Shown here: positions 1-64,000 of the stretch, piece after piece
How the letters are laid out: each line of letters begins with the position of its first letter
How positions within the stretch are numbered: the first letter of the stretch is position 1
Source of the DNA: a virus
Lineage: Duplodnaviria; Caudoviricetes
DNA length: 64,000 bases
Virus record (IMG/VR): IMGVR_UViG_3300020419_001132
Direction: 5' to 3' (one strand)
Made by a program: the position numbers and the translations under genes
The notes under the pieces: generated by a model
Databases searched by the model: none
What the model saw: the letters and a program-made list of their open reading frames with translations, nothing else
What the model was told of the DNA's origin: nothing

Positions 1-1236
1 ATTGGTTTTCATTTCTGATTTCCAACGTCCACTGTCCCCTTGTGAGCCCATGTGACTCAGCCAAGAAATTCCTGTTTCTGCTGTATAAGAAGTTGCAGAA
101 CCACCTCTGAAGTGATAATACCATGGAGGAGATGTTGGAGATTTATTAGCTCTGTATCCCCAACTGTTTGAACTAAGTGTAGGGTTTTTATTTCCGTACT
201 CTGGATTAATTGGCTTCATTACATGGAAAAGTTTTTGCACATCAAAGCCTGATTCAATACCTGAACCATCTGCACCATATAAATTTAATACCCACTTGTT
301 TGCATTGTATGCCCATCCTTGTGTTCTACCAAAAGTTAATGCACAACAAGGAGTAGAGTGTCTGCATACTGTGCCTCCGGGAACACTTGTATTATCACCA
401 TTACAGTTGCTTCTTGTATAATCTACTGTCAAAGAACCTACTGTGCCATATGATTGGAATTTTGTACTTCTATTACTTGCATTTGTCCACCATCCTCTAG
501 CAAAACTTTCTACAGGAACAGTTGTACCGTCAAATCTAGTAGTAAGTCTAGATGCTGAATCCGCATTAAAGTAATCTGGATCTATATAATAAGGAGCATC
601 TAATACTATATCTAATAGATCGCATGTACCATTACCGGGTAATAAATTACCACCTACGTAATCAGCAGGTGCAGGAGCGCCTGTGCAGTTGTTTTGGAAC
701 TCTGGATGTCCTATCCAACCTCCACCATCATCTGCAACAATTACATCTACATCCTTTCCTGTACCAAGTTGTTGTATTTCTACATCAGCAACAAAATTAT
801 CTGCATAACCATTAGCCACCCAAGGGTCTAATTTTTGCATACATCTCCATATTTGATAACCAGTTCTATTTACATGCGAAACATTTAATGTATTAGATAC
901 TTCAAATTCTCTATAAACTTTGACAGATCCTGAATATCTATTAAGGAGTTCAGGGCGAGTGGCATATATCTCATCTGGAGGGGGAGCATACGTTTCCGGA
1001 TACTTCATGTAATCAATGTTGATAAATTTTACTCTGGGATCTACTTTTAAGGCTGTTGCTTCATCGTCTGTAAGCAAATATGATCCTCTTGTAGGACTAT
1101 GTAACTTTTCATCTTCAACTGTAACTTGTCTACTAGGTACAGAGTCATAGGTATTGCCATCTGCTATTAATTCTGCATGTAATTCAATCCATTGCTCTGA
1201 AGTGTGTGTTCCTAGCTGGTAGTACTTTTCACTCAT
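1..1236 (-). CDS. Subtilisin-like (S8) serine peptidase, truncated at the left window edge
   Basis: Not in ORF track (no stop in window). Manual translation from ATG 1236 (SD AGGGGAAG): MSEKYYQLG..., open for 412 codons; catalytic-Asp motif DVDVIVADDG and His motif RHSTPCCA. Confidence 0.7.
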   Translation of the reverse strand, partial: MSEKYYQLGTHTSEQWIELHAELIADGNTYDSVPSRQVTVEDEKLHSPTRGSYLLTDDEATALKVDPRVKFINIDYMKYPETYAPPPDEIYATRPELLNRYSGSVKVYREFEVSNTLNVSHVNRTGYQIWRCMQKLDPWVANGYADNFVADVEIQQLGTGKDVDVIVADDGGGWIGHPEFQNNCTGAPAPADYVGGNLLPGNGTCDLLDIVLDAPYYIDPDYFNADSASRLTTRFDGTTVPVESFARGWWTNASNRSTKFQSYGTVGSLTVDYTRSNCNGDNTSVPGGTVCRHSTPCCALTFGRTQGWAYNANKWVLNLYGADGSGIESGFDVQKLFHVMKPINPEYGNKNPTLSSNSWGYRANKSPTSPPWYYHFRGGSATSYTAETGISWLSHMGSQGDSGRWKSEMKTN

Positions 1237-1245
1237 AACTTCCCC

Positions 1246-2502
1246 TTAAATCAAATTGGCCCATGAACCGTTTTCATATCCTTGAAACTTGTTATCAGTT
1301 GTGTTGTAAATTATGTCTCCATTAGAGGGTGTAAGAGCATTCCGTTGTGTCGTTGTAACATTCAGCATTTGGAATGGACCAGTTGTTGCTTTTATTCTTG
1401 TGCCAGCGTTTAATTCTATTTCGTTGTCTGAAAAAATTTCAGGAGTTCCTGATCCTGTAGTGTTAAGCGATCCAGCAACATTTAAATTATTGTTGACTAC
1501 AAGATCATTTTCAACAGTCAAATCACTACTCATTGTTATAGCTGGAGTTACTACTATGCCACTACTATCACTAGAATCTATTGTTGTTCCTGTGAATGTA
1601 ATAGATCCAAGTGATGGAACAGATGGAATTTCAGAAAAATTTGCAAGTTTATTCCAACTACCACCGTGAGCAAAATACATTGCCCCGTCTGCATGGCTGT
1701 GTCCTATTGCGCCATGGTATGTAGTAGCACTTGGAAATGCGGCTTGATTAGCATAATAAAAAGGAATAACAGCTGATGTTGTAGTAGTTGCACCTCTTGC
1801 TAATACAGTTGATAATGTGTCTGATTCACTTGTAAGATAACTGCTTAAATCTGGTGGTGTAAAAGTAAACACACCTGTTGAATTATCGTATGCTATTGAT
1901 CCTGAACCACTTGCACTTGCTGGTGATCCTACACTTAGGCTATCCAATGCAATACCAGTTCCACTGGTAATTGTAATAGTTTTGGTTGCACCATTGCCAG
2001 TAGCAGTAACACCTGCTCCTACAAAATTTAAAATTGTGCCGGACGATGTTAAATTTGAACCTTCGTCTTGTATGGTAATTCCAGCGCCGCCGCCTCCACC
2101 GCCACCTGTTTGATCGCCTGGTTCATATCTACCTAAACTTGCATTATAAATTAACACTTGATTGTTTGTTGGTGCAGTAGATCCTACATTATCTAAACTT
2201 TCTATTGTTGTTTTTAAAGTAGGCTTATTGGTAAGGTCAACGTAGCTTCCACTAAACAATGATGGCTTATTAGATAAGCTATTGTAATCACCTGTAAATG
2301 CTGTGCTATGAAATGATTGTCCTCCTATAGTTGCACTAGAACTATCTATAACTAGACTATTTGCACTTAACGCTCCAGACGCTGTAATATTCACTGCATT
2401 AACAACATTATTTCCAGTAAGGTTTAAATCATCTCCTGAAGGTAATTCCTTTATTTTATTGTTATCTGCTGTATCTATTATTAGAGGATATCTTGTCGCC
2501 AT
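1246..2502 (-). CDS. Tail fibre-like virion protein
   Basis: 418 aa, Thr/Gly/Ser-rich; F(T/S)GxYxxLxNKP repeats, poly-Gly linker, C-terminal TTTQRNAL...IIYNTTDNKFQGY motif typical of phage fibres. Confidence 0.7.
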   Translation of the reverse strand: MATRYPLIIDTADNNKIKELPSGDDLNLTGNNVVNAVNITASGALSANSLVIDSSSATIGGQSFHSTAFTGDYNSLSNKPSLFSGSYVDLTNKPTLKTTIESLDNVGSTAPTNNQVLIYNASLGRYEPGDQTGGGGGGGAGITIQDEGSNLTSSGTILNFVGAGVTATGNGATKTITITSGTGIALDSLSVGSPASASGSGSIAYDNSTGVFTFTPPDLSSYLTSESDTLSTVLARGATTTTSAVIPFYYANQAAFPSATTYHGAIGHSHADGAMYFAHGGSWNKLANFSEIPSVPSLGSITFTGTTIDSSDSSGIVVTPAITMSSDLTVENDLVVNNNLNVAGSLNTTGSGTPEIFSDNEIELNAGTRIKATTGPFQMLNVTTTQRNALTPSNGDIIYNTTDNKFQGYENGSWANLI

Positions 2503-2524
2503 TTTGTTTTCCTATTTACTATAT

Positions 2525-3067
2525 TTAGTGTAGATCTGCCCAACCTGCTGTACTGTCATTGTTTGCGTCTGCGGCATAACCTTGAAATTTTCCTGTAGTT
2601 TTATTATATACTAGTAATCCTTCGGCTACTGTAAGTGCGTCTATTTGTGCTTGTGTCAACATAGGTGGTTTAAAACTGCTTGGTTCAGTTGGTCCTACTA
2701 TTTTACCTGCAACACCATCTACTAGTAATGTACTATCATCTGCAAACAAACTTCCTGTGACATCTGCATCTACTTTAATACTAGCACCGTTAACAAGTAA
2801 GTTTCCTGAACTATCTGCTTGAAGTCTAGCATTACCTAAATATATAAAATCTCTTACATATAAATCAGACCATTTTTTAGTTGATGAACCTAGTGCAAAG
2901 CCGCCGTCTGTGGTTGGCACCATGTTAGAACCTATGCTATCTAAATCTAAAGTAGTAGAAGCATACAGTTCATTAAAGTTATCATTAATTTTATCAAATG
3001 CTGTTCTTAAAGGATCGCCATCTCCTTTGTTTGCACTAGTACCAATGTTTATAAGTTGCTTAGCCAT
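2525..3067 (-). CDS. Baseplate/fibre protein with T4 gp9/gp10-like N-terminus
   Basis: MAKQLINIG...GDGDPLRTAFDKINDNFNELY matches the gp9/gp10 N-terminal motif. Confidence 0.75.
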   Translation of the reverse strand: MAKQLINIGTSANKGDGDPLRTAFDKINDNFNELYASTTLDLDSIGSNMVPTTDGGFALGSSTKKWSDLYVRDFIYLGNARLQADSSGNLLVNGASIKVDADVTGSLFADDSTLLVDGVAGKIVGPTEPSSFKPPMLTQAQIDALTVAEGLLVYNKTTGKFQGYAADANNDSTAGWADLH

Positions 3068-6000
3068 TACACTCTCCCTACTAGAACTTCAACAACGCCA
3101 TATCCGTCGTCATCTTTTGTACCAATTGCTTTACCTATAACTGTACCTACCACTGGGTTATTATCTACTATCCCGTGACCTTCTATTGCACTAGTAACAA
3201 TTATATCACCTTTCTGTACTTTACCTAGTACCTTACAAGGTACTCTACCTTGAAGTGCTACAGCAACAACATGATCACCTTGTAAGTCGCTGTTCATTAA
3301 GTGTGCAGGATGTTCTGAAACAACACCTACTACCTTTCTATCGCCTTTGTAAATAGTTGTTGTTACTTCTTGTTCACCACCTAGTACTAATACTGTACCA
3401 CACTCGTACTCGTTGTCTGCCAAGTAATTCTCTGCCAAGTCAGCATATTGTGCTGAAGTTGCTGTTCCACTAAACGTACTTGCATAAACAGTATTCCATT
3501 TTAAACTTCCGCCACCTAAGCTTCTTGTATTATTACCATCAGGTACTAAGTTACCTGTTATTTCAGTAGCAGTAGAATTTGTCTTTAATCTTACTGATCC
3601 TCCTGTGACAAATAGTATTGTATCAGCGGCTGAGTCTGCAAATCCTGTTCCTGCACCTATTGATATACCTGTACCACTAGCATCCTTTTCTCCTGGAGCT
3701 TCTATGAATGAACTATATATCCAATCAACACCTAAGAAGCTGTTACTTCCAAAACTAGATGCTGTTTGGAAATTACTTTCTGCACCAGTAAATCCTGTTT
3801 CTCCGATGTCTAAGTTACCAGGCATACTTACTGTGATGCTAGAAGTTCCTGATGCTTCTAATATTGTAGCTTGTCCTGGAGTCTTAACCTGTAGTGTTGT
3901 ACTGCTTAATCCTAAAACTTCATAAGTAGCATCTCCGCCTAAAATTAATGCTTCTGCTTGTATAGCGCCAGCTTTTATACCTGTACCTGCAGTTTTTCTT
4001 AAAACTACTGTGTCACCTGTTGAGGCATCACTTAGTGATTTTGCACTATAAGTTGAAGCCGCTGTTCTAAGTAAAACATCTGTTCCACTTGAGTAAGCTG
4101 GGAATTCACTATCTCTTATTGCTCCACCTTCATCTAATACAGTATCAAATGTTATTGCACTTACAGCACCATCACCTGCTACACTTCTACCCAAAACTCT
4201 ATCTGTGCCAATGTGTGTTATCTTACCAGGATCAATACCATCTGTTGTACCTGTTGCTGTTTGTAATTCTATAAAACCATTTGTAGCATCAAACTCATCT
4301 GCTTTAAATGCCGCTAGTCCTAAATCTGATTGCGAAATTCCACTTGCACTTGCAATAGTTCCTGCCGCAGTCATGTTTAGTTTGCTTTGAGCAATCGCCG
4401 CTCCTGCATTTATATCTGCGTTTTCAATACTACCAGTTTCGTAATTTAATGAATACTCATTTACTGTAGCTGTTTTATTAACTACTAGGGCAACATCACT
4501 TCCTGTTGCTTTTGATACGTGTGTATATTCGTTGTATCCAACACCATTACTACTAAAGATTACATGCTGTGAAACTCCGTTGGTTAATGTTTGTCCATTT
4601 GAAAAAGTACCACTTGTAGCACTATAAATAATCTTTCTTACACTTCCTAATTGAGAATCTGTATAAGAACTTATTGTAACAATAGTTCCAGTATCACTGC
4701 CACCTGAAAGAGTATTGTTAATTACATCTCCTGCTACAAATCCGCTACCTACAGTAGGTGGTCCTGTATATAATATCTTGTTACCTGTTGCAACAAGCAT
4801 TTCGTTTGCGCCTGGAGAAGTTGTATCAAAGTCTCTTTGGTTATCTATTCTATTATAAGATTCTGTATTGTCATCGACATAGTTCTTATTTGTAGCATCT
4901 GTGCCACTTGCAGGATTTGATACGTTTTGAACAAGGTTTGACCCCATGTCCAAGTTACCTTCCATATCACTTAGTCCATTAAGCGGTAAAAAGCCTGGTC
5001 CTATTCTATTTGAACTTCCTGGAATTTGTGCACCTGATTTAATATTAAATCCTAATGCTCTATTAATATAGTTTCCTATTGCTTTTTCGGTAGGTACTGC
5101 TTGACCTGAATCGTCTGCAAACGAATCGTCTGCTGAGAATTCGTTAATTGTAACACCTTTCTTAAATCCAAGTGCATTAGCATTTGAAAGTCCTATTTCA
5201 CCTGCAAAAGTAATATCACCAGTTGCTTGGTCTACACTAAAGAATTTACCTACACGGAAGAATCCGTTTTGATCTGTACTTACAAAGAAAACCCTACCTT
5301 TTCGTCTTTCCCAAACTTGAGATGATGTTGCAGTATTTGCATCAGTATAAAATTCAGCCAATGTGTTAACCGGGTCACCTAAGATAACATTTGGATAGTT
5401 TGAATCGTTAAATCCTCCTGTACCTATTTGTGTAAAGTCGTGTCCTGTGGCTCTAAGTAGGGATATAGAAACTGTAATCTCTCCAGTTGCACCTTGTGCC
5501 GCACCTGCTGTCAACGTTCTTGTAGAAGCCGGAACAACTTCGTGTACTCCGCCACCACTGTAACCAGCTGTATCAATATTGCTTCCTGCTACCTCACCTA
5601 TGTCAATAAATGCCCACACATTGTCTGTAATAGCTTGTGTTGGTACACTATTTGCTCCTAATGCACCACTTCCACTTGCAGTAATTGTATTTGTAGTATC
5701 AAACGTTCCAACTACATCGTAAAGGTAATGTGTTGTGCCAGTGGCACTTTTTGCAACCTTTGCTGTAGCACCTGATGTAGCCTGTGTTAATGTTTCGTCT
5801 TTGACTATACTTACACTTCCAGTTGTTTTTAATTCTGCTACTGTATTATAATCTAGTACTCTATGTGTTTTAGCTTTCCAAAGGAATCGCATTCCACCTG
5901 CATACCCTGCATCTCCTGGTACCCTTGCTGGTTGTACTGAAGAGTCTTTTACAATTCTAGCAGTATCTGAGAATGTATCAGTACCGCTATTAATAGTGAT

Positions 6001-9000
6001 TGTTGTTGGAATACTAGAGGCTCCTAATCCACCACTTGTACTACCTTGTAAGATTCCTGTTTTATTGTATGTACCAGTAACTCCAGATAACACAATTAAA
6101 TCGCTAGTTGAAACTGTGTTTACAACAGTACCAGATCCAGTAGATCCAGTTTGTGTAAGCGTTTCTCCTGCAGTAAGTGATATGTTTCCTGTTGTTTTAA
6201 TGATCACGGTACCTGCTGTACCTGCAATGAGTGGACTTATTGCAATTCGTGTATCACCTTGTGTAGAACCATAACCACCTGTCAGGTGTGAAGTTGCAAC
6301 TTCCATTTGTACAAAATCATATCCTGCTTCAAATGTACTTAAAATTTTGTTAGAACCTAATGGTTGACTAAAAGCATCAGTATTTTGGAATGAAATACTT
6401 CTATATGTTGCACCATCACTTTCATCAAAGTTAATAGCTGTACTTGGTCTTGTAACCAGTTCTGCTGGACTATTTACATTATCAAATTGATGTTGGAATC
6501 TATCTCTATATTCTATGACTGTGTTATTACTTACTATTGCTTGTAGTGTACCATAAAAGTTATCAGCTTCTACATCGTCTGCTTTAAGATCTAATTTATA
6601 AATTAAGTTGTTGTGTGTTGCTGTATTTGTTGAACCAACTATAGATGCAATCTGTAACGTAATGTCATTTGTTGGAGAAGCATTTGTACCACCAAACGCT
6701 GTGCCTAATACTTTTATTTGATCACCTACAGCATAACCTTGACCTTTTGTTGTGACTGTATATGTTGCTGAAGGAGTGCCTGGCAATCCGCCAGTAACTG
6801 AAATATCTAATTTCATTCCAGATCCACTACCTGTAAGAGTAGTTGTTGCCGCTCCTGTAATTGTGTATGGAGCACTTGGATCAGCAGTTAATGTTCCTGA
6901 AGCTGAACCTACGGTCAATGCACCACTAATTATTAAATCACTACCTTCGCCAAGTATTCCATCACCGTCTGCGTCACTTAGGTTTGTTACACTTGCCACA
7001 ACGTAATCTAGTGTTCCTGTAGCGCCTCCATGATCAATAGTTATTAAACTTTGGGCAGTAGGAGGTCTTTTAAAATCATAAACTGTAATGCTTGGATCAT
7101 CAAGTGCGTTTTGATATGTACCATCTACGTATGCTTTGATAGGCATAACCATATCGTGTGTCAAAGTAACCTGATCTGGAATCTCGTTCGGATCAGCACC
7201 TTCTGCTATTAAGCCGAATTTACCGTATCCATTTGAACCGTTTAGTGATCTAATTTCAGAACCGTTATTTGCATAGTATGCCGCATGACAGTAGTACGTG
7301 AACATACTAACCATTTCAGATAAAGCACCGTTGTTAGTAACAAGTCCGTATCCTAAGTCGTTAACTTGTGTAAAGTCGTTACCCAATATACTTCTGTTAC
7401 CAGCTGTTTGTAAGAATATATCTCTTGATACTGAACTGTCATCAAATTGTGTTTGATCGTACCCTGTTCCGCTGTTAGAGTTTGCATCTAAATATAGTGT
7501 TGCTGTACCTTGTCCTTTATCGTAATCAGATATCGCGTTAACTTGGTAACGTCTACCTTCTACATAAAATGGACATGGTAATTGTGGAGGACGTAGTCTT
7601 AGTCCTTCTCCTACATCACTTTGGACAGTAATCTTAAAGTTGTTTACCTTAGTCAAAACAGTAGTAGGTAAGTTACCTACATATGCATCAACATACATAC
7701 CGCCTCTAAATGCTTGTTTGTTTAATGTTTGTGAAAAACTAGATGCAGTTTGTATGTAAGGTGATTTGACAAGTACTTGTCCTTCAGGGTCAAGAACACA
7801 CATAAATCCACCGTGTCCTCTACAGGTAACGTTTCTAATAATAGTTTGATCACCCATCATAAACACGTCTAGTTCATCATTACGTAAAGGTGGATTGTAT
7901 TCAACATTAAATACGTAACATATATTATCAATCAAGTTGCCAACTAATGTACCTGTGCCTGCTTCTGCGGCTCCTAAACTTATATCTGGAGTTTCTTTAG
8001 ATAATACAGAAGCCTGTCCAGCTGTATAAGTTCCACCATAATCAATAGCGTTGGAAGTTGCACTCTTAAATGTGTGAGTATACTGATTTCCTGTCGGAGA
8101 TGAACCAACGTTAATAGTAAATGTTGTTCCAGTTGTTGCTGTAATTGTTCTTTGTGTTTGGTATGCAGGATCCTGTGTAGTTACGGAACCTGCAGTTGCA
8201 CTAACAAATGTATGTGTATCTATGTTAGTTGACGGAGTTACAGCTAAGACATTTACTTGCACATCACTGTTTGTAACTGCGGTAATAGGCAACTCTGTTC
8301 CAAAAGCTGGATCAGCAGTACCTGAATTTACACCAGTACCTGTTGCTCTAGGATAAGTCTCTGTTCCTCCTGAACCGTAAGTACAACTAAATGTTAAACT
8401 ATTCGCCGCTATTCTAATTTTCTCATTTATCTTTAAAGAGTGAGCTTTTTTGACACAGTTGGTTGCCGCGGTTATAAATGTATGTGCATATTGCTGTCCT
8501 TCTGCAGAAGGACCTACGTTCACTTTAATTGTTGTTCCTCCTATAGCCATAATAGGAAGTGCTTTATTTGAAGCAGGGTCTGACGGTCTAGGATACGTAT
8601 GGTTGCCCGGTGCCAGTGTACAGGTAAATGTTATGCCATTGTCATCAATCATTACATAGTCGCCTACTGAAAATGTATGAGATCCTATATTAATCTCCAT
8701 ATCACCAGTTGTAGGTTCGTATGTTGCACCAGTTGGTGTAAACTCTTCAGGAGTAAATAATCTTAAATTTAATACGCCCGATGAAGGATTATATGTTGTT
8801 CCTGTTGTAGGTGTAAAACTTCTTATTTGTGGATAACTTCTTGTAACATTGAAGTCATCTGAGTTACATATGAAACTTAATCCGTTGTTATCAACTTTGA
8901 CTGTTTGGCCAACTTTAAGATTGTGTGATCCAATATTAACTTGTAAGTCGCCTGTGCTTGAATTATACTTTGTAGGCATTCTATATTTTGTAACACAGTC

Positions 9001-12000
9001 TGCTGTAGTTCCGCCTGAGTCAAAAGTATGCGGATATACATCAGCTAAATTAGAAGCACCAACATTAACTGTTATTGTATTTGTATCTGCGGCAGATACC
9101 CTTATAAATCTATTGTAAACTGGATCTGTTGTTCTTGGATATGTTTTAACAGCAGTATTACCGTCTTGTGTACAAGTAAATGCAATACCGTTTGTGGCGA
9201 TAGTAATTAAGTCATCAACAACCAAATTATGATTGTTCATTGTTAAAACCATATCTCCTGTGTTACCATTATAGGTAGCTCCAGTCGGTGTATCTGTTCC
9301 TATATTATCACCAGCTACTGGTGTAAATTGTGCTATACTATCTGTGTAAGTAGGTGCAACCCCACTTAGCAAACTGTTAGCAAGTAAACTAATATTTTGT
9401 ATAGCATCTTCTGTAGCTGTTTCCTGTGTTGAGTCGCCTAGTTGAGTAAGGAGTTCGGTATATCCAAGTTCATGATATGACCCTTGTGTTTCTAGAGCTC
9501 CTTCTTGTCCACCGTTGGTTAAATCCTTAATAAGGGCATCAACAATCATTCCTGTGTCTCTACGACACTTTGCTTCGCTGTATACTAGTAACGGAAATCT
9601 ATCAGCTATAAGTTGTATAGTTTCTTCAATGATATAATCTCTGTTAGCTTTCATAACAGCCGCGGCAGTTGTATAGTTTCCAACATTAGTTATTGCACTA
9701 CCAACATTAATTGGTTTTTCAGGTCGGTACAGATAATGGAAACCGAATTTACCTTGTTCTGTTCCTTCCTGATTTAGGAAAGGAGTACCACCTTTTGCTA
9801 CTTGTAATCCGTCAAATTCGTTATCTCTGTAAAAGTAAGTCTGTGCCCATTTACTTTGTGACACTCTTGCTTGTCTTGAATCCTTTTCTGTCTTAGGTTT
9901 TATAATTACTCTTCTAAACTCATCACCTTTTAATGAAACATTATTGCTAAGTTTGATAGGATAATCTTCTTCATAAATACCTGTTTCTACCCTAATTGTA
10001 ACTTGCTTATCTTTTACAAAGTTTCCAAATTCTATATCTTCCTCAGCTTCAAAATCCTTAGGGGACAACAGATGTACTTCAATCATGGTTGGATTAGGTT
10101 CTGCCAATCCTGTTACTGGATCTATTCCAGACTCAGCACTGACATCATTTGTGAAACTAACAATCTGTCCCAGAGCTTCAGAACGTCTACCCCTAACTAC
10201 CTTACCTGGTAACAAGTCTGTATTGTTAGGATTAGTTTGATCAACATACGATGAAGAGCCGTTTGTTAAAATAATTTTGTATGTGCTTCCATAAACAATG
10301 TCTGCTCCTGCATCAATTCCATTGTTTATAATAGTTTTAATTAATTCCCATTTATCTGAAATAGCTGTAACTGCACTAGTATCAGCATCAGTTGCTTTTG
10401 TTAGTGTACCGCCTGAAGTATATGTAGCAAAACCTGTACCATCTACGGCGTTTGAAGTAACAAAACCACCTGAAGTCCAAGCACCATAAGCTGTACCGTC
10501 TACTGAACTTGTTAATCCTACATCGGTATAAAGATCAAACTGTGTTGAGTTGGCTACACTTACATAAAACTTAGTTTGATTTAACTGAGTCATTCCATTA
10601 ACTTCAGTTATTGCTATTGCATTTCCATTTGATAAACTGTGTGCCTCTAATGTAGTAATTCTTACAGGATTTGCCTGTGTTGCACCTGAAATTGTTTTTT
10701 GATTAAATGCAGTACTATATAGATCTAATGTACTTGCATCTACCCTTCTTGCTGTATAGCTATTCCCGTTTAAATTAGTCATTCCTCCTACACTATTAAT
10801 TGTAATAGTATCGTTGGATTCAACAAAATGTGAAGCTGATGTTGTAATTCTTACAGGATAAGTTTTAGTAGCAGTAGCAAGATTAACTAGGCCATCGTCA
10901 AAATATTGTGCTTCATCTACTTGATATATCAAACCTGCAATACCACCTGATGTAAATCCTGTGAATGCACTTGTATCGTATGGTAGTGTTAAAGCCGCAT
11001 CATTATATAATTCAAATGTATCATCTGATATCTTCTTTATATATTTTTTCTGTCCTTCTATTTCTGTCATGCCGCCAACATTTTTTAGAAGTACAATATT
11101 TTTATCCGCCCAACCGTGATTAGCTGATGTAGTTACCCTTCCTGGATTAGCTCTAGTAATAGCACTAATGTTCTGCTGTTGTAATAGGTTATTTTGTAGA
11201 GTTGCTAAGTGTAATTCTTTTGCAAAATTTATAGAGGCTAGTGTTTGTGTTAACTGACTTGTAATTGCAATTCTACCACTTACTGATGAATAATATCTTT
11301 CAGCCGCCTGTCTCACTAGATAGTTGGTGTTTAATCCTCTGTTGATATCAAGTGCAATGGAGTCTGCAATTAATCCAACATCTCTTTCGCAGAGAGCAAT
11401 GTCATATGCAAAATCAGGATATGTGTATTTTAAAAATGCCTGTACTTCTGCAATAATATATCTTCTATTTTTTTCTGTTAAATTTCTAGCTTGTAAGAAT
11501 ACAGGGCTTACAACATCTGCTCTAATAACTCTAGCTTCAGCTGTTCCTTGAGTATGTGTTATTTTCTGCATATAACTGCCCGGAGAAACCGGAGCAGATC
11601 TCATTAATATGTCAGCTCTCTGTGCCGCGGCATTTATTGTTTTAAATGCATAAGTGAAGGAAGTTCCTTCTTTACCTGCTGGAACACCAGCCATTGAGTC
11701 GTCACCACCCGAGCTAACATGCAATACTTCTGGAGAACTATAAGATGTGTTATCTACATAAAATTTAGTTGCCGCCTGCATATCTTCTATGCCGGCAGGC
11801 TGTCCTTGTCCAGCTAATTCACCTGGATGGTCATGTAGATAAAGTGCGCCAGTCATTGTATCGCCTTGACGTCTTGTTACACTCTTTCTTGGTAAACCGA
11901 CGCTATCTAAAAAGTTTCCTGATAGAGTATTATCTAGGTCTGCATCTGTAATTGTATGTGTATCGTCTGCCGCAATAGTTCCGGAGACGTTTATCTTAAA

Positions 12001-12825
12001 TGCTTGTGCATCTGCATCAACGTCAGTAATAGCATATGCTTTATTTGCCTCTGTATACAAGTATAATCTTGTAGCTGAAACATATCTTATGTAGTAAGTT
12101 GTTCCAGATGTAAGTCCTGTTGGATTTGTATCTTCTGCAGAGAATTTTATAGCTAGGCCGTTAGCACCAGATTCTAATCCGTGTCCACCTGACACTAATC
12201 CTTGTGCTACACTATAATGAGAAGTAATTTCTAAAGCATTATCCACATAGGAATTTATAGTCCATGTATAATGTAATTTACCTGTTGGTTCGTCTGCAAC
12301 TCTTAACGGAAGTCCAGATGTAATATATCTTTGATCAGCATATCCTTTTGTAATAACTAAATCGTCAACAGTAATATTTGAAACACCGTCATGTGCGGCA
12401 TTTACAGCATCTGCTACTACTGTGCTGATTCCTGGATTAGCAATACCAAATCCTGCGGCGTTTAACGGTCCACCTAGTGTAGGAGATAAGTCATCTGATA
12501 CTTTTGTAAATGCACTACTTATAATTAACTTGCCTGGCACAGCATAGCTAAACGTAATTGTGTCTGTTGCTCCACCACCTAGTGCGGCGTTACTGGCTAA
12601 TGTTGCCAGTGTAAGTTGTGTTCCTGCATTGTTTACTAATGCTACTGTGTCAGGAGTAAGTGTATCTGGTGTATCACTTAATGTGCTAAAATTAATTTGT
12701 CCTCCTACACCAAAAACTGCGTATAGTTCAGTAAAGTTTTCATTTACTTTCTTAAAGGATTCTCTAATACTATCACCAGTACCGTCGTTACCCTCAACAC
12801 CTATGTTAATTCCTTGTTTTGCCAT
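3067..12825 (-). CDS. Giant (3252 aa) baseplate/tail-fibre protein
   Basis: gp9/gp10-like N-terminus; three FCCH-like beta repeats; TYPR/HTF repeats; C-terminal peptidase G2/IMC-like autocleavage domain (ADLAENY...VVGVVSEHPAHLMN...ALQGRVPCKV). Confidence 0.8.
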   Translation of the reverse strand: MAKQGINIGVEGNDGTGDSIRESFKKVNENFTELYAVFGVGGQINFSTLSDTPDTLTPDTVALVNNAGTQLTLATLASNAALGGGATDTITFSYAVPGKLIISSAFTKVSDDLSPTLGGPLNAAGFGIANPGISTVVADAVNAAHDGVSNITVDDLVITKGYADQRYITSGLPLRVADEPTGKLHYTWTINSYVDNALEITSHYSVAQGLVSGGHGLESGANGLAIKFSAEDTNPTGLTSGTTYYIRYVSATRLYLYTEANKAYAITDVDADAQAFKINVSGTIAADDTHTITDADLDNTLSGNFLDSVGLPRKSVTRRQGDTMTGALYLHDHPGELAGQGQPAGIEDMQAATKFYVDNTSYSSPEVLHVSSGGDDSMAGVPAGKEGTSFTYAFKTINAAAQRADILMRSAPVSPGSYMQKITHTQGTAEARVIRADVVSPVFLQARNLTEKNRRYIIAEVQAFLKYTYPDFAYDIALCERDVGLIADSIALDINRGLNTNYLVRQAAERYYSSVSGRIAITSQLTQTLASINFAKELHLATLQNNLLQQQNISAITRANPGRVTTSANHGWADKNIVLLKNVGGMTEIEGQKKYIKKISDDTFELYNDAALTLPYDTSAFTGFTSGGIAGLIYQVDEAQYFDDGLVNLATATKTYPVRITTSASHFVESNDTITINSVGGMTNLNGNSYTARRVDASTLDLYSTAFNQKTISGATQANPVRITTLEAHSLSNGNAIAITEVNGMTQLNQTKFYVSVANSTQFDLYTDVGLTSSVDGTAYGAWTSGGFVTSNAVDGTGFATYTSGGTLTKATDADTSAVTAISDKWELIKTIINNGIDAGADIVYGSTYKIILTNGSSSYVDQTNPNNTDLLPGKVVRGRRSEALGQIVSFTNDVSAESGIDPVTGLAEPNPTMIEVHLLSPKDFEAEEDIEFGNFVKDKQVTIRVETGIYEEDYPIKLSNNVSLKGDEFRRVIIKPKTEKDSRQARVSQSKWAQTYFYRDNEFDGLQVAKGGTPFLNQEGTEQGKFGFHYLYRPEKPINVGSAITNVGNYTTAAAVMKANRDYIIEETIQLIADRFPLLVYSEAKCRRDTGMIVDALIKDLTNGGQEGALETQGSYHELGYTELLTQLGDSTQETATEDAIQNISLLANSLLSGVAPTYTDSIAQFTPVAGDNIGTDTPTGATYNGNTGDMVLTMNNHNLVVDDLITIATNGIAFTCTQDGNTAVKTYPRTTDPVYNRFIRVSAADTNTITVNVGASNLADVYPHTFDSGGTTADCVTKYRMPTKYNSSTGDLQVNIGSHNLKVGQTVKVDNNGLSFICNSDDFNVTRSYPQIRSFTPTTGTTYNPSSGVLNLRLFTPEEFTPTGATYEPTTGDMEINIGSHTFSVGDYVMIDDNGITFTCTLAPGNHTYPRPSDPASNKALPIMAIGGTTIKVNVGPSAEGQQYAHTFITAATNCVKKAHSLKINEKIRIAANSLTFSCTYGSGGTETYPRATGTGVNSGTADPAFGTELPITAVTNSDVQVNVLAVTPSTNIDTHTFVSATAGSVTTQDPAYQTQRTITATTGTTFTINVGSSPTGNQYTHTFKSATSNAIDYGGTYTAGQASVLSKETPDISLGAAEAGTGTLVGNLIDNICYVFNVEYNPPLRNDELDVFMMGDQTIIRNVTCRGHGGFMCVLDPEGQVLVKSPYIQTASSFSQTLNKQAFRGGMYVDAYVGNLPTTVLTKVNNFKITVQSDVGEGLRLRPPQLPCPFYVEGRRYQVNAISDYDKGQGTATLYLDANSNSGTGYDQTQFDDSSVSRDIFLQTAGNRSILGNDFTQVNDLGYGLVTNNGALSEMVSMFTYYCHAAYYANNGSEIRSLNGSNGYGKFGLIAEGADPNEIPDQVTLTHDMVMPIKAYVDGTYQNALDDPSITVYDFKRPPTAQSLITIDHGGATGTLDYVVASVTNLSDADGDGILGEGSDLIISGALTVGSASGTLTADPSAPYTITGAATTTLTGSGSGMKLDISVTGGLPGTPSATYTVTTKGQGYAVGDQIKVLGTAFGGTNASPTNDITLQIASIVGSTNTATHNNLIYKLDLKADDVEADNFYGTLQAIVSNNTVIEYRDRFQHQFDNVNSPAELVTRPSTAINFDESDGATYRSISFQNTDAFSQPLGSNKILSTFEAGYDFVQMEVATSHLTGGYGSTQGDTRIAISPLIAGTAGTVIIKTTGNISLTAGETLTQTGSTGSGTVVNTVSTSDLIVLSGVTGTYNKTGILQGSTSGGLGASSIPTTITINSGTDTFSDTARIVKDSSVQPARVPGDAGYAGGMRFLWKAKTHRVLDYNTVAELKTTGSVSIVKDETLTQATSGATAKVAKSATGTTHYLYDVVGTFDTTNTITASGSGALGANSVPTQAITDNVWAFIDIGEVAGSNIDTAGYSGGGVHEVVPASTRTLTAGAAQGATGEITVSISLLRATGHDFTQIGTGGFNDSNYPNVILGDPVNTLAEFYTDANTATSSQVWERRKGRVFFVSTDQNGFFRVGKFFSVDQATGDITFAGEIGLSNANALGFKKGVTINEFSADDSFADDSGQAVPTEKAIGNYINRALGFNIKSGAQIPGSSNRIGPGFLPLNGLSDMEGNLDMGSNLVQNVSNPASGTDATNKNYVDDNTESYNRIDNQRDFDTTSPGANEMLVATGNKILYTGPPTVGSGFVAGDVINNTLSGGSDTGTIVTISSYTDSQLGSVRKIIYSATSGTFSNGQTLTNGVSQHVIFSSNGVGYNEYTHVSKATGSDVALVVNKTATVNEYSLNYETGSIENADINAGAAIAQSKLNMTAAGTIASASGISQSDLGLAAFKADEFDATNGFIELQTATGTTDGIDPGKITHIGTDRVLGRSVAGDGAVSAITFDTVLDEGGAIRDSEFPAYSSGTDVLLRTAASTYSAKSLSDASTGDTVVLRKTAGTGIKAGAIQAEALILGGDATYEVLGLSSTTLQVKTPGQATILEASGTSSITVSMPGNLDIGETGFTGAESNFQTASSFGSNSFLGVDWIYSSFIEAPGEKDASGTGISIGAGTGFADSAADTILFVTGGSVRLKTNSTATEITGNLVPDGNNTRSLGGGSLKWNTVYASTFSGTATSAQYADLAENYLADNEYECGTVLVLGGEQEVTTTIYKGDRKVVGVVSEHPAHLMNSDLQGDHVVAVALQGRVPCKVLGKVQKGDIIVTSAIEGHGIVDNNPVVGTVIGKAIGTKDDDGYGVVEVLVGRV

Positions 12826-12836
12826 CTATTGCTCCG

Positions 12837-13187
12837 TTATGCAGGTATCTCTAATTTGTCCATATCAAAATTTACACTAACGCCACACCCACATGAGCTT
12901 TTTGCGTTAGGATTTCTAATTTCAAAGTTAGACCCAAATATTTGTTTTACATAGTCTATTTCTGTCCCAAATAAGAACATCATACTTTGTTGTCCTATTA
13001 CAAGATTGCCATTTCCTGTATTAATAAGTTCGTCTCCTGGGTCTGCTTTTTCTGCAAAATCCCACTCGTATTCGAATCCTGCACATCCACCGCCTTTCAT
13101 ATTTAGGCTAACTGCAAATGCGTCTTTTTCTATGCATAATTCGTTGATTTTGTGTTTTGCGTTCTCTGTAAGTGTTAAAATTGACAT
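12837..13187 (-). CDS. iscA: A-type Fe-S cluster carrier (IscA/SufA/HesB family)
   Basis: LTLTENA, GGGCAGFEY and NPNAKSSCGCGVS motifs with three conserved Cys. Confidence 0.93.
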   Translation of the reverse strand: MSILTLTENAKHKINELCIEKDAFAVSLNMKGGGCAGFEYEWDFAEKADPGDELINTGNGNLVIGQQSMMFLFGTEIDYVKQIFGSNFEIRNPNAKSSCGCGVSVNFDMDKLEIPA

Positions 13188-13205
13188 TCAAACCCCTTTG
13201 CTAGT

Positions 13206-13214
13206 GTATTTATA
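13206..13214 (-). promoter_or_regulatory. T4-type late promoter (TATAAATAC) for iscA and the tail operon
   Basis: TATAAATA on the minus strand, upstream of SD-like AAGGGG and ATG 13187; divergent from the plus-strand box at 13236. Confidence 0.65.
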
Positions 13215-13235
13215 TAGAATTTTATAATCTTAATG

Positions 13236-13241
13236 TAAATA
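13236..13241 (+). promoter_or_regulatory. Late promoter TAAATA, predicted leaderless start
   Basis: TAAATA-TAGTT-ATG(13247), no SD. Confidence 0.6.
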
Positions 13242-13246
13242 TAGTT

Positions 13247-13534
13247 ATGTTTATAAATGAATATACAAAGGAGTTTAGATATTCACGCAAATCTAAACTA
13301 GGCACCGATCATCCTTATTTTAGGCAGAAAACAATAGTGGTTTTACGTTGTGATAACTGTAATAATCAGTTTGAAAGGGCTAGAGGTAGTATGAATCCTA
13401 ATAGGATTAATAATAACTTCTTTCATGTATGTTCAGAATGTGATGCAAAAGTTTTTGCACAAAGAAAAGGAATAGAAAAGAAGCAGATATGGAATTTACC
13501 TGCTTCTAGTGATTTAGATATTTCTAAGTTGTGA
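13247..13534 (+). CDS. Small putative Zn-binding protein
   Basis: 95 aa with CDNC and CSEC pairs; own TAAATA box; fills the gap between minus-strand genes. Confidence 0.7.
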   Translation: MFINEYTKEFRYSRKSKLGTDHPYFRQKTIVVLRCDNCNNQFERARGSMNPNRINNNFFHVCSECDAKVFAQRKGIEKKQIWNLPASSDLDISKL

Positions 13535-13796
13535 CATATGTTGCATCTTTATAGCAACATGCATGATCTGAAGGATTATCTAATGAATGTTTGGCCGCAG
13601 TAAATACTGATTCCATCCAGTCTTCTCTCTCGTAAGGACTTACAGTATCTTTTAGTGATATCTTTACATTAGTGTCATTATCAGTAATCCAAACGTCCCA
13701 TAAAGAATGTACGTTGTCTCCTACAGTTCTTTTGTTAACACTTTCTTGTATTAAAACTGTATACTTACCAATTATTTGTACTCCAGATTTGTACAT
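13524..13796 (-). CDS. Hypothetical protein
   Basis: ORF track 13524..13829; start moved to ATG 13796 (MYKSGVQ) after SD-like AAGGGA. Confidence 0.6.
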   Translation of the reverse strand: MYKSGVQIIGKYTVLIQESVNKRTVGDNVHSLWDVWITDNDTNVKISLKDTVSPYEREDWMESVFTAAKHSLDNPSDHACCYKDATYVTT

Positions 13797-13804
13797 TTTA
13801 TCCC

Positions 13805-13969
13805 TTATTCCGATTTCCAGATAGTCCATGCGCCGTATGCAATAGCAACACCTGCCGCTATTTTAGCTAATGGAGCCATGAATAAGACTAGTAAACCTAA
13901 AATAATGCAAACTGCACCATCCCAAGTAGTACGTTCTTTTCTTCTAGTTTCAATCCATTTTTTAATCAT
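13805..13969 (-). CDS. Small membrane protein (54 aa)
   Basis: Manual: MIKKWIETRRKERTTWDGAVCIILGLLVLFMAPLAKIAAGVAIAYGAWTIWKSE; SD GGAGG; hydrophobic hairpin. Confidence 0.7.
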   Translation of the reverse strand: MIKKWIETRRKERTTWDGAVCIILGLLVLFMAPLAKIAAGVAIAYGAWTIWKSE

Positions 13970-14076
13970 TTTTTACCTCCTTTAAGACAGACTGTTGGCA
14001 TAGGATTAATAATTCTTTTTATTCCTTCCCATACTTTTTTTAATATATATGATATTGTTTCTGTCAAGGTTATCAT
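13966..14076 (-). CDS. Small ORF (36 aa)
   Basis: MITLTETISYILKKVWEGIKRIINPMPTVCLKGGKK; TAAATA 4 nt upstream; ATGA overlap with the next gene. Confidence 0.45.
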   Translation of the reverse strand: MITLTETISYILKKVWEGIKRIINPMPTVCLKGGKK

Positions 14077-14080
14077 ACAA

Positions 14081-14086
14081 TATTTA
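14081..14086 (-). promoter_or_regulatory. Late promoter TAAATA, predicted leaderless start
   Basis: TAAATA-TTGT-ATG(14076). Confidence 0.5.
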
Positions 14087-14371
14087 TATAATAAAAAGCT
14101 GGATAAAAGCCCAACTATTCATTACTGTAAACCAGCTCGTTAACACAATAGCACTACTTCTTCTAATATAACAACTAACGACAGCTAATGTGCTTCCAAT
14201 TAAATACAGGGGAATAAAAAGGTGCGTAGCTGGATCTAGTATTGTGGCACTTAGAATCGCACTTCCTGCAATTAAAACTATTGCTTCAGTTACCTCGCAG
14301 TAAAATGCAACTTTACTGCGTTGATAACTTTCTCTAAAATAATCAAAAATTTTGTTGTATAGCTCTTTCAT
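14084..14371 (-). CDS. Small multi-TM membrane protein
   Basis: 95 aa, three hydrophobic segments, SD AGGA. Confidence 0.7.
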   Translation of the reverse strand: MKELYNKIFDYFRESYQRSKVAFYCEVTEAIVLIAGSAILSATILDPATHLFIPLYLIGSTLAVVSCYIRRSSAIVLTSWFTVMNSWAFIQLFII

Positions 14372-15365
14372 ACAATTCCTTACTAGCTAAGTTTTTAGCT
14401 TTACTCTCAACCATAATGTCTGCATGTTGCCAAAATGACAATGCCCAATCGTTAACGGCTGTATTCCACATATAATCACTATGTGCTCTAAGTTTTTGTT
14501 TCTTGTAACCATTCTCTAACAAATGCTCCATATTAGGCAAATGATCTACTGAATGTGTATCTATGTAATCTTCTCTAGAAACAGAATAGTGTATTACAGG
14601 TCTCACGCCACGCCAGCTATCTATTATGCGAGAAAATCTATCGTCGGTTGGCTGTATATATTCACCTGTTTTGACCCAGTGATGGTGTATGTCGAGGACC
14701 AATGCGAGCTTGTGGCCGAGCTGAAGGCTAGCTTCGATGCCCCACGAGTTTTCGTCGTTTTCGATCGTAATTGTATTTCTCGCCTCTTGAGATAATCTTG
14801 GGTAAGCGTCGATGATACCGGCTGGACCTTGGCGACCGGAGATGTGTACGTTGATCTTAAAATCTTGGAATTGCTTGCCGTATCCAAGCCACCTTGCGAC
14901 ATCCACATGATATTCAAACTCCTCTATACTTCTATTTACTATATCTGGGTTATCACTAGCAAGGACAGTGAACTGACCAGGGTGCATACTAAGGCGTACA
15001 TCAAGATTCCTAGCCAACTCGCCGACTGGTGCCAAAGACCGTTCACAATATTCACGTACATCAGGTAACCGCCAGAAGTAGCACCAAGTAGGCTCAGTGT
15101 AAACAGGTAGTACATCGGAGCCAAGTCTAACCATTCGTAATTCATTTTGTAATCCTCCTACGTATGTAATAAGATTTTTGTAAGACTCTATGTTGTGGAC
15201 CATTATATTCCACAGTCGTTCTTCTGCAACTTCTTTTGTTTGTCTATTCAACCAAGCTACAGTTGTAGAACGTGTGTTCAACGGACGTTGAAGTTCTTCA
15301 AGAAGTTTCTTCTTCTGTGTTTGATCTTGATGCATGTATTTACATGCAAAGCCTATACGTTTCAT
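14343..15365 (-). CDS. uvsE: UV damage endonuclease UvsE/UvdE
   Basis: RIGFAC, RLSMHPGQFTVLAS, ENDE, LVLDIHHH and LRAHSDY motifs. Confidence 0.95.
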   Translation of the reverse strand: MKRIGFACKYMHQDQTQKKKLLEELQRPLNTRSTTVAWLNRQTKEVAEERLWNIMVHNIESYKNLITYVGGLQNELRMVRLGSDVLPVYTEPTWCYFWRLPDVREYCERSLAPVGELARNLDVRLSMHPGQFTVLASDNPDIVNRSIEEFEYHVDVARWLGYGKQFQDFKINVHISGRQGPAGIIDAYPRLSQEARNTITIENDENSWGIEASLQLGHKLALVLDIHHHWVKTGEYIQPTDDRFSRIIDSWRGVRPVIHYSVSREDYIDTHSVDHLPNMEHLLENGYKKQKLRAHSDYMWNTAVNDWALSFWQHADIMVESKAKNLASKELYERAIQQNF

Positions 15366-15371
15366 TGTTTA

Positions 15372-15400
15372 AGTATACTATATTTTATGCCATCTGTCAA
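15372..15400 (-). promoter_or_regulatory. Sigma70-type promoter for uvsE
   Basis: TTGACA-17 nt-TATACT, 6 nt before the ATG, so uvsE is also predicted leaderless. Confidence 0.75.
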
Positions 15401-16217
15401 CTATAAATGGGTCTTCGCAGTTATGAGGATTTGGATCTCCGTGAAATGCAACTATACAACATTCTGGTGGAGCATGAGCATCTTGTTCTATTGTTGCAAG
15501 TTTTCTATTTCCCCTATGTCCTCCAGGAGCATATGCCCTGTCATTCCTTACTTCCCACTTCCAGCTTCTAATCCAATCATCGGGCCAGTAAGTTGCTTGT
15601 CCTTGTGTTTCATTCCAGAGATAATCTTGGTCTCCAAAGTTTTGCCCCATAATAGTATGTGAATCTCTTTTAAACTTCACCCACAAGTGATCTAACGATC
15701 CTTTTTCAAACCTTATCAAACTGCTATTATACTTTTCCCAACCAGGCCTCATAGAACGTGTAAAGTCTCTTAGAACACAATACTGTTTTGGATAAAATGT
15801 AAATAGTTTGTCCATGTTATCACAAACAACCATATCCAAGTCTACATATAATATAGTACCATCTATTGGTAAATCTTTGCTAAAAATATAAGGCTTATAC
15901 CACCAACCTGCAACCTTGTCCATTCCTCTTGGTAAATCTATAATTTTTATTTCTCTATCTAATCCTACTGCATTTTCTGTGATACAGTAGAAGTTAAAAG
16001 GTAACGTTAAATTGTTCGTTACCATTTTGAACATCTTGTTTACATATTCAGGTCCATACTTAGTTCCGTGTTTTAGAACAAGTATGTTATTCTTTTTTAA
16101 TTCGGGATCGCTCTTAAGAAATTTTCTTGCAAGTTTCGCAAGTTTATTTTCACGTTTTTGTTTTCTAATTTCACGTATTTCTTGTTTTGTATATAGAGAT
16201 TTGTCTAACTTCGCCAC
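15378..16217 (-). CDS. GT-A fold glycosyltransferase (GT8-like) with basic N-terminal extension
   Basis: LKHGTKYGPEYVN, LYVDLDMVV (DxD), NSS, GDQDYL and FHGDPNPH motifs. Confidence 0.8.
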   Translation of the reverse strand: MAKLDKSLYTKQEIREIRKQKRENKLAKLARKFLKSDPELKKNNILVLKHGTKYGPEYVNKMFKMVTNNLTLPFNFYCITENAVGLDREIKIIDLPRGMDKVAGWWYKPYIFSKDLPIDGTILYVDLDMVVCDNMDKLFTFYPKQYCVLRDFTRSMRPGWEKYNSSLIRFEKGSLDHLWVKFKRDSHTIMGQNFGDQDYLWNETQGQATYWPDDWIRSWKWEVRNDRAYAPGGHRGNRKLATIEQDAHAPPECCIVAFHGDPNPHNCEDPFIVDRWHKI

Positions 16218-16232
16218 ATGATTAATCCTTGG

Positions 16233-16547
16233 TTATTTTACATATCCTGTTGGTTGCTTTTTTAGTTTCCTTACTAGCATTGGTAAGTATACACCTATTG
16301 CAACAGTTCCCCAATATAAACCTAATAGCACAGAATACAATTTCCAATTTTCAAAATCTAAATAATAACCTAGTGCAATAAAACCAATCCATGTCCAGTC
16401 TGTAAATCCATGTATACGTTTTATCTTTTCCCGGCCAAATCTATCATGCAGTTGTTTTCTTTTTTGTGCAAACCAAGGACTAACATGACGCATTATCACA
16501 AAGCCTTCGTTGAAAAACATTATGGTAAATCCTACCCAAAACATCAT
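16233..16547 (-). CDS. Membrane protein
   Basis: Start moved to ATG 16547, overlapping the queD stop; three TM segments. Confidence 0.7.
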   Translation of the reverse strand: MMFWVGFTIMFFNEGFVIMRHVSPWFAQKRKQLHDRFGREKIKRIHGFTDWTWIGFIALGYYLDFENWKLYSVLLGLYWGTVAIGVYLPMLVRKLKKQPTGYVK

Positions 16548-16996
16548 TAATTCTCGTATATAGCTGAGTTGGCACCGTGTTCTGCACACTCTACTTTTAC
16601 ACAATAACAACGGTTGTCTGTCGCTTCACGTATCAGTTTATCTGCAAATCGCCATGCATGTTCTGCAAACTTTTCTGCACCTACTCCATCAAACTCTCTT
16701 ACTTCACATAAGTCTTTGTCTTGTAGGTCATAAAAGTCTTGCTTGTGTGGATCATTAATATCGACACACGTTTTATGATCAAATGAATCTTCTAACCAAG
16801 CCTTCAAAGGCTTCAAGCCTCCAAAGTCTACGGCCCAGTTTTTGTTGTCTAGTTCATTACAACCAAACGTAAATTTAAATTGTAAACTGTATCCATGTAA
16901 TAAATGACAGTGAGAATGATCAGCATTAGGTTGTCTAAATACTGCACTTAAACCTATGTTATGTCCATAAGTTTTTGTAGAATAATATTTCGGCAT
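16547..16996 (-). CDS. queD: 6-carboxytetrahydropterin synthase (QueD/PTPS)
   Basis: HSHCHLLHGY, VDFGGLK, FDHK and C-terminal AEHGANSA motifs. Confidence 0.9.
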   Translation of the reverse strand: MPKYYSTKTYGHNIGLSAVFRQPNADHSHCHLLHGYSLQFKFTFGCNELDNKNWAVDFGGLKPLKAWLEDSFDHKTCVDINDPHKQDFYDLQDKDLCEVREFDGVGAEKFAEHAWRFADKLIREATDNRCYCVKVECAEHGANSAIYEN

Positions 16997-17023
16997 AGTA
17001 ACTCCTTTATTAGTATGATTATA

Positions 17024-17596
17024 TTATAAAACGTCTAGATTGTCAAGAAAAACATTAGGGTATTTCCAAGAATCTGGCAAAATCCATTGTCTATTTTGAT
17101 ATACAGTAAACTTATTTAAAGGAAAGTACTCAAATACCTTACTAATCTGGTGTATCCAATAGCTTGGATCAACAGCATGTTTATCTGAATTGTCATAATG
17201 TGTAGTGCTTTTGTAAACGTTGTTTACTGTACCTGTTGTGCTGAAAAGATCAAATCCTATCAATTTTACTTTTTTTGATAAAGTAGCGGCAAGTAAAACT
17301 GCATAAGGTCCACTACCCCATTGGAAGGGTTCATCCTTTCTTTCTTCTGGTTGGTATGGAACTGTAGGTACAAGCTCTACATTTTTGTGTGCAGAAAACT
17401 GTCCTATCCAATCTTTCCTTGTGTATATTGTGTTTGTGAATTTACTTTCTAATGCTTCCTGCACCATACGTCTATCCACACATACCAAATGATCAACTTC
17501 GTAATCCCTACGGATAGCATTACAACCTATTTTACAAATATCAATTTTGTCTAAGTCAATTTGAAGTCGACTTTCACCATTTCCAATTACAAGCAT
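17024..17596 (-). CDS. MAF_flag10/MptE- or sialyltransferase-like protein
   Basis: LVIGNGESR...IGCNAIRRD...LVCVD, WGSGPYA and LIGFDL motifs. Confidence 0.55.
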   Translation of the reverse strand: MLVIGNGESRLQIDLDKIDICKIGCNAIRRDYEVDHLVCVDRRMVQEALESKFTNTIYTRKDWIGQFSAHKNVELVPTVPYQPEERKDEPFQWGSGPYAVLLAATLSKKVKLIGFDLFSTTGTVNNVYKSTTHYDNSDKHAVDPSYWIHQISKVFEYFPLNKFTVYQNRQWILPDSWKYPNVFLDNLDVL

Positions 17597-17600
17597 AGTG

Positions 17601-17606
17601 TATTTA
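17601..17606 (-). promoter_or_regulatory. Late promoter TAAATA, predicted leaderless start
   Basis: TAAATA-CACT-ATG(17596). Confidence 0.6.
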
Positions 17607-17897
17607 ATTCTCAGCTAGTGCTTTTCTTAATGCTCTATCTAATTCCTCATCCACTTGTTGCATTTCTTGTTCTACAGTACTAACTTTAGGTTTAAGTTTA
17701 TTTCTAATATCGCTTATATCTTCTTTTGGCTGTACTTTTGTTACAGGTGCATTACTTACTACATTTTTTATTACTGTTTCTTCGTATCCTACTCTATCCT
17801 TTAGCATTTCAAGTCGTGCTTTTATGTTTAGGCACTTAGTTTCACTATCAGATAGAAACTGAAATTCATTACTTAATGTTTCTAGTCGATCTAGCAC
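17604..17897 (-). CDS. Hypothetical coiled-coil protein
   Basis: ORF track 17604..17933; probable GTG start 17897 after AGGAAAG. Confidence 0.55.
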   Translation of the reverse strand: MLDRLETLSNEFQFLSDSETKCLNIKARLEMLKDRVGYEETVIKNVVSNAPVTKVQPKEDISDIRNKLKPKVSTVEQEMQQVDEELDRALRKALAEN

Positions 17898-18198
17898 TTT
17901 TCTTTCCTGGAGGTAGATGTTGTCGCAGTTCAACTCTTACGTCAGATAGTTCATCTGCTATCTCTTCGTACCTTTTTAAGTTTCTATCAAACATCCCCAT
18001 TAAATGTCTTATAGTATCCATGGCCCACCACCACCAACCTATAGCAAAGGTTGATAATATAGTCAACGTAGTACATATCAGTATATTTGCCCATGAATCT
18101 AACCCTATTGTTATTATAAGCAATGAAGCCATAAGATATACCATAGGTACTATTCGAGCAAGCCATTGCCATGTAGTTATTTCTTTATTTTTGTTCAA
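17869..18198 (-). CDS. Two-TM membrane protein
   Basis: Probable TTG start overlapping the upstream TGA; two TM helices followed by a coiled coil. Confidence 0.6.
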   Translation of the reverse strand: MNKNKEITTWQWLARIVPMVYLMASLLIITIGLDSWANILICTTLTILSTFAIGWWWWAMDTIRHLMGMFDRNLKRYEEIADELSDVRVELRQHLPPGKKSARSTRNIK

Positions 18199-19292
18199 GC
18201 CTGGATTAATCCGAAAGATTTCCATTCGCCGGGAGATCCCGGTCTTGTACATATCCAACCAACGTAACCACTTGGTTTTGGATCGTTGTTCCATATTACA
18301 TCTCCTTTCACATAGGAGCCTGTTGTTGGAGAGCCTGGCCCGACTTCAAATTTCTTATTTTGAATTCTTACTGGACCTGCTGTTGTAATATCAACATCAT
18401 TTGAAAAGTTCTTTACACCAACTCCTAGCTTACCGTCAATAGTTGTTTTGCTATTTAAGGATATTTCTCCACTGGCACCAATTTCTATTCTGGCCTTGTC
18501 ATCAGTGATTATTTCTAAACTACTGGTTGTCCAAGTGCCCACTTTAAACTTTTTATCAATTGTGTCGTCTATTACAAATTCGTGATCTATACTTTTTAAA
18601 CTAAGCATAGCATTTGGACTATCAGTCCCTATACCTAGCCTTTGAGAATCGCTATCCCAAAATATAAAGTGATCTATATTAATATTGCCTTCTGTATTTA
18701 GATCTTGCACAGTACCTAATTTTTTTAGACTACTGTTTACTACAGAACTTCCAAGAGTAGTAAGTGTCATTACAGGTATTTTATCTATCCTGTATACCTT
18801 TTCTCTGTCTAAATCGATATCCTCACTACTCCATAGTCTGTTTGTTTCTTCTTGGAAAACAAATTGTTTAGTGTAATCTTTTCCTGACCACATTAAACCT
18901 TTACCGTGTAGTGAATCATTTTCAGCCTTAAATTCTAATGAAGAAGTTCTTTCATTTCTAACATCAGCTGTTACTTCATCAACCTGCAACTTTGTTGCAT
19001 GGACTAATCCGTGTACTGTAAGATCTCCTTGTACTGTTACTGGTTTTGTTAAGATATTAGTATGTATCTTATCAACAGTTATACCGTCATTATGAATAGT
19101 TAATTTAGTACTCTTTGCTTCATCTGTTACACCAACTGATTTGAAGTTGGTAATCATTCCGCCGTTGATCTTATTACCGCTTAATTCACGGTCAAGTATC
19201 GCAGGAGTAGGAGCAGGACTACTTGCTAATTCATCTACTGCACTAGCAAGTGAATCTAAACCGGATTTTATTGTTTTGATATCGATGTTCAT
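18195..19292 (-). CDS. Virion structural/tail-associated protein
   Basis: Beta-rich; LGIGT repeats; C-terminal GDVIWNNDPKPSGYVGWICT...GEWKSFG motif of tailspike-type C-termini. Confidence 0.65.
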   Translation of the reverse strand: MNIDIKTIKSGLDSLASAVDELASSPAPTPAILDRELSGNKINGGMITNFKSVGVTDEAKSTKLTIHNDGITVDKIHTNILTKPVTVQGDLTVHGLVHATKLQVDEVTADVRNERTSSLEFKAENDSLHGKGLMWSGKDYTKQFVFQEETNRLWSSEDIDLDREKVYRIDKIPVMTLTTLGSSVVNSSLKKLGTVQDLNTEGNINIDHFIFWDSDSQRLGIGTDSPNAMLSLKSIDHEFVIDDTIDKKFKVGTWTTSSLEIITDDKARIEIGASGEISLNSKTTIDGKLGVGVKNFSNDVDITTAGPVRIQNKKFEVGPGSPTTGSYVKGDVIWNNDPKPSGYVGWICTRPGSPGEWKSFGLIQA

Positions 19293-19297
19293 GCAAG

Positions 19298-19303
19298 TAT
19301 TTA
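19298..19303 (-). promoter_or_regulatory. Late promoter TAAATA, predicted leaderless start
   Basis: TAAATA-CTTGC-ATG(19292). Confidence 0.6.
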
Positions 19304-20590
19304 TCAGTTTACCTTGAGTAGTATCGTATCCGGATTACATCGACCGTTTAGTTTTGTTTCCGTGGTTTTAATTTCATCTAAGAATGTACGAAGTTTTACT
19401 TTGCCACAATCCTTAAATTGTCGTAATTGTTCTTCAGGCTTACGTAATGTTTTTTGCATACTAGCTTGTTCATCAAATCCTATGATGGTAGTACCTTTTA
19501 CACTAAGTCCTGTACCGTCACGTTGTTGTCCTTGGGGATCAATGTTCTTTGCAATATATTTGCCTATTTTTCTATTCTTTTTATTGAATACCCATAATTC
19601 GTTAGCTTTAATAATATCTTCCGGTGTTATACTTGCAACCTTAAACTTTTCATCTGCTTTACAGTATTTTAATTTTTCAACTAATTTACTTGCACTCTTT
19701 GGCTTAGACTTTCTAGGTTTACGGTTTGCTTTTGCACTATCAATGACAAAGTCTAATGCCTGTTCTAAATTCTCAATAGCAGTGATGTATTTTTTAACAT
19801 CAGCTTTTGATAAATGGGCATATCCTTCTTTCAGTTGCTCCCAGTCGTCTGCTTCTTTCTCACTCATTTTCTTAAGCTGGCCAGCAGTAGGAATTACTAA
19901 AAGGGCTTTAAAGTCGTTAAGCTCTCCGTCATAAAATGTTTTCAGTTTTCTAGCATGAGCTTGTGAAACATTCATTTTTTGGAAGTGTGTTTTAAAATCG
20001 AATCCTTTTGGATCAAAAGATTCCTTATCTGTACAAAATCCTTCTAACCATTCTTCTATTGCTTCGGATTGTATATATGCCTGCTCTCTAATTCTTTCTT
20101 GAATACTTAGAGGAGGAGCAATCTTTGCTTTCTTCTGTTCTATTTCTTTTCTATCTTTAAGTACAGTTTTGCCTTCTGCAATACCTAATTCAATTCTTTT
20201 TACTATAAATTCTGTCTTGGGTTTTGTTTCACCCATAGTTCCTGGAAGTGTTAACCAATAGTCTGCTTCGCGTTTATCCCAATCAGGCCAACCGTCAAGC
20301 AACATTCTACAACAAATAGCCGCAGTTCCGCTTATTGTATAGTTAGGAGCGGCCTTAGCAAATTTTATTTGCTCTTTTGTATATTTGTTTTTCTCCATCC
20401 ATTCAAATACAGCCGGCATAAGGTCTGGAGTTTTATAGTTGTCGTACCACCATGCATGACATGCGGTGCTTCTTCGATGAAGTTCTTCACCAGTCCAATT
20501 TTGTATGTCTTCGTTGCTGGGTGCTACTAAACCTTTTATGCCACGTCTTTGTGTGGATCGGGCAACCTTTTTCTTGCGTTTTATAGCCAT
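19304..20590 (-). CDS. Hypothetical phage protein (428 aa)
   Basis: Long ORF with SD; basic C-terminal domain SVKGTTIIGFD...KTLRKPEEQL...LNGRCNPDTILLK reminiscent of T4-like phage proteins. Confidence 0.75.
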   Translation of the reverse strand: MAIKRKKKVARSTQRRGIKGLVAPSNEDIQNWTGEELHRRSTACHAWWYDNYKTPDLMPAVFEWMEKNKYTKEQIKFAKAAPNYTISGTAAICCRMLLDGWPDWDKREADYWLTLPGTMGETKPKTEFIVKRIELGIAEGKTVLKDRKEIEQKKAKIAPPLSIQERIREQAYIQSEAIEEWLEGFCTDKESFDPKGFDFKTHFQKMNVSQAHARKLKTFYDGELNDFKALLVIPTAGQLKKMSEKEADDWEQLKEGYAHLSKADVKKYITAIENLEQALDFVIDSAKANRKPRKSKPKSASKLVEKLKYCKADEKFKVASITPEDIIKANELWVFNKKNRKIGKYIAKNIDPQGQQRDGTGLSVKGTTIIGFDEQASMQKTLRKPEEQLRQFKDCGKVKLRTFLDEIKTTETKLNGRCNPDTILLKVN

Positions 20591-20623
20591 TTGTTTTTCC
20601 TATAATTTTATTTGTATATATGT

Positions 20624-20818
20624 TTATGTATCTCTCTTTATACATTCAATACTATTGAAATTTGACTTCTTTTGCTTACCTTTGATAATCACGTTCGGTG
20701 GGTTTGCATCTTCAAACTTTTGTTTTGCAATACTGCAAGTAAAGTAACTACCCATCTTCATTTCCATTTGCATATCAGGCATGCCCGAAACAGACAATAC
20801 TAATACTAGCCAATACAA
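20624..20818 (-). CDS. Small secreted/membrane protein
   Basis: 64 aa, hydrophobic N-terminus, two Cys; TTG start after GGAG. Confidence 0.55.
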   Translation of the reverse strand: MYWLVLVLSVSGMPDMQMEMKMGSYFTCSIAKQKFEDANPPNVIIKGKQKKSNFNSIECIKRDT

Positions 20819-20852
20819 TTTCTTTCTCCTTGTTATTGTTTTTGTTGCTGGG

Positions 20853-22193
20853 TTATGCTTTCTCTCCGTTATACTCTCGGAAAGTTTTGAACCTTGGAAA
20901 TCTTAGACTGTAAGTATCTGAGTCTTGTGATTTGGTTCGAGCATCTGCTCTAATTTCAATTAACTGACCAACGAGATTATCACGTTCATTCCAGAACTGA
21001 TCACGTTGAGCGTCAGTGAAGCCACTGCCACAGTTAAGGTGATAAGTGTATCCATCATCTTCTCCTTCTACAATTACGGCACCTAGTCGGCCTTCATTAC
21101 GGCCTGTGCCTTCCTCAACCGCAACTACTTTTAATGTTACTTCTATAAATGGTTTTGCTTTTAACCAACTATGTGTTCTTTTACATTCATAAGGTGCATT
21201 AGGATCCTTTATCATAACACCTTCATATCCACCGTCTACAGCCGCTTTATTAAGCTCTACAAAGCGATCTTGACCTTCTTGGGTATCTAAGTTCACATCT
21301 TCCCAGTCTAGTGTTTGAACGTGCTTTAAGACGTCTTTATTTTGTTCTACCCAAGCCTTGACTGCTTGGCTTCTAAATGCTTGTGTTTTGTCCCATATGC
21401 CTTTTTGAAAATCGGATAAAGGACACATATCAAATAAATGCAATACTGCATCATCTGATTGCTTACCATCTTTTCTGTGTACCTGTTTCATCAAGTCTTG
21501 AAAATTAGCACTCATTACTTCACCGTCTAATACCAAGTCATACGGTGCAGGATTTGTTTTAAGTACTTCTTCAATTTCTGCTATAATGTGTCCAAAGTTA
21601 TGAAACTGTTTACCATTACGACTAAACATTTCTACCCTGCTAAATTTACCGTGACTAGTATCTCCTTGTATAACAGTAATAACTCTTACACCATCTAATT
21701 TAACTTCTACTTGCTTGTTACCAATCATTTTCTTTTCATGATTAGCTGAGTCGTGTGCTAAAGGGCAAGTAAATACTGGAATAGCATATTGTGGGAATTT
21801 CTTAGCAATTTTATTTACAGTCTTTTCACTTACACCGCAACGCAGGTCTTTTATCAGTACACGTCTATAAAATGTATTCCATTGTTCTGTAGTAGCAACT
21901 CCCATTGCAAGTTCTATTGCATCACGTGCGGCATGTCCTGTAAGTTCTCTATCAATAAGTTGATTAGCAAGTGTTTTAAAATTGTCCCATGACAATCCTT
22001 GTCCTGTTAAAACATCGCTTCTTTCTGGTACTTGCTTTACTCCAAAAGTAACAAGTGGATCCAGTGCCATCTTGACACCTTCAAAGAATTCATCTAATCC
22101 CTCAGTCATAGCTTGTTCTATAATTGCCTCTTTTGCAAGTCTAGAATTGTCAGCTTCGAGTTGTAAAATAATTTCTTGTGGTTGTGTTCTCAT
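20853..22193 (-). CDS. lig: ATP-dependent DNA ligase
   Basis: EVKLDGVR (motif I), VLDGE, YEGVMIK, WLKAK and OB-fold SLRFPRF; start MRTQ. Confidence 0.95.
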   Translation of the reverse strand: MRTQPQEIILQLEADNSRLAKEAIIEQAMTEGLDEFFEGVKMALDPLVTFGVKQVPERSDVLTGQGLSWDNFKTLANQLIDRELTGHAARDAIELAMGVATTEQWNTFYRRVLIKDLRCGVSEKTVNKIAKKFPQYAIPVFTCPLAHDSANHEKKMIGNKQVEVKLDGVRVITVIQGDTSHGKFSRVEMFSRNGKQFHNFGHIIAEIEEVLKTNPAPYDLVLDGEVMSANFQDLMKQVHRKDGKQSDDAVLHLFDMCPLSDFQKGIWDKTQAFRSQAVKAWVEQNKDVLKHVQTLDWEDVNLDTQEGQDRFVELNKAAVDGGYEGVMIKDPNAPYECKRTHSWLKAKPFIEVTLKVVAVEEGTGRNEGRLGAVIVEGEDDGYTYHLNCGSGFTDAQRDQFWNERDNLVGQLIEIRADARTKSQDSDTYSLRFPRFKTFREYNGEKA

Positions 22194-22229
22194 ATCTTTG
22201 CCTTTGTGCCTAAAATTAATTATACACTT

Positions 22230-22267
22230 ACTATACACTCTTTAAATAAAGAAGTCAAGTATTTTGG
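22230..22267 (-). promoter_or_regulatory. Sigma70-type promoter with upstream CCAAAA box
   Basis: CCAAAA-TAC-TTGACT-17-TATAGT upstream of the ligase. Confidence 0.75.
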
Positions 22268-22977
22268 CAAATATATTGGAAAGCTCTGTCTGCAAAGACT
22301 TTATGAGATTGTTCTCCTGGATGTGAATTGTCTAAAGCAAAATCTTGCATTGTTTTTGATATATCAACTATTCCACTAACTTTAATTGGTACATAATTTA
22401 TAGAATCCAAGTCGTGTTTTTTCATAAAATTTCTTTCGTGATAGCTTTTACCACAAGAAAAATAATATGCTGTAATATTTTTATGTTTTAAAAAAAGGTA
22501 TACATAGTTTGTTAGAGTTATCCAATCAAGATGAATATGTGCTTCTTCTGCAAAAAAACTTACCCAAACTTTATCAAGGGCAGTTGATTTAGGTTTCCTA
22601 TTAGCAAAAATTTGTTCTATTACCCATTCACCATATTTTTCATTTGGATTGTAAGGTGCATTAGTCCCCAAGCCGGATTCGGCTTCAGGCTCATATTTAA
22701 TAAGACAACTTCTAGGAATAGGGGGAAACATTACTACAACCATATCGCCCTTTCGATATTTTGTTGTTTGTATCTTATGTACTACTTCTCTCATACTAGC
22801 ACCAGGATTACTTAGATTTAAACAAACTCTGTTTAGATCATTACTTAATAATTGAGGCCAGGCAAACTTAGAAGGTTGCTCTCCTGCACCCATACCTATT
22901 GCACAATCTCGTAATCCGTGTCCGTATGTATTACTGCATCCAAAGGCTATTAGGCGTCTTTTTTTAGGTTTCTTCAT
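22255..22977 (-). CDS. SGNH/GDSL-like hydrolase
   Basis: IAFGCSNTYG (block I), NLSNPGAS (block II), DNSHPG (block V). Confidence 0.75.
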   Translation of the reverse strand: MKKPKKRRLIAFGCSNTYGHGLRDCAIGMGAGEQPSKFAWPQLLSNDLNRVCLNLSNPGASMREVVHKIQTTKYRKGDMVVVMFPPIPRSCLIKYEPEAESGLGTNAPYNPNEKYGEWVIEQIFANRKPKSTALDKVWVSFFAEEAHIHLDWITLTNYVYLFLKHKNITAYYFSCGKSYHERNFMKKHDLDSINYVPIKVSGIVDISKTMQDFALDNSHPGEQSHKVFADRAFQYICQNT

Positions 22978-22982
22978 GTCAA

Positions 22983-22988
22983 TATTTA
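22983..22988 (-). promoter_or_regulatory. Late promoter TAAATA, predicted leaderless start
   Basis: TAAATA-TTGAC-ATG(22977). Confidence 0.6.
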
Positions 22989-23031
22989 TAACGGGTATGT
23001 TCAGTATGCATAGCTATTTGATATAGCACAG

Positions 23032-23039
23032 TATAAATA
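23032..23039 (+). promoter_or_regulatory. Late promoter TATAAATA
   Basis: Exact T4 late consensus upstream of the structured leader. Confidence 0.65.
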
Positions 23040-23043
23040 CAGA

Positions 23044-23150
23044 TGAGCTAGTTCAGCTCAGGCACCTGGGAAAGACCAAGTGACGTCGGAAATAGACCGA
23101 GGTATTGCTCCCCTTAAGCATCCAAAACTTAATAGAAACAGGAGAACACT
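23044..23150 (+). ncRNA. Candidate structured 5' leader / cis-regulatory RNA
   Basis: Four consecutive stem-loops (23044-60, 23063-82, 23086-100, 23101-123) between the promoter and SD AGGAG; family not recognised. Confidence 0.45.
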
Positions 23151-23354
23151 ATGGAAAATGTGTATAAAGTCCTACGATTTTTGTTTGGATCAATTGATAA
23201 CTCATCCAAACACGAAAGCTATCGTATATGGGCTAAGACAGAGTATGGTAATGATTGGCGTTTTGTTTATCAACACCTACTCGAACATAACGGCCAGCCG
23301 CCGAAAAAGCAAGACTATCAAAATGTAAATGAAAACTTAAAAGGATGGGTATAA
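23151..23354 (+). CDS. Small hypothetical protein
   Basis: 67 aa, SD AGGAG; WAKTEYGNDW motif. Confidence 0.7.
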   Translation: MENVYKVLRFLFGSIDNSSKHESYRIWAKTEYGNDWRFVYQHLLEHNGQPPKKQDYQNVNENLKGWV

Positions 23355-23358
23355 AATT

Positions 23359-23544
23359 ATGACTACACAAATATTAACAACCTACTATTGTAGAATATGC
23401 GATAGTATTTCAAACGGACTTAAAACTATCGGAAATGGCTGTATAAGTTTTTTCGAAACTGCAGGGACTGCAAGAGCGGCCGCTGAACTTACTCGTATGG
23501 GTATGCACAAAGAAGCTAAATCACTTATGACAGGAAAAAAATGA
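23359..23544 (+). CDS. Small protein, possibly DUF1127/RSP_7527-like
   Basis: 61 aa; ARAAAELTRMG helix; family tentative. Confidence 0.6.
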   Translation: MTTQILTTYYCRICDSISNGLKTIGNGCISFFETAGTARAAAELTRMGMHKEAKSLMTGKK

Positions 23545-23687
23545 ATACATTAGCTAAAATATGGAAATACATAAGGCCTAAAACACATCAAGAAATGATC
23601 TATGATTACTTGGCATCGTCTGCAAATCTAGTAGAACTTGAAAGAAGACAACAAGCAATAATTAACGGTAAAGTAAATATTTGGTAA
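23541..23687 (+). CDS. Small protein, DUF3563-like (48 aa)
   Basis: Manual: MNTLAKIWKYIRPKTHQEMIYDYLASSANLVELERRQQAIINGKVNIW; ATGA overlap; YLAxSxxLxxLERR motif. Confidence 0.6.
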   Translation: MNTLAKIWKYIRPKTHQEMIYDYLASSANLVELERRQQAIINGKVNIW

Positions 23688-23688
23688 C

Positions 23689-23763
23689 TGGCACAGGTGG
23701 AAGGAATCGAACCCTCTCTTTCAGGTTTGGAATCTGACGTGCAACCATTAACACTTCACCCAT
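23689..23763 (-). tRNA. trnW: tRNA-Trp (CCA)
   Basis: Cloverleaf ATGGGTG-AA-GTGT...GCAC-G-TCAGA-TTCCAAA-CCTGA-AAGA-GAGGG-TTCGATT-CCTTC-CACCTGT-G-CCA; encoded CCA end, G73. Confidence 0.92.
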
Positions 23764-23781
23764 AGAACTTATTGTCTATAT

Positions 23782-23810
23782 AATGTAACACAAGTATTCT
23801 TATGTGTCAA
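23782..23810 (-). promoter_or_regulatory. Sigma70-type promoter for the tRNA
   Basis: TTGACA-17-TACATT just upstream of the tRNA. Confidence 0.6.
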
Positions 23811-23824
23811 GTCTAAATTTTAAA

Positions 23825-24016
23825 TTATTGTAGTTTATTACAGACATACTTATTGCCAAGAGGAGACTCTATAGCAATGTATGGTAATTCTTCATTAGGA
23901 GCCCGACATTCAATCGAGTTCCAACTATATCCCTGTGTAAGTTGTTCGTTCATTGTGTCAATGAACTCTCTGTTATCATACGACCATAGGGCCGCAAAAA
24001 GTGTTAAAAATACCAT
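23825..24016 (-). CDS. Small hypothetical protein
   Basis: 63 aa, hydrophobic N-terminus, SD GAGG. Confidence 0.65.
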   Translation of the reverse strand: MVFLTLFAALWSYDNREFIDTMNEQLTQGYSWNSIECRAPNEELPYIAIESPLGNKYVCNKLQ

Positions 24017-24040
24017 TTACTTTACCTCTCTTAAAAACGG

Positions 24041-24496
24041 TTAGTTACAAAAATTTTTCACTAGCTCTAAGGGAGAATCTCCCTTGTGCCAGTATGAAAA
24101 TGCCTCTGCTTCAATTTGATGATCGTGTTTATCATATCGACTAGAAACATATTCCGGAACGTACATATTTACTTGAAAAGTCTTTAATTCTGCATTATGA
24201 AATCCAGCATGACAATCTTGTGCAAGGTGTACAGCCTCGTGCATTAGAACTTTTCTGTAAACATCTTTATGTCTATTTTTTGGCCAGTTTTTCTGGATAT
24301 TATCTACACAAAGTTCTAATCTATTAGCAGATGGTCTATACCATCCGTCGGAATCTGGTGAACGTTCGCAACCGTATGAATTAATTACTACAGGAACATA
24401 CTTTTGTAGTTCGGTTGCAAGATCTTGGTATGCAAGTGCAGGATGACATCCGGCAATTGATATAAGCATAATAGTTGCGAACATTCTTGAAATCAT
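24041..24496 (-). CDS. Exported HExxH zinc metallopeptidase-like protein
   Basis: Signal peptide; VLMHEAVHLAQ plus downstream EAEA. Confidence 0.7.
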   Translation of the reverse strand: MISRMFATIMLISIAGCHPALAYQDLATELQKYVPVVINSYGCERSPDSDGWYRPSANRLELCVDNIQKNWPKNRHKDVYRKVLMHEAVHLAQDCHAGFHNAELKTFQVNMYVPEYVSSRYDKHDHQIEAEAFSYWHKGDSPLELVKNFCN

Positions 24497-24912
24497 TTTT
24501 GGAACCTTACGTTATAGGTTTTTCCTTCGTAAAGAAAACTTACGATACTATGACTGTATACTTCTTTTGTAGTGTCATTAAACCTTTGTTCAAGTCGACA
24601 CACTCTTTTTGTGCCTCCTGTCGCTTGACTGTTGTTATGCCCAAGCATACCACCAATCACGGCACCTAATGCTCCACCGTTTTTTACATCACCTACATTG
24701 TTGCCTATAATGCCTCCTATGATAGCACCTTTCAATGTATCTCCAGTTTTATCACCTGAAACATTTTCGTTATAACATACTTCTACATTGTATGCATCTC
24801 TTTCAATCACTGTCTTATAATGATCACTTACGTTTATATCGGCATTAGCCACTCCGGCAAATCCACAAAATGAACTTGCCACAATAGCTAAAGTTAAATT
24901 AAGTTTTTTCAA
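24493..24912 (-). CDS. Glycine-zipper 2TM exported protein
   Basis: Signal peptide; GAIIGGIIG...GALGAVIGGMLG. Confidence 0.8.
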   Translation of the reverse strand: MKKLNLTLAIVASSFCGFAGVANADINVSDHYKTVIERDAYNVEVCYNENVSGDKTGDTLKGAIIGGIIGNNVGDVKNGGALGAVIGGMLGHNNSQATGGTKRVCRLEQRFNDTTKEVYSHSIVSFLYEGKTYNVRFQK

Positions 24913-25204
24913 CTTCTTCTCCTCTAGTTACTTTGGTTACTCTGTCATATTTAAATGACCGCCAGCCGTTGGCGTTAATATCCCAAACTGTGACATTACC
25001 TTCTGGAGGCTCTTTGTCCGTTTTTGGTCTATGGGATTCTGGAATTAGTTTAAAATCCTTTGTACAAGTCATTACCCTTTCATCACCGTTTAGTTTGTTA
25101 AACGTAATTACAAGGGTACTTTCTCGTAATTGCTTATTTAAATCTTCTTTAGTCGGGATGCCTTTTAGTTCAGCGACCTTCGACGATACTATCTGCAAGT
25201 CCAT
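24899..25204 (-). CDS. DUF2693/WYL-like SH3-fold protein
   Basis: [14 protein letters not shown]...[17 protein letters not shown] motif of T4-like DUF2693. Confidence 0.75.
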
Positions 25205-25754
25205 ATCCTATTGCCTCTTTTGCACTCATGTAAAAATCTCTATCCATATCTTTGGCAACCGTATCTCTTGGCTGTCCTGTATGTTTTACGTATATGTCAG
25301 TCAATGTTTCTTTCCAATATTGTAACTCTTTATATTGTATTTCAACATCACTAGCCATACCTTGTGTTCCGCCACTTGGTTGATGAATCATATGTCTAGC
25401 ATGTGGGAGAACTTTTCTTTTTCCAGGCTCACCAGCCATTGCTAAGAAACTACCCATGCTGGCCGCAATACCCATTACTGTTGTATGCACTGGCGGTTTA
25501 ATAAAACTCATGGTATCATATATACTCATACCAGCAGTAACACTTCCGCCTGGACTATTAATATAAAAGTTTATAGGCTTTTCTTTGTTCTGTGATTGTA
25601 AGAATAACATCTGTGCTACGATTAAACTTGCACTTGTGCTATTGACATCTGTATCAAGCATAATAATTCTGTCTTTAAGTAATCGACTATAGATGTCATA
25701 AGACCTTTCGCCTCGACTTTCTTTTTCAATTACTACTGGAACTAAATTAGGCAT
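25170..25754 (-). CDS. clpP: ATP-dependent Clp protease proteolytic subunit
   Basis: [24 protein letters not shown] (Ser), MIHQP (His), DRDFYM. Confidence 0.97.
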
Positions 25755-25984
25755 TATCTTTGTCTCCCCATGTTAACTTCATAAGTCTTTGGACCTTTGC
25801 TAATAAACTCCATTCCAATCTTATTTCCAACGTACATTCCTTTTCCGTTATAATCTAATTGTATTTTATTACCTGCAACTGCAACAATTAATCTATCTTC
25901 ATTTTTAAATTGCATTACTTCAGCTAATACAGTATTGTCATTATCATTACAAGTAACGTCACATTTGTCTTCATATCTTATCAT
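25754..25984 (-). CDS. Hypothetical protein
   Basis: 76-aa ORF coupled to its neighbours. Confidence 0.7.
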
Positions 25985-26667
25985 ACTTTATATACCTTTA
26001 CATAATTTAATTGTGTTTCGTTTACGTCAAACAATTTATTCTTGACGTGCTTTTTTACTTTGGCTTTAATTCTTCTTCGCTCTCCTGATGGAATTTTATA
26101 CTTGGTCCAAAAAGAAATAATGTTCCCCATTATATCAGCAGTATATACAAATTTATCATAGTCTTGTATAAAAGATTCGTTTATAACATGGCATACACCG
26201 TCTACAGGGTCACCAACTTCACCTATATAATTGCTATTCCTATACACAGTTCGTAGTGTTTTTTTAAAGGAATTTTCTTTTGTTTCACGTAAAACTAGTT
26301 CAGGAACATATGCTAGTATTCCTAGTTTGTTTGAAGCTACATCATCTGATAGAATTGCTTCAATAGTATCTTGCTGAAATTGACTGAGACTGTCGCCTAA
26401 TATACCAAGTGTATATCTACGAAAATGTTTTAATGCATCGTCTACATCTGCATAATCTTGTTCAGTTATAACTAGTGGCTTCCAATCCTCAGGACGGAAA
26501 TCATTTATTAGTTGAAACTTAACTAGATCCTTGTTTGCAAATACAGTATCATTTGTTGGTTCTGAAAACCTAAATGTGTCTTTTAAATACCCTTTGTTCT
26601 TTTTGTAAGCCGCATAAGCTACAGCCAAAACCTCTTGGGTTTTCCAAGTTCTTTCTTTAACCGTCAT
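25981..26667 (-). CDS. Hypothetical protein with C-terminal OB-fold-like region
   Basis: 228 aa; ends KAKVKKH...ETQLNYVKV. Confidence 0.7.
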   Translation of the reverse strand: MTVKERTWKTQEVLAVAYAAYKKNKGYLKDTFRFSEPTNDTVFANKDLVKFQLINDFRPEDWKPLVITEQDYADVDDALKHFRRYTLGILGDSLSQFQQDTIEAILSDDVASNKLGILAYVPELVLRETKENSFKKTLRTVYRNSNYIGEVGDPVDGVCHVINESFIQDYDKFVYTADIMGNIISFWTKYKIPSGERRRIKAKVKKHVKNKLFDVNETQLNYVKVYKV

Positions 26668-27142
26668 GTGTCCACCTTTGTTCGCCTAATTTATTTGCCT
26701 CTGCCCACTGAATGAAAAGTCCAACCTCTCTTCCGTGTGCCTCTATTTCCCAAGGTTGATCCCAGTATTTTGGATCTGAATTTAACCACTTACCTTGCCA
26801 TCTATGTTTATTACGTCTAACACTTTCATACAGTTCACCTCTTGCAAACTGTTTAACGTGCACCATCTCATGTGCAACAGTTTCTAGCAATCTACGTAAC
26901 TTTTGTTGTTTATTGATATCTACATCAAACTCTCTTGGGCGATGCAAATCAGCATAGTCACTTGGTATAGCATAACCTAATGAGTCATCCTTACCAAAGT
27001 TACGTAGATTAATGTTTACCTCAACATTGTACATCTTCGGCATTAGTTTCTTTTGACAAAATTTAACCATACTTCTAACTAGCTCTTTTTGTCTTTTTGA
27101 ACCGCCTTTTATGTGTACTTGCATACTCTCCACCTTTTGCAA
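26657..27142 (-). CDS. SprT-like HExxH metalloprotease
   Basis: TVAHEMVHVKQ and QPWEIEA. Confidence 0.75.
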   Translation of the reverse strand: MQKVESMQVHIKGGSKRQKELVRSMVKFCQKKLMPKMYNVEVNINLRNFGKDDSLGYAIPSDYADLHRPREFDVDINKQQKLRRLLETVAHEMVHVKQFARGELYESVRRNKHRWQGKWLNSDPKYWDQPWEIEAHGREVGLFIQWAEANKLGEQRWTHDG

Positions 27143-27152
27143 TAATAATACT

Positions 27153-27189
27153 ATTATAACAAACTGTGTGCAAAAGTCAAGTGTTTTGG
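27153..27189 (-). promoter_or_regulatory. Sigma70-type promoter with upstream CCAAAA box
   Basis: CCAAAA-CAC-TTGACT-16-TATAAT. Confidence 0.7.
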
Positions 27190-27387
27190 TTAACTACTTT
27201 CAAACATTCCTATTAAATTGGGTCCAAAAGCACTAGCCGCCCAGCCTAAAGCACAAATCATTACTACTCCAAGCACCAACCATTTCATTTTGAAATCGTC
27301 AACTGTCATTTTCAGTCCAATTAATTCATTGCCTAAAATTCTTATTGCAATTTCCAGTTTTCCTTGATCATCTGGTGTACTTGGCAT
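27190..27387 (-). CDS. Small membrane protein
   Basis: 65 aa with one C-terminal TM. Confidence 0.65.
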   Translation of the reverse strand: MPSTPDDQGKLEIAIRILGNELIGLKMTVDDFKMKWLVLGVVMICALGWAASAFGPNLIGMFESS

Positions 27388-27813
27388 TTAAATCTCCTTT
27401 AATAATGTTTTTAGTTTCTTTTTAGATTTACCACGTACTTTTGCTTTATTCATTGCATCTAAGTTAGATGTATCATCTCCAACTATGACAATAGCAATCA
27501 TTCCCATACTTGCATGAGGTGTGCATTGATACAAGTACATGCCTGGAGTATCAAATGTAATCGATACCTCTTTGTTGTTCTTGCTTTTCTTTGGTAATTC
27601 CCAACCATCTGGACCCATTATAAAATGAACGTTGTGTCCTTTTGATTTAGGATTCCAAGTAACTGTATCACCTATATCAATACGGGTTACATCTTCACTG
27701 TAAACCATTTTGGCTCCGTCATCACGTTTGTTTAGCATATCGATCGTCATATCCTCTGCCAGTGCTGGTGTAGCCAGTGCAAGGATCAGACCTAGTGTTG
27801 TAATTAATCTCAT
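27388..27813 (-). CDS. paz: Pseudoazurin (type-1 blue copper protein)
   Basis: Signal peptide; MLNKRDDGAKMVY, KGHNV (His) and YQCTPHASMGM (Cys, His, Met) copper ligands. Confidence 0.9.
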   Translation of the reverse strand: MRLITTLGLILALATPALAEDMTIDMLNKRDDGAKMVYSEDVTRIDIGDTVTWNPKSKGHNVHFIMGPDGWELPKKSKNNKEVSITFDTPGMYLYQCTPHASMGMIAIVIVGDDTSNLDAMNKAKVRGKSKKKLKTLLKEI

Positions 27814-28028
27814 TTTTTATCCTTTACATTAAGATTAGATGGAGAATACTGTTCTCCATTGTATTGCGATCCAGTTTTATTAGGACCAACTTCGACGCCA
27901 CTGTTGCAACCAACAACAACGACCATTAAAAAGATAACACTATACATAGTGACTCTTTTCGTCCATAGCAAAAATTGTTCAAAAGTTCGTTCTGCTTCTG
28001 ATTGTGCTTCTGCTCTTGGGTTATTCAT
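27810..28028 (-). CDS. Possible aa3 cytochrome c oxidase subunit IV (CtaH)-like protein
   Basis: EAERTFEQFLLWTKRVTMYSVIFLMVVV resembles the ERT(Y/F)xxF+TM pattern of COX4_pro_2; start ATG 28028. Confidence 0.45.
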   Translation of the reverse strand: MNNPRAEAQSEAERTFEQFLLWTKRVTMYSVIFLMVVVVGCNSGVEVGPNKTGSQYNGEQYSPSNLNVKDKK

Positions 28029-28218
28029 TTTCTTGTCCTTCGACGCTTTCAATAATAATAGTTCCTTGATCGCCTACTTTTATTTTTACTGGTGTTCCTA
28101 CGGTCCATCCTTGTTTTTCCATTAGCTCATTAGGTATTTTCATTATAACCTTATCCTTGTCATTAGGATCCGTTTGAAAAACTTCATTGTGACTTAAAAC
28201 TAATTTATTTTCCTTCAT
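28021..28218 (-). CDS. AbrB/MazE-like DNA-binding protein
   Basis: VIMKIPNELMEKQGWTVGTPVKIKV...IIIE swapped-hairpin pattern. Confidence 0.65.
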   Translation of the reverse strand: MKENKLVLSHNEVFQTDPNDKDKVIMKIPNELMEKQGWTVGTPVKIKVGDQGTIIIESVEGQENE

Positions 28219-28755
28219 TTAAAACTCCATGTCTGCGGCAACAATAAACCTATCATCTTCAGACTGTAAAACACCAGGACGATGCCAAATTTTTCCTGGA
28301 TAAATCATCCATTGACCTGTTTTCCACTCTGCAAAGTATTTACTGTTATTAACACCTTCTGGTGCTAGTTCTGTACCTGCTTTTTCTTTATCTTTTACAT
28401 CATCTGGTAGATGCAAGTAATAAACTCCACTTACAGTAATTGTTGCATCGTTATGATTATGGTGGTGCCATAATGTGTCACGATCTTCAGGATATTTTAG
28501 TGAAGTCATATAACTCCAAGACTGTATCTGTTTAATTTGCACTTCACGTTTTAGATATGCAAAGCAAGACCAAATAAAACTCATTTTTAAGTTTATAAAA
28601 TCTTCTGTTGCAGTTCCAAAAACATTCCAATTGGTTTGGTACTTAGGACTATTTTCCCAAAAACGTCCTGCATCGATACCATCTTTGATTTCTGCTCGAA
28701 TACGTTGTCGGGAGTCATTTCCTATCAACATATTCCAGTCAAAGTATTCATGCAT
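28219..28755 (-). CDS. 2OG-Fe(II) oxygenase-like protein
   Basis: WHHHNH, VSGVYYL, IYPGKIWH, RFIVA. Confidence 0.75.
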   Translation of the reverse strand: MHEYFDWNMLIGNDSRQRIRAEIKDGIDAGRFWENSPKYQTNWNVFGTATEDFINLKMSFIWSCFAYLKREVQIKQIQSWSYMTSLKYPEDRDTLWHHHNHNDATITVSGVYYLHLPDDVKDKEKAGTELAPEGVNNSKYFAEWKTGQWMIYPGKIWHRPGVLQSEDDRFIVAADMEF

Positions 28756-28832
28756 TTATTAACTTACACCCTTGTTTAATGTTATATTTAATCCAATCAA
28801 AACAGTACATTGTATTTCTTGAACTTTAATAT

Positions 28833-28861
28833 ATAGTAGCACAACTGATTAGGCTTGTCAA
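28833..28861 (-). promoter_or_regulatory. Sigma70-type promoter
   Basis: TTGACA-17-TACTAT heading the oxygenase-to-pseudoazurin operon. Confidence 0.7.
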
Positions 28862-28891
28862 CTAAATATTTGAATACAAAGGAAAAAACTT

Positions 28892-29251
28892 TTGGAACTA
28901 TTACTACTCCTTTTACTTAAACATGCATTTGCAGATTTATTTTTACAATCATTTCATAAAGGAATAAACAAAGAGCATTACATAGGTAACGGACATAGGC
29001 ACTATTTAGAACATGGAATGCTTACTATTATAGTCCTCTTTCTTTTCGTATCGCCTGAATTCGCTTTTTTAGCTGGTGCGATAGATTATCTTGCTCACTG
29101 GCATATTGACTTTCTGAAACATCGGATAATATCATATTACGAAGTGATCCGGGATGGTAAGGTTTTTTGGGCGATACAGGCAATTGATCAGGCTTTACAC
29201 TACTGTACCTATTATGCAATTCTTGTCTTGCTTTTGCTATTCTTTCCCTAA
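28892..29251 (+). CDS. DUF3307 family membrane protein
   Basis: KHAFADLFLQ, HYLEHG, HWHID, DQALH; TAAATA at 28863-68 and an SD. Confidence 0.8.
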   Translation: MELLLLLLLKHAFADLFLQSFHKGINKEHYIGNGHRHYLEHGMLTIIVLFLFVSPEFAFLAGAIDYLAHWHIDFLKHRIISYYEVIRDGKVFWAIQAIDQALHYCTYYAILVLLLLFFP

Positions 29252-29254
29252 GAT

Positions 29255-29521
29255 TCATTTTTTAGGCTGTTCTTCTTTTTTAATTTCATTTTCAAACTTT
29301 TTATCTTTTGCATCATCTTTCCATCTAGGTTGTTCTCTTTGATCTAGTTGTGCTTTAAATTTTTTTATTACTGACTTGTTGTTTCCTGATCGCGTAATAA
29401 ACATCTTAATAGCAATATATCCATCTCCTTTAAATATTAATTTTCCATTATCATATAGAATAGCTCTTGACGAGTTGGTCAAGTCAAGTTCTATATTTTG
29501 AAATGTATATCGCACTCCCAT
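29255..29521 (-). CDS. Hypothetical protein
   Basis: Start moved to ATG 29521 (MGVRY), 5 nt after TAAATA. Confidence 0.65.
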   Translation of the reverse strand: MGVRYTFQNIELDLTNSSRAILYDNGKLIFKGDGYIAIKMFITRSGNNKSVIKKFKAQLDQREQPRWKDDAKDKKFENEIKKEEQPKK

Positions 29522-29526
29522 AAAAA

Positions 29527-29532
29527 TATTTA
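29527..29532 (-). promoter_or_regulatory. Late promoter TAAATA, predicted leaderless start
   Basis: TAAATA-TTTTT-ATG(29521). Confidence 0.55.
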
Positions 29533-29766
29533 GTAATCGTACAGTAAAGTATTCTCTGAATTCACATATACTGGTTTGCAATAAGCAGTAACTCTATCTT
29601 TTGGATCTACAAGCGAAGAATAAGAATAGTTTCCATACTGTCGAGGAAGTTTTTTTGCATAATATTGGCATACATTAATACTTCTAAAGATCATAGGATT
29701 AGGTTGTTGCTTACGGAATTCTCCTGTGCCAAGAATTACAACAAGCATGAACGCATGAGTCATCAT
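29530..29766 (-). CDS. Small exported protein
   Basis: 78 aa, hydrophobic N-terminus, Cys pair. Confidence 0.6.
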   Translation of the reverse strand: MMTHAFMLVVILGTGEFRKQQPNPMIFRSINVCQYYAKKLPRQYGNYSYSSLVDPKDRVTAYCKPVYVNSENTLLYDY

Positions 29767-29948
29767 TTATCTAACTTATTATATACAAGATCGTCATTAA
29801 ATTTTACAATCAAATATAATATCCCTAGTGCTAACCAAACCCAGTTGTGCCAAGACCATGGTAAAAACATATGATACCAAAATTCATAATTGAACGGGTG
29901 CATGGTACTATAGTCTGTTAATCCTGTATCATAGTAATGTATATCCAT
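29763..29948 (-). CDS. Small membrane protein
   Basis: 61 aa, Trp-rich TM. Confidence 0.55.
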   Translation of the reverse strand: MDIHYYDTGLTDYSTMHPFNYEFWYHMFLPWSWHNWVWLALGILYLIVKFNDDLVYNKLDK

Positions 29949-29950
29949 TT

Positions 29951-30241
29951 TTACCTCTTATCACAATAAACCATCTTAGGGCACATATTATGTTCTCCTA
30001 CAGTTACAACATCATGAACATCTGACTTAGGATGATCATATATACATTGCCAAGCCTGTGCGTCTTCATTGCGTTCGACTTTAACAAATCTACAAGGTAT
30101 TTTACGTTCGTTTAATTTACCGTGGATTTTACCCTTGCCTGTTGGTACAGGAGTTCCTCTCTGTTCTTCTTCTTTACACCCAACTAGAGGAAGGATTAAA
30201 ATAGAAATTAATAAAATTAATCGTAACTTACCAATTTCCAT
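29951..30241 (-). CDS. Putative lipoprotein
   Basis: Lipobox LVGC; additional Cys residues. Confidence 0.65.
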   Translation of the reverse strand: MEIGKLRLILLISILILPLVGCKEEEQRGTPVPTGKGKIHGKLNERKIPCRFVKVERNEDAQAWQCIYDHPKSDVHDVVTVGEHNMCPKMVYCDKR

Positions 30242-30710
30242 GTTTTAGACCATATAAGTATATTAGAAAACCTATAAAACCTAAGATAGCTCCTACAGCA
30301 AGTATAATTGCAATAATTTCAAGTACCTTTCTTCGGTATTCTTCTTGATCATAAATTGCCTGCTGTCTTTTCTTTCTAATGTCGCCTTCTGTTTTTAGGA
30401 GTTCGTCCCAAGCTGACATTCCTCTTGTCATAGTAATGATTTGCTTCAACTGATCACGCATGTCTTCAGCTTTTTTCTTAGCCATAAAAGCCGCCATTGC
30501 TTCCTCTTCAACAGAACCTGACTGAAAAAGTTTTTTGAATAACGGAGGCTTTTTTGAATACTCTTCAGACTTTTTAATATCTGAAACAGCACCCATCCAA
30601 CGCCCTAAATCTCCAGCCATAGATTCTATTTCTCGGCCAGCTGAAAATCCTTGCTTGATCGTGTTGAAGGCCGCCGTTGCGGTGGCCACTGCCGTGATTG
30701 GATCAATCAT
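30228..30710 (-). CDS. Membrane-anchored coiled-coil protein
   Basis: MIDPITAVATATAAF N-terminus, coiled coil, C-terminal TM. Confidence 0.75.
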   Translation of the reverse strand: MIDPITAVATATAAFNTIKQGFSAGREIESMAGDLGRWMGAVSDIKKSEEYSKKPPLFKKLFQSGSVEEEAMAAFMAKKKAEDMRDQLKQIITMTRGMSAWDELLKTEGDIRKKRQQAIYDQEEYRRKVLEIIAIILAVGAILGFIGFLIYLYGLKHGNW

Positions 30711-30780
30711 ATGATTATAGCCCTCATTGCTCTGCTACAATGGTATTTACGTAATCAGATAATAGGATTAAAGTAGTAGT

Positions 30781-31785
30781 TTATATGGCAAATTCCATCT
30801 GTGGATGGACTGTTTGTTCTGAACCGTATAGTTGTACTGCTTGAGTTTTCAGTACACCACTTACATCTACTGCTTCATTAAAGAACAAGCTATGTGCCTT
30901 AGGCCCATCTAACAATAACATTGCATCAAAGTTACTCATTCTTTTGTAGTTTGTAAACGATAATAGACCCCACTCATGTCTAATTTGATTAGCATCACCG
31001 GATATGATTGCATTTTTCAACTGAGCTACTTCGCCCTTTTCCATATAAGCAAAGGCACCTGAAATAATAGCTTCTGCAAGTCCTGGTAAATTCTTAGGGT
31101 CTATTGTGCCTCTAATGTCTCTTACAAATTTGATAGCAGTTACAGATTTGACAGTATCAGTATCAAAGCCTGCCTGTTTAAATGCGGCTTCTACTGCTCT
31201 TTGATTAAACTTGGCTTTTCTTGCGTCTTGGAATCTACCTCCTGAGCTTTGTTTAGCTTTTACTTCAGTCATGACTCCGTCTATTACAAGGTCGCCAGCA
31301 AACTCTGCAGATCTGCCTGCAAATTGTATAGTAGGACTTAATACTGCTAGAGCAAATTCTCCTGCTCCTATGCCTTGGGGTGTGTAGGTGTAAATATTTG
31401 AAAACACTCTTTTTACAAATGCATCTCCCATTAGCCATTCGTCGAATGAATGCACTTGGTTAGGTGTTCTAAGTTTTTCACTGTCAATATATCCGCCCTC
31501 AAAGTTGTTAAGAAAGTTTTCCTTTTCAACATAGGTGCCCTGTGTATTCATTATGTATCCTGCAAACACCTGTAGCTTTGATTTTGCATCTTGGTCTTGT
31601 GATAGTGTTGCGGCAATACGTTCGTCTAATGTAGATTTTTCTAATGCTTGGTATATTCTGTCAAGCATTTCTCTATCTTTTTCTGTTGCTAACCTCTTTA
31701 CGATGATATCTTTTAATTGATCATCAGAAATATTAGGATCATATTCTAAAAGAGTTGCATTAGGTGTGAATTCACTGTATCGCAT
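30781..31785 (-). CDS. Putative head-internal protein with PD-(D/E)xK nuclease-like domain
   Basis: MRYSEF...LLE N-terminus; GAGEFAL...GDLVIDGVMTEVKAK catalytic-like motif. Confidence 0.6.
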   Translation of the reverse strand: MRYSEFTPNATLLEYDPNISDDQLKDIIVKRLATEKDREMLDRIYQALEKSTLDERIAATLSQDQDAKSKLQVFAGYIMNTQGTYVEKENFLNNFEGGYIDSEKLRTPNQVHSFDEWLMGDAFVKRVFSNIYTYTPQGIGAGEFALAVLSPTIQFAGRSAEFAGDLVIDGVMTEVKAKQSSGGRFQDARKAKFNQRAVEAAFKQAGFDTDTVKSVTAIKFVRDIRGTIDPKNLPGLAEAIISGAFAYMEKGEVAQLKNAIISGDANQIRHEWGLLSFTNYKRMSNFDAMLLLDGPKAHSLFFNEAVDVSGVLKTQAVQLYGSEQTVHPQMEFAI

Positions 31786-31790
31786 AAAAG

Positions 31791-31796
31791 TATTTA
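31791..31796 (-). promoter_or_regulatory. Late promoter TAAATA, predicted leaderless start
   Basis: TAAATA-CTTTT-ATG(31785), overlapping the pcyX stop. Confidence 0.6.
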
Positions 31797-32489
31797 TGCA
31801 ATTTTAGGAAACAGCATATCAGTGCAGAACTTATCTACATCGGCTTCGTTAAGTCCTAAACTTTTCATTGTCTTAGGTGTATGCGGATTTTGTTGCTGAT
31901 TTTCACAATAGTAGTTCTGACATGCTATTGTAAAATCTCTATCTCCGTAGCCAGTATATTCAGGTATTTCTTTAAAGTATGCTCTTAAATTATCTACTGC
32001 TAAGTCAACAATAGAAGTAGCTTCTTCTTCTGTTCTTACATTACCTGCGGCGATCATAGAGTCTGAAAAAATATTTTGTGCCCACTCTGGTAATTCTCTT
32101 TTTTTACTAGGAATGTAATCTTTGACTGCATCTTTATATCCTACTATCATAGGATGATCTTCTCCGCCCGAACTTGCACTAAAATCGTGGAATGCACCAG
32201 TCATTTTTTTAGCACCTGCAATAACATCGAATCCATATATAGGACCATCATTTGTTAGTTCTGGAAATATACAAACATGCATCATCCAAAGACCTTTAGT
32301 CTTTCTAGCATCTACAACATCAATATGAGCTCTTCTGATATACTCATTTCTCCAGACACGATTAATCCATCCTCCGTCTGGGTTATTAAAGTAATCTAAT
32401 CCTGGTTCTTGAAATTCTGTTGCTTGTTCATCAAAGATTTGAATGATATCGTTTTGGCACTCAATCAGTTTCTTCCATATAATGCTCAA
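31794..32489 (-). CDS. pcyX: Ferredoxin-dependent bilin reductase (PcyA/PcyX-like)
   Basis: RRAHIDVVD, MMHVCIFP, PIYGFDVIAG, LPEWAQNIFS, QNYYCENQQQNPHT; directly downstream of a heme oxygenase. Confidence 0.8.
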   Translation of the reverse strand: MSIIWKKLIECQNDIIQIFDEQATEFQEPGLDYFNNPDGGWINRVWRNEYIRRAHIDVVDARKTKGLWMMHVCIFPELTNDGPIYGFDVIAGAKKMTGAFHDFSASSGGEDHPMIVGYKDAVKDYIPSKKRELPEWAQNIFSDSMIAAGNVRTEEEATSIVDLAVDNLRAYFKEIPEYTGYGDRDFTIACQNYYCENQQQNPHTPKTMKSLGLNEADVDKFCTDMLFPKIA

Positions 32490-33036
32490 TATCTAACTCC
32501 ATCATTTCTTGAAATACTTTAGTAGCTGACATAAACGCGAACTGAGCTTCGTCTACCATGCCGTCATTTGTTCTATCTCTAATTGTGTCTTTAATTTCTT
32601 TAAGTGGAACATCAGTATCGAATTCATACATACGTCCTTGTCCTGGAACTTTACGTTTAATCATTTGTCCGCCACTTAGATCTCCCATATGATATGTGTA
32701 TACATGTGCCATAATAGAGTCTGGATCATGCATTACGTCTTTCATATGCATAATATATTCATTTGTTGCATTTAGTATCACAGGTGGGCTGTCTTCGTTG
32801 GTCCATAATTCTAAGAAATCTTCTTCAATACGCATTTTTCTTTTTATGTCTGGCATTCCGTCTAACAATCCATGTGTGTTTGCCAGTGCTTCTAGTAGAT
32901 CATATTTTTTATGTTGATTCCATAAAAACGTTGCGTAAAATTTAGGATTAATCTTTCCACTTAGTAAGACTTTAACAAATGCTTGGCGTTCAGCATCTTT
33001 ATGATGCTCCCAAGTAAGTTCTTTTAAATTGCTCAT
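32461..33036 (-). CDS. hemO: Heme oxygenase
   Basis: LKELTWEHHKDAE (proximal His), HVYTYHMGDLSGGQMI. Confidence 0.9.
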   Translation of the reverse strand: MSNLKELTWEHHKDAERQAFVKVLLSGKINPKFYATFLWNQHKKYDLLEALANTHGLLDGMPDIKRKMRIEEDFLELWTNEDSPPVILNATNEYIMHMKDVMHDPDSIMAHVYTYHMGDLSGGQMIKRKVPGQGRMYEFDTDVPLKEIKDTIRDRTNDGMVDEAQFAFMSATKVFQEMMELDIEHYMEETD

Positions 33037-33046
33037 GTAAAACCTT

Positions 33047-33358
33047 TTATGCTTTTTCTATCTTGATATTTAGTGGGAAGCCTGAATTTCTTGATAACAA
33101 AGTGGCTTCTGTACCTTTTTGTTCTGCAATTTCAAAGGAAAATGTTCCAGCTATTCCACTTCCATCAGTATGTATGTCTAATGTAAGTTTTTCAGCTGTC
33201 TCTCTGCTATGTCTAAATACACCCATTAATACTTCTATTACAAATTCCATAGGTGTGTGATCATCGTTCAATAGAACCACATTCCATTTACCTGGCTCGA
33301 TTACAATACGTTCGATCTTTTCGTCTAATTTAACTTCTGTGTCTGTTGCTACTGTCAT
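33047..33358 (-). CDS. clpS: N-end rule adaptor ClpS
   Basis: VVLLNDDHTPMEFVIEVL, LDIHTDG, AEQK, FPL. Confidence 0.93.
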   Translation of the reverse strand: MTVATDTEVKLDEKIERIVIEPGKWNVVLLNDDHTPMEFVIEVLMGVFRHSRETAEKLTLDIHTDGSGIAGTFSFEIAEQKGTEATLLSRNSGFPLNIKIEKA

Positions 33359-33374
33359 AATAAATCCTTTATTA

Positions 33375-33400
33375 GTTTAGGGGGACCAAGCCCCCTAAAC
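33375..33400. other. Perfect 10-bp hairpin between hsp20 and clpS
   Basis: GTTTAGGGGG-ACCAAG-CCCCCTAAAC; no U-tract on the coding strand, so attenuator or stability element rather than a clear terminator. Confidence 0.6.
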
Positions 33401-33410
33401 ATTTCCCTAA

Positions 33411-33866
33411 TTAACCTTCGATAGTTGGACCTGTATTGATCTCAATTTTCTTTGGTTTCATTTCCTCAGGAACATTTCTAACTAGATGTACGTTTAACAT
33501 ACCATTCTCTAGTCTTGCTGATTTAACATCAACATGTTCTGCAAGAGTAAATTCTCTTACAAAGTTTCTTCCTGCGATACCTCTATGGACGTAGTTTACG
33601 TCTTCATCACCCTTAGGTGTGTTACCTTCAATTTTAAGAACATCTTTGTCCTTTTCAATTGAAAGGTTATCCATACTAAAGCCAGCAACTGCTAATGAGA
33701 CCATAAATTCGTCATCATTTAGTTTTGCTATATTGTATGGGGGATATCCGCCAGATCCATTTGAAGGACTATTTTCAAATACTCTGTCCATTTGATCGAA
33801 CAGATTATCAAATCCAATAAATTGTCTGTGGAATGTGGGAAGGTTTAGTGTAGTTAGTCTTGTCAT
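33411..33866 (-). CDS. Small heat-shock protein Hsp20 (IbpA-like)
   Basis: FIGFDNLFD, GYPPYNI, AVAGF, YVHRGIAGRNF, LENGML; start MTRL after AAGGAG. Confidence 0.95.
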   Translation of the reverse strand: MTRLTTLNLPTFHRQFIGFDNLFDQMDRVFENSPSNGSGGYPPYNIAKLNDDEFMVSLAVAGFSMDNLSIEKDKDVLKIEGNTPKGDEDVNYVHRGIAGRNFVREFTLAEHVDVKSARLENGMLNVHLVRNVPEEMKPKKIEINTGPTIEG

Positions 33867-33946
33867 TGTTTTCTCCTTTATAAGCAAGTTAACATATTTG
33901 GGCTCATGCCCTGTTAAAAATACCCAACCCTTGGCATATCCTTAAC
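33867..33946 (-). promoter_or_regulatory. ROSE-like RNA thermometer in the hsp20 5' UTR
   Basis: CUUGCU-UAUAA-AGGAG pairs the U(U/C)GCU motif with the SD, bulged G; TAAATA box at 33952-57. Confidence 0.55.
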
Positions 33947-33963
33947 ACTTTTATTTATCCCTC

Positions 33964-35079
33964 TTATACATCAAAGGGAGTAAATATCTGGTTTACTTGT
34001 TGTGTACAACGTACAAATGTTGTGCATTTAGACATATCTTTTAGCCTTCTAGCACCAATATATGTGCATGTAGATCGTACACCACCTAAAATTTCTGTTA
34101 ATGTGTCTGTAACTTCACCTTTATATGGAATAGAAACAACCTTACCTTCTGCTCCTCTATAACCATCTTTTCGTGTTCCATGTGTAGCCATAGCCGCATC
34201 TGAACTCATTCCGTAAAATTGAACAAAACTCTGTTCGGCAAAATGTGGGACATAAGTTCCACTTTCTGCTTTGAATGCTCCTCCAGTAGCAGTATGCTTT
34301 GTTATAATATCACCGCCACCTTCTTTGTGTCCTGCTAACATTCCACCAAGCATTACAAAATGAGCTCCTGCTCCAAATGCTTTACTAACATCTCCAGGAT
34401 ATACACATCCTCCATCAGCAATCATATGTCCGCCTATACCATTAGCCGCATCAGCACATTCAATTATTCCTGAGAGTTGTGGTACTCCTACTCCGGTCAT
34501 CAAACGTGTAGTACAAACACTACCTGGTCCAATACCACATTTTACAATATCTGCTCCACGTATAATTAGTTCTTCAACCATTTCTGCGGAAATAACGTTT
34601 CCTGCAATAATTGTTTTATCCGGGTAGGCATCACGTAACCTAGCAATAAATTCTGCATAGTTTTCATGATATGCATTGGCTACGTCTACTGTTATAAACT
34701 TAATGTCAGGATACATTTTTAAGACTGCTTTCATTGTAGCATAATCCTTAGCATCAGGATCCCATATGACTCCAGTTCCTGTGCATACACTAAGATATTT
34801 CATCTTAACGCCTTCACTTTGTTCTTTCCAATCATCAAGTGAATAGTGTTTTCGCATGACGGTAATCATTTTGTGTTCTTGTAATACTTTAGCCATTTCA
34901 AATGTACCTACGCCGTCCATATTACTTGACATAATAGGAATACCAGTCCATTCATTTCCACTATTATGAAACTTAAATGTTCTTGTCAGATCAACATCTC
35001 GTCTACTTTCTAACTTACTTCTTTTGGGCTTGAATAGTACGTCTTTAAAATCCAGTTTTGTATCTTCTTCAATCCTCAT
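33964..35079 (-). CDS. guaC: GMP reductase
   Basis: KLDFKDVLFKPKRS, PIMSSNMD, GIGPGSVCTTR, RGAEGK. Confidence 0.95.
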   Translation of the reverse strand: MRIEEDTKLDFKDVLFKPKRSKLESRRDVDLTRTFKFHNSGNEWTGIPIMSSNMDGVGTFEMAKVLQEHKMITVMRKHYSLDDWKEQSEGVKMKYLSVCTGTGVIWDPDAKDYATMKAVLKMYPDIKFITVDVANAYHENYAEFIARLRDAYPDKTIIAGNVISAEMVEELIIRGADIVKCGIGPGSVCTTRLMTGVGVPQLSGIIECADAANGIGGHMIADGGCVYPGDVSKAFGAGAHFVMLGGMLAGHKEGGGDIITKHTATGGAFKAESGTYVPHFAEQSFVQFYGMSSDAAMATHGTRKDGYRGAEGKVVSIPYKGEVTDTLTEILGGVRSTCTYIGARRLKDMSKCTTFVRCTQQVNQIFTPFDV

Positions 35080-35662
35080 CTTTTATCTCCTTTGGACCAT
35101 AATTAAAAGAAATGCTTATCCTGTCTGTGTTAGATTGGTTACCTTCAACTTTGTGTTTTAGCCATCCTGGAAAAACATAAAGAGCTCCTGTTTTACAGGC
35201 ATAGGTAGCCATCGTTGATGTAAAGTAAGTTGACTTTTCTACAACATCAGGAATGTGGTATTCTGCTCCGTCGTTCCTTTCAAACTGTATGTTGCCTTGC
35301 ATTTTCTCTCCGTGTATATAATATACACCACTAAGGGTAGCACCTACATGATTATGCAAATGGTTGTAACTTCCAGGAGGATTTATGTTCAACCAAATAT
35401 TCATAATACTTAAAGGTCCTAGACCAGTCTGCCTAGCACAATTATCAACCTCCATGTTCAGGTGTGATACCAATCTATCAATATTAGCTGACTGCCCTGG
35501 AAGTATATCTGAACTTTGGTATCCGCCGTAGTTACTTACTGTTCTACCTACATCGTTTTGTTTACGATCATATGCCCATGTTTTAAATTCTTGATTATCT
35601 ACCACGTGTATAACACTAGACCATACTACACTCGGAAACCATAACTCTGTGTGCATAGCCAT
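35069..35662 (-). CDS. 2OG-Fe(II) oxygenase (TIGR02466-like)
   Basis: YNHLHNH...LSGVYY, FPGWLKH, RISISFN. Confidence 0.85.
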   Translation of the reverse strand: MAMHTELWFPSVVWSSVIHVVDNQEFKTWAYDRKQNDVGRTVSNYGGYQSSDILPGQSANIDRLVSHLNMEVDNCARQTGLGPLSIMNIWLNINPPGSYNHLHNHVGATLSGVYYIHGEKMQGNIQFERNDGAEYHIPDVVEKSTYFTSTMATYACKTGALYVFPGWLKHKVEGNQSNTDRISISFNYGPKEIKDED

Positions 35663-35664
35663 TA

Positions 35665-35937
35665 CTAGTATCCACGATCTAATTTATCTTTGGCTTGTTT
35701 TTTAAGCCATCTTGCCCTGCCTGCGGCTTTTGCCTTTGCACGTTTTTCACTAGGTTTAACGTATGCTTGACGCTCACGTACTTCCTGTATAATTCCTGCT
35801 TCTTGTACTTTCTTTTTAAATTTTCTAAGTGCACCATTTACATCGTTATTTCTTACAATAACTTCAATTCCTCCGCTATGCGAAAAATCACGTTCTTTGT
35901 ATTCTCGCCCCCTACGTTTGTTGTTGTTAAATCTCAA
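35665..35937 (-). CDS. rpsU: Ribosomal protein bS21 with N-terminal extension
   Basis: IEVIVRNNDVNGALRKFKKKV...RERQAYVKPSEKR. Confidence 0.9.
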   Translation of the reverse strand: MRFNNNKRRGREYKERDFSHSGGIEVIVRNNDVNGALRKFKKKVQEAGIIQEVRERQAYVKPSEKRAKAKAAGRARWLKKQAKDKLDRGY

Positions 35938-36325
35938 ATTTACCTCCTGTTAGTTTATCTTTGATTTGATTTACTTCAAATATTCTATTTAAACTTATCT
36001 TATTATACAACATATTATCACCGTTTGTCAACCAATAAGTATTATCATAACTAATTAAATAGCTCATAATACTTCTAGTTTCTACATCGAAATCGTCCAA
36101 ATTAGCTATACATATATCTGACATTCTATGTACCTTAAGTAGCCAATCAGTATCTAGTGATCGTTCTTCGCTATTCTCGTAAACATATATGTTTACAGTT
36201 TCTTTTACTTCTTCTAAGATTGATTGGAGATCGCTTTTAATTTGATTATTTGGATGTATCAACAATATACTTTTTGACTTATTATAAAGGATGTCGGGTG
36301 CGGTAATTAAATTAATTTTGCTCAT
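35927..36325 (-). CDS. Hypothetical protein
   Basis: 132 aa coupled to its neighbours. Confidence 0.7.
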   Translation of the reverse strand: MSKINLITAPDILYNKSKSILLIHPNNQIKSDLQSILEEVKETVNIYVYENSEERSLDTDWLLKVHRMSDICIANLDDFDVETRSIMSYLISYDNTYWLTNGDNMLYNKISLNRIFEVNQIKDKLTGGKFEI

Positions 36326-36415
36326 CGTTCTTTATTTTTTGCCAAATAGATTTGTCATTTTGTTCTTCGTTTTGTATATATGTGTTTGGTTCAATCACTT
36401 CAGTAAGATCAGGCT

Positions 36416-38206
36416 TTATTCTTCCGCCTTTAAACGTAGTTGTTGATTCTCTACTTTGGTTAGGTAACCTTTCTTTTTTTTTGAATCTAATGTTTCTGCT
36501 GGAAGATATGACTCCCAAGGAAAACTATCTATTTTTTTATCTAAGTACCATTGTTTATAAGTTGCAATATTTTCTCCTGGATTATCTAGTTTCCAGGCTT
36601 TTTTAGCTTCTTTCCAATCATCTAATAGTTCTAGTGCTTCAATGTCTTCCGCGGTTAATCTGTATTCTTCCGACGATGACTCTTTTTTTTCGAGTTGCTC
36701 TGGCTCCGCAGGTACAAGTTTAGGTTCTTGTTCTACTTCTTTATCTTCGTATAGTTCTTGCCATTCCTCTGTTGTATCTGCTTCCTTTTTTTCAAAGTCA
36801 AATTCCAATTGATTAGGATCTTTTTCCTCTCCATATTCAAGAGCATTTTTATTCCAATCAGTTTTGTCAAACATATCTGAAGTAGGCGATCCACTAACCT
36901 TTTCCAATAGATCTTCAGTTTCAACTTCTTCCTGTTCTTCTGTATTCTTTTCGTTGTCAACAATTTTTTGTGCTCTAGCTTGTTCATACTTACGCCACTG
37001 ATCATTAGGTGACTTTGGTTTCCTAAATTCTAATGTGTATTGGCTAGCAATTAAAAGAAGTACTGCAAGTGGATCAAAAACAAAAATAATTAAAATTATA
37101 ACCCAACGTACTGCTTCTTCTAGTAAATCTCTGTTGACATCTTCTCCGTATATCAATTCTGCGATATACTTAATAGGTCCTACTTCTGCCTCTAGCTTTC
37201 TATATTCTGCTTCTAAGCTATATTTCTGTTCTGTAAGACTATCTATTTCAGCATTTGCATTTTTAATTTTTAGTAGCTCTGCTTCTATAAATTCTGTATT
37301 ATTGTCTGGAGTTACACTTCCTATGTCTTGCCTAAGTTTATTAATTAGCTTGTTAGAATCTGCAATTTCTTTTTCAGCTATGTCTCGCAGTCTTTTAATT
37401 TCATTGTTAGCCGCGACTATTAATGGAGATTCTTTTGCTTCTAATGTTCGTATAGTCTGTAGTATACTATCTCTTTTTGCAACAAGACCTTCTCTATATG
37501 CTTCTACCTGCCCCGCAGTATTAGATCCATAATTACCATCTACTCTTGTGCCAACAATGCTTTGTAAACGTTTTATACTTTCAGTGTCACGCCTATTGAG
37601 TAAATTAGTTAAAGTAGCCAAGTCAGCATCTATGCTTTCTACTTGTGCTAGGTACGGCTCAACCTTTTTGTCTTTACGTAATAACTCTTGTTTTATAACT
37701 TCTTGTTGTTCAGCTACTAATGGCTTGATTCTTTCATAAGCAGTATCAATTCTTTTTTGTTCTCTATCAATTTGATCCTGTATAGTATCGTTTTGATTTG
37801 CTCCTGCATTTTCTGTTTTTGTAATCTTAGCTTCTGCTCTAACTATTATAGCATCATACCTGGCAAGGTCTTTTTCTATACGAGCAATCTGTTCAATGCT
37901 TTCATTACTAGCACTAGTTTGTTCTATATGTGCTTTGGATAGAAAACCAAAGATACCCATGCTAGTTATTACCATGAGAAGAACTACTGCTATACTTAAA
38001 TATGTTTTAAGCCACCAGGCCGCTTGTTTCCAATACCTATGAAGCCAAACAGCCGTAACTAATTTGCCAACTTCTAACACACCGCCCATCACCATAATAG
38101 GTATTGCCGCGGCGGCAAAAATAGCAACCAAACCTGCTATTGAATAGTATATTGCAACTGCACTAATGCATAATGCAGTTATTAGTGTTAATATCGCTAA
38201 GAACAT
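36416..38206 (-). CDS. Inner-membrane coiled-coil protein with peptidoglycan-binding-like motif
   Basis: Three N-terminal TMs, long coiled coil, LQSIVGTRVDGNYGSNT, further TM, acidic tail; start MFLAIL; possible -1 extension to 36312. Confidence 0.75.
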   Translation of the reverse strand: MFLAILTLITALCISAVAIYYSIAGLVAIFAAAAIPIMVMGGVLEVGKLVTAVWLHRYWKQAAWWLKTYLSIAVVLLMVITSMGIFGFLSKAHIEQTSASNESIEQIARIEKDLARYDAIIVRAEAKITKTENAGANQNDTIQDQIDREQKRIDTAYERIKPLVAEQQEVIKQELLRKDKKVEPYLAQVESIDADLATLTNLLNRRDTESIKRLQSIVGTRVDGNYGSNTAGQVEAYREGLVAKRDSILQTIRTLEAKESPLIVAANNEIKRLRDIAEKEIADSNKLINKLRQDIGSVTPDNNTEFIEAELLKIKNANAEIDSLTEQKYSLEAEYRKLEAEVGPIKYIAELIYGEDVNRDLLEEAVRWVIILIIFVFDPLAVLLLIASQYTLEFRKPKSPNDQWRKYEQARAQKIVDNEKNTEEQEEVETEDLLEKVSGSPTSDMFDKTDWNKNALEYGEEKDPNQLEFDFEKKEADTTEEWQELYEDKEVEQEPKLVPAEPEQLEKKESSSEEYRLTAEDIEALELLDDWKEAKKAWKLDNPGENIATYKQWYLDKKIDSFPWESYLPAETLDSKKKKGYLTKVENQQLRLKAEE

Positions 38207-38210
38207 ACAA

Positions 38211-38216
38211 TATTTA
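38211..38216 (-). promoter_or_regulatory. Late promoter TAAATA, predicted leaderless start
   Basis: TAAATA-TTGT-ATG(38206). Confidence 0.6.
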
Positions 38217-38222
38217 CCTGAA

Positions 38223-38687
38223 TCATGACCTGGAGATAAATGTCCATTTATCATTTACCGGACTATAACAAGCTCTGTCGGAAAAATCTTTACTCTTTCC
38301 ACCATATCTTAAATTAGTAAACAATACATGACAAATTTTATTTCCTTGTGGATATCTTGCAACAAGTTTTACAACACCACTTGCACTAGTATCAGGACTT
38401 ACCCATGTACAAGTTTGTCCAGGATCTGTCTCTTCCAAGGCAAAAAAGATACATCTTTGATGTCTTTCTCTATCTTCCCTTGGAATAGTGTAAGCACTAG
38501 CATTACCCCAATTATATATTGTACCATATATACTTGTTCCTGTGTTGGTTCTGTCTGCGGTTGTGTATTCTCCGTAGTAAGGACTACTACTACAACCAAC
38601 TAGACTAATAAGAATACCGAGCGTCGACAGCTTCCCAATTAACGTTGCCGTCTTTTGTCGGAAATGCACAAAGAAATCCTTTAACAT
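38223..38687 (-). CDS. Lipoprotein, 17-kDa surface-antigen-like
   Basis: Lipobox LVGC; CTWVSP...CHVL...RAC...W pattern; start uncertain. Confidence 0.65.
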   Translation of the reverse strand: MLKDFFVHFRQKTATLIGKLSTLGILISLVGCSSSPYYGEYTTADRTNTGTSIYGTIYNWGNASAYTIPREDRERHQRCIFFALEETDPGQTCTWVSPDTSASGVVKLVARYPQGNKICHVLFTNLRYGGKSKDFSDRACYSPVNDKWTFISRS

Positions 38688-38949
38688 TTGCTTCCCTTCC
38701 TTTAATCATTACAAGTTTTTCATAAGGACGGCATTCTTTTGCCATCCCGGTTTGTTTAACAAAATGATTTACTCTTGGCTTATCTGTACAGTCAATTGTC
38801 TTTTTACTGTTTACAGTTGAACCATTTTCTATTTCAATTTTTTCGTCAGTATAACAGTACTGAGGTTCTACAGCCGCGGTGTTTATTCCGGAACTTGCAC
38901 AACCTCCAAGTACACTAATTGTTATTAGACAGAGCAAGTACTTTATCAT
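38605..38949 (-). CDS. Lipoprotein
   Basis: Lipobox LGGC; four further Cys. Confidence 0.7.
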   Translation of the reverse strand: MIKYLLCLITISVLGGCASSGINTAAVEPQYCYTDEKIEIENGSTVNSKKTIDCTDKPRVNHFVKQTGMAKECRPYEKLVMIKGREANVKGFLCAFPTKDGNVNWEAVDARYSY

Positions 38950-39439
38950 CTCGAGCCTCTGAAATTAGTCTATCAAAAACGTCTAATGGCATTTTGATAC
39001 GTACATACGTATGAACTCTGCCTGTATTGCTTAGTTCATATGCATATCGTTTCACTTCTAAATGCTCTCTTATTACAGTATCTTTAACAGAATGTTCAAC
39101 TCTTGTTCTAGTTGTTCTAACATCATTCTTGATATCAACAACTGTCGAAGCATTAACAGTTCCGTTAATACGTTCTGCAAAACCTTTTACGGCGAATGCA
39201 TAAGCCTGAGACTCACTTGCCTGTTCAAACTTACTTTCACCCATGCCACAAGCATAAGCATAATCAGTCTTCCAAAACAACCAACCTTCTTTGCCGATTT
39301 GTTCACAATCCATGTACCATTTAGGATTAGCCTTAGTTTCACGGACTTCTATTTCTTTCATTGTACTACAAGCACTCATCATAGCAAGTGTTGTTACAAG
39401 TACGCCAGTTTTAAAAATGCCTTTCACGGTTACCTCCAT
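38915..39439 (-). CDS. Lipoprotein, LPP20-like
   Basis: Lipobox MSAC; PKWY...ACGMG...QAYAFA pattern. Confidence 0.65.
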   Translation of the reverse strand: MEVTVKGIFKTGVLVTTLAMMSACSTMKEIEVRETKANPKWYMDCEQIGKEGWLFWKTDYAYACGMGESKFEQASESQAYAFAVKGFAERINGTVNASTVVDIKNDVRTTRTRVEHSVKDTVIREHLEVKRYAYELSNTGRVHTYVRIKMPLDVFDRLISEARDDKVLALSNNN

Positions 39440-39465
39440 ATTAAAAGCCTATTCATAATATATAC

Positions 39466-39504
39466 ATAATACTATACAATTAAATGAAAGTCAACCTATT
39501 TTGG
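39466..39504 (-). promoter_or_regulatory. Sigma70-type promoter with upstream CCAAAA box
   Basis: CCAAAA-TAGG-TTGACT-17-TATTAT. Confidence 0.65.
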
Positions 39505-39509
39505 ATAAC

Positions 39510-40151
39510 CTAGTTGTCCAAAAGTAATGATATCTGATTTATTTTACTTTGAATAAGGTCAACGTAGTTTGGATTTGTGCTCCAAGGACCTAGGTGTTCA
39601 ACTTGTTTGTTAATGTCAATGACACCTTGATACTGTTGTTCTTTTCGTTCTTGTCTGAAACCTTCATAAACTTTTAGTGTATTTAAAATCCTTACTGCTT
39701 CTTTAACAGACTGGCATTTTGTAATGAAAGTTTTTACACCCCATTCTGCATTAGGATTTTCTTTTGGCTTCATTTGTGCTTGACCTTTATCCCATGTTCT
39801 AATACCAAACAAATTATTTCCTTTTATTGCAAACCTACTTGTTCCGTATCCTGATTCTACTACTGCCATTGCTATAATAATTTTCCTATCAATCCTCTCT
39901 AACGGAGGTGTGAATAAATTTACAAATGACATGCATTTATTAACTGACAAAATAAAAGATTCCCTGTCGCTATAAATCATTTCTGGTTCAAAGAATCCGT
40001 ACCCTTCCCATTCTTTTTGAACTTGTGCAACAGAATCATTTTTTATTTGTTGCATCAGATGTTTGTTAGGATTTATTGTGCCATAATGGTACGAGGCGAC
40101 ACTAAATGCCGCCAGTAGAACCACTGTTATTATTTTAGATATTATTGCCAT
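39510..40151 (-). CDS. Glucosaminidase (GH73, Bax/FlgJ-like)
   Basis: N-terminal TM; IAMAVVESGYGTSRFA...NNLFGIRTW, STNPNY. Confidence 0.85.
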   Translation of the reverse strand: MAIISKIITVVLLAAFSVASYHYGTINPNKHLMQQIKNDSVAQVQKEWEGYGFFEPEMIYSDRESFILSVNKCMSFVNLFTPPLERIDRKIIIAMAVVESGYGTSRFAIKGNNLFGIRTWDKGQAQMKPKENPNAEWGVKTFITKCQSVKEAVRILNTLKVYEGFRQERKEQQYQGVIDINKQVEHLGPWSTNPNYVDLIQSKINQISLLLDN

Positions 40152-40723
40152 CGGTAGAAAATATGTGTTCCTATTCTACCAACCAAATTTAGTTGAGGTG
40201 CCCACTTTGGGCTAACGTAGGTCGCATGATAGTGTGTAGCTTTCTCAGTCATACCTCTGAATCTGTATTCTCTTGATATCCGATAAGCAATTTCTTGGCA
40301 TTTACGCCATGAATCGCTATCTTTAATTTTGTCAGACTTTCCGTCGCAATACCATGAAAATTGACACTTGTGTCTAACAGGATGAAAGATTCTTTGATCA
40401 GCAGGAAGGTCTTTATGTTGTTTTGTTTTCCAAGATTCTCTCATTACTCCTTCATACACTACTTCACATATAGTGTTAGGAAATCTAGAGTCTTGTACTC
40501 TGTTCAGAACTACATCTGCAACCGCATACTGTCCAGCTACTGGTTCTGACTTAGCTTCAAAGTAAATATTCTTAGCCAAGCAGTATAGCTCAGGATGCGA
40601 AGTATTAGTATATAGTTCGCCTTCTACTGCATCCGTAATAAATGTAACAGCCTGGGCATGTGACATTGGTACAGATAAAAAAATAAAACACACAGTAGAG
40701 ACGAATATCATCGTCAACCTCAT
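40142..40723 (-). CDS. Cell wall hydrolase (SleB/Hydrolase_2)
   Basis: CLAKNIYFEA, AVADVVLNRV, CQFSWYCDG, ATHYHATYVSPKWA; start moved to ATG 40723. Confidence 0.9.
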   Translation of the reverse strand: MRLTMIFVSTVCFIFLSVPMSHAQAVTFITDAVEGELYTNTSHPELYCLAKNIYFEAKSEPVAGQYAVADVVLNRVQDSRFPNTICEVVYEGVMRESWKTKQHKDLPADQRIFHPVRHKCQFSWYCDGKSDKIKDSDSWRKCQEIAYRISREYRFRGMTEKATHYHATYVSPKWAPQLNLVGRIGTHIFYRWQ

Positions 40724-40727
40724 ATAG

Positions 40728-40733
40728 TATTTA
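40728..40733 (-). promoter_or_regulatory. Late promoter TAAATA, predicted leaderless start
   Basis: TAAATA-CTAT-ATG(40723). Confidence 0.55.
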
Positions 40734-40764
40734 CAAGCCATAATCGAATATTTAAATGCTAACA

Positions 40765-41226
40765 TTAGTTTCTCCTCATTGTTGCTATTTCTGTCGCCTG
40801 TTTTGAACCAGTCTTGTCGTCATCATCAGCAAACACAGGAACCATGTTAGACTTGTGCATAGTTGCAATACCAACAAGTCTACGTTCTCCTGTATATTGT
40901 AAACTTTCTTTCTTTGTGCAAGGTGCAAAAGAATGATGCGAATTAAGACTAGGTGCTTCCTTTTCTGGTCTTTGCCAGACATTTCCGCCTTCATGAACCC
41001 AATCGGCTTTAGGCGCCGCCTTTGCTCTAGGCTTGTGTTCGCCGTGACAATAAGCAATAAATTGTTCGAGATCCATTTGTAGATTATGAGAACCTATACG
41101 TCTCATATCTTTGTTATGTATCTTTAGTTGTTCTTGGAATTTTGCAATTTTTTGCAGGGTAAGTTTTTTCTTCTTGGGCTTCTTGGTGTTAAGTGTAGTG
41201 AGCCCTCTTTGTAAATGCATGGTCAT
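40765..41226 (-). CDS. Hypothetical phage protein
   Basis: C-terminal GIATMHKSNMVPV motif recognised from T4-like phages. Confidence 0.75.
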   Translation of the reverse strand: MTMHLQRGLTTLNTKKPKKKKLTLQKIAKFQEQLKIHNKDMRRIGSHNLQMDLEQFIAYCHGEHKPRAKAAPKADWVHEGGNVWQRPEKEAPSLNSHHSFAPCTKKESLQYTGERRLVGIATMHKSNMVPVFADDDDKTGSKQATEIATMRRN

Positions 41227-41302
41227 CTATGTGCTACTCCTAATTTCTAATTATATAATTAGTGTAGCACATAGTGATACCTATGTCAACTTAATTGGTA
41301 AA

Positions 41303-41575
41303 TTAAGCTACAACTCTTCGTCTTGGAATTGAGTAGGTTACTGTAGGTCTTCCTACTTTATTACTGTCCATTGAGCTTACTTTTACGTTAAAGCCAGCTT
41401 CTCTTAGCTCAGTAAGTCTTGCACCAGGTGATGCAATTTTTAGCTTCTTTTTAAGATCACCAGTGGTAAAAGTTTTACCTGTACCCCAGTAATTTTGTAA
41501 GATTTTTTGGTTCTGGGTACCTGCATTAAAAAACTTAGTACCTACAACTTTAGTTTTACTTTTTATCATTATCAT
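41303..41575 (-). CDS. Small winged-HTH-like DNA-binding protein
   Basis: FTTGDLKKKLKIASPGARLTELREAGF pattern. Confidence 0.6.
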   Translation of the reverse strand: MIMIKSKTKVVGTKFFNAGTQNQKILQNYWGTGKTFTTGDLKKKLKIASPGARLTELREAGFNVKVSSMDSNKVGRPTVTYSIPRRRVVA

Positions 41576-41602
41576 ATTACTCCTTTGTTATAATATTTGT
41601 AT

Positions 41603-41641
41603 ACTATACAACACAAAGTAATAAAAGTCAACCTATTTTGG
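41603..41641 (-). promoter_or_regulatory. Sigma70-type promoter with upstream CCAAAA box
   Basis: CCAAAA-TAGG-TTGACT-17-TATAGT. Confidence 0.75.
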
Positions 41642-41647
41642 TAAACT

Positions 41648-41860
41648 TTATTGCGAAAAGTCTAAAGTTGGTATTTCACGTGTGAAAGGTTCAATATCTT
41701 CTTGTGCAATACACATTAAAGAAAAGTCCAAATCCATTGTGCTAATGTAGATTTCGTGATTTTCACACTCTTCTCTGGTGTCAAAGTGTCTATCTGTAAT
41801 TACATTAAAGTTTAATTCGCTGAAAAAACTTAAAAAAGATAATACTAATACAAATTTCAT
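41648..41860 (-). CDS. Small exported protein
   Basis: 70 aa, hydrophobic N-terminus, two Cys. Confidence 0.55.
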   Translation of the reverse strand: MKFVLVLSFLSFFSELNFNVITDRHFDTREECENHEIYISTMDLDFSLMCIAQEDIEPFTREIPTLDFSQ

Positions 41861-41868
41861 AATAACTT

Positions 41869-41907
41869 AATATACTATAAAATTTATAAGAAGTCAACCG
41901 GTTTTGG
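41869..41907 (-). promoter_or_regulatory. Sigma70-type promoter with upstream CCAAAA box
   Basis: CCAAAA-CCGG-TTGACT-17-TATATT. Confidence 0.65.
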
Positions 41908-42093
41908 TTAATATCTTCTTCTTCGGTTATCTTTATCTTTTTTGGCCTTTTCTATAGCTTTTAGTCTGTCAGCAACAATATGACGTTCTAAGTTACGCCC
42001 AGCCCAAAGTCCTAAGCAATATATGAATATGATTAGCCCACAAACAAAAAATAATGCAGTTGTTGGATCATGAATCGGAACTAGGTCGTGCAT
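41908..42093 (-). CDS. Small single-TM protein
   Basis: 61 aa, TM plus basic tail. Confidence 0.6.
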   Translation of the reverse strand: MHDLVPIHDPTTALFFVCGLIIFIYCLGLWAGRNLERHIVADRLKAIEKAKKDKDNRRRRY

Positions 42094-42259
42094 TGTCTTG
42101 TGTCTCTTTTGCCCTTGTAAATTTTATATCGCAATACCCGCATGTTACATATCCTTCGTCTGGTACACTATAATATACTTTAGGGTGATCCATATCTTCG
42201 CCCATACACCACACCCGATCTTTATCTACATAAATTATTGTCTCTGGAGGAGAAGTCAC
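42068..42259 (-). CDS. zf-CHCC zinc-finger protein (NDUFS6-like)
   Basis: VWCMG...DHPKVYY...VTCGYCDIKF. Confidence 0.85.
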   Translation of the reverse strand: MTSPPETIIYVDKDRVWCMGEDMDHPKVYYSVPDEGYVTCGYCDIKFTRAKETQDNARPSSDS

Positions 42260-43239
42260 TTATCAGAATCCAGATAGTTCCTCATCATGTTGCCTAAACC
42301 TTTTTTAAGTCTACCAAAGTACCCAGGCTTATCCTCTGGCTCTGCTTTAGGTTCAATTGCTTTCTTTACTGCTTTGTCAATAGCAGTCTTGTCTACCGTA
42401 GGTTCTTTCTTTGAAGGTTCTAACTCTGCTGGTCTTTTAAGAGGAGGTTTAGTAACCAGCTTATCTCGCATAGGAACACCATCACCATATAGGCTTTTAG
42501 CTTTTCCGTAATGTTTATAATTCCAAGCCTTTCCAAAGTCTTCTAATGTGGCTGTTTCTCTACCGTCTTTTTTTGCAATTCTATCTCCAAATTTCATCTT
42601 TAGTAAGATAGTTTCTAACATTAATTTTGTAAGTTTTTCTATACTGGTTACATCATCCCAATCAGCAAAGTTAAAAGTGCCTCCCTTTACATCGCCGTAC
42701 GTTTTAGGTTCAACCTGTCCTGGGCCAATACCACTATCAAGATTTCCGTTTACATCATGATAACTTGCATAAGCACTAGTCCATGCATTGATAGGATTTT
42801 CAATTGCTTTCACAACATCAATACAACCTCTAGGTGCACTTACTCCACTAGATGCTATAGAACTTTCAACACGAGAGTTTATATAGTTGTCATTAAATTT
42901 ACTTGAATTTTCCATAAACCCTTTCATGGTCGATACATCAAGAACACCTGATGTCGGAAGACCACATTCTTTTTGCATCATTCCTACAAATGTATAAAAT
43001 CTTATAGCAGTTCCGCCTCTGTTCATTATGTTAGGATTGATGTATGCCATTCCTTGGCTAATACACCATTCCCTAAATTTGGCTCTTGCAGATCTGTGTA
43101 GGCCTCCAGGATCGTTTTTAAACTGTCCTTTTGAACCTGACCTTTGGGCAGTAGGTGTTTTTTTAAGAATACTAATAATCTGCTGGCCAAGTGCCACAGT
43201 CTTATCTTCTTTCTCTAAAATTATTTCTTGAACTAGCAT
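42256..43239 (-). CDS. Putative virion protein with peptidoglycan-binding-like motif
   Basis: MLVQEIILE N-terminus; MQKECGLPTSGVLD motif; possible lysozyme-like region (IEN...GPGQV...WNY). Confidence 0.55.
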   Translation of the reverse strand: MLVQEIILEKEDKTVALGQQIISILKKTPTAQRSGSKGQFKNDPGGLHRSARAKFREWCISQGMAYINPNIMNRGGTAIRFYTFVGMMQKECGLPTSGVLDVSTMKGFMENSSKFNDNYINSRVESSIASSGVSAPRGCIDVVKAIENPINAWTSAYASYHDVNGNLDSGIGPGQVEPKTYGDVKGGTFNFADWDDVTSIEKLTKLMLETILLKMKFGDRIAKKDGRETATLEDFGKAWNYKHYGKAKSLYGDGVPMRDKLVTKPPLKRPAELEPSKKEPTVDKTAIDKAVKKAIEPKAEPEDKPGYFGRLKKGLGNMMRNYLDSDK

Positions 43240-43244
43240 ATTAA

Positions 43245-43250
43245 TATTTA
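43245..43250 (-). promoter_or_regulatory. Late promoter TAAATA, predicted leaderless start
   Basis: CTAAATA-TTAAT-ATG(43239). Confidence 0.6.
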
Positions 43251-43364
43251 GTCGTATATGAATGGGTCTTGTTTTTTAAGTTCCCTCTTACGTTTCCGGT
43301 AACGTAACTCTTGTTTTATATATGTATACGGCCAAAGTATGATTTCAATTATTCTGGCAAGCAT
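43248..43364 (-). CDS. Small protein (38 aa) coupled to the carbamoyltransferase
   Basis: Manual: MLARIIEIILWPYTYIKQELRYRKRKRELKKQDPFIYD; overlaps the upstream stop. Confidence 0.6.
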   Translation of the reverse strand: MLARIIEIILWPYTYIKQELRYRKRKRELKKQDPFIYD

Positions 43365-44830
43365 ATTTCAACTCCATAATTTGCACTCCATCTAAGTGCA
43401 TCCTCTTTTGTATTTACTAAAGGTTCGCCTTTGATATTTAAACTAGTGTTAAGTAACATAGGACATCCTGTTGTTTCATACCAACGTTCTAACAGTTGTC
43501 TGAATCCGCTATTATCATCTCTAGATACTGTTTGAACTCTGCTCGTGTTATCGTAGTGTGTGATGGCAGGAAACGTATCAGGGTCTCTACACGTTGCTGT
43601 ATATTGCATGTACGGGCCAGTGATGCCTGCAAAATAGTCTTTTGTATGTTCTTCAAGTATTGCTGGTGCAAAAGGTCTGAATGCTTCTCTTCTTTTAAGT
43701 TTGTTAACTCTGTCTTTAACATTCTTTCCTCTTGGATCGGCCAGTATACTTCTGTTGCCCAAAGCCCTAGGCCCAAACTCAGCCCTACCACTAGCAACGG
43801 CAGTAATATGATTTTTTTGTAATTCTTGTAAAATTTTTTCAACAGGGTAATTTCCATTTATGTTATGTCCTAAATATGGACCAGGCCAATCTATATGTCT
43901 TTGCCATTTTGCCAAAACACATCCTATGGCACTTCCAGCATCTCCTGGGTTTGGCATGATCCAAACATTTTTAAATCTTTTGTGTGCTAACGGATTAGCC
44001 ACACAGTTTAAAATACAACCTCCCATTAATACTAAGTTTTCTTTTTTTGTAGTATTAGCAGTATAATCTATTAAACTTGCAAAAATTTCTTCGTATATCT
44101 GTTGTACAGCCGCGGCAATATCTGCAAAGTCCTTGTCACTATTTAAGTCGGGTGCCCAATCTTTGCATCCTCTGTGGCAATCTCTTGAAAACATTACATA
44201 TGGATCATCAGCAGATGGCATTTTAGCGATGAAGTCATCAATAATTCTTTGATATAATCTATCGGGATCTCCTATAGCCGCCATGCCCATTAACACATAT
44301 TCATGTTCTTGTGGAATTAATCCTATACGTTGGGTCATGGCACTATACCACATACCAACACTATCAGGATAACGTTGGCTTCTTACCTTTTTCAATGTAG
44401 GACCTTCACCCTTCCATATACTAAGAGTCTCCCATTCTCCTATACTATCGATACACAATACAGCCGCATCAGTATATGGACTGGTGTAGTATCCAGCAGA
44501 AGCATGACTAAGATGATGTCCAGTACTGATGCTTCTTGGAGCTTCTTTGTAAAACTTTCTCATATGTTGGGTGGGAGATTCTTTTTTTAGAAGATGATAT
44601 TGCCCTGCAAATAGTTGTCTTGTCTTTTTTAACAAAGGTTTTTCGTAGAAGTAAACCTTGTTTGGTACGCCAAATTCTAATATAGCATCAGAAAGTAACC
44701 AGTGATTTAGGTTTTTATCGTTTTTAATACGACTGTAACGTTCTGCATGAGAAGCAAATTTTAATTCATTATTTACGAATACTGCTAAACTAGCATCATG
44801 TGACAGTCCACTCCAGCCCCATGTAATCAT
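43349..44830 (-). CDS. O-carbamoyltransferase (NodU/CmcH/TobZ family)
   Basis: HDASLA, HHLSHA, GGCILN, EFGPRALGNRSILADPR, REAFRPFAP, LLNTSLN; start MITWG. Confidence 0.93.
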   Translation of the reverse strand: MITWGWSGLSHDASLAVFVNNELKFASHAERYSRIKNDKNLNHWLLSDAILEFGVPNKVYFYEKPLLKKTRQLFAGQYHLLKKESPTQHMRKFYKEAPRSISTGHHLSHASAGYYTSPYTDAAVLCIDSIGEWETLSIWKGEGPTLKKVRSQRYPDSVGMWYSAMTQRIGLIPQEHEYVLMGMAAIGDPDRLYQRIIDDFIAKMPSADDPYVMFSRDCHRGCKDWAPDLNSDKDFADIAAAVQQIYEEIFASLIDYTANTTKKENLVLMGGCILNCVANPLAHKRFKNVWIMPNPGDAGSAIGCVLAKWQRHIDWPGPYLGHNINGNYPVEKILQELQKNHITAVASGRAEFGPRALGNRSILADPRGKNVKDRVNKLKRREAFRPFAPAILEEHTKDYFAGITGPYMQYTATCRDPDTFPAITHYDNTSRVQTVSRDDNSGFRQLLERWYETTGCPMLLNTSLNIKGEPLVNTKEDALRWSANYGVEICLPE

Positions 44831-44835
44831 ATTAA

Positions 44836-44841
44836 TATTTA
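44836..44841 (-). promoter_or_regulatory. Late promoter TAAATA, predicted leaderless start
   Basis: CTAAATA-TTAAT-ATG(44830), identical to the site at 43245. Confidence 0.6.
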
Positions 44842-44849
44842 GTTTGGAA

Positions 44850-45161
44850 AAAATGGCCCGTTCTGTTGCCCGGTGGAACCATACCGCGAAGCTCACCGGT
44901 TATTAAGCGGCAATAAGTTCACGATCCATAGAAAGATCTAAAGAAGTGAACGCTCCAGGTGCAAAATTATCGTTTGCATTTGTAGTGTTTGTTCGCGTTA
45001 ACCGAGCTTACATCCGGACAACTCCACGTTTCTATTAACTGCCTGTCGATCCTATTTCAGCCCCATCATAAGCACACTCTCATTCTCAGTGTGTTTATGG
45101 TGGAGCTGTCGGGTACCGCCCCCGAGTCCAGTCCAACTTTCGAATTGCTTCAACGTTGCAA
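44850..45161 (-). ncRNA. ssrA: Circularly permuted two-piece tmRNA (alphaproteobacterial type)
   Basis: Acceptor piece ...GACTCGGGGGCGGTACCCGACAGCTCCACCA (ends 45098), hairpin intervening segment, coding piece GGGGCTGAAATAGGATCGAC from 45064; tag ANDNFAPGAFTSLDLSMDRELIAA at 44977-44903; TAAATA at 45166-71. Outer ends approximate. Confidence 0.9.
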
Positions 45162-45171
45162 TACGTATTTA

Positions 45172-45348
45172 TTACATATTATTTTTCTTTTCTTGGACTT
45201 CCTTACGTCTTTCTTTTGTAAGTTTACCAAGATCTCCCAATGCTTTTCTAGCACGGGCCGCCGCCGCTTTAACACCTTTATCTTCAAATGTTTGTGATTC
45301 AGCAACGTAATTATTAAACGCCTGCACGATCTGTTCGTGTGTACTCAT
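45172..45348 (-). CDS. Histone H1-like (Hc1-like) small basic protein
   Basis: Manual 58 aa: MSTHEQIVQAFNNYVAESQTFEDKGVKAAAARARKALGDLGKLTKERRKEVQEKKNNM; SD AAGGAG. Confidence 0.7.
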   Translation of the reverse strand: MSTHEQIVQAFNNYVAESQTFEDKGVKAAAARARKALGDLGKLTKERRKEVQEKKNNM

Positions 45349-45389
45349 AATTGTCTCCTTTTGTATTGTAATTAGTAGGTTTATTTAGG

Positions 45390-45641
45390 TTAACTACCAT
45401 ATCCTGACCCATTGTAGCCAGTATCTTCGATATAACTTAGAAAGTCTTCAAATCCACCTACATTTTTGCCATGTACCTTTATTTGTGGGAAAGTCCTTGC
45501 TCCAGGAAACTTTTCCAACACTATTTCTCTTGTGAAGTCTTGATCAAGTTGATAATACTTGTATGCAAACTGTCGCATTTCACAATATTTTTTCGCGGCT
45601 GTACAACTTGCACAGAGTGTCTTGCCGTATATTTCAATCAT
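45390..45641 (-). CDS. grx: Glutaredoxin
   Basis: CASC active site, RTFPQI, VGGFEDF. Confidence 0.9.
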   Translation of the reverse strand: MIEIYGKTLCASCTAAKKYCEMRQFAYKYYQLDQDFTREIVLEKFPGARTFPQIKVHGKNVGGFEDFLSYIEDTGYNGSGYGS

Positions 45642-46741
45642 AAACTAAATCCTTTCAGTGCATCCTTGTCAACGTCTTGTTTAATGCCACCAACGATATA
45701 AGATTCAACTTCTGTTTCTTGCGGTGCAACTTGTAATCCAGAACTACTTAACCAATGTTGTGTCCAAGGTAAAGGATTTGTGTTTACTGGTTGCTCGAAG
45801 ATTGGTTTATAACCTAATGCTTTTAATCTTCTGTTTGCAATATATTCCACATATTGGTGAAGTAGTTCAGCATTTAGTCCTATCATAGATCCGTCTTTAA
45901 ACAAATACTCTGCCCAATCTTTTTCTTCTGCAACACATTCACGCCATAGGTTATATACATCTTCTTCACATTCTTTGGCGACTGTTGCCATAACAGGATC
46001 ATCTTTTGCGTTCGCCCAAAGTTTTAAAATGTGTGTGCTAAGTGCTAGGTGTTGAGCTTCGTCTCTTGCAATTAAAGAAATAATTTTAGCTGATCCTTCC
46101 ATTAACTTTAATTCTCCAAAACCAAATGTACATGCAAAACTTACATAGAAACGTAGTCCTTCTAATATGTTTACAGTCATCATAGCCAAGTAAAGTTTCT
46201 TTTTGACTTCTTTCATTGAGCCTTCTTTTAAATGGATCAGTGCATCAGCGGCTTCTGTAAATTCATCGTAATGTTTAGTAACACTCATTGCACGAGCAAT
46301 AATCTTCTCATCGTCTAAAATTGTATCAAATACTTCACTTGGATCAGGATATATATTTTTCATAATATGTGTATATGATCTACTATGGATAGTTTCAAAG
46401 AAATCCCAAGTTACTACACATCCTTCTAGTTCTGGTAAAGAAACATGTGGAAGAAAAGCTAAACATGGACCCCTGCCTTGAACACTATCAAGAAGTGTTT
46501 GGTATTTTAAATTTGCAGTAAAGATATGTTTTTGTTCAGGACGAAAGTTTTGATAGTCAGCACGATCTTTTTGTAAACTAACTTCTTCTGGTCTCCAAAA
46601 ATAACCTAACATTGTTTGATTAAGTTTATCAAACACAGGAAATTTAAATTGATCGTACCTTTGTGTATTCTGATCTGCTCCAAAAAACATATTCTGCTTT
46701 GTGAAGTCTACCTTGTCTCTATTGAAAACTGTTTTCGCCAT
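45638..46741 (-). CDS. nrdB: Ribonucleotide reductase class Ia beta subunit
   Basis: FWRPEEV, ETIHSRSY, EGLRFY, RDEAQH, QVAPQETE. Confidence 0.97.
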   Translation of the reverse strand: MAKTVFNRDKVDFTKQNMFFGADQNTQRYDQFKFPVFDKLNQTMLGYFWRPEEVSLQKDRADYQNFRPEQKHIFTANLKYQTLLDSVQGRGPCLAFLPHVSLPELEGCVVTWDFFETIHSRSYTHIMKNIYPDPSEVFDTILDDEKIIARAMSVTKHYDEFTEAADALIHLKEGSMKEVKKKLYLAMMTVNILEGLRFYVSFACTFGFGELKLMEGSAKIISLIARDEAQHLALSTHILKLWANAKDDPVMATVAKECEEDVYNLWRECVAEEKDWAEYLFKDGSMIGLNAELLHQYVEYIANRRLKALGYKPIFEQPVNTNPLPWTQHWLSSSGLQVAPQETEVESYIVGGIKQDVDKDALKGFSL

Positions 46742-46800
46742 CCGGTATTCCTTTATATCTTTATCTTGTTATGTTAACACGAATCAAATAGCCTGTCAAC

Positions 46801-49113
46801 CTAAATTGCACAGGCTTCGCAATATTCATCGTATTCCTCATCAGATCCTTTGAACTCTGATCTTTCTAAGGGTTCTTGTGTATTTTCTTCTACTTCGCTA
46901 GGGTCAGTCTTAAAATCATAAGTATTTTGATAATAGCTTGTTTTCCAACCTAGCTTATATGTAGTTAGCAAATCTTTCATCATTACACTCATAGGAACTT
47001 CATTGTCCTCATATTGAGTAGGATTGTAACTCCAGTTTCCTGATATTGCTTGATCAAAGAACTTCTGCATCACTGCAACTACATTGATATATCCCTCGTT
47101 ACTTGTCATTTCCCATAACAAAGTATAATCGTTCTTTAATGAATAATACTGTGGAACAATCTGCTTAAGAGGCCCTTTTTTGCTCTTTTTAATGGACAAG
47201 TATCCTCTAGGTGGTTCAATTCCGTTTGTGGCGTTCGACACAACGGAACTGCTCTCTGAAGGCATCTGTGCGGACAATGTGCTGTGCCGTAAACCGTGTA
47301 ACTGTATGTCCTTGCGAAGAGTATCCCAATCATATTTCAATTTATTCGGAACAATATCGTCCAAATCCTTCTTGTAAGTGTCTATAGGTAAAGTTCCCTC
47401 ACTGTATTTAGTGCGGTTAAAATATTCACATGGACCTCGTTCTTCTGCTAACTTGTTTGATGCTTTAAGAAGATAATATTGGAATGCTTCTGTTAAGTCA
47501 TGTACAAGTTTCCAAGCACTTTTATGTGAATATGAAACTTTATTCTTAGCCAAATAATGTGCTAATCCTATATATCCAATACCTAAACTTCTTCTTGCTT
47601 TAGTGGAAATTTCTGCGGCTTTAATAGGATATTTTTGATAATCAATAATCTCTTCTAATGCTCTAACAGCTAGTTCACATAATTCTTCTAAGTCATTTAA
47701 ATCTTTTATAATGCCAACATTGATAGCTGATAAAATACACAAAGCAATTTCACCTTCCTCGTCATCGATATGATTAAGTGGCTTAGTAGGCAATGTAATC
47801 TCTTGGCATAAATTACTCATATAAACAGTATCCTTAAAAGAACTGTGTGTATTGCAATGATCTACATTCATAATATAGATACGTCCTGTTTCAGCACGTT
47901 CTTTTATTAATGCACTAAAAAGTTCCATAGCGGGAATAGAACGTTTTTTGATTGAAGTGGCCCTTTCATATTTTTCATACAAAGTCTGGAATTCAACAGA
48001 GTCTCCAAAGTATGCTTCATACAAGCCTGGTACATCGTGTGGCGAGAATAAAGTTATGTCGCCTCCAGATAATAACCTTTCGTACATTGTTTTATTCAAC
48101 TGTATACTATAATCTAATTTTCTTACTCTGTTATCTTCTGTGCCTTTGTTATTTTTTAAAACAAGAATATCTTCAATTTCCTGATGCCAAAATGGAAAGT
48201 GTACAGTTGCACTTCCACCACGTACACCATTTTGTGTACAACATCTTACTGTTGCTTCGAACTTTTTTAGGAAGGGAACAATGCCTGTATGTGCTACTTC
48301 TCCTCCTCTTATCTTAGAGTTGACTCCTCTTAGTCTGCCTGAGTTAATTCCTATACCTGCTCTTTGTGCTGTGTATCTTCCGATCGACATGTCCGACGCG
48401 AAGATTGAGTCAAGAGTGTCGTCGCTATCAACAAGGACACAAGAGGCAAACTGCCTAACAGGAGTACGCACCCCAGCCATGACTGGCGTGGGTATGTTGA
48501 GTTTAAAAAGCGAGGTCGCATCGTAATATCTCCTTACATAATATAATCTATCCTCTTTTGGATAGTTGGCAAATAATGTTGCCGCTATCATCATATACAT
48601 AAATTGTGGAGTTTCAAAAAGATCTCCTGAACTTCTATCTTGGCACAGGTATTTGTCTACTACCTGTCGCAATCCTGCATATGTAAAATTTTCATCTCTT
48701 CTGTGTTTAATATAGCTATCCAGTGTTGCAAGTTCTTCAGAACTATATTTTTCAAGTATCTCTGGATCGTATACTCCACGTTCTATATTTAGATCAATTA
48801 TTTCTTTTAAGGGAATAGTTTTGTATTCTCCAAATATATCTTTGTATGTTCCGTATAATAATAATCTTGCCGCGGCATATTGGTAGTTTGGGTTTTCTAA
48901 TGATATAAGATCATTAGCACTTCTAATTAAAATTTCTTGTATTTCGCTACTGCTCATTTCATCGTAAAACTGAATATTAGCGTTCATTTCTATTTGACTT
49001 GCACTTACTCCTGCTAATCCTTCGCAGGCAAACATTACTACCTTGTGCATTTTGTCTATATTCAGAGCTTCTTTTGTACCGTCACGTTTGACGATAAGTG
49101 TTCCATTTGTCAT
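46801..49113 (-). CDS. nrdA: Ribonucleotide reductase class Ia alpha subunit
   Basis: ATP cone, FASCVL, SNLCQEI, QMPSESSS, C-terminal CEAC; no intein evident. Confidence 0.97.
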   Translation of the reverse strand: MTNGTLIVKRDGTKEALNIDKMHKVVMFACEGLAGVSASQIEMNANIQFYDEMSSSEIQEILIRSANDLISLENPNYQYAAARLLLYGTYKDIFGEYKTIPLKEIIDLNIERGVYDPEILEKYSSEELATLDSYIKHRRDENFTYAGLRQVVDKYLCQDRSSGDLFETPQFMYMMIAATLFANYPKEDRLYYVRRYYDATSLFKLNIPTPVMAGVRTPVRQFASCVLVDSDDTLDSIFASDMSIGRYTAQRAGIGINSGRLRGVNSKIRGGEVAHTGIVPFLKKFEATVRCCTQNGVRGGSATVHFPFWHQEIEDILVLKNNKGTEDNRVRKLDYSIQLNKTMYERLLSGGDITLFSPHDVPGLYEAYFGDSVEFQTLYEKYERATSIKKRSIPAMELFSALIKERAETGRIYIMNVDHCNTHSSFKDTVYMSNLCQEITLPTKPLNHIDDEEGEIALCILSAINVGIIKDLNDLEELCELAVRALEEIIDYQKYPIKAAEISTKARRSLGIGYIGLAHYLAKNKVSYSHKSAWKLVHDLTEAFQYYLLKASNKLAEERGPCEYFNRTKYSEGTLPIDTYKKDLDDIVPNKLKYDWDTLRKDIQLHGLRHSTLSAQMPSESSSVVSNATNGIEPPRGYLSIKKSKKGPLKQIVPQYYSLKNDYTLLWEMTSNEGYINVVAVMQKFFDQAISGNWSYNPTQYEDNEVPMSVMMKDLLTTYKLGWKTSYYQNTYDFKTDPSEVEENTQEPLERSEFKGSDEEYDEYCEACAI

Positions 49114-49136
49114 TCTTTTACCTCATTGTTCTGTAT

Positions 49137-49568
49137 TTATTGTAGTCGCGGCATCGGGTACATTTGTTGTGAGTAAATATTTTTGGGGAGTTCATATTTG
49201 CTTATAACCTTTCCGTCTTCATACCCGATAATGGAGTCGTTGTCTACTAGGATATAGTAGTGTGTTGAACTGTTTATATTGTCTTTTGCTATATGTATCT
49301 CAAAACTGGACCTAGAAAAACGTTCAGTTAACTGTAAAGTATAACACATACCTAGCACAATGCAGAACGAACAGTATTGGTTTTCATTTATTAACTCCCA
49401 TGGACCAGGCCACACTTTTTGATTCCAAGGATCAGTATTAATACTAACTCTTGGGGCTTTATCATAGTATGCCAAAACATCTAAAAAAGGAGTATCGGAG
49501 GACTCTAAAGTTAATCTAAACTTAGCCCAATGCGATAATCTATCTTCAAACCTACCCAAGTAAAACAT
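49137..49568 (-). CDS. Hypothetical protein
   Basis: 143 aa; WPGPWELINENQYC motif. Confidence 0.7.
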   Translation of the reverse strand: MFYLGRFEDRLSHWAKFRLTLESSDTPFLDVLAYYDKAPRVSINTDPWNQKVWPGPWELINENQYCSFCIVLGMCYTLQLTERFSRSSFEIHIAKDNINSSTHYYILVDNDSIIGYEDGKVISKYELPKNIYSQQMYPMPRLQ

Positions 49569-51226
49569 TAAGCAATGTTAGACTTTACTACCTTCACTGT
49601 GAATCTTATTGTTGTTGTGTCGTTGCTTGGCATATTACTTATTACTGTAACACCAATTGAGTCATTTGTCAAGTCTGAATTTTCATCTAAGATTGCGGCC
49701 GTAAAAGAAATGCTATCTTCATAGGTTACATCTCCAGAAAAATCATAGTCGTCTGTTATATTTAAACTAGCAGTTGCTCTAGGTTCCTGACTTATTTTTA
49801 TTTGTCCTACCCTTTGCATTTCATAATTTGCACTTACCATATGATAATCTATTATAAAGCTCTGATGTGCAAATCCTGGTAACTTAAATAATCTAGTACC
49901 TGGACTTGTTGCTTGTCCAAATGATAAAGAATGATGAAAACCTGAAGTGTAATCGACAACTCCGTCAATTTCAGGAACATATGCTTTGCCATATAAATTA
50001 CTTGCATCATATGATAACGCCTTTGTTCTAGAAAAGTAGTCGCCAACACTTTGGTTTGCATTTTTATTATATTTTATTATTGAATATACTGCCTGTGCTT
50101 CTGTTCCGCCTTCATTGCCTACTGATTCAAAACTGTTATTTTTACTTGTATTTTCAATTCCGTTTTCAATCCATATTCCGTATCTGTTTATATCATAAAA
50201 TTTTGAATTTGTTATTATATTATTACTTGGTCCTTTTTCTCTACCTTGTGAGGCAGAACCTAATACCATATCAACTCCAAAGTTTATACCGTTTCCTAAT
50301 ATCTCAAAATTACACTTGTCAAAGATAGTATGGTTAATATCAAAGTTACTCATTACTCCATATCCCCATTTTGTAACTTTACAGTTTATAAATTTATTAT
50401 TACTACTTTCGACTGACCCACTTAATGAATCTATTTGTAATCCTACATTAGAATCAAATGATGTAGGTATGGTATCACCTGATGACCAAGTTCCTACAAT
50501 ATCAATATTTTCAAATACACTATCTCTACAACTTACTAAGTTTAACCCCATGTGTCCAGTAGTGCTTTCTAGTGTCAAATCACTTATTCTAATACTTCTT
50601 GCTTGATTATTAAATGTACTACTGCTATCAGCCGCAGGTGTCCCTGGAGAACTGCTGTCGTTAACAGTTTGTAATATTGCGGCAGAAGCTGATGATTTAA
50701 TTACAGTCTTATCCGGCCCTGCACCTTTTATAGTTGCATTTGGTGGAATATATACTGTACCGTCTATGCTGTAAATTCCTGCTTCAAGGTGTAATACAAC
50801 TCTACTTTTTTCACTGCCTTTTGTTGCAGAGTTGAGATATAGTTGATCAATAGCTCGTTGTAAAGAAACTTTTGCCGCCTGGCTTGAATCGCCTGTGACT
50901 CCAAAAGCTCTGACACTTACCCTATCATCCAATCTATTTTGTAATGTTCTCTGTACAGGACTAACTGATGTACTTCCTGTCTGTATATATGCGTCATCTG
51001 CCTTGTAAGCATAGCTATTTGCGAGAGCAAAAATGTCATCGTACTGTGTTAATAGTTTCGTATTACCCACAGCTGGTGCACCTTCACTTACTGCACCATT
51101 ACCTATGTACATTTCTCTAGTATCAATCGCCCATCCCAGTTCTCCACTAGCTAATTGTGGTAATCCAGACCCTTGGTTTTTCTGTCCGCGTCTAACTTGA
51201 ATGCGTGATATTTGTACTACAGCCAT
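49568..51226 (-). CDS. Tailspike-like protein (Mtd-like N-terminus plus pectate-lyase-type beta helix)
   Basis: ISRIQVRRG...LASGELGWAIDTREMYIGNG; VSVRAFGVTGD...LQRAID...LEAGIY. Confidence 0.8.
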   Translation of the reverse strand: MAVVQISRIQVRRGQKNQGSGLPQLASGELGWAIDTREMYIGNGAVSEGAPAVGNTKLLTQYDDIFALANSYAYKADDAYIQTGSTSVSPVQRTLQNRLDDRVSVRAFGVTGDSSQAAKVSLQRAIDQLYLNSATKGSEKSRVVLHLEAGIYSIDGTVYIPPNATIKGAGPDKTVIKSSASAAILQTVNDSSSPGTPAADSSSTFNNQARSIRISDLTLESTTGHMGLNLVSCRDSVFENIDIVGTWSSGDTIPTSFDSNVGLQIDSLSGSVESSNNKFINCKVTKWGYGVMSNFDINHTIFDKCNFEILGNGINFGVDMVLGSASQGREKGPSNNIITNSKFYDINRYGIWIENGIENTSKNNSFESVGNEGGTEAQAVYSIIKYNKNANQSVGDYFSRTKALSYDASNLYGKAYVPEIDGVVDYTSGFHHSLSFGQATSPGTRLFKLPGFAHQSFIIDYHMVSANYEMQRVGQIKISQEPRATASLNITDDYDFSGDVTYEDSISFTAAILDENSDLTNDSIGVTVISNMPSNDTTTIRFTVKVVKSNIA

Positions 51227-51253
51227 AATTGCTCCTATCTAATTCAATAGTAT

Positions 51254-51937
51254 TTATGCCGTATGCTTCTCATAGTATGTGTACAGTCTCTTGTACCATT
51301 CTTGTTGCCACTCCTCATATTCGTGTGGCCATAGATCAAATTGTTGATATTGCAAATCTCTACTACACATGAATACGTGTCCTTCACGTATTTCTGTGCC
51401 GTATATTTCGTTGTGTGCTTCTGCATATGCTACTAATTGTAGATAATAATCTATTACCCATTCTTCTTTTTTAGGTTTATTGGTTTGTTTGAAATCCATT
51501 ATACAAGCATTACCTTTGTATTGTCCTACTAAATCCGTAGTGCCTGCATACATCTGTGGCATATATAAATTTACTTCACTACCCCATATTTCGTCAACAT
51601 CTACAAGAGCTTGATCCCTAACTTGTTCAGCCATCTTATGTGCTTGTTGGGCATAAGGATTGGAGCCAGGTGTAGGCCATTCACCTGTTTCTACATAATC
51701 TTCTAGATACTTGTGCATACGTGTTCCCACACTGGATGCTTCTGTAACTATCTCCTGTGCTTTTTGCTCGCCAACTCTTTTTCTCCAAGCAATAAGATGT
51801 GTTTTATCTTTGGTTGCATCTAATATGGTTGTTACACTCGCAACTGAATTCCCGTCAGGAGTCAGATACTTACGCCTACCATCTATGCTTTTTCTCTCAA
51901 TAGGAGTGTATTTGTGTTTTTCAATAATTAGGGTCAT
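51254..51937 (-). CDS. PD-(D/E)xK exonuclease
   Basis: ASVTTIL, GTRMHKYLE, GSE, YAGTTDL, IMDFKQT, YYLQLVAY; start MTLII. Confidence 0.88.
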   Translation of the reverse strand: MTLIIEKHKYTPIERKSIDGRRKYLTPDGNSVASVTTILDATKDKTHLIAWRKRVGEQKAQEIVTEASSVGTRMHKYLEDYVETGEWPTPGSNPYAQQAHKMAEQVRDQALVDVDEIWGSEVNLYMPQMYAGTTDLVGQYKGNACIMDFKQTNKPKKEEWVIDYYLQLVAYAEAHNEIYGTEIREGHVFMCSRDLQYQQFDLWPHEYEEWQQEWYKRLYTYYEKHTA

Positions 51938-52241
51938 CAGGAAAGTCCATGTAAGGGTTATGTGTGTAATAAGGATCAACGTTTGAATTTGGGTCGTCTT
52001 CTGCTGAAATTGATTGCACTTCAGGAACATAATGTTTTATCATGTTTTCGACACCCAGCTTCAAAGTGATTGTACTACTTGCACATCCACTACATGCTCC
52101 ACCTAATATTAAATTAAGATGTCCGTCTTTGTAATCAACAAAGTCAATTACACCACCGTGACTTGCTACAGCCGGTTTGACATTGTCTTCAATTAGTACT
52201 TTAATTTGTTCGATAATTTCTTCATCAGTTCTATCAGTCAT
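51921..52241 (-). CDS. nfuA: Nfu/NifU C-terminal domain Fe-S protein
   Basis: VKPAVASHGG...GACSGCASSTITLKLGVE. Confidence 0.9.
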   Translation of the reverse strand: MTDRTDEEIIEQIKVLIEDNVKPAVASHGGVIDFVDYKDGHLNLILGGACSGCASSTITLKLGVENMIKHYVPEVQSISAEDDPNSNVDPYYTHNPYMDFPDDPNY

Positions 52242-52292
52242 AGAAAACCTCCATATATCAACATGTTACACTATTTTTAGTTATATGTCAAG

Positions 52293-52679
52293 TTATAATT
52301 TGTCACCAAGATCGGTAGCACTCTTTGCCATCTGCCCTACAGTCTTACCTTGTGCGTCTTGTTGGGGAGTACCTGTTTCGGTGTCTTGTTTGGTCTTTGG
52401 TTCAACTCCGTCAGAGTTAAAGTTCTTTACCATTGTTTTAATACGGGGGTCTGTATCGTAGGCGGCTTTGAAAGTTCCATAGTCGAACATTTCACCGCCT
52501 ACATTTTGCATAATTTTGTTTAAGTTAAGGTTCTTTGCGCCTTGTTTTATTGCGTCTTTTGATTTTGGTTTTTGGAAATGTAAAAATAAAGGTGTGCCTT
52601 TTCTGTCTGCACTTGATATCAACGTCCTAAGTACCTGTACAAGTACAGAACTTTCCTGCGTTACTTCATTAATTTTCAC
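52293..52679 (-). CDS. Putative head protein, possibly a -1 frameshift extension of the upstream gene
   Basis: GTG start in a GTGA overlap directly after an A8 run, no SD. Confidence 0.7.
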   Translation of the reverse strand: MKINEVTQESSVLVQVLRTLISSADRKGTPLFLHFQKPKSKDAIKQGAKNLNLNKIMQNVGGEMFDYGTFKAAYDTDPRIKTMVKNFNSDGVEPKTKQDTETGTPQQDAQGKTVGQMAKSATDLGDKL

Positions 52680-53959
52680 TTTTTTTTCGAACTGAGAATC
52701 TGTCCTAGTCTAACTGAACGCTGTATTGATTCTCTTTTAGCACGGCCTGCTTCTTCTTCTCCACCTGCGGCTGGTTCTGCGGCTCCAAAGTCATCTTCTG
52801 GTTCCGCCATTGGTTCTTCAGCATCCATTCCTGCATCCATTCCTGGTGCTTCTGCTCCCATATCTACAGCAGGTTCTTCTTCGCCTGTTAGTTTGGCTAC
52901 GCCACTAGTAAGTGATGCTCTTGTTGCCTCTAGTGATTGGTAAAGTGATTCTAGTCCTGGTTTTACAGTTTGAATATATGTTTCAGATTGTGCCTGACCC
53001 ATCTCGTCACGTATTGCATCGCCTAGTTCTAGCATTGATTCTGCCTGCATTTCTGCTGTGTCTTCCATCCACGAAGTAACTCTGTCTACCATGTCCTTCG
53101 CGGCCATAACTATTTCAGCTTTGTCTTCTTCGCCTTCAAGAAGATGTTTAAAATAGTTCTCAATAATTGCTTTGCCTTCGTCCTTAAGAACGGAGTCGTC
53201 CATTTGATACCTAGGCTTAGCCTCTCCTTTACCTGCTAAGTTTTTCCTAAGACACTTTTTACCATCTGGCGATAATTCCCATCCTGATGGGCATTTACCT
53301 TTATTTGGTACTGGTGAAATACCTTCTTTCATCTTTCTGCTTTTTGTTTTCTTAGAAGCATGTTTATGTCCTTCTGAAACAATATCAGTAGCTTCTGCAA
53401 TTGGTACATTTCTAACAATATATCTCTTGCCATTTTTTACAACTTTAACATCATAATGTGTAACTGTGCCATCTTCTAACAATGTGTGTTGTCCTGGAAT
53501 ACACTTGCACTCTCCTAACTTAGGATGTTTGAATGACTTTGCACAATCGTGATAAATTCCATCGCCTTCGTTTGCTTTTTTGTTCTTGCCTTTTACCTTG
53601 GCAATGGCTTCTGGCTTACTCATACCACTTGCCATCATTCTAGCAATTTTTACATCGTCAAAATCGTTGTCGCCATCATTGTCTTGATCTTCTTTTTCGT
53701 CTATTTCCCCACGCTCCGCTATTGCAGTATTTAAAACATCAAGGAAGAGTTTGTTTTTTTGATAATTTGAATCTTTAAGAACGGAGTCGTAACTTTCGTT
53801 TGTCTCAAACTGGCTTAGTTTTGTTCTAATCTTATTACGTGCATCCTGCAACTGTTCTAGTGTGAATGCATCTACTTTAATAGTCTGTCCAAACTTCTTG
53901 GAAAGGTTTTCATTTAATGCTTCTACCGTATTAGGTTTTGAAATTTCTTGTAGCTTCAT
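52676..53959 (-). CDS. Putative prohead core/scaffold-like acidic protein
   Basis: MKLQEI N-terminus, coiled coils, many I/L-x-E sites, acidic C-terminus ending SKKK. Confidence 0.6.
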   Translation of the reverse strand: MKLQEISKPNTVEALNENLSKKFGQTIKVDAFTLEQLQDARNKIRTKLSQFETNESYDSVLKDSNYQKNKLFLDVLNTAIAERGEIDEKEDQDNDGDNDFDDVKIARMMASGMSKPEAIAKVKGKNKKANEGDGIYHDCAKSFKHPKLGECKCIPGQHTLLEDGTVTHYDVKVVKNGKRYIVRNVPIAEATDIVSEGHKHASKKTKSRKMKEGISPVPNKGKCPSGWELSPDGKKCLRKNLAGKGEAKPRYQMDDSVLKDEGKAIIENYFKHLLEGEEDKAEIVMAAKDMVDRVTSWMEDTAEMQAESMLELGDAIRDEMGQAQSETYIQTVKPGLESLYQSLEATRASLTSGVAKLTGEEEPAVDMGAEAPGMDAGMDAEEPMAEPEDDFGAAEPAAGGEEEAGRAKRESIQRSVRLGQILSSKKK

Positions 53960-53992
53960 AATTCTCTTCCTATTGTGTTATATTTATTTATC

Positions 53993-54415
53993 TTAATCCA
54001 AAAATAACATAGACATCAGTTGACTCTTGGCATTATAGATTTCAGTTGTAGCAATGTCTAGCCTAGTCTCTGTTGTAAGTCTTTTTGTAGCATCTTTGGT
54101 TATTTTCATAGTATGCTTGTAAAATGTACTATCATTTTCGTATTTTCTAACAATCTGATCTAATCTAAGCACTTCTGATTGATTCTTTCTGTTTTCTTGC
54201 CATCCTTTTACTAGTGCTAATGCGGCACTTTTACTATGTGTGCTGTTTAGTTTTTTATTTATTTCACAATCGTATATCAAAAATCCGCTTTTGTTTTCTC
54301 TAATTACATATTTTCCAATACGGATACTATTACCCTTTTGGTGGGGTATTAAATCTAGATACCTAGGATCGTTTAATAGTTCTTCTAGGTGAAGTAGGGC
54401 TTGTTCATGTAGCAT
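53993..54415 (-). CDS. Hypothetical protein
   Basis: 140 aa within the head gene block. Confidence 0.7.
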   Translation of the reverse strand: MLHEQALLHLEELLNDPRYLDLIPHQKGNSIRIGKYVIRENKSGFLIYDCEINKKLNSTHSKSAALALVKGWQENRKNQSEVLRLDQIVRKYENDSTFYKHTMKITKDATKRLTTETRLDIATTEIYNAKSQLMSMLFLD

Positions 54416-54614
54416 TCTTTTTTACCAAAAAAGAGTTGTGTTCGTTTCCTATCTTACTTACTAAACTTTTGCGTATTAGATTGTCTAAAATGAATTGCTG
54501 TCTCTCGGTGTACGAATTATACGATTGCGAGGTAGACGGCATCTTCTTTAAGAAAACTTCCTCTTCATTGGTAGTAAAAATTGTAAAATCACTTATGATT
54601 TCATTTAATTTCAT
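54405..54614 (-). CDS. Small putative head protein
   Basis: MKLNEII N-terminus. Confidence 0.65.
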   Translation of the reverse strand: MKLNEIISDFTIFTTNEEEVFLKKMPSTSQSYNSYTERQQFILDNLIRKSLVSKIGNEHNSFLVKKNAT

Positions 54615-55015
54615 TACATGGGTCCTGCGACTTTAACTTTTGCCCCTGGCATAAGTTTGTCTGCTACTTGCCCTTTAGATTTGGGATCTAGTTTGAATCC
54701 TTTTCCAGTTGGATCATCTGGGTCTGGTTGTATCATTCCTGGTTTGTTTGGATCTTTAGGAACGATTGTTTGAACTTTGGTTTTAGGATCAATAAGCGTA
54801 ACCTGCCTATCATCCGCATTGACTACATTAAGTTCCTGCTGTTCTTCAAGCTCTGATTTTTTTGGCTTATCATGGGTCCAACCTTTTTTTGCTAGGTCTA
54901 GGTGATCCTGTTCAACTTTTGCCATTTTACTTTTACCAGTCTTAGGATCATACATTAGATGTGGTTTGAACTTTTCGTCCTTTTTGGAGTCAGTTATAAT
55001 TTCGTGATATCTCAT
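54614..55015 (-). CDS. Putative head-internal protein
   Basis: MRYHEIITD N-terminus; Lys/Pro/Asp-rich. Confidence 0.65.
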   Translation of the reverse strand: MRYHEIITDSKKDEKFKPHLMYDPKTGKSKMAKVEQDHLDLAKKGWTHDKPKKSELEEQQELNVVNADDRQVTLIDPKTKVQTIVPKDPNKPGMIQPDPDDPTGKGFKLDPKSKGQVADKLMPGAKVKVAGPM

Positions 55016-55422
55016 TTGAACTTTTTCCTTCCGAATGGTGTTTTCTTTGGCTTGTTAAGTCTTGGTAACCTCATACTAGCAGGATTTGTTCTCCTAGTAA
55101 TTTTAGCTTGGTTTGCCATTGTTCCGCCTCGTTTCTTTTTCAGTGTGCTTAATCCAACACTCTTTTTTACATTTATTGGAGCATTACATGCCGCCGGACT
55201 ACTCATTACACGACCTTTTCGATGTCCGTGTGTGCATCTATACTTTCGTGTTTGCTTTCCTCCAGTCCGTGACCAAACTCTTGCTACTTCTTTAACTAGT
55301 TCACCATCTGGCATAACACTATAACCATCTGGAATAGGTTTGCACATACCTGAAGTCCTACAATAGTATTCTCCATCTTTGCATTGAGTTTCTCTTTCTA
55401 TTATAAGTTCACGTAAATTCAT
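55012..55422 (-). CDS. Highly basic putative core protein (paralog B)
   Basis: MNLRELIIE; RKYRCTHGHRKGRV...AACNAP. Confidence 0.7.
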   Translation of the reverse strand: MNLRELIIERETQCKDGEYYCRTSGMCKPIPDGYSVMPDGELVKEVARVWSRTGGKQTRKYRCTHGHRKGRVMSSPAACNAPINVKKSVGLSTLKKKRGGTMANQAKITRRTNPASMRLPRLNKPKKTPFGRKKFK

Positions 55423-55694
55423 CTTGATGCCTTATTTAAAGCCTGCACCCTACGAGATGTAGGATTCATACGTTTTGTTCTCTTGGCTTTCCTAGCCATC
55501 CTGTTGCCTAGTCTAGCTTTGGTTTTCTTTAAAAGTATACGTTTCTTCACATCAGGTGCTTTGTAGCACTGAGCAGGTGTTGCAACCACACGCCCTTTTC
55601 TGTTGCCGGAAGAACATCTATACTTTCTAACAACCTTCTTGCCTGACTTTGCCCAGGCCATTCTTTCAGTTATGGCGAACTCACGTAATAGCAT
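55419..55694 (-). CDS. Highly basic putative core protein (paralog A)
   Basis: Start moved to MLLREFAITE; RKYRCSSGNRKGRV...AQCYKAP. Confidence 0.7.
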   Translation of the reverse strand: MLLREFAITERMAWAKSGKKVVRKYRCSSGNRKGRVVATPAQCYKAPDVKKRILLKKTKARLGNRMARKAKRTKRMNPTSRRVQALNKASR

Positions 55695-55699
55695 ACTCG

Positions 55700-55705
55700 T
55701 ATTTA
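55700..55705 (-). promoter_or_regulatory. Late promoter TAAATA, predicted leaderless start
   Basis: TAAATA-CGAGT-ATG(55694). Confidence 0.6.
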
Positions 55706-55707
55706 TG

Positions 55708-55944
55708 TTATTGTACGTTAATGAGGATAACAATGATAGTGGATAATAGACCTGCAACAACAGTTCCTGCGGCTCCAATCATTACTTTCATCATGGATTT
55801 ATTGCCGTGTACTATGTCATTATGAATATGTTCGACTTTTTCTTCAATCTTCGTGAGACGTGAATTCAAGTTCTCATACCTCTGTTGGCATAAGTCAACG
55901 TGTGCTTCTAAGTTTTCTCTTTCTAAATCAGTGGCACCTGCCAT
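55708..55944 (-). CDS. XhlA/holin-like coiled-coil plus TM protein
   Basis: Heptad repeat followed by one C-terminal TM. Confidence 0.55.
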   Translation of the reverse strand: MAGATDLERENLEAHVDLCQQRYENLNSRLTKIEEKVEHIHNDIVHGNKSMMKVMIGAAGTVVAGLLSTIIVILINVQ

Positions 55945-56050
55945 CTTTTATCTCCGTTCCTATGTCTCTTGGACGGGGCCTATGTTTTTATGCCTTGCAG
56001 ATGTAATATTTGCCGAAGTTCGTTGCCTATTCGTTACTATTCTATTTATT

Positions 56051-56485
56051 TCAAATAATGTCATTATTATCAGTAGAGTTAATATTTTCTTCGTCTATAA
56101 ATTTAAAAATAATGTTCTTTTCAACACTATCTTTCGTTCTAAAAGCATTATTGTTTATTAGAGCTGTTTCCTGTAGTCCTGTTACTACAGGTACAAGATC
56201 AAAGTCATCTATTAATGATTGCTGACTTATTCCACCCATGTATTCGTGTTCAAACTCAAATAGCCAGTATCTTTGCTTGTCGGTTATATTAGTTCCAAAC
56301 CCTAGGTTTGATACATCACCTGTCTTACTAGTACAACTTAAAGGAATAGGAAGTATCCTTAACCCTGCTGTTTGTAGCATAGCATTATGATTGGCTTGTT
56401 GGCCTCTATCTAATGTGTTTGACTGTCGATTTGCTTGTGTATTAGTCACATCAACGACGGTAATAATTTGTACCCGTTCTTTCAT
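56051..56485 (-). CDS. Hypothetical late protein
   Basis: 144 aa; TAAATA-GTTAC-ATG (box at 56491-96). Confidence 0.7.
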   Translation of the reverse strand: MKERVQIITVVDVTNTQANRQSNTLDRGQQANHNAMLQTAGLRILPIPLSCTSKTGDVSNLGFGTNITDKQRYWLFEFEHEYMGGISQQSLIDDFDLVPVVTGLQETALINNNAFRTKDSVEKNIIFKFIDEENINSTDNNDII

Positions 56486-56504
56486 GTAACTATTTAACGG
56501 TCAT

Positions 56505-56538
56505 AAAAAAAGGGCGAACAAAATATGAACGCCCTTTT
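56505..56538 (-). terminator. Rho-independent terminator
   Basis: AAAAGGGCG-loop-CGCCCTTTTTTT downstream of the 56564 gene. Confidence 0.8.
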
Positions 56539-56563
56539 CTCTCTCCAATTAGTTAGAAACTAA

Positions 56564-56917
56564 TTATGCTGTGTGTGGATACTGCTCGCTAAAGTCTGCA
56601 AGTAATGAACTTGTTACACCAGTTGAACCTGTTCCAAAGTTTGAACCTGCTGTAAAAGCGCCTGTACCTTGAATTACAACTTGTACGTCATCAGTTGTTC
56701 CACTAGTGAATACACCTGATTCAGTTAAACAACCAACACCTGCGATTGTGTGAGCATCGTTTGTGCCTGCTACATCGCCTGCCGCTAGATAAATTAACGC
56801 TGTGTTAAGTTCTGCCGCTGTCATGTTTGATTTTGCTAAGTTAATGATTCTAGTTCTTGGACCTAAACCATTGCTTGATCCGGCTACACCGCCGTTTCCT
56901 TGTGCTACTACTGCCAT
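56564..56917 (-). CDS. Putative abundant small virion protein (decoration-like)
   Basis: Ala/Gly/Thr-rich; TATAAATA (56975-82), 5' hairpin, strong SD and own terminator. Confidence 0.65.
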   Translation of the reverse strand: MAVVAQGNGGVAGSSNGLGPRTRIINLAKSNMTAAELNTALIYLAAGDVAGTNDAHTIAGVGCLTESGVFTSGTTDDVQVVIQGTGAFTAGSNFGTGSTGVTSSLLADFSEQYPHTA

Positions 56918-57031
56918 TTTCTTCTCCTTTTTCTCGTAAATGGACCATCACGCTCAGTGATGTTCTTATACTTTTATTTATATGATATAGGAAAATATAG
57001 CGATATACGCCGTTTTTCGCCCGATTTTTTA

Positions 57032-57901
57032 CTACCTGCGGGCTTTTTCTGCTCTATTATGAATAGCTTTTATCATATTGATATATGAAGGGCCTGCACG
57101 TACAATGTCGTCCATAAACTTAACAACAGGAGCATACGCCTTTACCATGTTGCTTGGAATAGGCTTTCCTTCTCTTACATGGTCAATAAAGCCTTTGATT
57201 AGTATCATGTTTTGTGGTTTAGCCAACAATCTGTAATAGATGTAACTTGGATCGGTGGTTGGTTGTATATCTGGCTTACTAATAGTTGGTTCAGGATCAA
57301 TAACCCTACTTGCTTCAAGATCTTTAATAGCAACTAGTGTTGAATAGTCGTCTATCAGGTCACTGTTACGGAGTTTAGCTCTCATAGCATAAAGTAATCT
57401 AGTAGCTAAGTTTCTTTTATCAAGACTGTTCAGTTTAGTATAATTTGATAAGGAACGTCTAATACCTCTATAATCGGTATTTTTAATATCTAAACCAGAT
57501 TCTAGCCTCATAAACATCTGTTGTATACTAGAAGGATTAAGTCCTTTGCTTACAGCAGAAAGATATCTTCTTACTTCTTCTACTGGAACTTGCAGTGAAG
57601 CCTGCATTCTTTTTGCCGCTTCTGGATCTTTCAGTTTCTGCAATGCATTATCATCACCTCTAAGAAAGTATAATAAGTTATATACATCTGTACCACTTAT
57701 TTTAAAGTCTTTGTAATTATGATGTATACTGCCTTTGCAGTATTTTTGAACAACAGGAGAAGCTGAGGGATAATTCCTCATCATTTCAATAGCCAAAATA
57801 CTTAGGTATAATCTTTCACAACAATCAGAATACGACATGTTTCGCTGATTCTGACTGTCTCTAGTCATTCTAGCTTCTGTTATTTCTTTTATAAAATCCA
57901 T
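57032..57901 (-). CDS. Putative head-internal protein
   Basis: MDFIKEITE N-terminus; helical 289 aa. Confidence 0.65.
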   Translation of the reverse strand: MDFIKEITEARMTRDSQNQRNMSYSDCCERLYLSILAIEMMRNYPSASPVVQKYCKGSIHHNYKDFKISGTDVYNLLYFLRGDDNALQKLKDPEAAKRMQASLQVPVEEVRRYLSAVSKGLNPSSIQQMFMRLESGLDIKNTDYRGIRRSLSNYTKLNSLDKRNLATRLLYAMRAKLRNSDLIDDYSTLVAIKDLEASRVIDPEPTISKPDIQPTTDPSYIYYRLLAKPQNMILIKGFIDHVREGKPIPSNMVKAYAPVVKFMDDIVRAGPSYINMIKAIHNRAEKARR

Positions 57902-58281
57902 TACATATATTTCATCATAAAGATTTGACCCATCTTGTGATAGTCCTTTTGATCCACAAAGTCATGCAATGTAGCACTCATTTGTAAGTCTTTGGTAAAC
58001 TTCATCTTTACGTTTGGTTTCATTCCTTCTGCTGATAACATCTGTCGTAAAACTCTTGCTTGTTGTGTAGAAACTTCAATTGTTTCGCCATCATCTGTTT
58101 TTACTGTTGATATAGGATTTGGATTACTTGAACTATCTAAGATCTTACCTAGTTGATCAAACATAGAATCATTTTTAAAGCCCTTGCCCACATCTTTATC
58201 ATCACGGTCAAGCTCGCTTCCGTGACTGTCCAGACCAAAGTCTGAAAAGTCAGCTTCATTCATTACATCTTTTAGTTTCAT
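57901..58281 (-). CDS. Putative head-internal protein
   Basis: MKLKDVMNE N-terminus. Confidence 0.65.
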   Translation of the reverse strand: MKLKDVMNEADFSDFGLDSHGSELDRDDKDVGKGFKNDSMFDQLGKILDSSSNPNPISTVKTDDGETIEVSTQQARVLRQMLSAEGMKPNVKMKFTKDLQMSATLHDFVDQKDYHKMGQIFMMKYM

Positions 58282-58290
58282 AACTGTTCC

Positions 58291-59430
58291 TTATCTTTGT
58301 ACGGCTCTATTAGCGGCAGTAAAGCCACCTTCGCCTCTATTTACTAGTTTCATGTCACCTTGTGGATGAGCTAAAACATATCCTTCACCACCTGGGTTGT
58401 CGCCTATACTTGCCTTAATGTCGGAGTCATGGTTATCAAATTGGTTGATTATATCATTTTTCACCTTTTGTATTCCAACAACTACTGCCCACAGAGCTTC
58501 AAAGCCTGCTTTGTGTTCTGCTATATATGTAATTATCCTTTCCTGCATTGGTTTGCTTACTTTGCTTGTACCTAACCAACTTGTAAAGTCTGATCCTAAA
58601 TTAGTTAATCCTGTGTCTACTTTTTGATTAACATAGTTATAAAGTATTTTACTAAAATCACTTAACTTTAATTGCACTAGAGCTTGTTTGTTTAACAAAT
58701 CATCCAGTGCTGAAGCATTTTTAGAAATTAAAATTTTCAAATTATCTATTTCACTGTCAATTACTTTTGGTGCTTTACTAACAGTTACTGGAGGAAAAAC
58801 TAAAACATCATTACCTTGAAAGAATGTATTGATATCTATATTAATAGGACTTTCGTTACCCTGTTCGTCTAGTTGCCTATGTATTACAATACCTGTTTGG
58901 CTTTGGCTAATCCGCTTTCCTATATCACTTGCAGTATTAACATAGTAAGTAACAATGTTAGGAGTAAAAACAAATTTGTTATCCTGTGTTGGCGGTGTGG
59001 AATAATACAACAAGTCTCCTTTAAAATAACCTACATGGTCTTTTGGTACTGCCTTTTCATATGTTGCAAACGCCTGTTTCATTTGGCCTGCAAATTCTAT
59101 GCGGTCCGGTTTATCTCTGTTTGCTCCACCACCACGATTGAGCAGGAATTGTTCAAGGTCATCTCCACTGGTTGCCCTTTCAACTCCTCCTTTTTTAACA
59201 AACCCTGATTTGTCTGTAAATACAAACTCTCCATTTTCATTGCGTCCAAAAATGATTGCGGGAGATCCATCCCATTTGATTGTAACATCTTTGTGTCCTC
59301 CCTGTTCTAGTTTCTTTAAACTTTCAACTGCTCTAACTGCACCACGAGAGCCTTCCCAGAACACAACATCTTCTGCATGATGTATCCGTGCTTCAGCTTC
59401 CTTTAATATTGAAAATTCGTAGAATCTCAT
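58291..59430 (-). CDS. DUF6267-like protein with polynucleotide-ligase/capping (covalent nucleotidyltransferase) motifs
   Basis: IKWDG (I), KGDLLY (III), FTPN (IIIa), EGYVL (IV), MKLVNR (V); MRFYEF N-terminus. Confidence 0.65.
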   Translation of the reverse strand: MRFYEFSILKEAEARIHHAEDVVFWEGSRGAVRAVESLKKLEQGGHKDVTIKWDGSPAIIFGRNENGEFVFTDKSGFVKKGGVERATSGDDLEQFLLNRGGGANRDKPDRIEFAGQMKQAFATYEKAVPKDHVGYFKGDLLYYSTPPTQDNKFVFTPNIVTYYVNTASDIGKRISQSQTGIVIHRQLDEQGNESPINIDINTFFQGNDVLVFPPVTVSKAPKVIDSEIDNLKILISKNASALDDLLNKQALVQLKLSDFSKILYNYVNQKVDTGLTNLGSDFTSWLGTSKVSKPMQERIITYIAEHKAGFEALWAVVVGIQKVKNDIINQFDNHDSDIKASIGDNPGGEGYVLAHPQGDMKLVNRGEGGFTAANRAVQR

Positions 59431-60194
59431 AACATTCTCGTACTATTTAAATTTAATCCTGCAAGTTCTTTGATTCTTCCTAGCTCATGGCTTTCTGGTA
59501 ACTCTAAGTTCATTTTTGCAAATGTATCTCTCGCCGCTTGTACAAGTTCATCGTAGTTTGGTAAAGTTTTTGCTTTTGTAACTATAGTTTCTACAGACTC
59601 TAGGTCGTCTAGTTGTGCTGTTGGTCCTAGAAGTTTCTTGGCAATTTCTGCTGGGATAGTACTAATCAATTCATTAGTTTCTCTATCAAGTAATCCTGCG
59701 TTGGCAGACCATTTCATTCCTTGGGCTGTTGCAATACTGGACATCATTATCTGTCTATGAGCACCACTGTAAGGAGAATCTCCACTTGCTCCACGTAAAC
59801 TCCATTTCATCCATTGCGGATCTCCAAACATCAAATCAGTTTGGACATAACCGTTTCCTTCATCTCCGTTAATAGGAGTTTTGAAATGCACACTTATGCC
59901 AGACTTTCTTATCCACATCTTAGGATCTTCATCTGGTTTGTTTTTTTGCACCCAGGCAATAAGCCTTTTGATCATATCTTCCTTGGTGACTTCGTTTTGA
60001 TTAACTGCTATGTCTAGGTCACCTGATGTATCTTTTCTTCCTGTGGTACCTAGTTTAAAATCTCTATGGGGTAGGTTAGTAATCTTTTCTAACCATGCAA
60101 GGGTGGTATCTACATCCTGTCTGTTGATACGTTGTGTAACAGGTTGCTTAGTTTCTGGATCCTTAAATATATTTCCACCTTCTTTAAGTATCAC
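59427..60194 (-). CDS. Pol-beta superfamily nucleotidyltransferase (PolX-like)
   Basis: LGTTGRKDTSGDLDIAV (D59/D61), QTDLM (D120), GAHRQIMMSSIATAQGMKWSANAGL thumb-like segment. Confidence 0.7.
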   Translation of the reverse strand: MILKEGGNIFKDPETKQPVTQRINRQDVDTTLAWLEKITNLPHRDFKLGTTGRKDTSGDLDIAVNQNEVTKEDMIKRLIAWVQKNKPDEDPKMWIRKSGISVHFKTPINGDEGNGYVQTDLMFGDPQWMKWSLRGASGDSPYSGAHRQIMMSSIATAQGMKWSANAGLLDRETNELISTIPAEIAKKLLGPTAQLDDLESVETIVTKAKTLPNYDELVQAARDTFAKMNLELPESHELGRIKELAGLNLNSTRML

Positions 60195-60195
60195 A

Positions 60196-60597
60196 CTATT
60201 CTCCTTTATCGTGCCTTAGCTTCAAACCTTCTTCAACCCATTTGAAACTTGCACCAAATCCTATAATACAAAATACATTATACGGGTCTTTGTGGAATTC
60301 CACAATAGTAAATGTACCCGTTTCTAAGTTTGCATATAATGCCCAAGGAAGAACAGCTGGACTTATTGACATGCCGTCAGCTTCATCTGGATCTCTGACT
60401 GTGGTAAGTTGATCTGCTACACTTATTAATACTTCGCCCTTCGATGCTATTGCTGAAAATGTTTCATCTTCTGGCGCACACATAACTGGTTTATTATTCC
60501 ATTCGCCTGCAAATGCAGGTACTACAAACAATGCTATAAACATAGCAAATAGTAATGCAGGATATATTAATCCGGTTGTATGTTTATCAAGTTTCAT
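60196..60597 (-). CDS. Exported hypothetical protein
   Basis: Signal peptide ending AFA; KPVMC motif. Confidence 0.65.
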   Translation of the reverse strand: MKLDKHTTGLIYPALLFAMFIALFVVPAFAGEWNNKPVMCAPEDETFSAIASKGEVLISVADQLTTVRDPDEADGMSISPAVLPWALYANLETGTFTIVEFHKDPYNVFCIIGFGASFKWVEEGLKLRHDKGE

Positions 60598-60860
60598 TTC
60601 TTTCCTCGTTTACTTTCTATTATTTTTTGGATACCTCGTCTAAATTTTTTAGGATCACCAGATCTAATACTGTTAAGAAATCTACGTTCCAGTTCTCCTG
60701 CCGTATCATTATCGTAATTTTTATGGATCATATTAATTAAGTTAATACTACTGTTAATAATGTTATTAGCAGTGGATTCAACTAGTAAATCAGCATTAGA
60801 CTCGTCTCGCACATGCAAGGAGTTTAATTCTTGTAGTATTGATCTCGTATTTTTTTTCAT
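60594..60860 (-). CDS. Hypothetical protein
   Basis: 88 aa; TAAATA plus SD upstream. Confidence 0.7.
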   Translation of the reverse strand: MKKNTRSILQELNSLHVRDESNADLLVESTANNIINSSINLINMIHKNYDNDTAGELERRFLNSIRSGDPKKFRRGIQKIIESKRGKK

Positions 60861-60925
60861 GGTTCTATCCTGTCTTTGTATTTAGTTAATAATAAATATA
60901 GATATAATATGTTGAAGGAGGGGTT

Positions 60926-61672
60926 ATGAGCATAGAATCATTAAGTTTTAAGGATAGGTCATTGTTATTTGCTTATCTTTCTAAGATAGCCTATTGTAAC
61001 AAACGAGATGCAACAAGTCAAGCAAAAAGTTATGGATTTAACACCGTTGAATTTTATGACAGAGATGGTGCTCAAGCATATAGATTTATGAATAAAACAG
61101 ATCTAGTAATTGCATGTCGGGGAACACAACCTACGGAGTGGAACGACATCAGTGCTGATTTAAAAGCAATACCCGTAATGGCAGAAACTGTAAGCAGAGT
61201 ACACAAAGGATTTAAAGAGGAAGTTGATGAACTTTGGCCCATGGTGTGTGAGGACATTAATCGTAAAACTAATATTAAAAAGGACTTATGGTTTTGTGGA
61301 CATAGTTTGGGTGCGGCAATGGCTACCATAATGGCAAGTAGAGCAAAGCATGATGCAGGATTAAATGATCCTGTAGAACTTTATACATACGGTTCACCTA
61401 GGGTTGGCTGGAAAAAATATGTGAATAGTTTAGATGTTACACATCATAGATGGAGAAACAATAACGATGTAGTTACCAAAGTTCCTCTTTGGATAATGGG
61501 TTACAGACATCATGGTGAGCTTCATTACATTACAAGCGACAACAAGATTGGTAAGCCTGGTTTTACAGATTGGTGCAAGGGCATGTGGGACGGTATAAAA
61601 CAAAGAAGATTTGATTCAATAGGCGACCACGACATAACTGCATATTACGATAATATTAATAAGGCTTTGTAA
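60926..61672 (+). CDS. Class 3 lipase (alpha/beta hydrolase)
   Basis: IACRGT, VHKGF, GHSLGAA, YTYGSPRVG, DVVTKVP, C-terminal DH. Confidence 0.9.
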   Translation: MSIESLSFKDRSLLFAYLSKIAYCNKRDATSQAKSYGFNTVEFYDRDGAQAYRFMNKTDLVIACRGTQPTEWNDISADLKAIPVMAETVSRVHKGFKEEVDELWPMVCEDINRKTNIKKDLWFCGHSLGAAMATIMASRAKHDAGLNDPVELYTYGSPRVGWKKYVNSLDVTHHRWRNNNDVVTKVPLWIMGYRHHGELHYITSDNKIGKPGFTDWCKGMWDGIKQRRFDSIGDHDITAYYDNINKAL

Positions 61673-61874
61673 CTGCCCGTTTGTATAAAATAAAATCTAT
61701 CAAAATCACATTGAACAACAAACCAATTGGTGTCAATGAAAATCCAAATAAAGATGGCAACACAAATAAAAAAAGAACTTGCATCATACAATACCTAAAA
61801 GGATCAATTGGCGACCATTCTGTGTAGCTTGGTGGAGGTCCTTTTTTCCTGTAATCTTCAAATTCAAAATTCAT
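61656..61874 (-). CDS. Small membrane protein
   Basis: 72 aa, two TMs. Confidence 0.55.
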   Translation of the reverse strand: MNFEFEDYRKKGPPPSYTEWSPIDPFRYCMMQVLFLFVLPSLFGFSLTPIGLLFNVILIDFILYKRAVTKPY

Positions 61875-62197
61875 TGTAAAACCCTAAACAAAACAAACAT
61901 GAGTGAACTAGTTATAGCAGAGCCTATCAACATCGCTGTCCAAAAACCATAAGCCGGTAAAGCATAAACAAAAATTGGAAAGAACAATAAACTTACCAAC
62001 ACAAAGTATATCGTTTGAATGCTTAATGTTTTAAATGTTTGCACATCCACTCCTGCATAATATAAGAACACAAATGATACAAAACTTGCTAACGGTATTC
62101 CTAATATAAAAGCACCTATGGTAGGATACCTTTCACTTACTGTGCTAACAGTAGCAATTATAATCCCACCAATTACTGCTTTTAAAATAAATTCCAT
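61871..62197 (-). CDS. DUF3147-like four-TM membrane protein
   Basis: KAVIGGIII...SERYPTIGAFILGIPL pattern. Confidence 0.7.
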   Translation of the reverse strand: MEFILKAVIGGIIIATVSTVSERYPTIGAFILGIPLASFVSFVFLYYAGVDVQTFKTLSIQTIYFVLVSLLFFPIFVYALPAYGFWTAMLIGSAITSSLMFVLFRVLQ

Positions 62198-63156
62198 TAT
62201 ATAAACAAACTGCTTACTGACTCTTCATTATGCACACGTCTTATTGCTTCACCGAATAGTTCTGATACAGATACTTGTCTTGTTTTTTTACAATTTTTAG
62301 GACAACGATTAGGAATACTATCTGTTACTACAAGTTCTTCTAGCACTGACTTTTCAACTTTTTGACAGGCATCGTCTGATAGTACACCATGTGTAATATA
62401 AGCCCTAACACTCAATGCACCTGCGTTTTTAATTGCTTGTGCGGCATTGCAAAGTGTGCCTCCACTATCAACAATATCATCTACCAGTATTGCATGTTTT
62501 CCGTCGACATCTCCAATTAGGTTCATTACTTCTGATTTGCCTGCAACTGGTCTACGTTTATCAACTATAGCTATGTCGCCTCTAAACATGTCTGCAAATT
62601 TCCTTGCACGGACAACTCCACCTGCGTCTGGAGAAACAAAAACTGTGCCAACCTGTTCTACATCAGGATCATCTAGTATACCGATAGTCCTTTTGATATC
62701 TTTTGCAAAGACCACCCTGCTGGTTAAATCGTCCACAGGAATGTCAAAGAAACCTTGTATTTGACCAGCATGAAGATCCATAGTTAGGATTCTATCTGCA
62801 CCAGATGTTGTAATAATGTTACTAACAAGTTTAGCCGTAATTGGTGTTCTACTTGCACTTTTTCTATCTTGTCTTGCATAACCGTAGTATGGTATGACTG
62901 CCGTGATTCTATCTGCACTAGATCTGCGAGCCGCATCTATCATTATCATCAACTCCATCAAACTGTCATTGACTGGTGTACAGGTAGATTGCACAATGAA
63001 AACATCTTGTCCTCTTATATTCTCTAAGAATTCGACACTGGTTTCACCGTCAGCAAAAGTACTAATGTTTGCAGGAACAAGTGTAGCAAAACAATGTTCT
63101 GCTATCTCTTGAGCTAACTTGGGGTTAGCATTACCTGAAATAATTTTCATACTCAA
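62197..63156 (-). CDS. prs: Ribose-phosphate pyrophosphokinase (class I)
   Basis: FADGE, PYYGYARQDRK, DLHAGQIQGFF, VSPDAGG, VDDIVDSGGT. Confidence 0.97.
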   Translation of the reverse strand: MSMKIISGNANPKLAQEIAEHCFATLVPANISTFADGETSVEFLENIRGQDVFIVQSTCTPVNDSLMELMIMIDAARRSSADRITAVIPYYGYARQDRKSASRTPITAKLVSNIITTSGADRILTMDLHAGQIQGFFDIPVDDLTSRVVFAKDIKRTIGILDDPDVEQVGTVFVSPDAGGVVRARKFADMFRGDIAIVDKRRPVAGKSEVMNLIGDVDGKHAILVDDIVDSGGTLCNAAQAIKNAGALSVRAYITHGVLSDDACQKVEKSVLEELVVTDSIPNRCPKNCKKTRQVSVSELFGEAIRRVHNEESVSSLFI

Positions 63157-63195
63157 TGTGAACCTTCCTTTTTGTGAATTTTATAAACTACTTAT

Positions 63196-63224
63196 ATAAT
63201 ACTATCATCGTATAGTTTTGTCAA
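63196..63224 (-). promoter_or_regulatory. Sigma70-type promoter for prs
   Basis: TTGACA-17-TATTAT. Confidence 0.7.
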
Positions 63225-63231
63225 GAAAATG

Positions 63232-63999
63232 TTATCCAAAGTCACCTGACACATAGGCTTTGGTTTTACGATGGTTTGGATTATTAAATATTTTTTTAGT
63301 AGCACCCTTTTCAATAATCTCACCTAGATGAAAGTATGCAGTTGTATCTGAAATACGTTTTGCTTGGTGCATGTTGTGGGTAACTATGACAATAGTATAG
63401 TTCTTTTTCAGTTCAAGTATTAGTTCCTCAATGGCATTGGTTGATATAGGATCAAGTGCTGAACATGGCTCGTCCAACAATAGTATCTGTGGATCAACTG
63501 CAATGCTACGAGCAAAGCATAATCTCTGTTGTTGACCTCCGCTTAATGCAAATGCATTGTCGTACAGTCTGTCTTTGACTTCCTTCCAAAGGTTTGCTTT
63601 TGTAAGGCTTTCTTCTACGATAGCATCTAGTTGTTCTTTTGTTTCTGCCATACGATGTAGTCTTGGACCATAAGCAATGTTTTCATAAATGCTTTTAGGA
63701 AATGGATTAGGCTTTTGAAACACCATACCAACTGATTTACGCAGGTTGTTTACGTTAGTATATTGTGTACGATAAATGTCTGTACCATCAATGTCTACTG
63801 ATCCTTTCGTAACACAATCATCAATAAAGTCGTTCATTCTATTTAGAGCTCTAAGAAAAGTACTCTTGCCACAGCCACTTGGCCCAATAAGAGCAGTAAC
63901 ATTGTTCTTGCGGATCTGTAAATCATTGTCAATAATAGCATGATGATCATCATACCATATGTTTAAACCTCGTACATTTATTTTTGCACTAGAGTCTAG
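63232..63999 (-). CDS. pstB: Phosphate ABC transporter ATPase, 5' truncated at the right window edge
   Basis: Frame open to the window end: GPSGCGKST Walker [37 protein letters not shown]. Confidence 0.95.
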
Positions 64000-64000
64000 T

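Follow-up and report, generated by a model that had tools for sequence, protein, structure and literature searches.

The window analysed here (the whole stretch of 64,000 nucleotides; genome GC content, 36%) comes from an uncultured, marine, T4-like giant phage and contains TAAATA hexamers placed directly in front of the ATG codons of genes that mostly lack a Shine-Dalgarno (SD) sequence. This layout raises the question of whether the box is a promoter and, if so, where its messages begin. The late box of phage T4, TATAAATA, occupies positions -13 to -6 (PMC2988020), and for this reason a T4-type box five nucleotides before an ATG would put +1 on the A of this codon. Since the box lies 4-5 bases before the start and a ribosome-binding site is absent, the AUG is most likely where the messages of about a dozen genes begin. 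An earlier note on this DNA had proposed such a leaderless programme, specific to late genes and linked to translational control. We compared the window with about 680 kb of sequence from its relatives and with known phages.

Abutting boxes in the window

All 13 TAAATA-N4/5-ATG sites of the earlier note were located, 12 on the - strand and one on the + strand. The spacing was 4 nt at 14076, 17596, 38206, and 40723 and 5 nt at the remaining nine, and two sites described as identical share 16 bases, ATG included. The 12 sites on the coding (-) strand compare with a mean of 2.19 (standard deviation 1.39) in 100 second-order Markov simulations, none of which exceeded 6. When ATGs opening ORFs of at least 60 amino acids were counted, the histogram of TAAATA-to-ATG distances on this strand showed three cases at 4 nt, eight at 5 nt, and two or fewer at any other distance. 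Control hexamers gave no peak at 4-5 nt, and a search of the window for variant boxes (TAAGTA and others) returned no extra sites. The single occurrence on the non-coding + strand (13247) belongs to a real divergent gene. The full 8-mer of T4 was found at only six places in the window.

An SD of at least 4 nt preceded 1 of 12 abutting starts versus 48 of the 73 other window genes (Fisher p = 2e-4). At 38206 a weak AGGT lies 9 nt upstream of the start, and 40723 has an SD-led ATG upstream. A pyrimidine occupied position -1 at all 12 abutting starts versus 27 of 73 other window genes (p = 3e-5); judged from sequence, this is the Y(-1)R(+1) pattern that is usual at transcription start sites.

Box-fronted genes and their orthologues

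The genes behind the boxes encode a tail-fibre-like protein, a cell-wall hydrolase, and accessory functions. The only site on the + strand, TAAATA-N5-ATG at 13236..13249, opens a gene that diverges from iscA and encodes a small zinc-ribbon-like protein of 95 aa, and its box, spacing, and ATG are all kept in L005-L008. The same four relatives keep the layout of the 365-aa tail-fibre-like protein (TAAATA-N5-ATG, 19290..19303, - strand, as are all sites below) with other spacer letters; the TGA stop of the preceding gene abuts this box. At 17594..17606 the TAA of TAAATA-N4-ATG is the stop codon of the preceding gene, and the 190-aa product belongs to phrog_30607; this layout is kept in L005, while L006-L008 have AAGGT and a TAAATG overlap instead. 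A 240-aa GDSL-lipase-like protein (ATAAATA-N5-ATG, 22975..22988) has no co-directional gene upstream. The 144-aa protein at 56483..56496 (TAAATA-N5-ATG) directly follows an intrinsic terminator hairpin with T7, and its orthologues (38%-45% identity) have TAAGTA or TAAATA, N5, and ATG after a terminator with four different spacers; all contigs carrying this protein are from DNA metagenomes. The gene of a 327-aa protein of unknown function (CTAAATA-N5-ATG, 43237..43250) has TAAATA-N4-ATG in L001-L004, directly after the 3' end of tmRNA in L001, L002, and L004.

Four genes (31785, 38206, 44830, and 17596) alternate between abutting and SD-led layouts across relatives, with the box kept at the first two, and in three orthologues the same box is followed by an SD leader. 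The 334-aa protein at 31783..31796 has ATAAATA-N5-ATG, the box TAA being the stop of the preceding gene; L009 and L010 keep this box together with the 5 nt that follow it, and an 11-nt insert with AGGAG precedes the ATG. The 596-aa membrane protein (TAAATA-N4-ATG, 38204..38216) keeps N4 in L010; in G001 the same box is followed by an SD leader of 27 nt, and the N-terminus of the protein is the same. The carbamoyltransferase gene (493 aa; CTAAATA-N5-ATG, 44828..44841), the box of which begins 10 nt past the tmRNA 3' end, has an SD-led GTG start in G001.

The motif had also been used to correct five over-extended gene starts. Three of these corrections are firm: 44830 supersedes a GTG at 44896 that falls inside the tmRNA, and the carbamoyltransferase aligns with the PHROG 1601 profile from position 1; 38206 supersedes an ATG at 38254; and 55694 (ATAAATA-N5-ATG, 55692..55705) supersedes a TTG at 55778 that overlaps the preceding gene. 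The product of the last gene, a very basic protein, is 91 aa long in public gene calls as well, and its box and N5 are kept in more than 10 diverged relatives, in which the DNA further upstream differs. The fourth correction, from TTG 29581 to 29521, is plausible: here TAAATA-N5-ATG (29519..29532) opens a gene for an 88-aa protein, the TAA being the preceding stop, and L009 and L010 keep the box, with GTG at the N5 position in L009 and no ATG in L010. The fifth concerns the cell-wall hydrolase (PF07486; 40721..40767), which has in-frame ATGs at 40765, 40741, and 40723. The first, preceded by a GAGGAG SD and overlapping the preceding gene in TAATG, lies 14 codons upstream of 40723; the second stands at TAAATA-N7 and the third at TAAATA-N4, where a clean signal peptide begins. 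Both the SD-led and the box-led ATGs are kept in L001 and L002, and what had been taken for a corrected start looks like a dual start.

This site and 14076 are the weak ones among the 13. The latter has a full TATAAATA box with N4 and ATG (14074..14088), and its ORF of only 36 codons runs into an SD-led small ORF. Its status as a leaderless gene is doubtful; the SD-led ORF, about 100 nt downstream, may be what this box drives.

Box-to-start distances in relatives

In the relatives and the window together, the box-to-start distance was bimodal, with one mode at 4-6 nt and a broad SD-led mode at about 16-30 nt. The division of box-driven genes into an abutting and an SD-led class, as in the earlier note, is supported. 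Start codons at 4-6 nt (53 sites) were ATG in 53 cases, GTG in one, and TTG in none. Within the window, the SD-led class is exemplified by the gene of a 552-aa protein (51227..51256, -), with TAAATA, a 24-nt leader containing AGGAG, and ATG, for which G001 keeps the box and has a 20-nt SD leader, and by the iscA-like gene (PF01521; 13188..13212, -), with TAAATA, 19 nt containing AGGGG, and ATG.

In the same phages, 57 SD-led promoters had T at box+5 in 64% and a purine at box+6 in 80%, box+6 being the position of the A of ATG at a distance of 5 nt. An A preceded TAAATA, a core fixed by the search itself, in 58%-61% of sites (53 abutting, 57 SD-led); neither set contained conserved positions further upstream in the manner of a -35 element. 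Across orthologues the box and spacing are kept and the spacer letters vary. At 30 of the 65 non-redundant sites, no co-directional gene ends within 60 nt upstream, and some abutting sites follow terminators or a tmRNA or sit at divergent gene pairs; therefore, a promoter must lie there. The other 35 are operon-internal, with a co-directional stop within 60 nt upstream, in 20 cases within 12 nt or inside the box.

The cultured Pelagibacter phage HTVC008M has 12 TAAATA-N5-ATG gene starts, and those annotated for gp2, gp4, gp48, the tape measure, a baseplate wedge, and others have this layout. A distance of 26 bp separates the ATGs of gp2 and gp4, each of which has its own box. The window phage is a much larger jumbo phage, only distantly related to HTVC008M, which matches 11 of 92 window proteins. 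The late sigma factor gp55 (phrog_234) is present in HTVC008M and Syn9 and absent from the fragments of eight relatives, each 10%-23% complete. An exact-match search returned nothing in IMG/VR and only one 23-kb Tara contig among metagenome contigs. ClpP was uninformative as to the host: it is about 60% identical to those of many proteobacteria, and its best match (71%) comes from an 11.5-kb contig in a Pirellulales bin.

Host-type promoters, tmRNA, and bS21

Host-type promoters were found in the same position. The gene of a UvdE-type endonuclease (15363..15400, -) has TTGACA-17-TATACT, 6 nt, and ATG without SD, and L005 keeps TTGACA-17-TATATT-6-ATG. A gene for a 70-aa protein (41858..41897, -) has TTGACT-17-TATATT, 8 nt, and ATG, again without SD, and the promoter is kept in L001 and L002 (8 nt) and L003 (6 nt). 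Such consensus promoters (TTGACA-17-TATAnT), 6-8 nt before SD-less ATGs, occur in the window, several times in relatives, and in HTVC008M. Because they also abut SD-less ATGs, the leaderless layout is not late-specific, contrary to the original proposal.

The window also encodes a two-piece tmRNA of alphaproteobacterial type (44852..45207, -; RF01849, 125.7 bits) and a phage bS21 (35665..35937, -; PF01165, 59 bits), the gene of which is SD-led (AGGAGG, TTG) with a TAAATA 48 nt upstream. Nothing links either of them to the layout, and the translation-level control that the earlier note had attached to them is not supported.

Predicted messages and alternative explanations

We consider it likely that T4-type late promoters fire on the start codons of these genes and yield leaderless mRNAs. 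The earlier view that the box behaves as a promoter of this type, with +1 on or beside the A of ATG, agrees with the geometry. Under this reading, (A/n)TAAATA would be the T4-type late promoter of the window phage, placed at 11-13 window genes so that polymerase, starting 6 nt past the box, would initiate on the A of ATG. The message would have neither 5' leader nor SD, and ribosomes would have to load on its 5'-terminal AUG; other genes have the same box with an SD-containing leader of 10-50 nt. Read-through transcripts over operon-internal members would carry an SD-less internal AUG; therefore, their efficient translation should depend on promoter firing. Dependence on gp55 in this genome we infer, and late timing is assumed for many members of the class in the window, being accessory genes. 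Several observations point away from leaderless messages: the operon-internal position of 35 of 65 sites, the 36 codons at 14076, the conserved upstream SD-led ATG of 40723, and the GTG in L009.

Those operon-internal sites allow another, rather unlikely, explanation, in which the box is a real promoter but the proteins come mainly from read-through polycistronic RNA by termination-reinitiation, with ribosomes scanning over a gap of 11-14 nt and the leaderless transcript contributing little. The 20 sites with a stop within 12 nt or inside the box suit it, as does the TAATG or TAAATG coupling in relatives at 40723 and 17596. However, the 30 sites heading their own units after terminators or a tmRNA or at divergent pairs have the same layout, and reinitiation needs no invariant hexamer, fixed 4-6 nt gap, or pyrimidine at -1.

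Slightly less probable still is that TAAATA-N4/5-AUG acts in the RNA, as an AU-rich S1-type enhancer or a RegA-like repressor operator over the start codon. The motif overlaps the region of initiation and, being AU-rich, is similar to the likewise AU-rich RegA targets of T4. However, the same hexamer lies 16-30 nt before SD-led starts, beyond reach of the AUG, and orthologues gain an SD leader between box and ATG while retaining the box. In HTVC008M, divergent gene pairs need promoters exactly there, and the box stands before classical late virion genes, while the targets of RegA are early mRNAs, so that the operator version is unlikely.

Chance juxtaposition of AT-rich sequence and TAA stops beside start codons, for which the 36% GC of the genome and the three boxes of 13 with TAA as the preceding stop might speak, is hardly credible and was rejected on statistics and conservation: 12 sites were observed against 2.2 +/- 1.4 simulated, control hexamers and T4, of similar GC, have no such peak, the motif is conserved across orthologues, and stop codons do not explain it because only those three boxes use them.

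Implications

If RNA ends match the geometry of these promoters, ribosome-binding sites would be dispensed with at many genes in a widespread group of ocean phages, among them virion genes of the cultured SAR11 phage HTVC008M, and the hosts of these phages would translate 5'-AUG messages efficiently. Translation of operon-internal genes would be tied to promoter firing. The layout would also account for the failure of standard late-promoter searches in pelagimyophages (PMC7029224) and would provide a simple rule for correcting mis-called gene starts of marine phages, with four clear cases here. A far broader scheme can be imagined for a large clade of aquatic T4-like jumbo phages that infect SAR11-like alphaproteobacteria: promoter-proximal genes, whether early or late, would be translated by leaderless initiation as a rule, and during infection the phage bS21 would shift the ribosomes of the host between SD-led messages and those with a 5' AUG. 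We regard this scheme as improbable.

Comparison with known systems

In our literature search, no paper was found that describes T4-like phages with late promoters directly adjoining start codons. Late-promoter prediction had failed in pelagimyophages, and for this reason the layout is not described there (PMC7029224). The pelagimyophage HTVC008M shares with the window phage the abutting starts, bS21, NrdAB, and other genes; the window phage also carries an alpha-type tmRNA.

Late transcription of T4 uses the gp55 sigma factor, the gp33 co-activator, and the gp45 clamp (PMC2988020). The boxes described here have the same core, no conserved -35, and T followed by a purine at the predicted -1/+1, and in HTVC008M, which encodes gp55, they likewise front classical late virion genes. 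In contrast, an SD leader of T4 separates the box from the ATG by about 25-29 nt, and the short (4-5 nt) class is absent from T4 and cyanophage Syn9. In the phages studied here, the ATG stands at the predicted +1 in about half of the box-driven genes, and the box is degenerate at its first two positions.

Leaderless messages are known from lambda cI, transcribed from PRM, and from the Caulobacter transcriptome. Mycobacterium also has a leaderless transcriptome (PMC4633059). These systems resemble the abutting layout in having a -10 element about 6-7 nt from the AUG, no SD, and near-exclusive use of AUG. Unlike here, they use the host primary sigma factor and represent either single genes of a phage or a feature of the host as a whole; in our case, a late-sigma-type phage box stands at many genes beside host-type promoters.

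The T4 genes e, soc, and 49 are translated only from late-promoter transcripts, since a hairpin in the early read-through RNA hides the ribosome-binding site. The arrangement proposed here would likewise tie translation to the promoter that made the RNA. The T4 genes discriminate by RNA structure around the SD, whereas the discriminator here would be the 5'-terminal placement of the AUG.

Genomic context and relatives of the phage

The window (64 kb, 36% GC) carries almost all of its genes on the minus strand, and its gene content corresponds to the accessory region of a T4-like myophage. Annotation revealed a baseplate-wedge connector, tail-fibre proteins and a 3252-aa fibre protein, NrdA/NrdB, DNA ligase and an exonuclease, as well as ClpP, ClpS, Hsp20, IscA, bS21 and a UvdE endonuclease. 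The window also encodes a tRNA-Trp and an alphaproteobacterial-type two-piece tmRNA (44852-45207, minus strand; RF01849, 125.7 bits); an alphaproteobacterium would fit the latter and is a candidate host only. NrdA of the window is about 70% identical to cyanomyovirus NrdA and to that of the Pelagibacter phage HTVC008M, and no close cultured relative of the phage was found. Its relatives in IMG/VR are fragments of 38-82 kb, and since CheckV rated these as 10-23% complete, the relatives are jumbo phages. The phage is common in Tara Oceans metagenomes.

The genes for ClpP (25170-25754), ClpS (33047-33358) and bS21 (35665-35937), all on the minus strand, lie with the tmRNA inside 20 kb and make up a toolkit for protein tagging and degradation. 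The tmRNA encodes a 26-codon tag beginning with ANDNFA. Among the collected genomes, the ClpP nearest to that of the window (71% identity) is encoded on an 11.5-kb contig (JADHSL010000081.1) binned as a Pirellulales MAG, which may be a mis-binned phage contig.

A probable late-promoter box adjoining start codons

The earlier note had listed 13 genes at which TAAATA, the hexamer of T4-type late promoters, precedes an ATG lacking a Shine-Dalgarno sequence (SD) by 4-5 nt (13247, 14076, 17596, 19292, 22977, 29521, 31785, 38206, 40723, 43239, 44830, 55694 and 56485). All were as described on re-inspection, and the spacing peak exceeded chance: the coding strand contained 12 TAAATA-N4/5-ATG occurrences versus 2.19 ± 1.39 (maximum 6) in 100 simulations under a second-order Markov model. 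When only ATGs opening at least 60 codons were considered, three boxes on the minus strand were located 4 nt and eight were located 5 nt upstream, with no more than two at every other distance. An SD was present at 1 of 12 box-led starts versus 48 of 73 other genes (p = 2e-4), and a pyrimidine immediately 5' of the ATG at 12/12 versus 27/73 (p = 3e-5). Stop codons do not account for the hexamer, because its TAA is the stop of the upstream gene at just three sites (17596, 29521 and 31785).

The comparison set comprised 36 related IMG/VR loci, the window and G001, an 82-kb syntenic contig with 34 proteins in common at about 50% identity. Non-redundant distances in this set were bimodal, with 11, 33 and 9 sites at 4, 5 and 6 nt (the short class) and a second, broad mode of SD-led genes at about 16-30 nt. 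Short-class start codons were ATG in 53 cases, GTG in one and TTG in none. With HTVC008M included, 30 of 65 non-redundant short-class sites had no co-directional gene end within 60 nt upstream, and therefore require their own promoter in that space.

Conservation and class switching

The sites at 43239 and 19292 are each conserved in four relatives, the latter with different spacers, and that at 55694 in more than 10 relatives with unrelated upstream DNA. Orthologues of 56485, just 38-45% identical, retain TAAGTA or TAAATA, N5 and ATG; the box directly follows an intrinsic terminator, and four different spacer sequences occur. The sites at 13247, 17596, 38206 and 40723 are also conserved in nearer relatives. 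Other orthologues have switched class. In relatives of 31785, the box and the bases immediately after it are retained and an 11-nt insert containing AGGAG is added, the G001 orthologue of 38206 has the same box and N-terminus with a 27-nt SD leader, and distant 17596 orthologues show AAGGT and a TAAATG overlap.

In three relatives, the 43239 orthologue lies directly 3' of the tmRNA. In the window (43237-44841, minus strand), a carbamoyltransferase gene separates the two and has on either side a copy of a 16-nt direct repeat that comprises promoter box, spacer and ATG; the gene resembles a cassette recombined in at the promoter-start junction. Its G001 orthologue is found elsewhere, after ClpP, and is SD-led with GTG.

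Corrected starts and ambiguous sites

Three of the start corrections proposed earlier are firm. At 44830 (carbamoyltransferase), the alignment with the PHROG profile begins at position 1 and the extended ORF enters the tmRNA; at 38206, the G001 orthologue has the same N-terminus; at 55694, the added stretch overlaps a conserved gene, and the protein has 91 aa in public gene calls.

The only perfect TATAAATA adjoining an ATG is at 14076 (14074-14088, minus strand), where the ORF has just 36 codons and its end overlaps the AGGAGG of the next small membrane-protein ORF. Here TATAAATA may in fact drive the SD-led ORF that follows; either this is a micro-ORF with a leaderless message, or the ATG occurs by chance inside a leader of about 100 nt. 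The cell-wall hydrolase gene (PF07486) has three in-frame ATGs (40721-40767, minus strand): the first has an SD and is coupled to the upstream gene, and the other two follow TAAATA boxes. The SD-led ATG at 40765 lies 14 codons before the box-led ATG at 40723, both being conserved in two relatives, and the short form from 40723 starts with a clean, typical signal peptide. This arrangement suggests that the gene yields two isoforms or is expressed by two routes, and the hydrolase may be a dual-start lysis protein. In one orthologue of 29521 (29255-29521 in the window), the box and N5 are the same and the start codon is GTG; either leaderless translation can also start at GTG, or this orthologue has another mode of expression.

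Predicted transcription start and proposed mechanism

The T4 late box spans -13 to -6 (PMC2988020); with TAAATA-N5, +1 would therefore coincide with the A of the ATG; with N4 or N6, the predicted +1 is displaced by one base. Across the same phages, 57 SD-led promoters have T at box+5 in 64% and a purine at box+6 in 80%. This pair matches the classical -1/+1 signature, box+6 being where the A of the short-class ATG sits, and provides internal, T4-independent evidence for the predicted start; translation would then be leaderless. If a host sigma factor read ATAAAT as a -10 element, the geometry would be unchanged.

In the proposed mechanism, a gp55-type late RNA polymerase would melt the box and begin the transcript at the A of the ATG; a 70S ribosome or a 30S-IF2 complex would then load on the 5' AUG. 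The late timing and a corresponding sigma factor in this genome are presumed. Where a member lies inside an operon, read-through RNA would offer its AUG without an SD, which would be a poor start, so protein output would track promoter firing.

The claim of a late-specific leaderless programme did not hold, since consensus host-type promoters likewise adjoin SD-less ATGs. The UvdE gene at 15365 has TTGACA-17-TATACT-6-ATG (15363-15400, minus strand; layout kept in one relative), and the gene of a 70-aa protein at 41860 has TTGACT-17-TATATT-8-ATG (41858-41897, minus strand; kept in three); both lack an SD, and their messages are predicted to be leaderless and early. Several more such promoters occur in G001 and HTVC008M. 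Their position points to a host that would be generally able to translate 5'-AUG messages, rather than to a late switch. The suggested involvement of bS21 and tmRNA also found no support: nothing connects either to the motif, and the bS21 gene itself is SD-led, with the box 48 nt upstream.

Comparison with cultured phages

Our literature search found no description of a late box abutting start codons. In a pelagimyophage survey, late-promoter prediction failed (PMC7029224), and the Melnitz paper, which lists 15 late promoters, does not discuss their spacing. In T4, the box is located 25-29 nt before ATGs and the short class is absent; in Syn9, the distance is 20-28 nt, with zero sites at 4-5 nt. 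In contrast, HTVC008M, which encodes gp55, resembles the window in having a sharp peak, with 12 sites at 5 nt. These correspond to the RefSeq starts of gp2, gp4, gp48, tape measure, baseplate wedge proteins, CsgF, 2OG oxygenase and others. The divergent gp2 and gp4 ATGs (HTVC008M 18916-18943) are 26 bp apart, each in a TAAATA-N5-ATG, which leaves no space for leaders; the interval is a putative compact bidirectional late promoter. Since the peak is present in HTVC008M and absent from T4 and Syn9, the layout is proper to pelagimyophage-like phages and not to T4-like phages generally.

Follow-up and report, generated by a model that had tools for sequence, protein, structure and literature searches.

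Genomic context

The window, by which we mean the whole stretch of DNA that was analysed (64 kb), is phage DNA and forms part of a large marine phage. Near-identical DNA is found in marine and seawater metagenomes from at least eight studies. Almost all of the ORFs in the window, one of them 3252 aa long, are on the minus strand, and the genes include an ATP-dependent DNA ligase, both RNR subunits, a carbamoyltransferase, an endolysin and tail-fibre-like proteins. There is also a tRNA-Trp and a permuted tmRNA of the alpha type, these being the only RNAs in the window to pass an Rfam gathering scan. Because the tmRNA is of this type, the host of the phage is probably alphaproteobacterial.

The leader described here sits in a divergent intergenic region of 173 nt, between a GDSL-like gene on the minus strand and an island of three small ORFs (67, 61 and 48 aa) on the plus strand. 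This island, referred to below as the cassette, converges on the tRNA-Trp. The features of the region are as follows.

22255–22977, minus strand: GDSL-like gene, flanking the intergenic region opposite the cassette, with its ATG at 22977
22983–22990, minus strand: copy of TATAAATA that resembles a late promoter and points away from the cassette; the ATG of the GDSL-like gene follows after 5 nt
23032–23039, plus strand: T4-type late promoter-like octamer TATAAATA (a sequence motif), 111 nt from the ATG of ORF1
23044–49 / 23055–60, plus strand: hairpin 0, UGAGCU / AGCUCA, what is left here (stem 1) of the H-type pseudoknot found at the 5' end of many homologues
23063–69 / 23070–75 / 23076–82, plus strand: hairpin A, CAC-c-UGG / loop GAAAGA / CCA-a-GUG
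23083–23103, plus strand: the whole of hairpin 3, AC-g-UCGG / AAAUAGA / CCGA-g-GU, directly adjoining the invariant block
23086–89 / 23090–96 / 23097–23100, plus strand: core of hairpin 3, UCGG / loop AAAUAGA / CCGA
23101–23123, plus strand: near-invariant block GGUAUUGCU-YYCCUYA-AGCAUCC, which contains the terminal hairpin
23106–09 / 23110–16 / 23117–20, plus strand: terminal hairpin, UGCU / loop CCCCUUA / AGCA
23124–23140, plus strand: A/C-rich spacer, nearly without G, from the terminal hairpin to the SD
23141–44 and 23151–53, plus strand: SD GGAG and ATG of ORF1, read from the sequence
23151–23354, plus strand: ORF1, 67 aa, 'WAKTEYGxDW' family, first gene of the cassette
23359–23544, plus strand: ORF2, 61 aa, 'G-x-ARAA-x-x-L...EAK-x-LM' family, the most constant member of the cassette
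23541–23687, plus strand: ORF3, 48 aa, resembling DUF3563, with the facing tRNA-Trp just beyond its end
23689–23763, minus strand: tRNA-Trp, convergent and adjoining the end of ORF3

Putative late promoters

The plus-strand octamer TATAAATA would lie at about −10 with no −35 element, which is the arrangement of a T4-type late transcription unit, and the leader transcript is predicted to start at about 23045. The promoter motif suggests that this mRNA is late. The minus-strand copy is so close to the ATG of the GDSL-like gene (5 nt) that it implies an essentially leaderless mRNA for that gene, compared with a leader of about 106 nt on the other strand. There are six copies of the octamer in the window, where 10 would be expected, and five of the six precede genes in the right orientation. 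The sequence (A/T/G)TAAATA is found 50–170 nt upstream of the invariant block in 87 of 93 distinct homologous leaders, and the order and geometry of promoter, leader, SD and ATG are constant across the homologues.

The leader in the window

An earlier description of the locus, made from the sequence alone (the sequence-only reading), had noted a GC-richer leader with four hairpins. The leader does indeed have a G+C content of 46%, compared with 36.5% for the window, and all four hairpins are present exactly at the positions that had been given. A resemblance between the two middle loops, also remarked on at that stage, is borne out as a family-wide feature of the form G[N-A-A/U-A-G-A]C, abbreviated here to NAWAGA.

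When the window copy is folded with RNAfold, hairpins 0, A and 3 appear in both the MFE and the centroid structure, while in the MFE structure a CUCC/GGAG pairing takes the place of the terminal hairpin. The folding energy is not above chance (z = −0.84), with 39 of 200 shuffled sequences folding equally well. Since the energy of this single sequence is not significant, everything depends on the comparison with its relatives.

The window copy is a short form of the leader. A deletion of 12 nt has removed the A-tract of the pseudoknot together with the 3' strand of its stem 2, and the terminal hairpin is followed by CCAAAAC. Elsewhere in the window there are other NAWAGA hairpins, seven in number against 2.9 ± 1.7 expected, and mostly inside genes.

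Distribution of the leader

Relatives of ORF1 are encoded by 247 viral stretches, and every relative examined in IMG/VR has a recognisably similar leader. The most conserved stretch of the leader is the 21-mer GGTATTGCTYYCCTYAAGCAT, which occurs in at least 118 IMG/VR viral contigs, with 90 distinct leaders among the matches listed; the leader is also present in more than 100 metagenome contigs. As a search pattern the 21-mer has one match in the window and none in shuffled sequences.

A covariance model, R1, was built from the RNAalifold structure of 10 short-form leaders. It scores the window copy at 107 bits and gives one match per locus in 95 loci found by the pattern. In loci ascertained by protein alone the leader is directly upstream in 80 out of 80, and the match always ends at the start of the gene. 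Each of five large phage records (155–328 kb) has a single match, and among them is a complete 328-kb genome with terminal repeats (the L015 record), which carries one copy of the leader. A second, weak match to R1 in the window (36598–36714, E 0.24) was treated as chance.

Among 185,579 prokaryote species genomes, the 21-mer is found in only six contigs, of which three, from marine MAGs (L125, L127 and L130), carry real leaders. Three Bacillota contigs were rejected as carriers, as was L012, the matches being chance or weak. In cultured phages (50,697 records), searches with the 2-kb region and with long- and short-form leaders found only chance DNA matches of 20 nt, and a tblastn search with ORF1 found no match.

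The RNA had been called unrecognised, with a comparison against Rfam proposed as a check, and this description stands. A search of 22900–23700 against Rfam 15 (4227 models) at E up to 10 found no family, a 15.7-bit snoRNA match elsewhere being due to chance, and the leaders of 13 homologous loci gave no match at E up to 1. Nor does the invariant sequence turn up anywhere in the searchable literature. We conclude that the leader represents a previously undescribed, phage-specific RNA family, present in one copy per genome, of a familiar general kind, namely the structured 5' leader.

Comparative evidence for the structure

Collection of homologues and a check for covariation had likewise been proposed, and both conservation and covariation prove to be strong. 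RNAalifold, applied to a MAFFT alignment of 10 short-form leaders, produced exactly the four helices of the sequence-only reading, with four compensatory pairs. Within this alignment (A2), RNAalifold pairs positions 41–47 with 54–60, corresponding to hairpin A, and UA to AU swaps are seen in these pairs.

An alignment of 95 sequences (A3) is fitted to the model and is biased to that extent towards the structure; in it, 96.8% of cells pair and compensatory changes on both sides are found in 14 of the 21 pairs. For helix 2 (hairpin A) both sides change in six of seven pairs, and for helix 3 (hairpin 3) four of six pairs are compensatory. The covariation score for the 95 sequences is 0.457, compared with 0.118 for shuffled alignments (0 of 500 reach the real value), and when the pairing partners are slid the score is at most 0.051, about nine times lower. 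Three of the four helices thus carry many compensatory changes, and the fourth hairpin and its flanks are almost invariant.

Two further results come without fitting to the model. In all 85 leaders analysed, the invariant block is immediately preceded by a hairpin of 4 bp or more, as against 15% at random positions, and this block-adjoining hairpin occurs in 25 distinct combinations of stem and loop. At the 5' end, the pseudoknot GAGC-gac-CUCA-GCUC-A-rich-UGAG pairs in 98.7% of cells in 26 homologues, with compensatory changes in both stems (unfitted MAFFT alignment). The stability of the fold across the family is moderate, with a mean z of −1.95.

We are therefore highly confident that this is a genuine, conserved and structured leader RNA. 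Its standing as a candidate cis-regulatory RNA, suggested from the sequence at the outset, also holds, given the lack of a match in Rfam and the conserved, covarying structure in the homologues.

Modular architecture

The leaders share a common order, consisting of the promoter, a variable hairpin or pseudoknot, hairpin A, optional further hairpins, the block-adjoining hairpin and the invariant block. The total number of hairpins ranges from two to eight. Hairpin A has the loop GAAAGA or GAUAGA. MFE folds of 84 leaders mostly contain one to four hairpins with G[NAWAGA]C loops (none in six of the 84), often with UGAC just before them, and the loops seen are GAAAGA, GAUAGA, AAAAGA, CAAAGA, AAAUAGA and similar. 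The block-adjoining hairpin is either another NAWAGA unit or an invariant hairpin CCGGG-GAAGU-UCCGG.

The number of units is evidently variable. Exact tandem duplications of a 19-nt unit are found in two leaders (L013 and L095), and the shortest natural forms (L039, L086, L090 and L094) have one NAWAGA unit and the terminal hairpin. The pseudoknot is optional: the window has lost it, and L015 and L046 have none. A hairpin is predicted within 9 nt of the promoter in 27% of leaders (MFE), and a 5'-terminal hairpin at +1 was thus rejected as a general feature of the family.

The stem UGCU/AGCA of the terminal hairpin never varies. A metagenome scan anchored on the preceding hairpin removes the bias of searching with the terminal block itself. 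Some 111 genuine instances were obtained, of which 77 have a loop of the UUCCUYA type, eight have a 1-nt insertion, and 24 (about 22%) have GGUAUC-AUGCU-AACCAYAA-AGCAU, in which the CCUC-type loop is replaced. The stem is unchanged in all of them. Loci ascertained by protein also include variants of the form GGAUG-CUUUCCCAAAAA-CAUCC. The ORF1 proteins of these phages share only 26–58% identity, yet the UGCU/AGCA stem is invariant, and the terminal block is therefore under stronger constraint than the ORF1 coding sequence.

Between the terminal hairpin and the SD is a spacer, which in 87 leaders is 8–20 nt long and consists of 49% A, 25% C, 24% U and 2% G. Its length and composition mark it as built to be single-stranded. 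The ATG is 19–32 nt past the invariant block in all homologues.

Several additional structures were considered. An extended terminal stem, GG-u-AU-u-GCU...AGC-AU-CC, is a putative feature; it shows no covariation, and its 3' CC is only the majority form (CA, CT and AA occur). The GG of this stem is alternatively used by an AC(C)/GGU extension of the preceding hairpin. Loop-loop pairing was looked for by eye, both between the GGAAAG/GGGAA loops and the terminal CUUUCC/UUCCC and between the loops of hairpins A and B, and in neither case was there consistent covariation. A three-way junction closed by CAC...GUG in the long forms was discarded on the grounds that GUG to GCG changes are uncompensated. 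Finally, mimicry of rRNA was rejected: there is a single identity of 13 nt to 16S, in the variable stem of one variant, and it is within the shuffle range.

The small-protein cassette

The 'WAKTEYGxDW' motif of ORF1 is present in 78 of 84 complete first ORFs, and the remaining first genes include DUF3563 and DUF1127 proteins. The ORF1 family forms 194 clusters at 50% identity among 1.84 billion proteins. Pfam, NCBIfam and PHROGs contain no family for either ORF1 or ORF2. The AlphaFold model of ORF1 is plain helical (pLDDT 70) and uninformative, and the protein is not basic.

The ORF2 family is found in the window and in eight of 13 other cassettes read (L015, L046, L073, L052, L003, L013, L009 and L039); Atlas clusters that look alike are 93–99% viral, and hypothetical only. 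ORF3 matches DUF3563 with E 0.016, which is below the cut-off, and its homologue in L015 reaches 27.2 bits, the cut-off being 26.9. The term DUF3563 was found in no paper of the searchable literature. The cassettes mix four small-protein families, WAKTEYG, 'ARAA...EAK-LM', DUF3563-like and DUF1127. The last of these is found in the cassettes of many relatives (L019, with 34.2 bits, and L003, L037, L009 and L039); the window cassette has no clear DUF1127 gene.

The leader is retained where the cassette has no member of the ORF1 family (L015, L046, L073, L019 and L052). Since the leader is kept when the WAKTEYG gene is missing, it appears to control the cassette as a whole, and ORF1 is therefore not an obligatory cis-encoded partner.

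Transcription, termination and coding

Contigs from three seawater RNA libraries overlie the small-ORF island. One RNA-library record spans 23068–23218, that is, leader and ORF1 together, and the depth of an ORF1 contig is 39 in a metatranscriptome run of 118 Mb; in both cases carry-over of DNA is possible. The parts that these contigs leave uncovered carry no information, and the starts and ends of transcripts cannot be read from them. The contigs are compatible, in a weak sense, with a single leader-plus-ORF transcript.

On the plus strand, no terminator-like site was found in 22800–23900. An attenuator based on an intrinsic terminator was accordingly rejected, as the sense strand of the leader has no G+C-rich hairpin with a U-tract. 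A minus-strand terminator at hairpin 0 was rejected too, its T-rich tail being the complement of the late promoter. A free-standing sRNA, offered by the sequence-only reading as an alternative to a cis-acting RNA, is unlikely: there is no terminator, the model match ends at the start of the gene, and the metatranscriptome record bridges leader and ORF.

An upstream ORF or leader peptide running through the block ('GIAFLKHP') was considered and rejected, since 62 of 84 leaders have no in-frame start. The frame of the block relative to the main ATG is random (30/28/26), and the variant with a 1-nt insertion inside the block also runs counter to coding.

Proposed function

The leader is very probably a new regulatory RNA. 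As to how it works, we tentatively hypothesise, as a reading that could well be right but is far from assured, that the leader serves, in cis, as a platform on which a trans-acting factor, probably a protein, binds. Positions ~23045–23150 would form the structured 5' leader of a late mRNA encoding three small proteins, and by offering the factor sequence-specific binding sites this leader would influence, in cis, how stable the cassette mRNA is and how well it is translated. The candidate partners are one of the small proteins of the cassette, in which case there would be feedback, and a conserved RNA-binding component of the host. With the factor at the terminal hairpin, 8–20 nt from the SD, its binding would set the access of the ribosome. 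The comparison with relatives shows that the leader exists, is conserved with covarying pairs, is linked to the cassette genes, is single-copy and is modular; where its transcript starts, that it works in cis, that its partner is a protein and that it affects translation are inferred.

The pattern of conservation would seem to be that of a recognition site and not of an aptamer, on the evidence of fixed loops on covarying stems, a duplicable unit, an invariant terminal hairpin and rigid placement before the SD. Such a pattern is more typical of recognition by a macromolecule than by a small molecule. Feedback by a cassette protein is suggested by the linkage to DUF1127, as one study reports that the Rhodobacter DUF1127 protein CcaF1 binds RNA (PMC8034643). 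A conserved host factor is equally suggested, because the block is invariant across divergent phages. The spacer with only 2% G and the lack of a terminator point away from attenuation and fit a control exerted on translation or on stability. Against the binding-platform reading stand the non-basic character and plain helical predicted fold of ORF1, the retention of the leader in cassettes that have no member of the ORF1 family, the window cassette with no clear DUF1127 gene, and the moderate stability of the fold. RNA-RNA pairing could also account for the invariance of the terminal block, as could two folds that exclude each other, of the sort seen in the expression platform of a riboswitch.

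Another explanation is that the leader is a constitutive element, in which the hairpins shield the 5' end from RNases and the G-poor spacer serves as a ribosome standby site or enhancer, giving very high late expression with no signal-dependent control. Some features of the locus agree with this, namely that the first hairpin of the window begins at about the predicted +1, that the unstructured spacer is followed by a strong SD no more occluded than in shuffled leaders, and, weakly, the depth of the ORF1 contig. Stability elements usually tolerate sequence drift. Here, however, at least 20 consecutive nt including a 4-bp stem are fixed while protein identity has fallen to about 30%, the loops likewise keep their sequence, and a 5'-proximal hairpin is predicted in only the minority of leaders given above. 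We regard this explanation as unlikely.

A bolder view, and in our estimation an equally unlikely one, is that the leader belongs to a new class of ligand- or protein-responsive riboregulator unique to large marine phages. A hairpin sensor would time or dose a cassette of DUF1127-, DUF3563- and 'WAKTEYG'-type proteins, and the same RNA might titrate a host RNA-binding factor in late infection.

A riboswitch proper would require that a metabolite or ion binds the hairpin array, for example through loop-loop contacts of the guanidine-II kind, and rearranges the terminal region so as to change access to the SD. The leader is conserved, structured, placed just before the SD and unmatched in Rfam; its repeated hairpins with conserved loops and covarying stems are reminiscent of the tandem-hairpin mini-ykkC; many members have an H-type pseudoknot with an A-rich loop at the 5' end; and a need to form two alternative folds could constrain the terminal block. 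Nevertheless, the number of units varies from none detected to four, with recent tandem duplications, the pseudoknot is dispensable, and two hairpins are all that the smallest natural form possesses. There is no sign of a conserved junction or internal-loop core, the downstream genes encode tiny proteins and not transporters or enzymes that would suggest a ligand, and SD accessibility is the same as in shuffles. This makes a riboswitch distinctly unlikely.

The leader, or a piece processed from it, might instead act in trans, either as a sponge for a host RNA-binding protein or as an sRNA that pairs with the SD regions of host mRNAs through its pyrimidine-rich terminal loop, which resembles an anti-SD, by analogy with the CcsR/'cuckoo' RNAs found with DUF1127 genes in Alphaproteobacteria. 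A hairpin array of varying length, its conserved loops repeated from unit to unit, would suit such a role, as would the complementarity of the UUUCCUC-type loop to AGGA/GAGG, co-transcription with DUF1127, DUF3563 and other small-protein genes, and a terminal block kept invariant by a conserved host target. We nonetheless consider it improbable, since no terminator or obvious processing signal follows the terminal hairpin, the RNA-library record runs from the leader into ORF1, the position relative to SD and ATG is strictly fixed, which is needless for a trans-acting RNA, 22% of variants have no CCUC in the loop, and there is no Rfam match of the CcsR/ar14 type.

The sequence-only reading had proposed a possible SD switch intrinsic to the leader: CUCC (23108–11), in the terminal hairpin, would pair alternatively with the SD GGAG (23141–44). 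Pairing of this kind is indeed present in the MFE structures of the window, L015, L023 and L006, and on average about 19% of the pairing probability of the SD goes to the terminal loop and 23% to the 3' flank. However, the pairing is of only 4–5 bp and the terminal hairpin stays closed in the consensus structure. Accessibility of the SD, predicted from the partition function for 84 leaders, has a mean of 0.43 compared with 0.49 for shuffled leaders (0.38 against 0.52 ± 0.25 for the window), and 62% of leaders are below their own shuffle mean, which is no clear shift. The AACCAYAA loop variants (24 of ~111) cannot pair with GGAG. Accessibility like that of shuffles, these variants, the G-poor spacer and the absence of a terminator together mean that an intrinsic SD-sequestering switch is not supported, and we consider it very improbable.

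The notion that there is no RNA function at all, and that the region holds chance hairpins, a minus-strand terminator or an unannotated coding frame, draws on the insignificant fold of the window alone, the terminator-like score of hairpin 0 with its T-rich tail on the minus strand, and public gene calls that read through the leader (P0020 and P0092), but it is refuted by plus-strand conservation with covariation and by the evidence against coding given above (starts, frame and insertion), and its probability is negligible.

Comparison with known systems

The CcsR or 'cuckoo' (alpha-r14-type) hairpins are described as co-transcribed with DUF1127 genes in Alphaproteobacteria, as in ccaF1-CcsR1-4 of Rhodobacter (PMC8034643, PMC8625941). 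In both systems arrays of short hairpins lie on the transcript of genes for very small proteins, which for the phage leader include DUF1127 in many relatives, and have a pyrimidine-rich loop resembling an anti-SD. The phage RNA differs in being a 5' leader upstream of the gene, whereas CcsR is an sRNA derived from a 3' UTR. It also has a single terminal loop (UUUCCUC, CCCCUUA or AACCAYAA) rather than CCUCCUCCC loops, and 22% of variants do without the C/U-rich UUUCCUC form; elsewhere in the leader the loops are of the purine-rich NAWAGA kind. Further differences are the phage late promoter, the lack of an Rfam match and a window with no clear DUF1127 gene.

The T4 gene 32 leader pseudoknot, the coat-protein hairpins of MS2 and PP7 and the T4 RegA sites are translational operators, a kind of element that ribosomal proteins use as well. 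They resemble the phage leader in being structured 5' leaders near the SD with conserved loops on variable stems, and in many members of the leader family a pseudoknot at the 5' end is followed, ahead of the SD, by a stretch without structure; on this likeness protein feedback would be expected. The leader, in contrast, has several repeated units and not one operator, there is no sequence similarity, and the partner is putative.

With the protein-sponge RNAs CsrB/RsmZ and the boxB hairpins of lambda nut, whose A-rich loops are GNRA-like, the leader shares a duplicable hairpin unit, a conserved purine-rich loop and variable copy number. Its loops, many of which read CAAAGA or AAAAGA, do not conserve GGA, and its array belongs to the 5' end of an mRNA rather than to a free sRNA; neither CsrA nor an arginine-rich peptide resembling N was identified.

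Guanidine-II (mini-ykkC) RNAs and other tandem-hairpin riboswitches are alike in having small hairpins with covarying stems and fixed loop nucleotides upstream of the SD. The loops of the leader are, however, G[NAWAGA]C and not ACGR tetraloops, and it has no match in Rfam, a variable number of units (none detected to four), an invariant terminal hairpin and no clue to a ligand downstream. The c-di-GMP-I (GEMM-I) riboswitch, RF01051, whose aptamer consists of two hairpins with a tetraloop/receptor, was rejected, as there is no Rfam match and the number of hairpins varies from two to eight.

Significance

Hardly any work has been done on structured regulatory RNAs in uncultured marine phages. 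The leader described here is abundant, occurring in hundreds of contigs from many seawater studies, is single-copy and strongly constrained, and is a ready candidate for a new Rfam family. Among the cis-regulatory RNAs known so far, its modular hairpin, which can be duplicated, stands out as unusual. The biology of DUF1127 and DUF3563 is only now emerging in Alphaproteobacteria, and the cassettes include both families. The leader thus provides a testable entry point to the way in which jumbo phages control small-protein expression late in infection, and may show what proteins of the DUF1127 type recognise.

The leader in public records

Some public gene calls read the structured leader as protein. 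In the public predictions P0020 and P0092 the translation runs through the leader, giving N-terminal extensions that contain 'GIAFLKHP', which is the protein reading of the near-invariant RNA block of the terminal hairpin. These extensions are probably mis-annotations. The frame concerned lies in the window at:

23080-23328, frame read through the leader

The leader is also present on three contigs that have been binned into marine MAGs (L125, L127 and L130). The last of these, PBPT01000016.1, comes from a 'Neomarinimicrobiota' MAG and is 335 kb long, close in size to the complete 328-kb phage genome that bears the leader motif. It may be a jumbo-phage genome wrongly binned as bacterial.

Flanks of the cassette

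Divergent from the leader is a GDSL-like gene, with its late promoter-like octamer:

22977-22990, minus strand, octamer TATAAATA and start of the GDSL-like gene

The gene starts only 5 nt past the octamer, which implies that its late mRNA is leaderless. The two strands of this one intergenic region are in sharp contrast, with a predicted leaderless mRNA on one and a structured leader of about 106 nt on the other.

At the far end is the third small ORF of the cassette (ORF3):

23541-23763, ORF3 (48 aa, DUF3563-like) to tRNA-Trp

ORF3 stops at 23687. Convergent with it on the minus strand is the tRNA-Trp (23689-23763), whose 3' end lies one base away, so that the cassette and tRNA units meet head-on without a spacer.

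C-terminal tails

WAKTEYG and DUF1127, unrelated small-protein families of the cassette, have in common the C-terminal tail N-(A/E)-N-L-(K/R)-G-(W/F)-V, found at:

23334-23351, end of ORF1
Homologous loci L019, L052, L037, L009 and L039, first or second cassette genes

This tail looks like a common C-terminal recognition tag. Another WAKTEYG subgroup ends in KEVA.

Other RNA structures and the host

The coding strand of the window has a mild excess of hairpins that combine a NAWAGA-type loop with a G-C-containing stem (7 in total, against 2.9 +/- 1.7 in shuffles). Most of them are intragenic. Positions:

24328-24347, 24600-24614 and 36815-36828, minus strand, NAWAGA-type hairpins
40964-40979, 41396-41409 and 48548-48565, minus strand, NAWAGA-type hairpins

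At locus L041, a weak CsrC-like Rfam match (2396-2613; 20.3 bits, E 0.036, far under the gathering threshold) lies about 1.2 kb downstream of the leader, and could be a further multi-hairpin RNA or a chance match.

The phage also carries a tmRNA:

44812-45207, minus strand, permuted alpha-type tmRNA (125.7 bits)

From it a tag peptide with the C-terminus ...LIAA is predicted, and a phage-borne tmRNA with such a tag points to an alphaproteobacterial host.

Follow-up and report, generated by a model that had tools for sequence, protein, structure and literature searches.

A conserved run of nine adenines and a candidate second C-terminus in a membrane coiled-coil protein of ocean phages

The window, that is, the whole 64-kb stretch of DNA analyzed in this work (64,000 nucleotides; IMG/VR record IMGVR_UViG_3300020419_001132), is AT-rich phage DNA (36.5% G+C), with tRNA-Trp as its only tRNA, along with a tmRNA. 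The gene considered here encodes a membrane protein with a long coiled coil. It is preceded by genes for a glucosaminidase and three lipoprotein-like proteins and followed by a conserved gene for a 132-aa protein and the gene for bS21; genes for Hsp20, ClpS, a GMP-reductase-like protein and a 2OG-Fe(II) oxygenase are also found near by. The 132-aa gene adjoins the membrane protein gene in every related locus in which the downstream ORFs were read. An envelope-associated role of the membrane protein appears plausible.

According to the initial annotation, the 0 frame of this gene reads TCA AAA AAA AAG, with the dnaX-type heptamer A_AAA_AAG contained in the A-run, and stops 18 codons further on, leaving a gap of 90 nt before the next ATG, whereas the -1 frame remains open for 53 codons and overlaps the next gene by 14 nt. 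All these readings, including the position of the heptamer and each of the numbers, are correct (Table 1). The 18 codons between the run and the 0-frame stop are dual-coded. In the 0 frame, this stretch encodes a conserved end segment of the form Y-[IL]-[MT]-K...Q-x-[RK]; in the -1 frame, it encodes a linker that is poorly conserved, yet always open, and leads to a conserved tail with the consensus [RK]-x-K-P-D-L-T-E-V, then Y-x-Q-N-x-E-Q, then S-I-W.

Table 1. Coordinates of the features of the membrane protein locus in the 64-kb window
Feature	Position	Strand	Basis or comment
Main ORF, 0 frame, 612 aa (short isoform)	36416..38254	-	ORF list; homologues; AF2 model of in-frame relative
A9G slippery run (TCA AAA AAA AAG in the 0 frame at 36484-36473)	36473..36482	-	Candidate frame-change site
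A9 of the run	36482-36474	-	
G of the run	36473	-	
Heptamer A_AAA_AAG	36479-36473	-	
Dual-coded 18 codons	36419..36472	-	Short-isoform end segment (0 frame); linker (-1 frame)
0-frame stop TAA	36416..36418	-	Overlaps the -1-frame codons AGA ATA A.. that open the conserved tail
-1-frame extension, 53 codons (36473 to 36315) and stop (36314-36312)	36312..36473	-	Predicted long-isoform C-terminus
Conserved tail, -1 frame	36327..36422	-	Profile match, E = 7e-21
Downstream 132-aa gene	35927..36325	-	ATG at 36325; end of -1 extension overlaps start by 14 nt
Second run, A8, reading E-K-K-E	36683..36690	-	Start of C-terminal module; possible additional slippage site
GGTT-ACCT-AACC hairpin	36458..36469	-	Weak, not conserved

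The protein begins with N-terminal transmembrane helices, which are followed by the long coiled coil, a further membrane-spanning helix, a disordered acidic linker, a small helical C-terminal module and the end segment of 18 codons. The AlphaFold (AF2) model of an in-frame relative (L139; mean pLDDT 70.7) includes the N-terminal membrane helices, the long coiled coil and the small helical module, the latter two with pLDDT above 90, a disordered acidic stretch of about 100 residues after the further membrane helix, the 18-residue segment as a beta-hairpin (pLDDT about 60), and the tail as a flexible stretch with a short terminal helix. By the positive-inside rule, the module and the tail are probably cytoplasmic, given that basic residues follow the last membrane helix. 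The gene, which belongs to no named family, is frequent in ocean viromes; the closest cultured relative, Pelagibacter phage Mosig, encodes a short homologue without the C-terminal module. In searches of Pfam and PHROGs, neither the protein nor the -1 ORF nor the downstream gene had a match above threshold, the ESM Atlas yielded only viral hypothetical clusters, and megablast detected no near-identical phage records. The isolated C-terminal module, for which the model is of moderate confidence (mean pLDDT 64.7), had no match in a fold search of the PDB. The Tetraspanin family (PF00335) was not assigned, the match being limited to the N-terminal transmembrane region and scoring 24.8 bits against a cut-off of 32.1.

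For comparison, 166 related loci were fetched from IMG/VR and metagenomes, with homologues of the protein in 160 fetched loci; the comparison set was made up of 76 non-identical loci, from ocean viromes and metagenomes, in which both the module before the run and the tail were recognized. Two small profiles were employed, one for the 0-frame module just before the run and the other for the tail, and all three forward frames of each locus were scored. In 49 loci, body and tail share one frame, and in 27 (the split loci, including the window) the tail is in the -1 frame, with none in the +1 frame. All 27 split loci contain AAA AAA AAG in the same phase and at the same place, with A9 in 24 of them, A10 in two, where the preceding codon is CAA, and A8 in one. 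Of the 49 in-frame loci, 48 lack any run of eight or more A's here; in the remaining one (L049), an A10 is displaced by nine nucleotides upstream, and the -1 linker is read in the frame of the body. Where in-frame relatives have retained the two lysines, the sequence is GAA AAG AAA, CCA AAG AAA or plain A6; AAG accounts for only 21% of the lysine codons in these genes, yet breaks the run in in-frame relatives. In the split loci, the base that precedes AAA AAA AAG is A in 26 of 27 cases, by way of six codons (CCA, CTA, TCA, CAA, GCA and TTA) for five amino acids, so that nine A's are conserved rather than just the six in the heptamer. The 27 loci are related, and these counts therefore do not represent independent events; the loci come from many samples, and some encode proteins as little as 43-44% identical to that of the window. 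The run appears and disappears together with the split between frames. The comparison of the 76 loci supports the proposal of the initial annotation that two C-termini result from recoding at the A-run, and the slippery site proposed there is present in phase in each split locus.

The pattern of substitutions indicates that the tail evolves as a coding sequence in the -1 frame: pairwise differences at the first, second and third -1-frame codon positions number 1614, 1464 and 4010, respectively. The matches to the tail profile have E-values from 1e-11 to 1e-22, and the tail scores of the 27 split loci are equal to or above those of the in-frame loci. Between the run and the tail, the -1 frame has no stops in any of the 27 loci whereas the +1 frame has at least one in each. 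Five tail residues (Y, Q, N, E and Q) that are among the few invariant positions of the C-terminal region are invariant in the 49 in-frame relatives, and given this invariance, the split lineages would need a way to express the tail. The 18-codon segment of the 0 frame, for its part, has an in-frame homologous counterpart in L139, L141 and L145, where it is read together with the tail. With a -1 tail that behaves as coding sequence and a conserved 0-frame segment, the use of both frames after the run is supported. Four relatives (L019, L022, L031 and L076) lack any tail and most loci are hard-wired, so the need for two forms is not universal. The exact -1 ORF of the window had no match in a collection of 15 billion proteins.

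The position of the frame change can be delimited from individual loci. A -1-frame stop is located 3 nt before the run in L110 and L113, and in L137 a -1-frame TAA consists of a T plus the two leading A's of the run; the stops that abut or overlap the run in these three loci pin the shift site to the run. On the other side, the 0-frame stop comes only 22 nt after the G in L001 and L002, and the sole element common to the interval between those stops is the run. In L049 and L058, which are close to the split locus L069, the reading frame of the body continues directly through a stretch equivalent to the -1 linker and into the tail, which again places the junction at the run; this arrangement is the predicted long form, hard-wired. 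Relative to L139, L141 and L145, with their homologous in-frame segment, the genomic break falls at the 0-frame stop. A frame change at that stop, a possibility prompted by L139, was rejected given that no conserved slippery sequence is found there, and in view of the perfect co-variation of the run with the split and of the in-frame linker of L049 and L058. We conclude that, in the predicted long form, a loose linker and the tail take the place of the 18-residue segment, and that this form is not a simple addition to the short form.

The A9 is the only homopolymer of nine or more in the window, where 4.5 A/T runs of this length are expected under a first-order Markov model; A/T runs of eight or more number four, compared to 12.9 expected, and two of the four are inside this gene. 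With a -1-frame stop density of 0.113 per codon within these genes, the probability of 53 open codons is about 0.0017. The arrangement of the run and the open -1 frame exceeds the chance expectation.

The phylogenetic tree was built from the protein body only, with the tail region left out. On this tree, the split state undergoes nine changes by parsimony, of which at least six are forced by well-supported branches, and constraining the 27 split loci to a single clade costs 1029 log-likelihood units (AU p = 7e-5). The split loci do not form one clade, and hence there were either repeated switches of the state or exchanges of the C-terminal module through recombination. The in-frame versions are not all put together alike: the end segment and the tail are both present in some, only one of the two in others, and yet others have the linker in frame. 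This diversity looks like several independent resolutions of a split ancestor.

On balance, we consider it probable that this gene gives rise to two proteins, most likely through slippage of RNA polymerase on the nine A's. The DNA read as written would yield the 612-aa short form that ends in the conserved 18-residue segment, and in a fraction of expression events, a shift by -1 at A9G would yield a long form of 647 aa. Under this scenario, the host RNA polymerase, rather than the ribosome, slips on A9 and adds one extra A in part of the mRNA pool, and ordinary translation of such mRNA would reach the tail. The tail might then serve as a flexible docking peptide, with its dose determined by how often slippage occurs. 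Because the coding end of the extension overlaps the start of the 132-aa gene, only shifted expression would bring ribosomes to that start, so that slippage could be coupled to the expression of the next gene. In bacteria, runs of nine A or T slip efficiently, and selection against them is evident at 9 nt (PMC5009743; PMC1088944). The length of nine at which slippage is efficient matches the length of the RNA-DNA hybrid. Three features by which programmed transcriptional slippage, known also from IS elements, can be recognized are found here: a homopolymer of about nine or more at the frame junction (A9 in the window), conservation of the run where the frames are split and its absence or disruption where they are not (a run in 27 of 27 compared to 1 of 49 loci), and an alternative downstream frame that is a conserved coding sequence. 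Polymerase slippage is further supported by the use of AAG to disrupt the run in in-frame relatives, by the avoidance of long A/T runs both in the window and in the flanks of the related loci, by the second conserved A-run of this gene and, on a suggestive level only, by the open +1 frame beside the A10 in L049 and L058.

The same long protein would be produced, from unedited mRNA, by a programmed -1 ribosomal frameshift on A_AAA_AAG whereby two Lys-tRNAs slip back by one base; this explanation is possible but appears less likely. In all 27 loci, the heptamer has the 0-frame phase that places AAG in the A site, and L137 retains it with only A8; the conserved phase and the G fit this mechanism at least as well as polymerase slippage. 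Moreover, E. coli ribosomes are highly prone to shift on A_AAA_AAG (PMC4066793; PMC5009743). However, conserved stimulatory elements are missing from the loci compared. No conserved hairpin or pseudoknot is found downstream: RNAalifold, applied to 24 sequences downstream of the run, predicted 0 pairs (0 kcal/mol), and the z-scores of the minimum free energy for the 50 nt downstream of the run in each locus are mostly near zero, with a few of about -2 and no shared fold. In the window, the 50 nt after the G have a minimum free energy of -4.2 kcal/mol (z = 0.08), no stronger than shuffled sequence; the small GGTT/AACC stem that had been noted does exist (36469-36458), with 4 bp, but it is a weak fold that is not conserved and does not amount to a conserved stimulator. 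A Shine-Dalgarno (SD)-like core of 4-5 nt within 22 nt upstream of the heptamer is present in only 1 of the 27 loci. A dnaX-type shift would be expected in a host whose only tRNA-Lys (UUU) forms a weak pairing with AAG. Furthermore, the extra A's beyond the heptamer, which are conserved through six preceding codons, are not needed for a ribosomal shift. Given the lack of a conserved downstream structure and of an SD-like element, and the retention of the ninth A through six codons, we favor polymerase slippage. Accordingly, of the mechanism offered in the initial annotation, the in-phase A_AAA_AAG stands, while the evidence leans toward transcriptional slippage, which was mentioned there as the alternative, over the dnaX-type shift. 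Slippage of the polymerase and of the ribosome may also act side by side.

It appears improbable that the tail is a tolerated broken end that is drifting, with slippage as unselected noise, or that the A-run is an on/off switch at the DNA level. The four relatives that live without the tail and the several changes of frame state on the tree are compatible with such a view, but tail conservation in the frameshift loci equals that in the in-frame loci, with the third-position bias, the -1 linker is open in 27 of 27 loci, and A9 is held across lineages down to 43-44% identity with the window protein. In addition, a search of a 5.8-billion-protein collection for a near-identical hard-wired long form or an A10 variant of this phage found none, a weak negative result. 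It is very unlikely that the tail is a separate small protein, translated from its own start or by reinitiation after the 0-frame stop, with no frame change at all. A -1-frame TTG or ATG is indeed present 18-51 nt upstream of the run in the window and 14 other loci, but in 12 of the 27 loci the open -1 frame contains neither ATG nor GTG nor TTG ahead of the tail, this frame opens at the run or 3 nt before it in three loci, there is no conserved start after the 0-frame stop, and in 49 relatives the tail is fused in frame to the same protein. These TTG and ATG triplets arise from conserved P-W codons. Finally, although homopolymers are error-prone on some sequencing platforms, a sequencing or assembly error in a run that is in truth A10, in a gene that is simply in frame, is hardly credible: the exact 612-aa 0-frame protein is encoded on 20 contigs (the longest of 285 kb) from five sources (NCBI, JGI/IMG, Logan, ENA and Tara), so A9 is not an assembly error; the same state is common to 27 diverged loci of many different samples; the codons that follow the run encode, in the 0 frame, a conserved segment with homology to that of relatives, so A9 is the correct genomic register; and the 5.8-billion-protein collection holds no near-identical hard-wired long form.

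Events of this kind are known, and this gene family is a new example; literature searches found no report of this particular site. One of the three closest parallels is the dnaX gene of Thermus thermophilus (tau/gamma), where a conserved run of nine bases (A's in the mRNA) within the coding region, with no other signal, results in two C-termini from one gene (PMC5009743). The genes are unrelated, and the direction is reversed: in Thermus, the DNA encodes the long form and slippage truncates it, whereas here the DNA encodes the short form and slippage would open 53 codons. Another is tssM1 of Citrobacter rodentium, and tssM of Yersinia, encoding an inner-membrane protein with a conserved C-terminal part in another frame after a poly-A run (PMC4256274), for which in-frame orthologues exist elsewhere; both length variants of this protein are made and both are needed (PMC4256274). 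In contrast to the A11 and the large periplasmic domain of tssM1, the present gene has A9G and a 53-residue tail, with 18 residues swapped, and its frame change is predicted from the sequence. In the third, Shigella spa13/spa32, the C-terminal extension overlaps the start of the next gene, as it does here by 14 nt, and slippage affects the expression of that gene (PMC5009743). The Shigella gene belongs to a bacterial type III secretion system, and in the present case the downstream effect is only inferred. The E. coli dnaX gene shares the heptamer A_AAA_AAG in the same phase but differs in having six A's instead of nine, in its use of an SD-like element upstream and a stem-loop downstream, two elements not found here, and in a shifted product that is the shorter one. 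The tail assembly chaperones G/GT are likewise a conserved recoding event in tailed phages that sets the ratio between a short protein and a C-terminally extended one; however, they represent another family with another slip sequence and have no homology to the membrane coiled-coil protein, which is encoded in a block with the glucosaminidase and lipoproteins. The gene family described here would add a case that involves neither a tail protein nor a transposase to the short list of conserved phage recoding events. What lends it extra interest is the repeated switching between the split and fused states combined with 18 dual-coded codons. The split and hard-wired versions are intermingled on the tree, which amounts to a natural experiment of unusual clarity and makes this family a good system for studying how the run length determines the isoform ratio and why a membrane protein would need a sub-stoichiometric docking tail. 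On a practical note, gene callers would give this widespread ocean-phage gene a wrong C-terminus or just one of the two.

A more tentative possibility, and on present evidence an unlikely one, is that the family sets the ratio of the tail-bearing and tail-less forms by polymerase slippage at two conserved poly-A sites, with either form as the default. Under this reading, the 27 split loci would use A9G, with the short form encoded and the long form reached through slippage, and L049 and L058 may represent the reverse situation, with the DNA encoding the long form and an A10 giving access to the short-form ending. In these two loci, the short-form end segment is kept open in the +1 frame beside an A10. 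This frame could be reached only by insertion or deletion of A's and not by a -1 ribosomal shift, an observation that is suggestive only. If this is the case, the pair of isoforms would be conserved but the direction of the frameshift reversed, which would be a strong argument for polymerase over ribosomal slippage. In the flanks of the related loci, only 18 runs of eight or more are found in 365 kb, that is, long runs are avoided. At the position of the second run, the start of the C-terminal module, 72 of the 76 homologous loci have an A-run of eight or more (A8-A10).

Long A/T homopolymers are under-represented overall in the window (positions 1-64000), where a first-order Markov model predicts 12.9 runs of at least 8 nucleotides and 4.5 of at least 9, compared with 4 and 1 observed, respectively; all four runs of at least 8 are T on the plus strand. 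The membrane gene contains a second A-run, at the start of its C-terminal module and upstream of the A9G run proposed as the frame-change site. At this position, 72 of the 76 non-identical homologous loci carry at least 8 A's, in three codon phases, and both other frames reach a stop in 1-20 codons. Of the 49 loci that encode the conserved tail in frame, 24 have nine or ten A's here (A9-A10); of the 27 split loci, in which the tail lies in the -1 frame, just 2 do. By analogy with dnaX of Thermus, the second run could be a truncation site; the pattern is in part due to codon bias at a conserved K-K.

Features of the membrane gene, its neighborhood and related loci
Feature	Position	Strand	Remarks
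Second A-run	36683-36690	minus	start of C-terminal module; reads E-K-K-E in the window
132-aa gene, 3' of membrane gene	35927-36325	minus	no family match
Glucosaminidase and three small genes, 5' of membrane gene	38223-40151	minus	
tmRNA	44812-45190		permuted (two-piece), 24-residue tag; ARAGORN
tRNA-Trp	23689-23763		ARAGORN
L049 and L058 loci	L049:5150-5400		in-frame relative, sister of split locus L069

In the homologous loci L049 and L058, the body of the protein is continuous in frame with the equivalent of the -1 linker and with the tail, and an A10 is located 9 nt 5' of the position at which the run is now broken. The +1 frame is open and resembles the short-form end segment (the 18 codons that follow the A9G run in the 0 frame). 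L049 and L058 may encode the same isoform pair with the default inverted.

Four relatives (L019, L022, L031 and L076) stop, at the end of the match, a few codons past the P-W-E-x-Y motif, with the tail absent from all frames, and two others (L066 and L074) have a different, longer C-terminal extension; therefore, the tail is not universal in the family.

In all related loci in which the downstream ORFs were read, the membrane gene is followed by the 132-aa gene, which starts within the end of the tail ORF. Because no obvious Shine-Dalgarno sequence was seen upstream of its ATG in the window, translation of this gene may depend on the upstream ORF. On the other side of the membrane gene, the glucosaminidase (Pfam PF01832, E = 4e-15) has a hydrophobic stretch at the N-terminus, and the three small overlapping genes encode lipoprotein-like signal sequences. 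Together, these genes may comprise an envelope-acting module. A glucosaminidase gene is also located immediately 5' of the short homologue in Pelagibacter phage Mosig.
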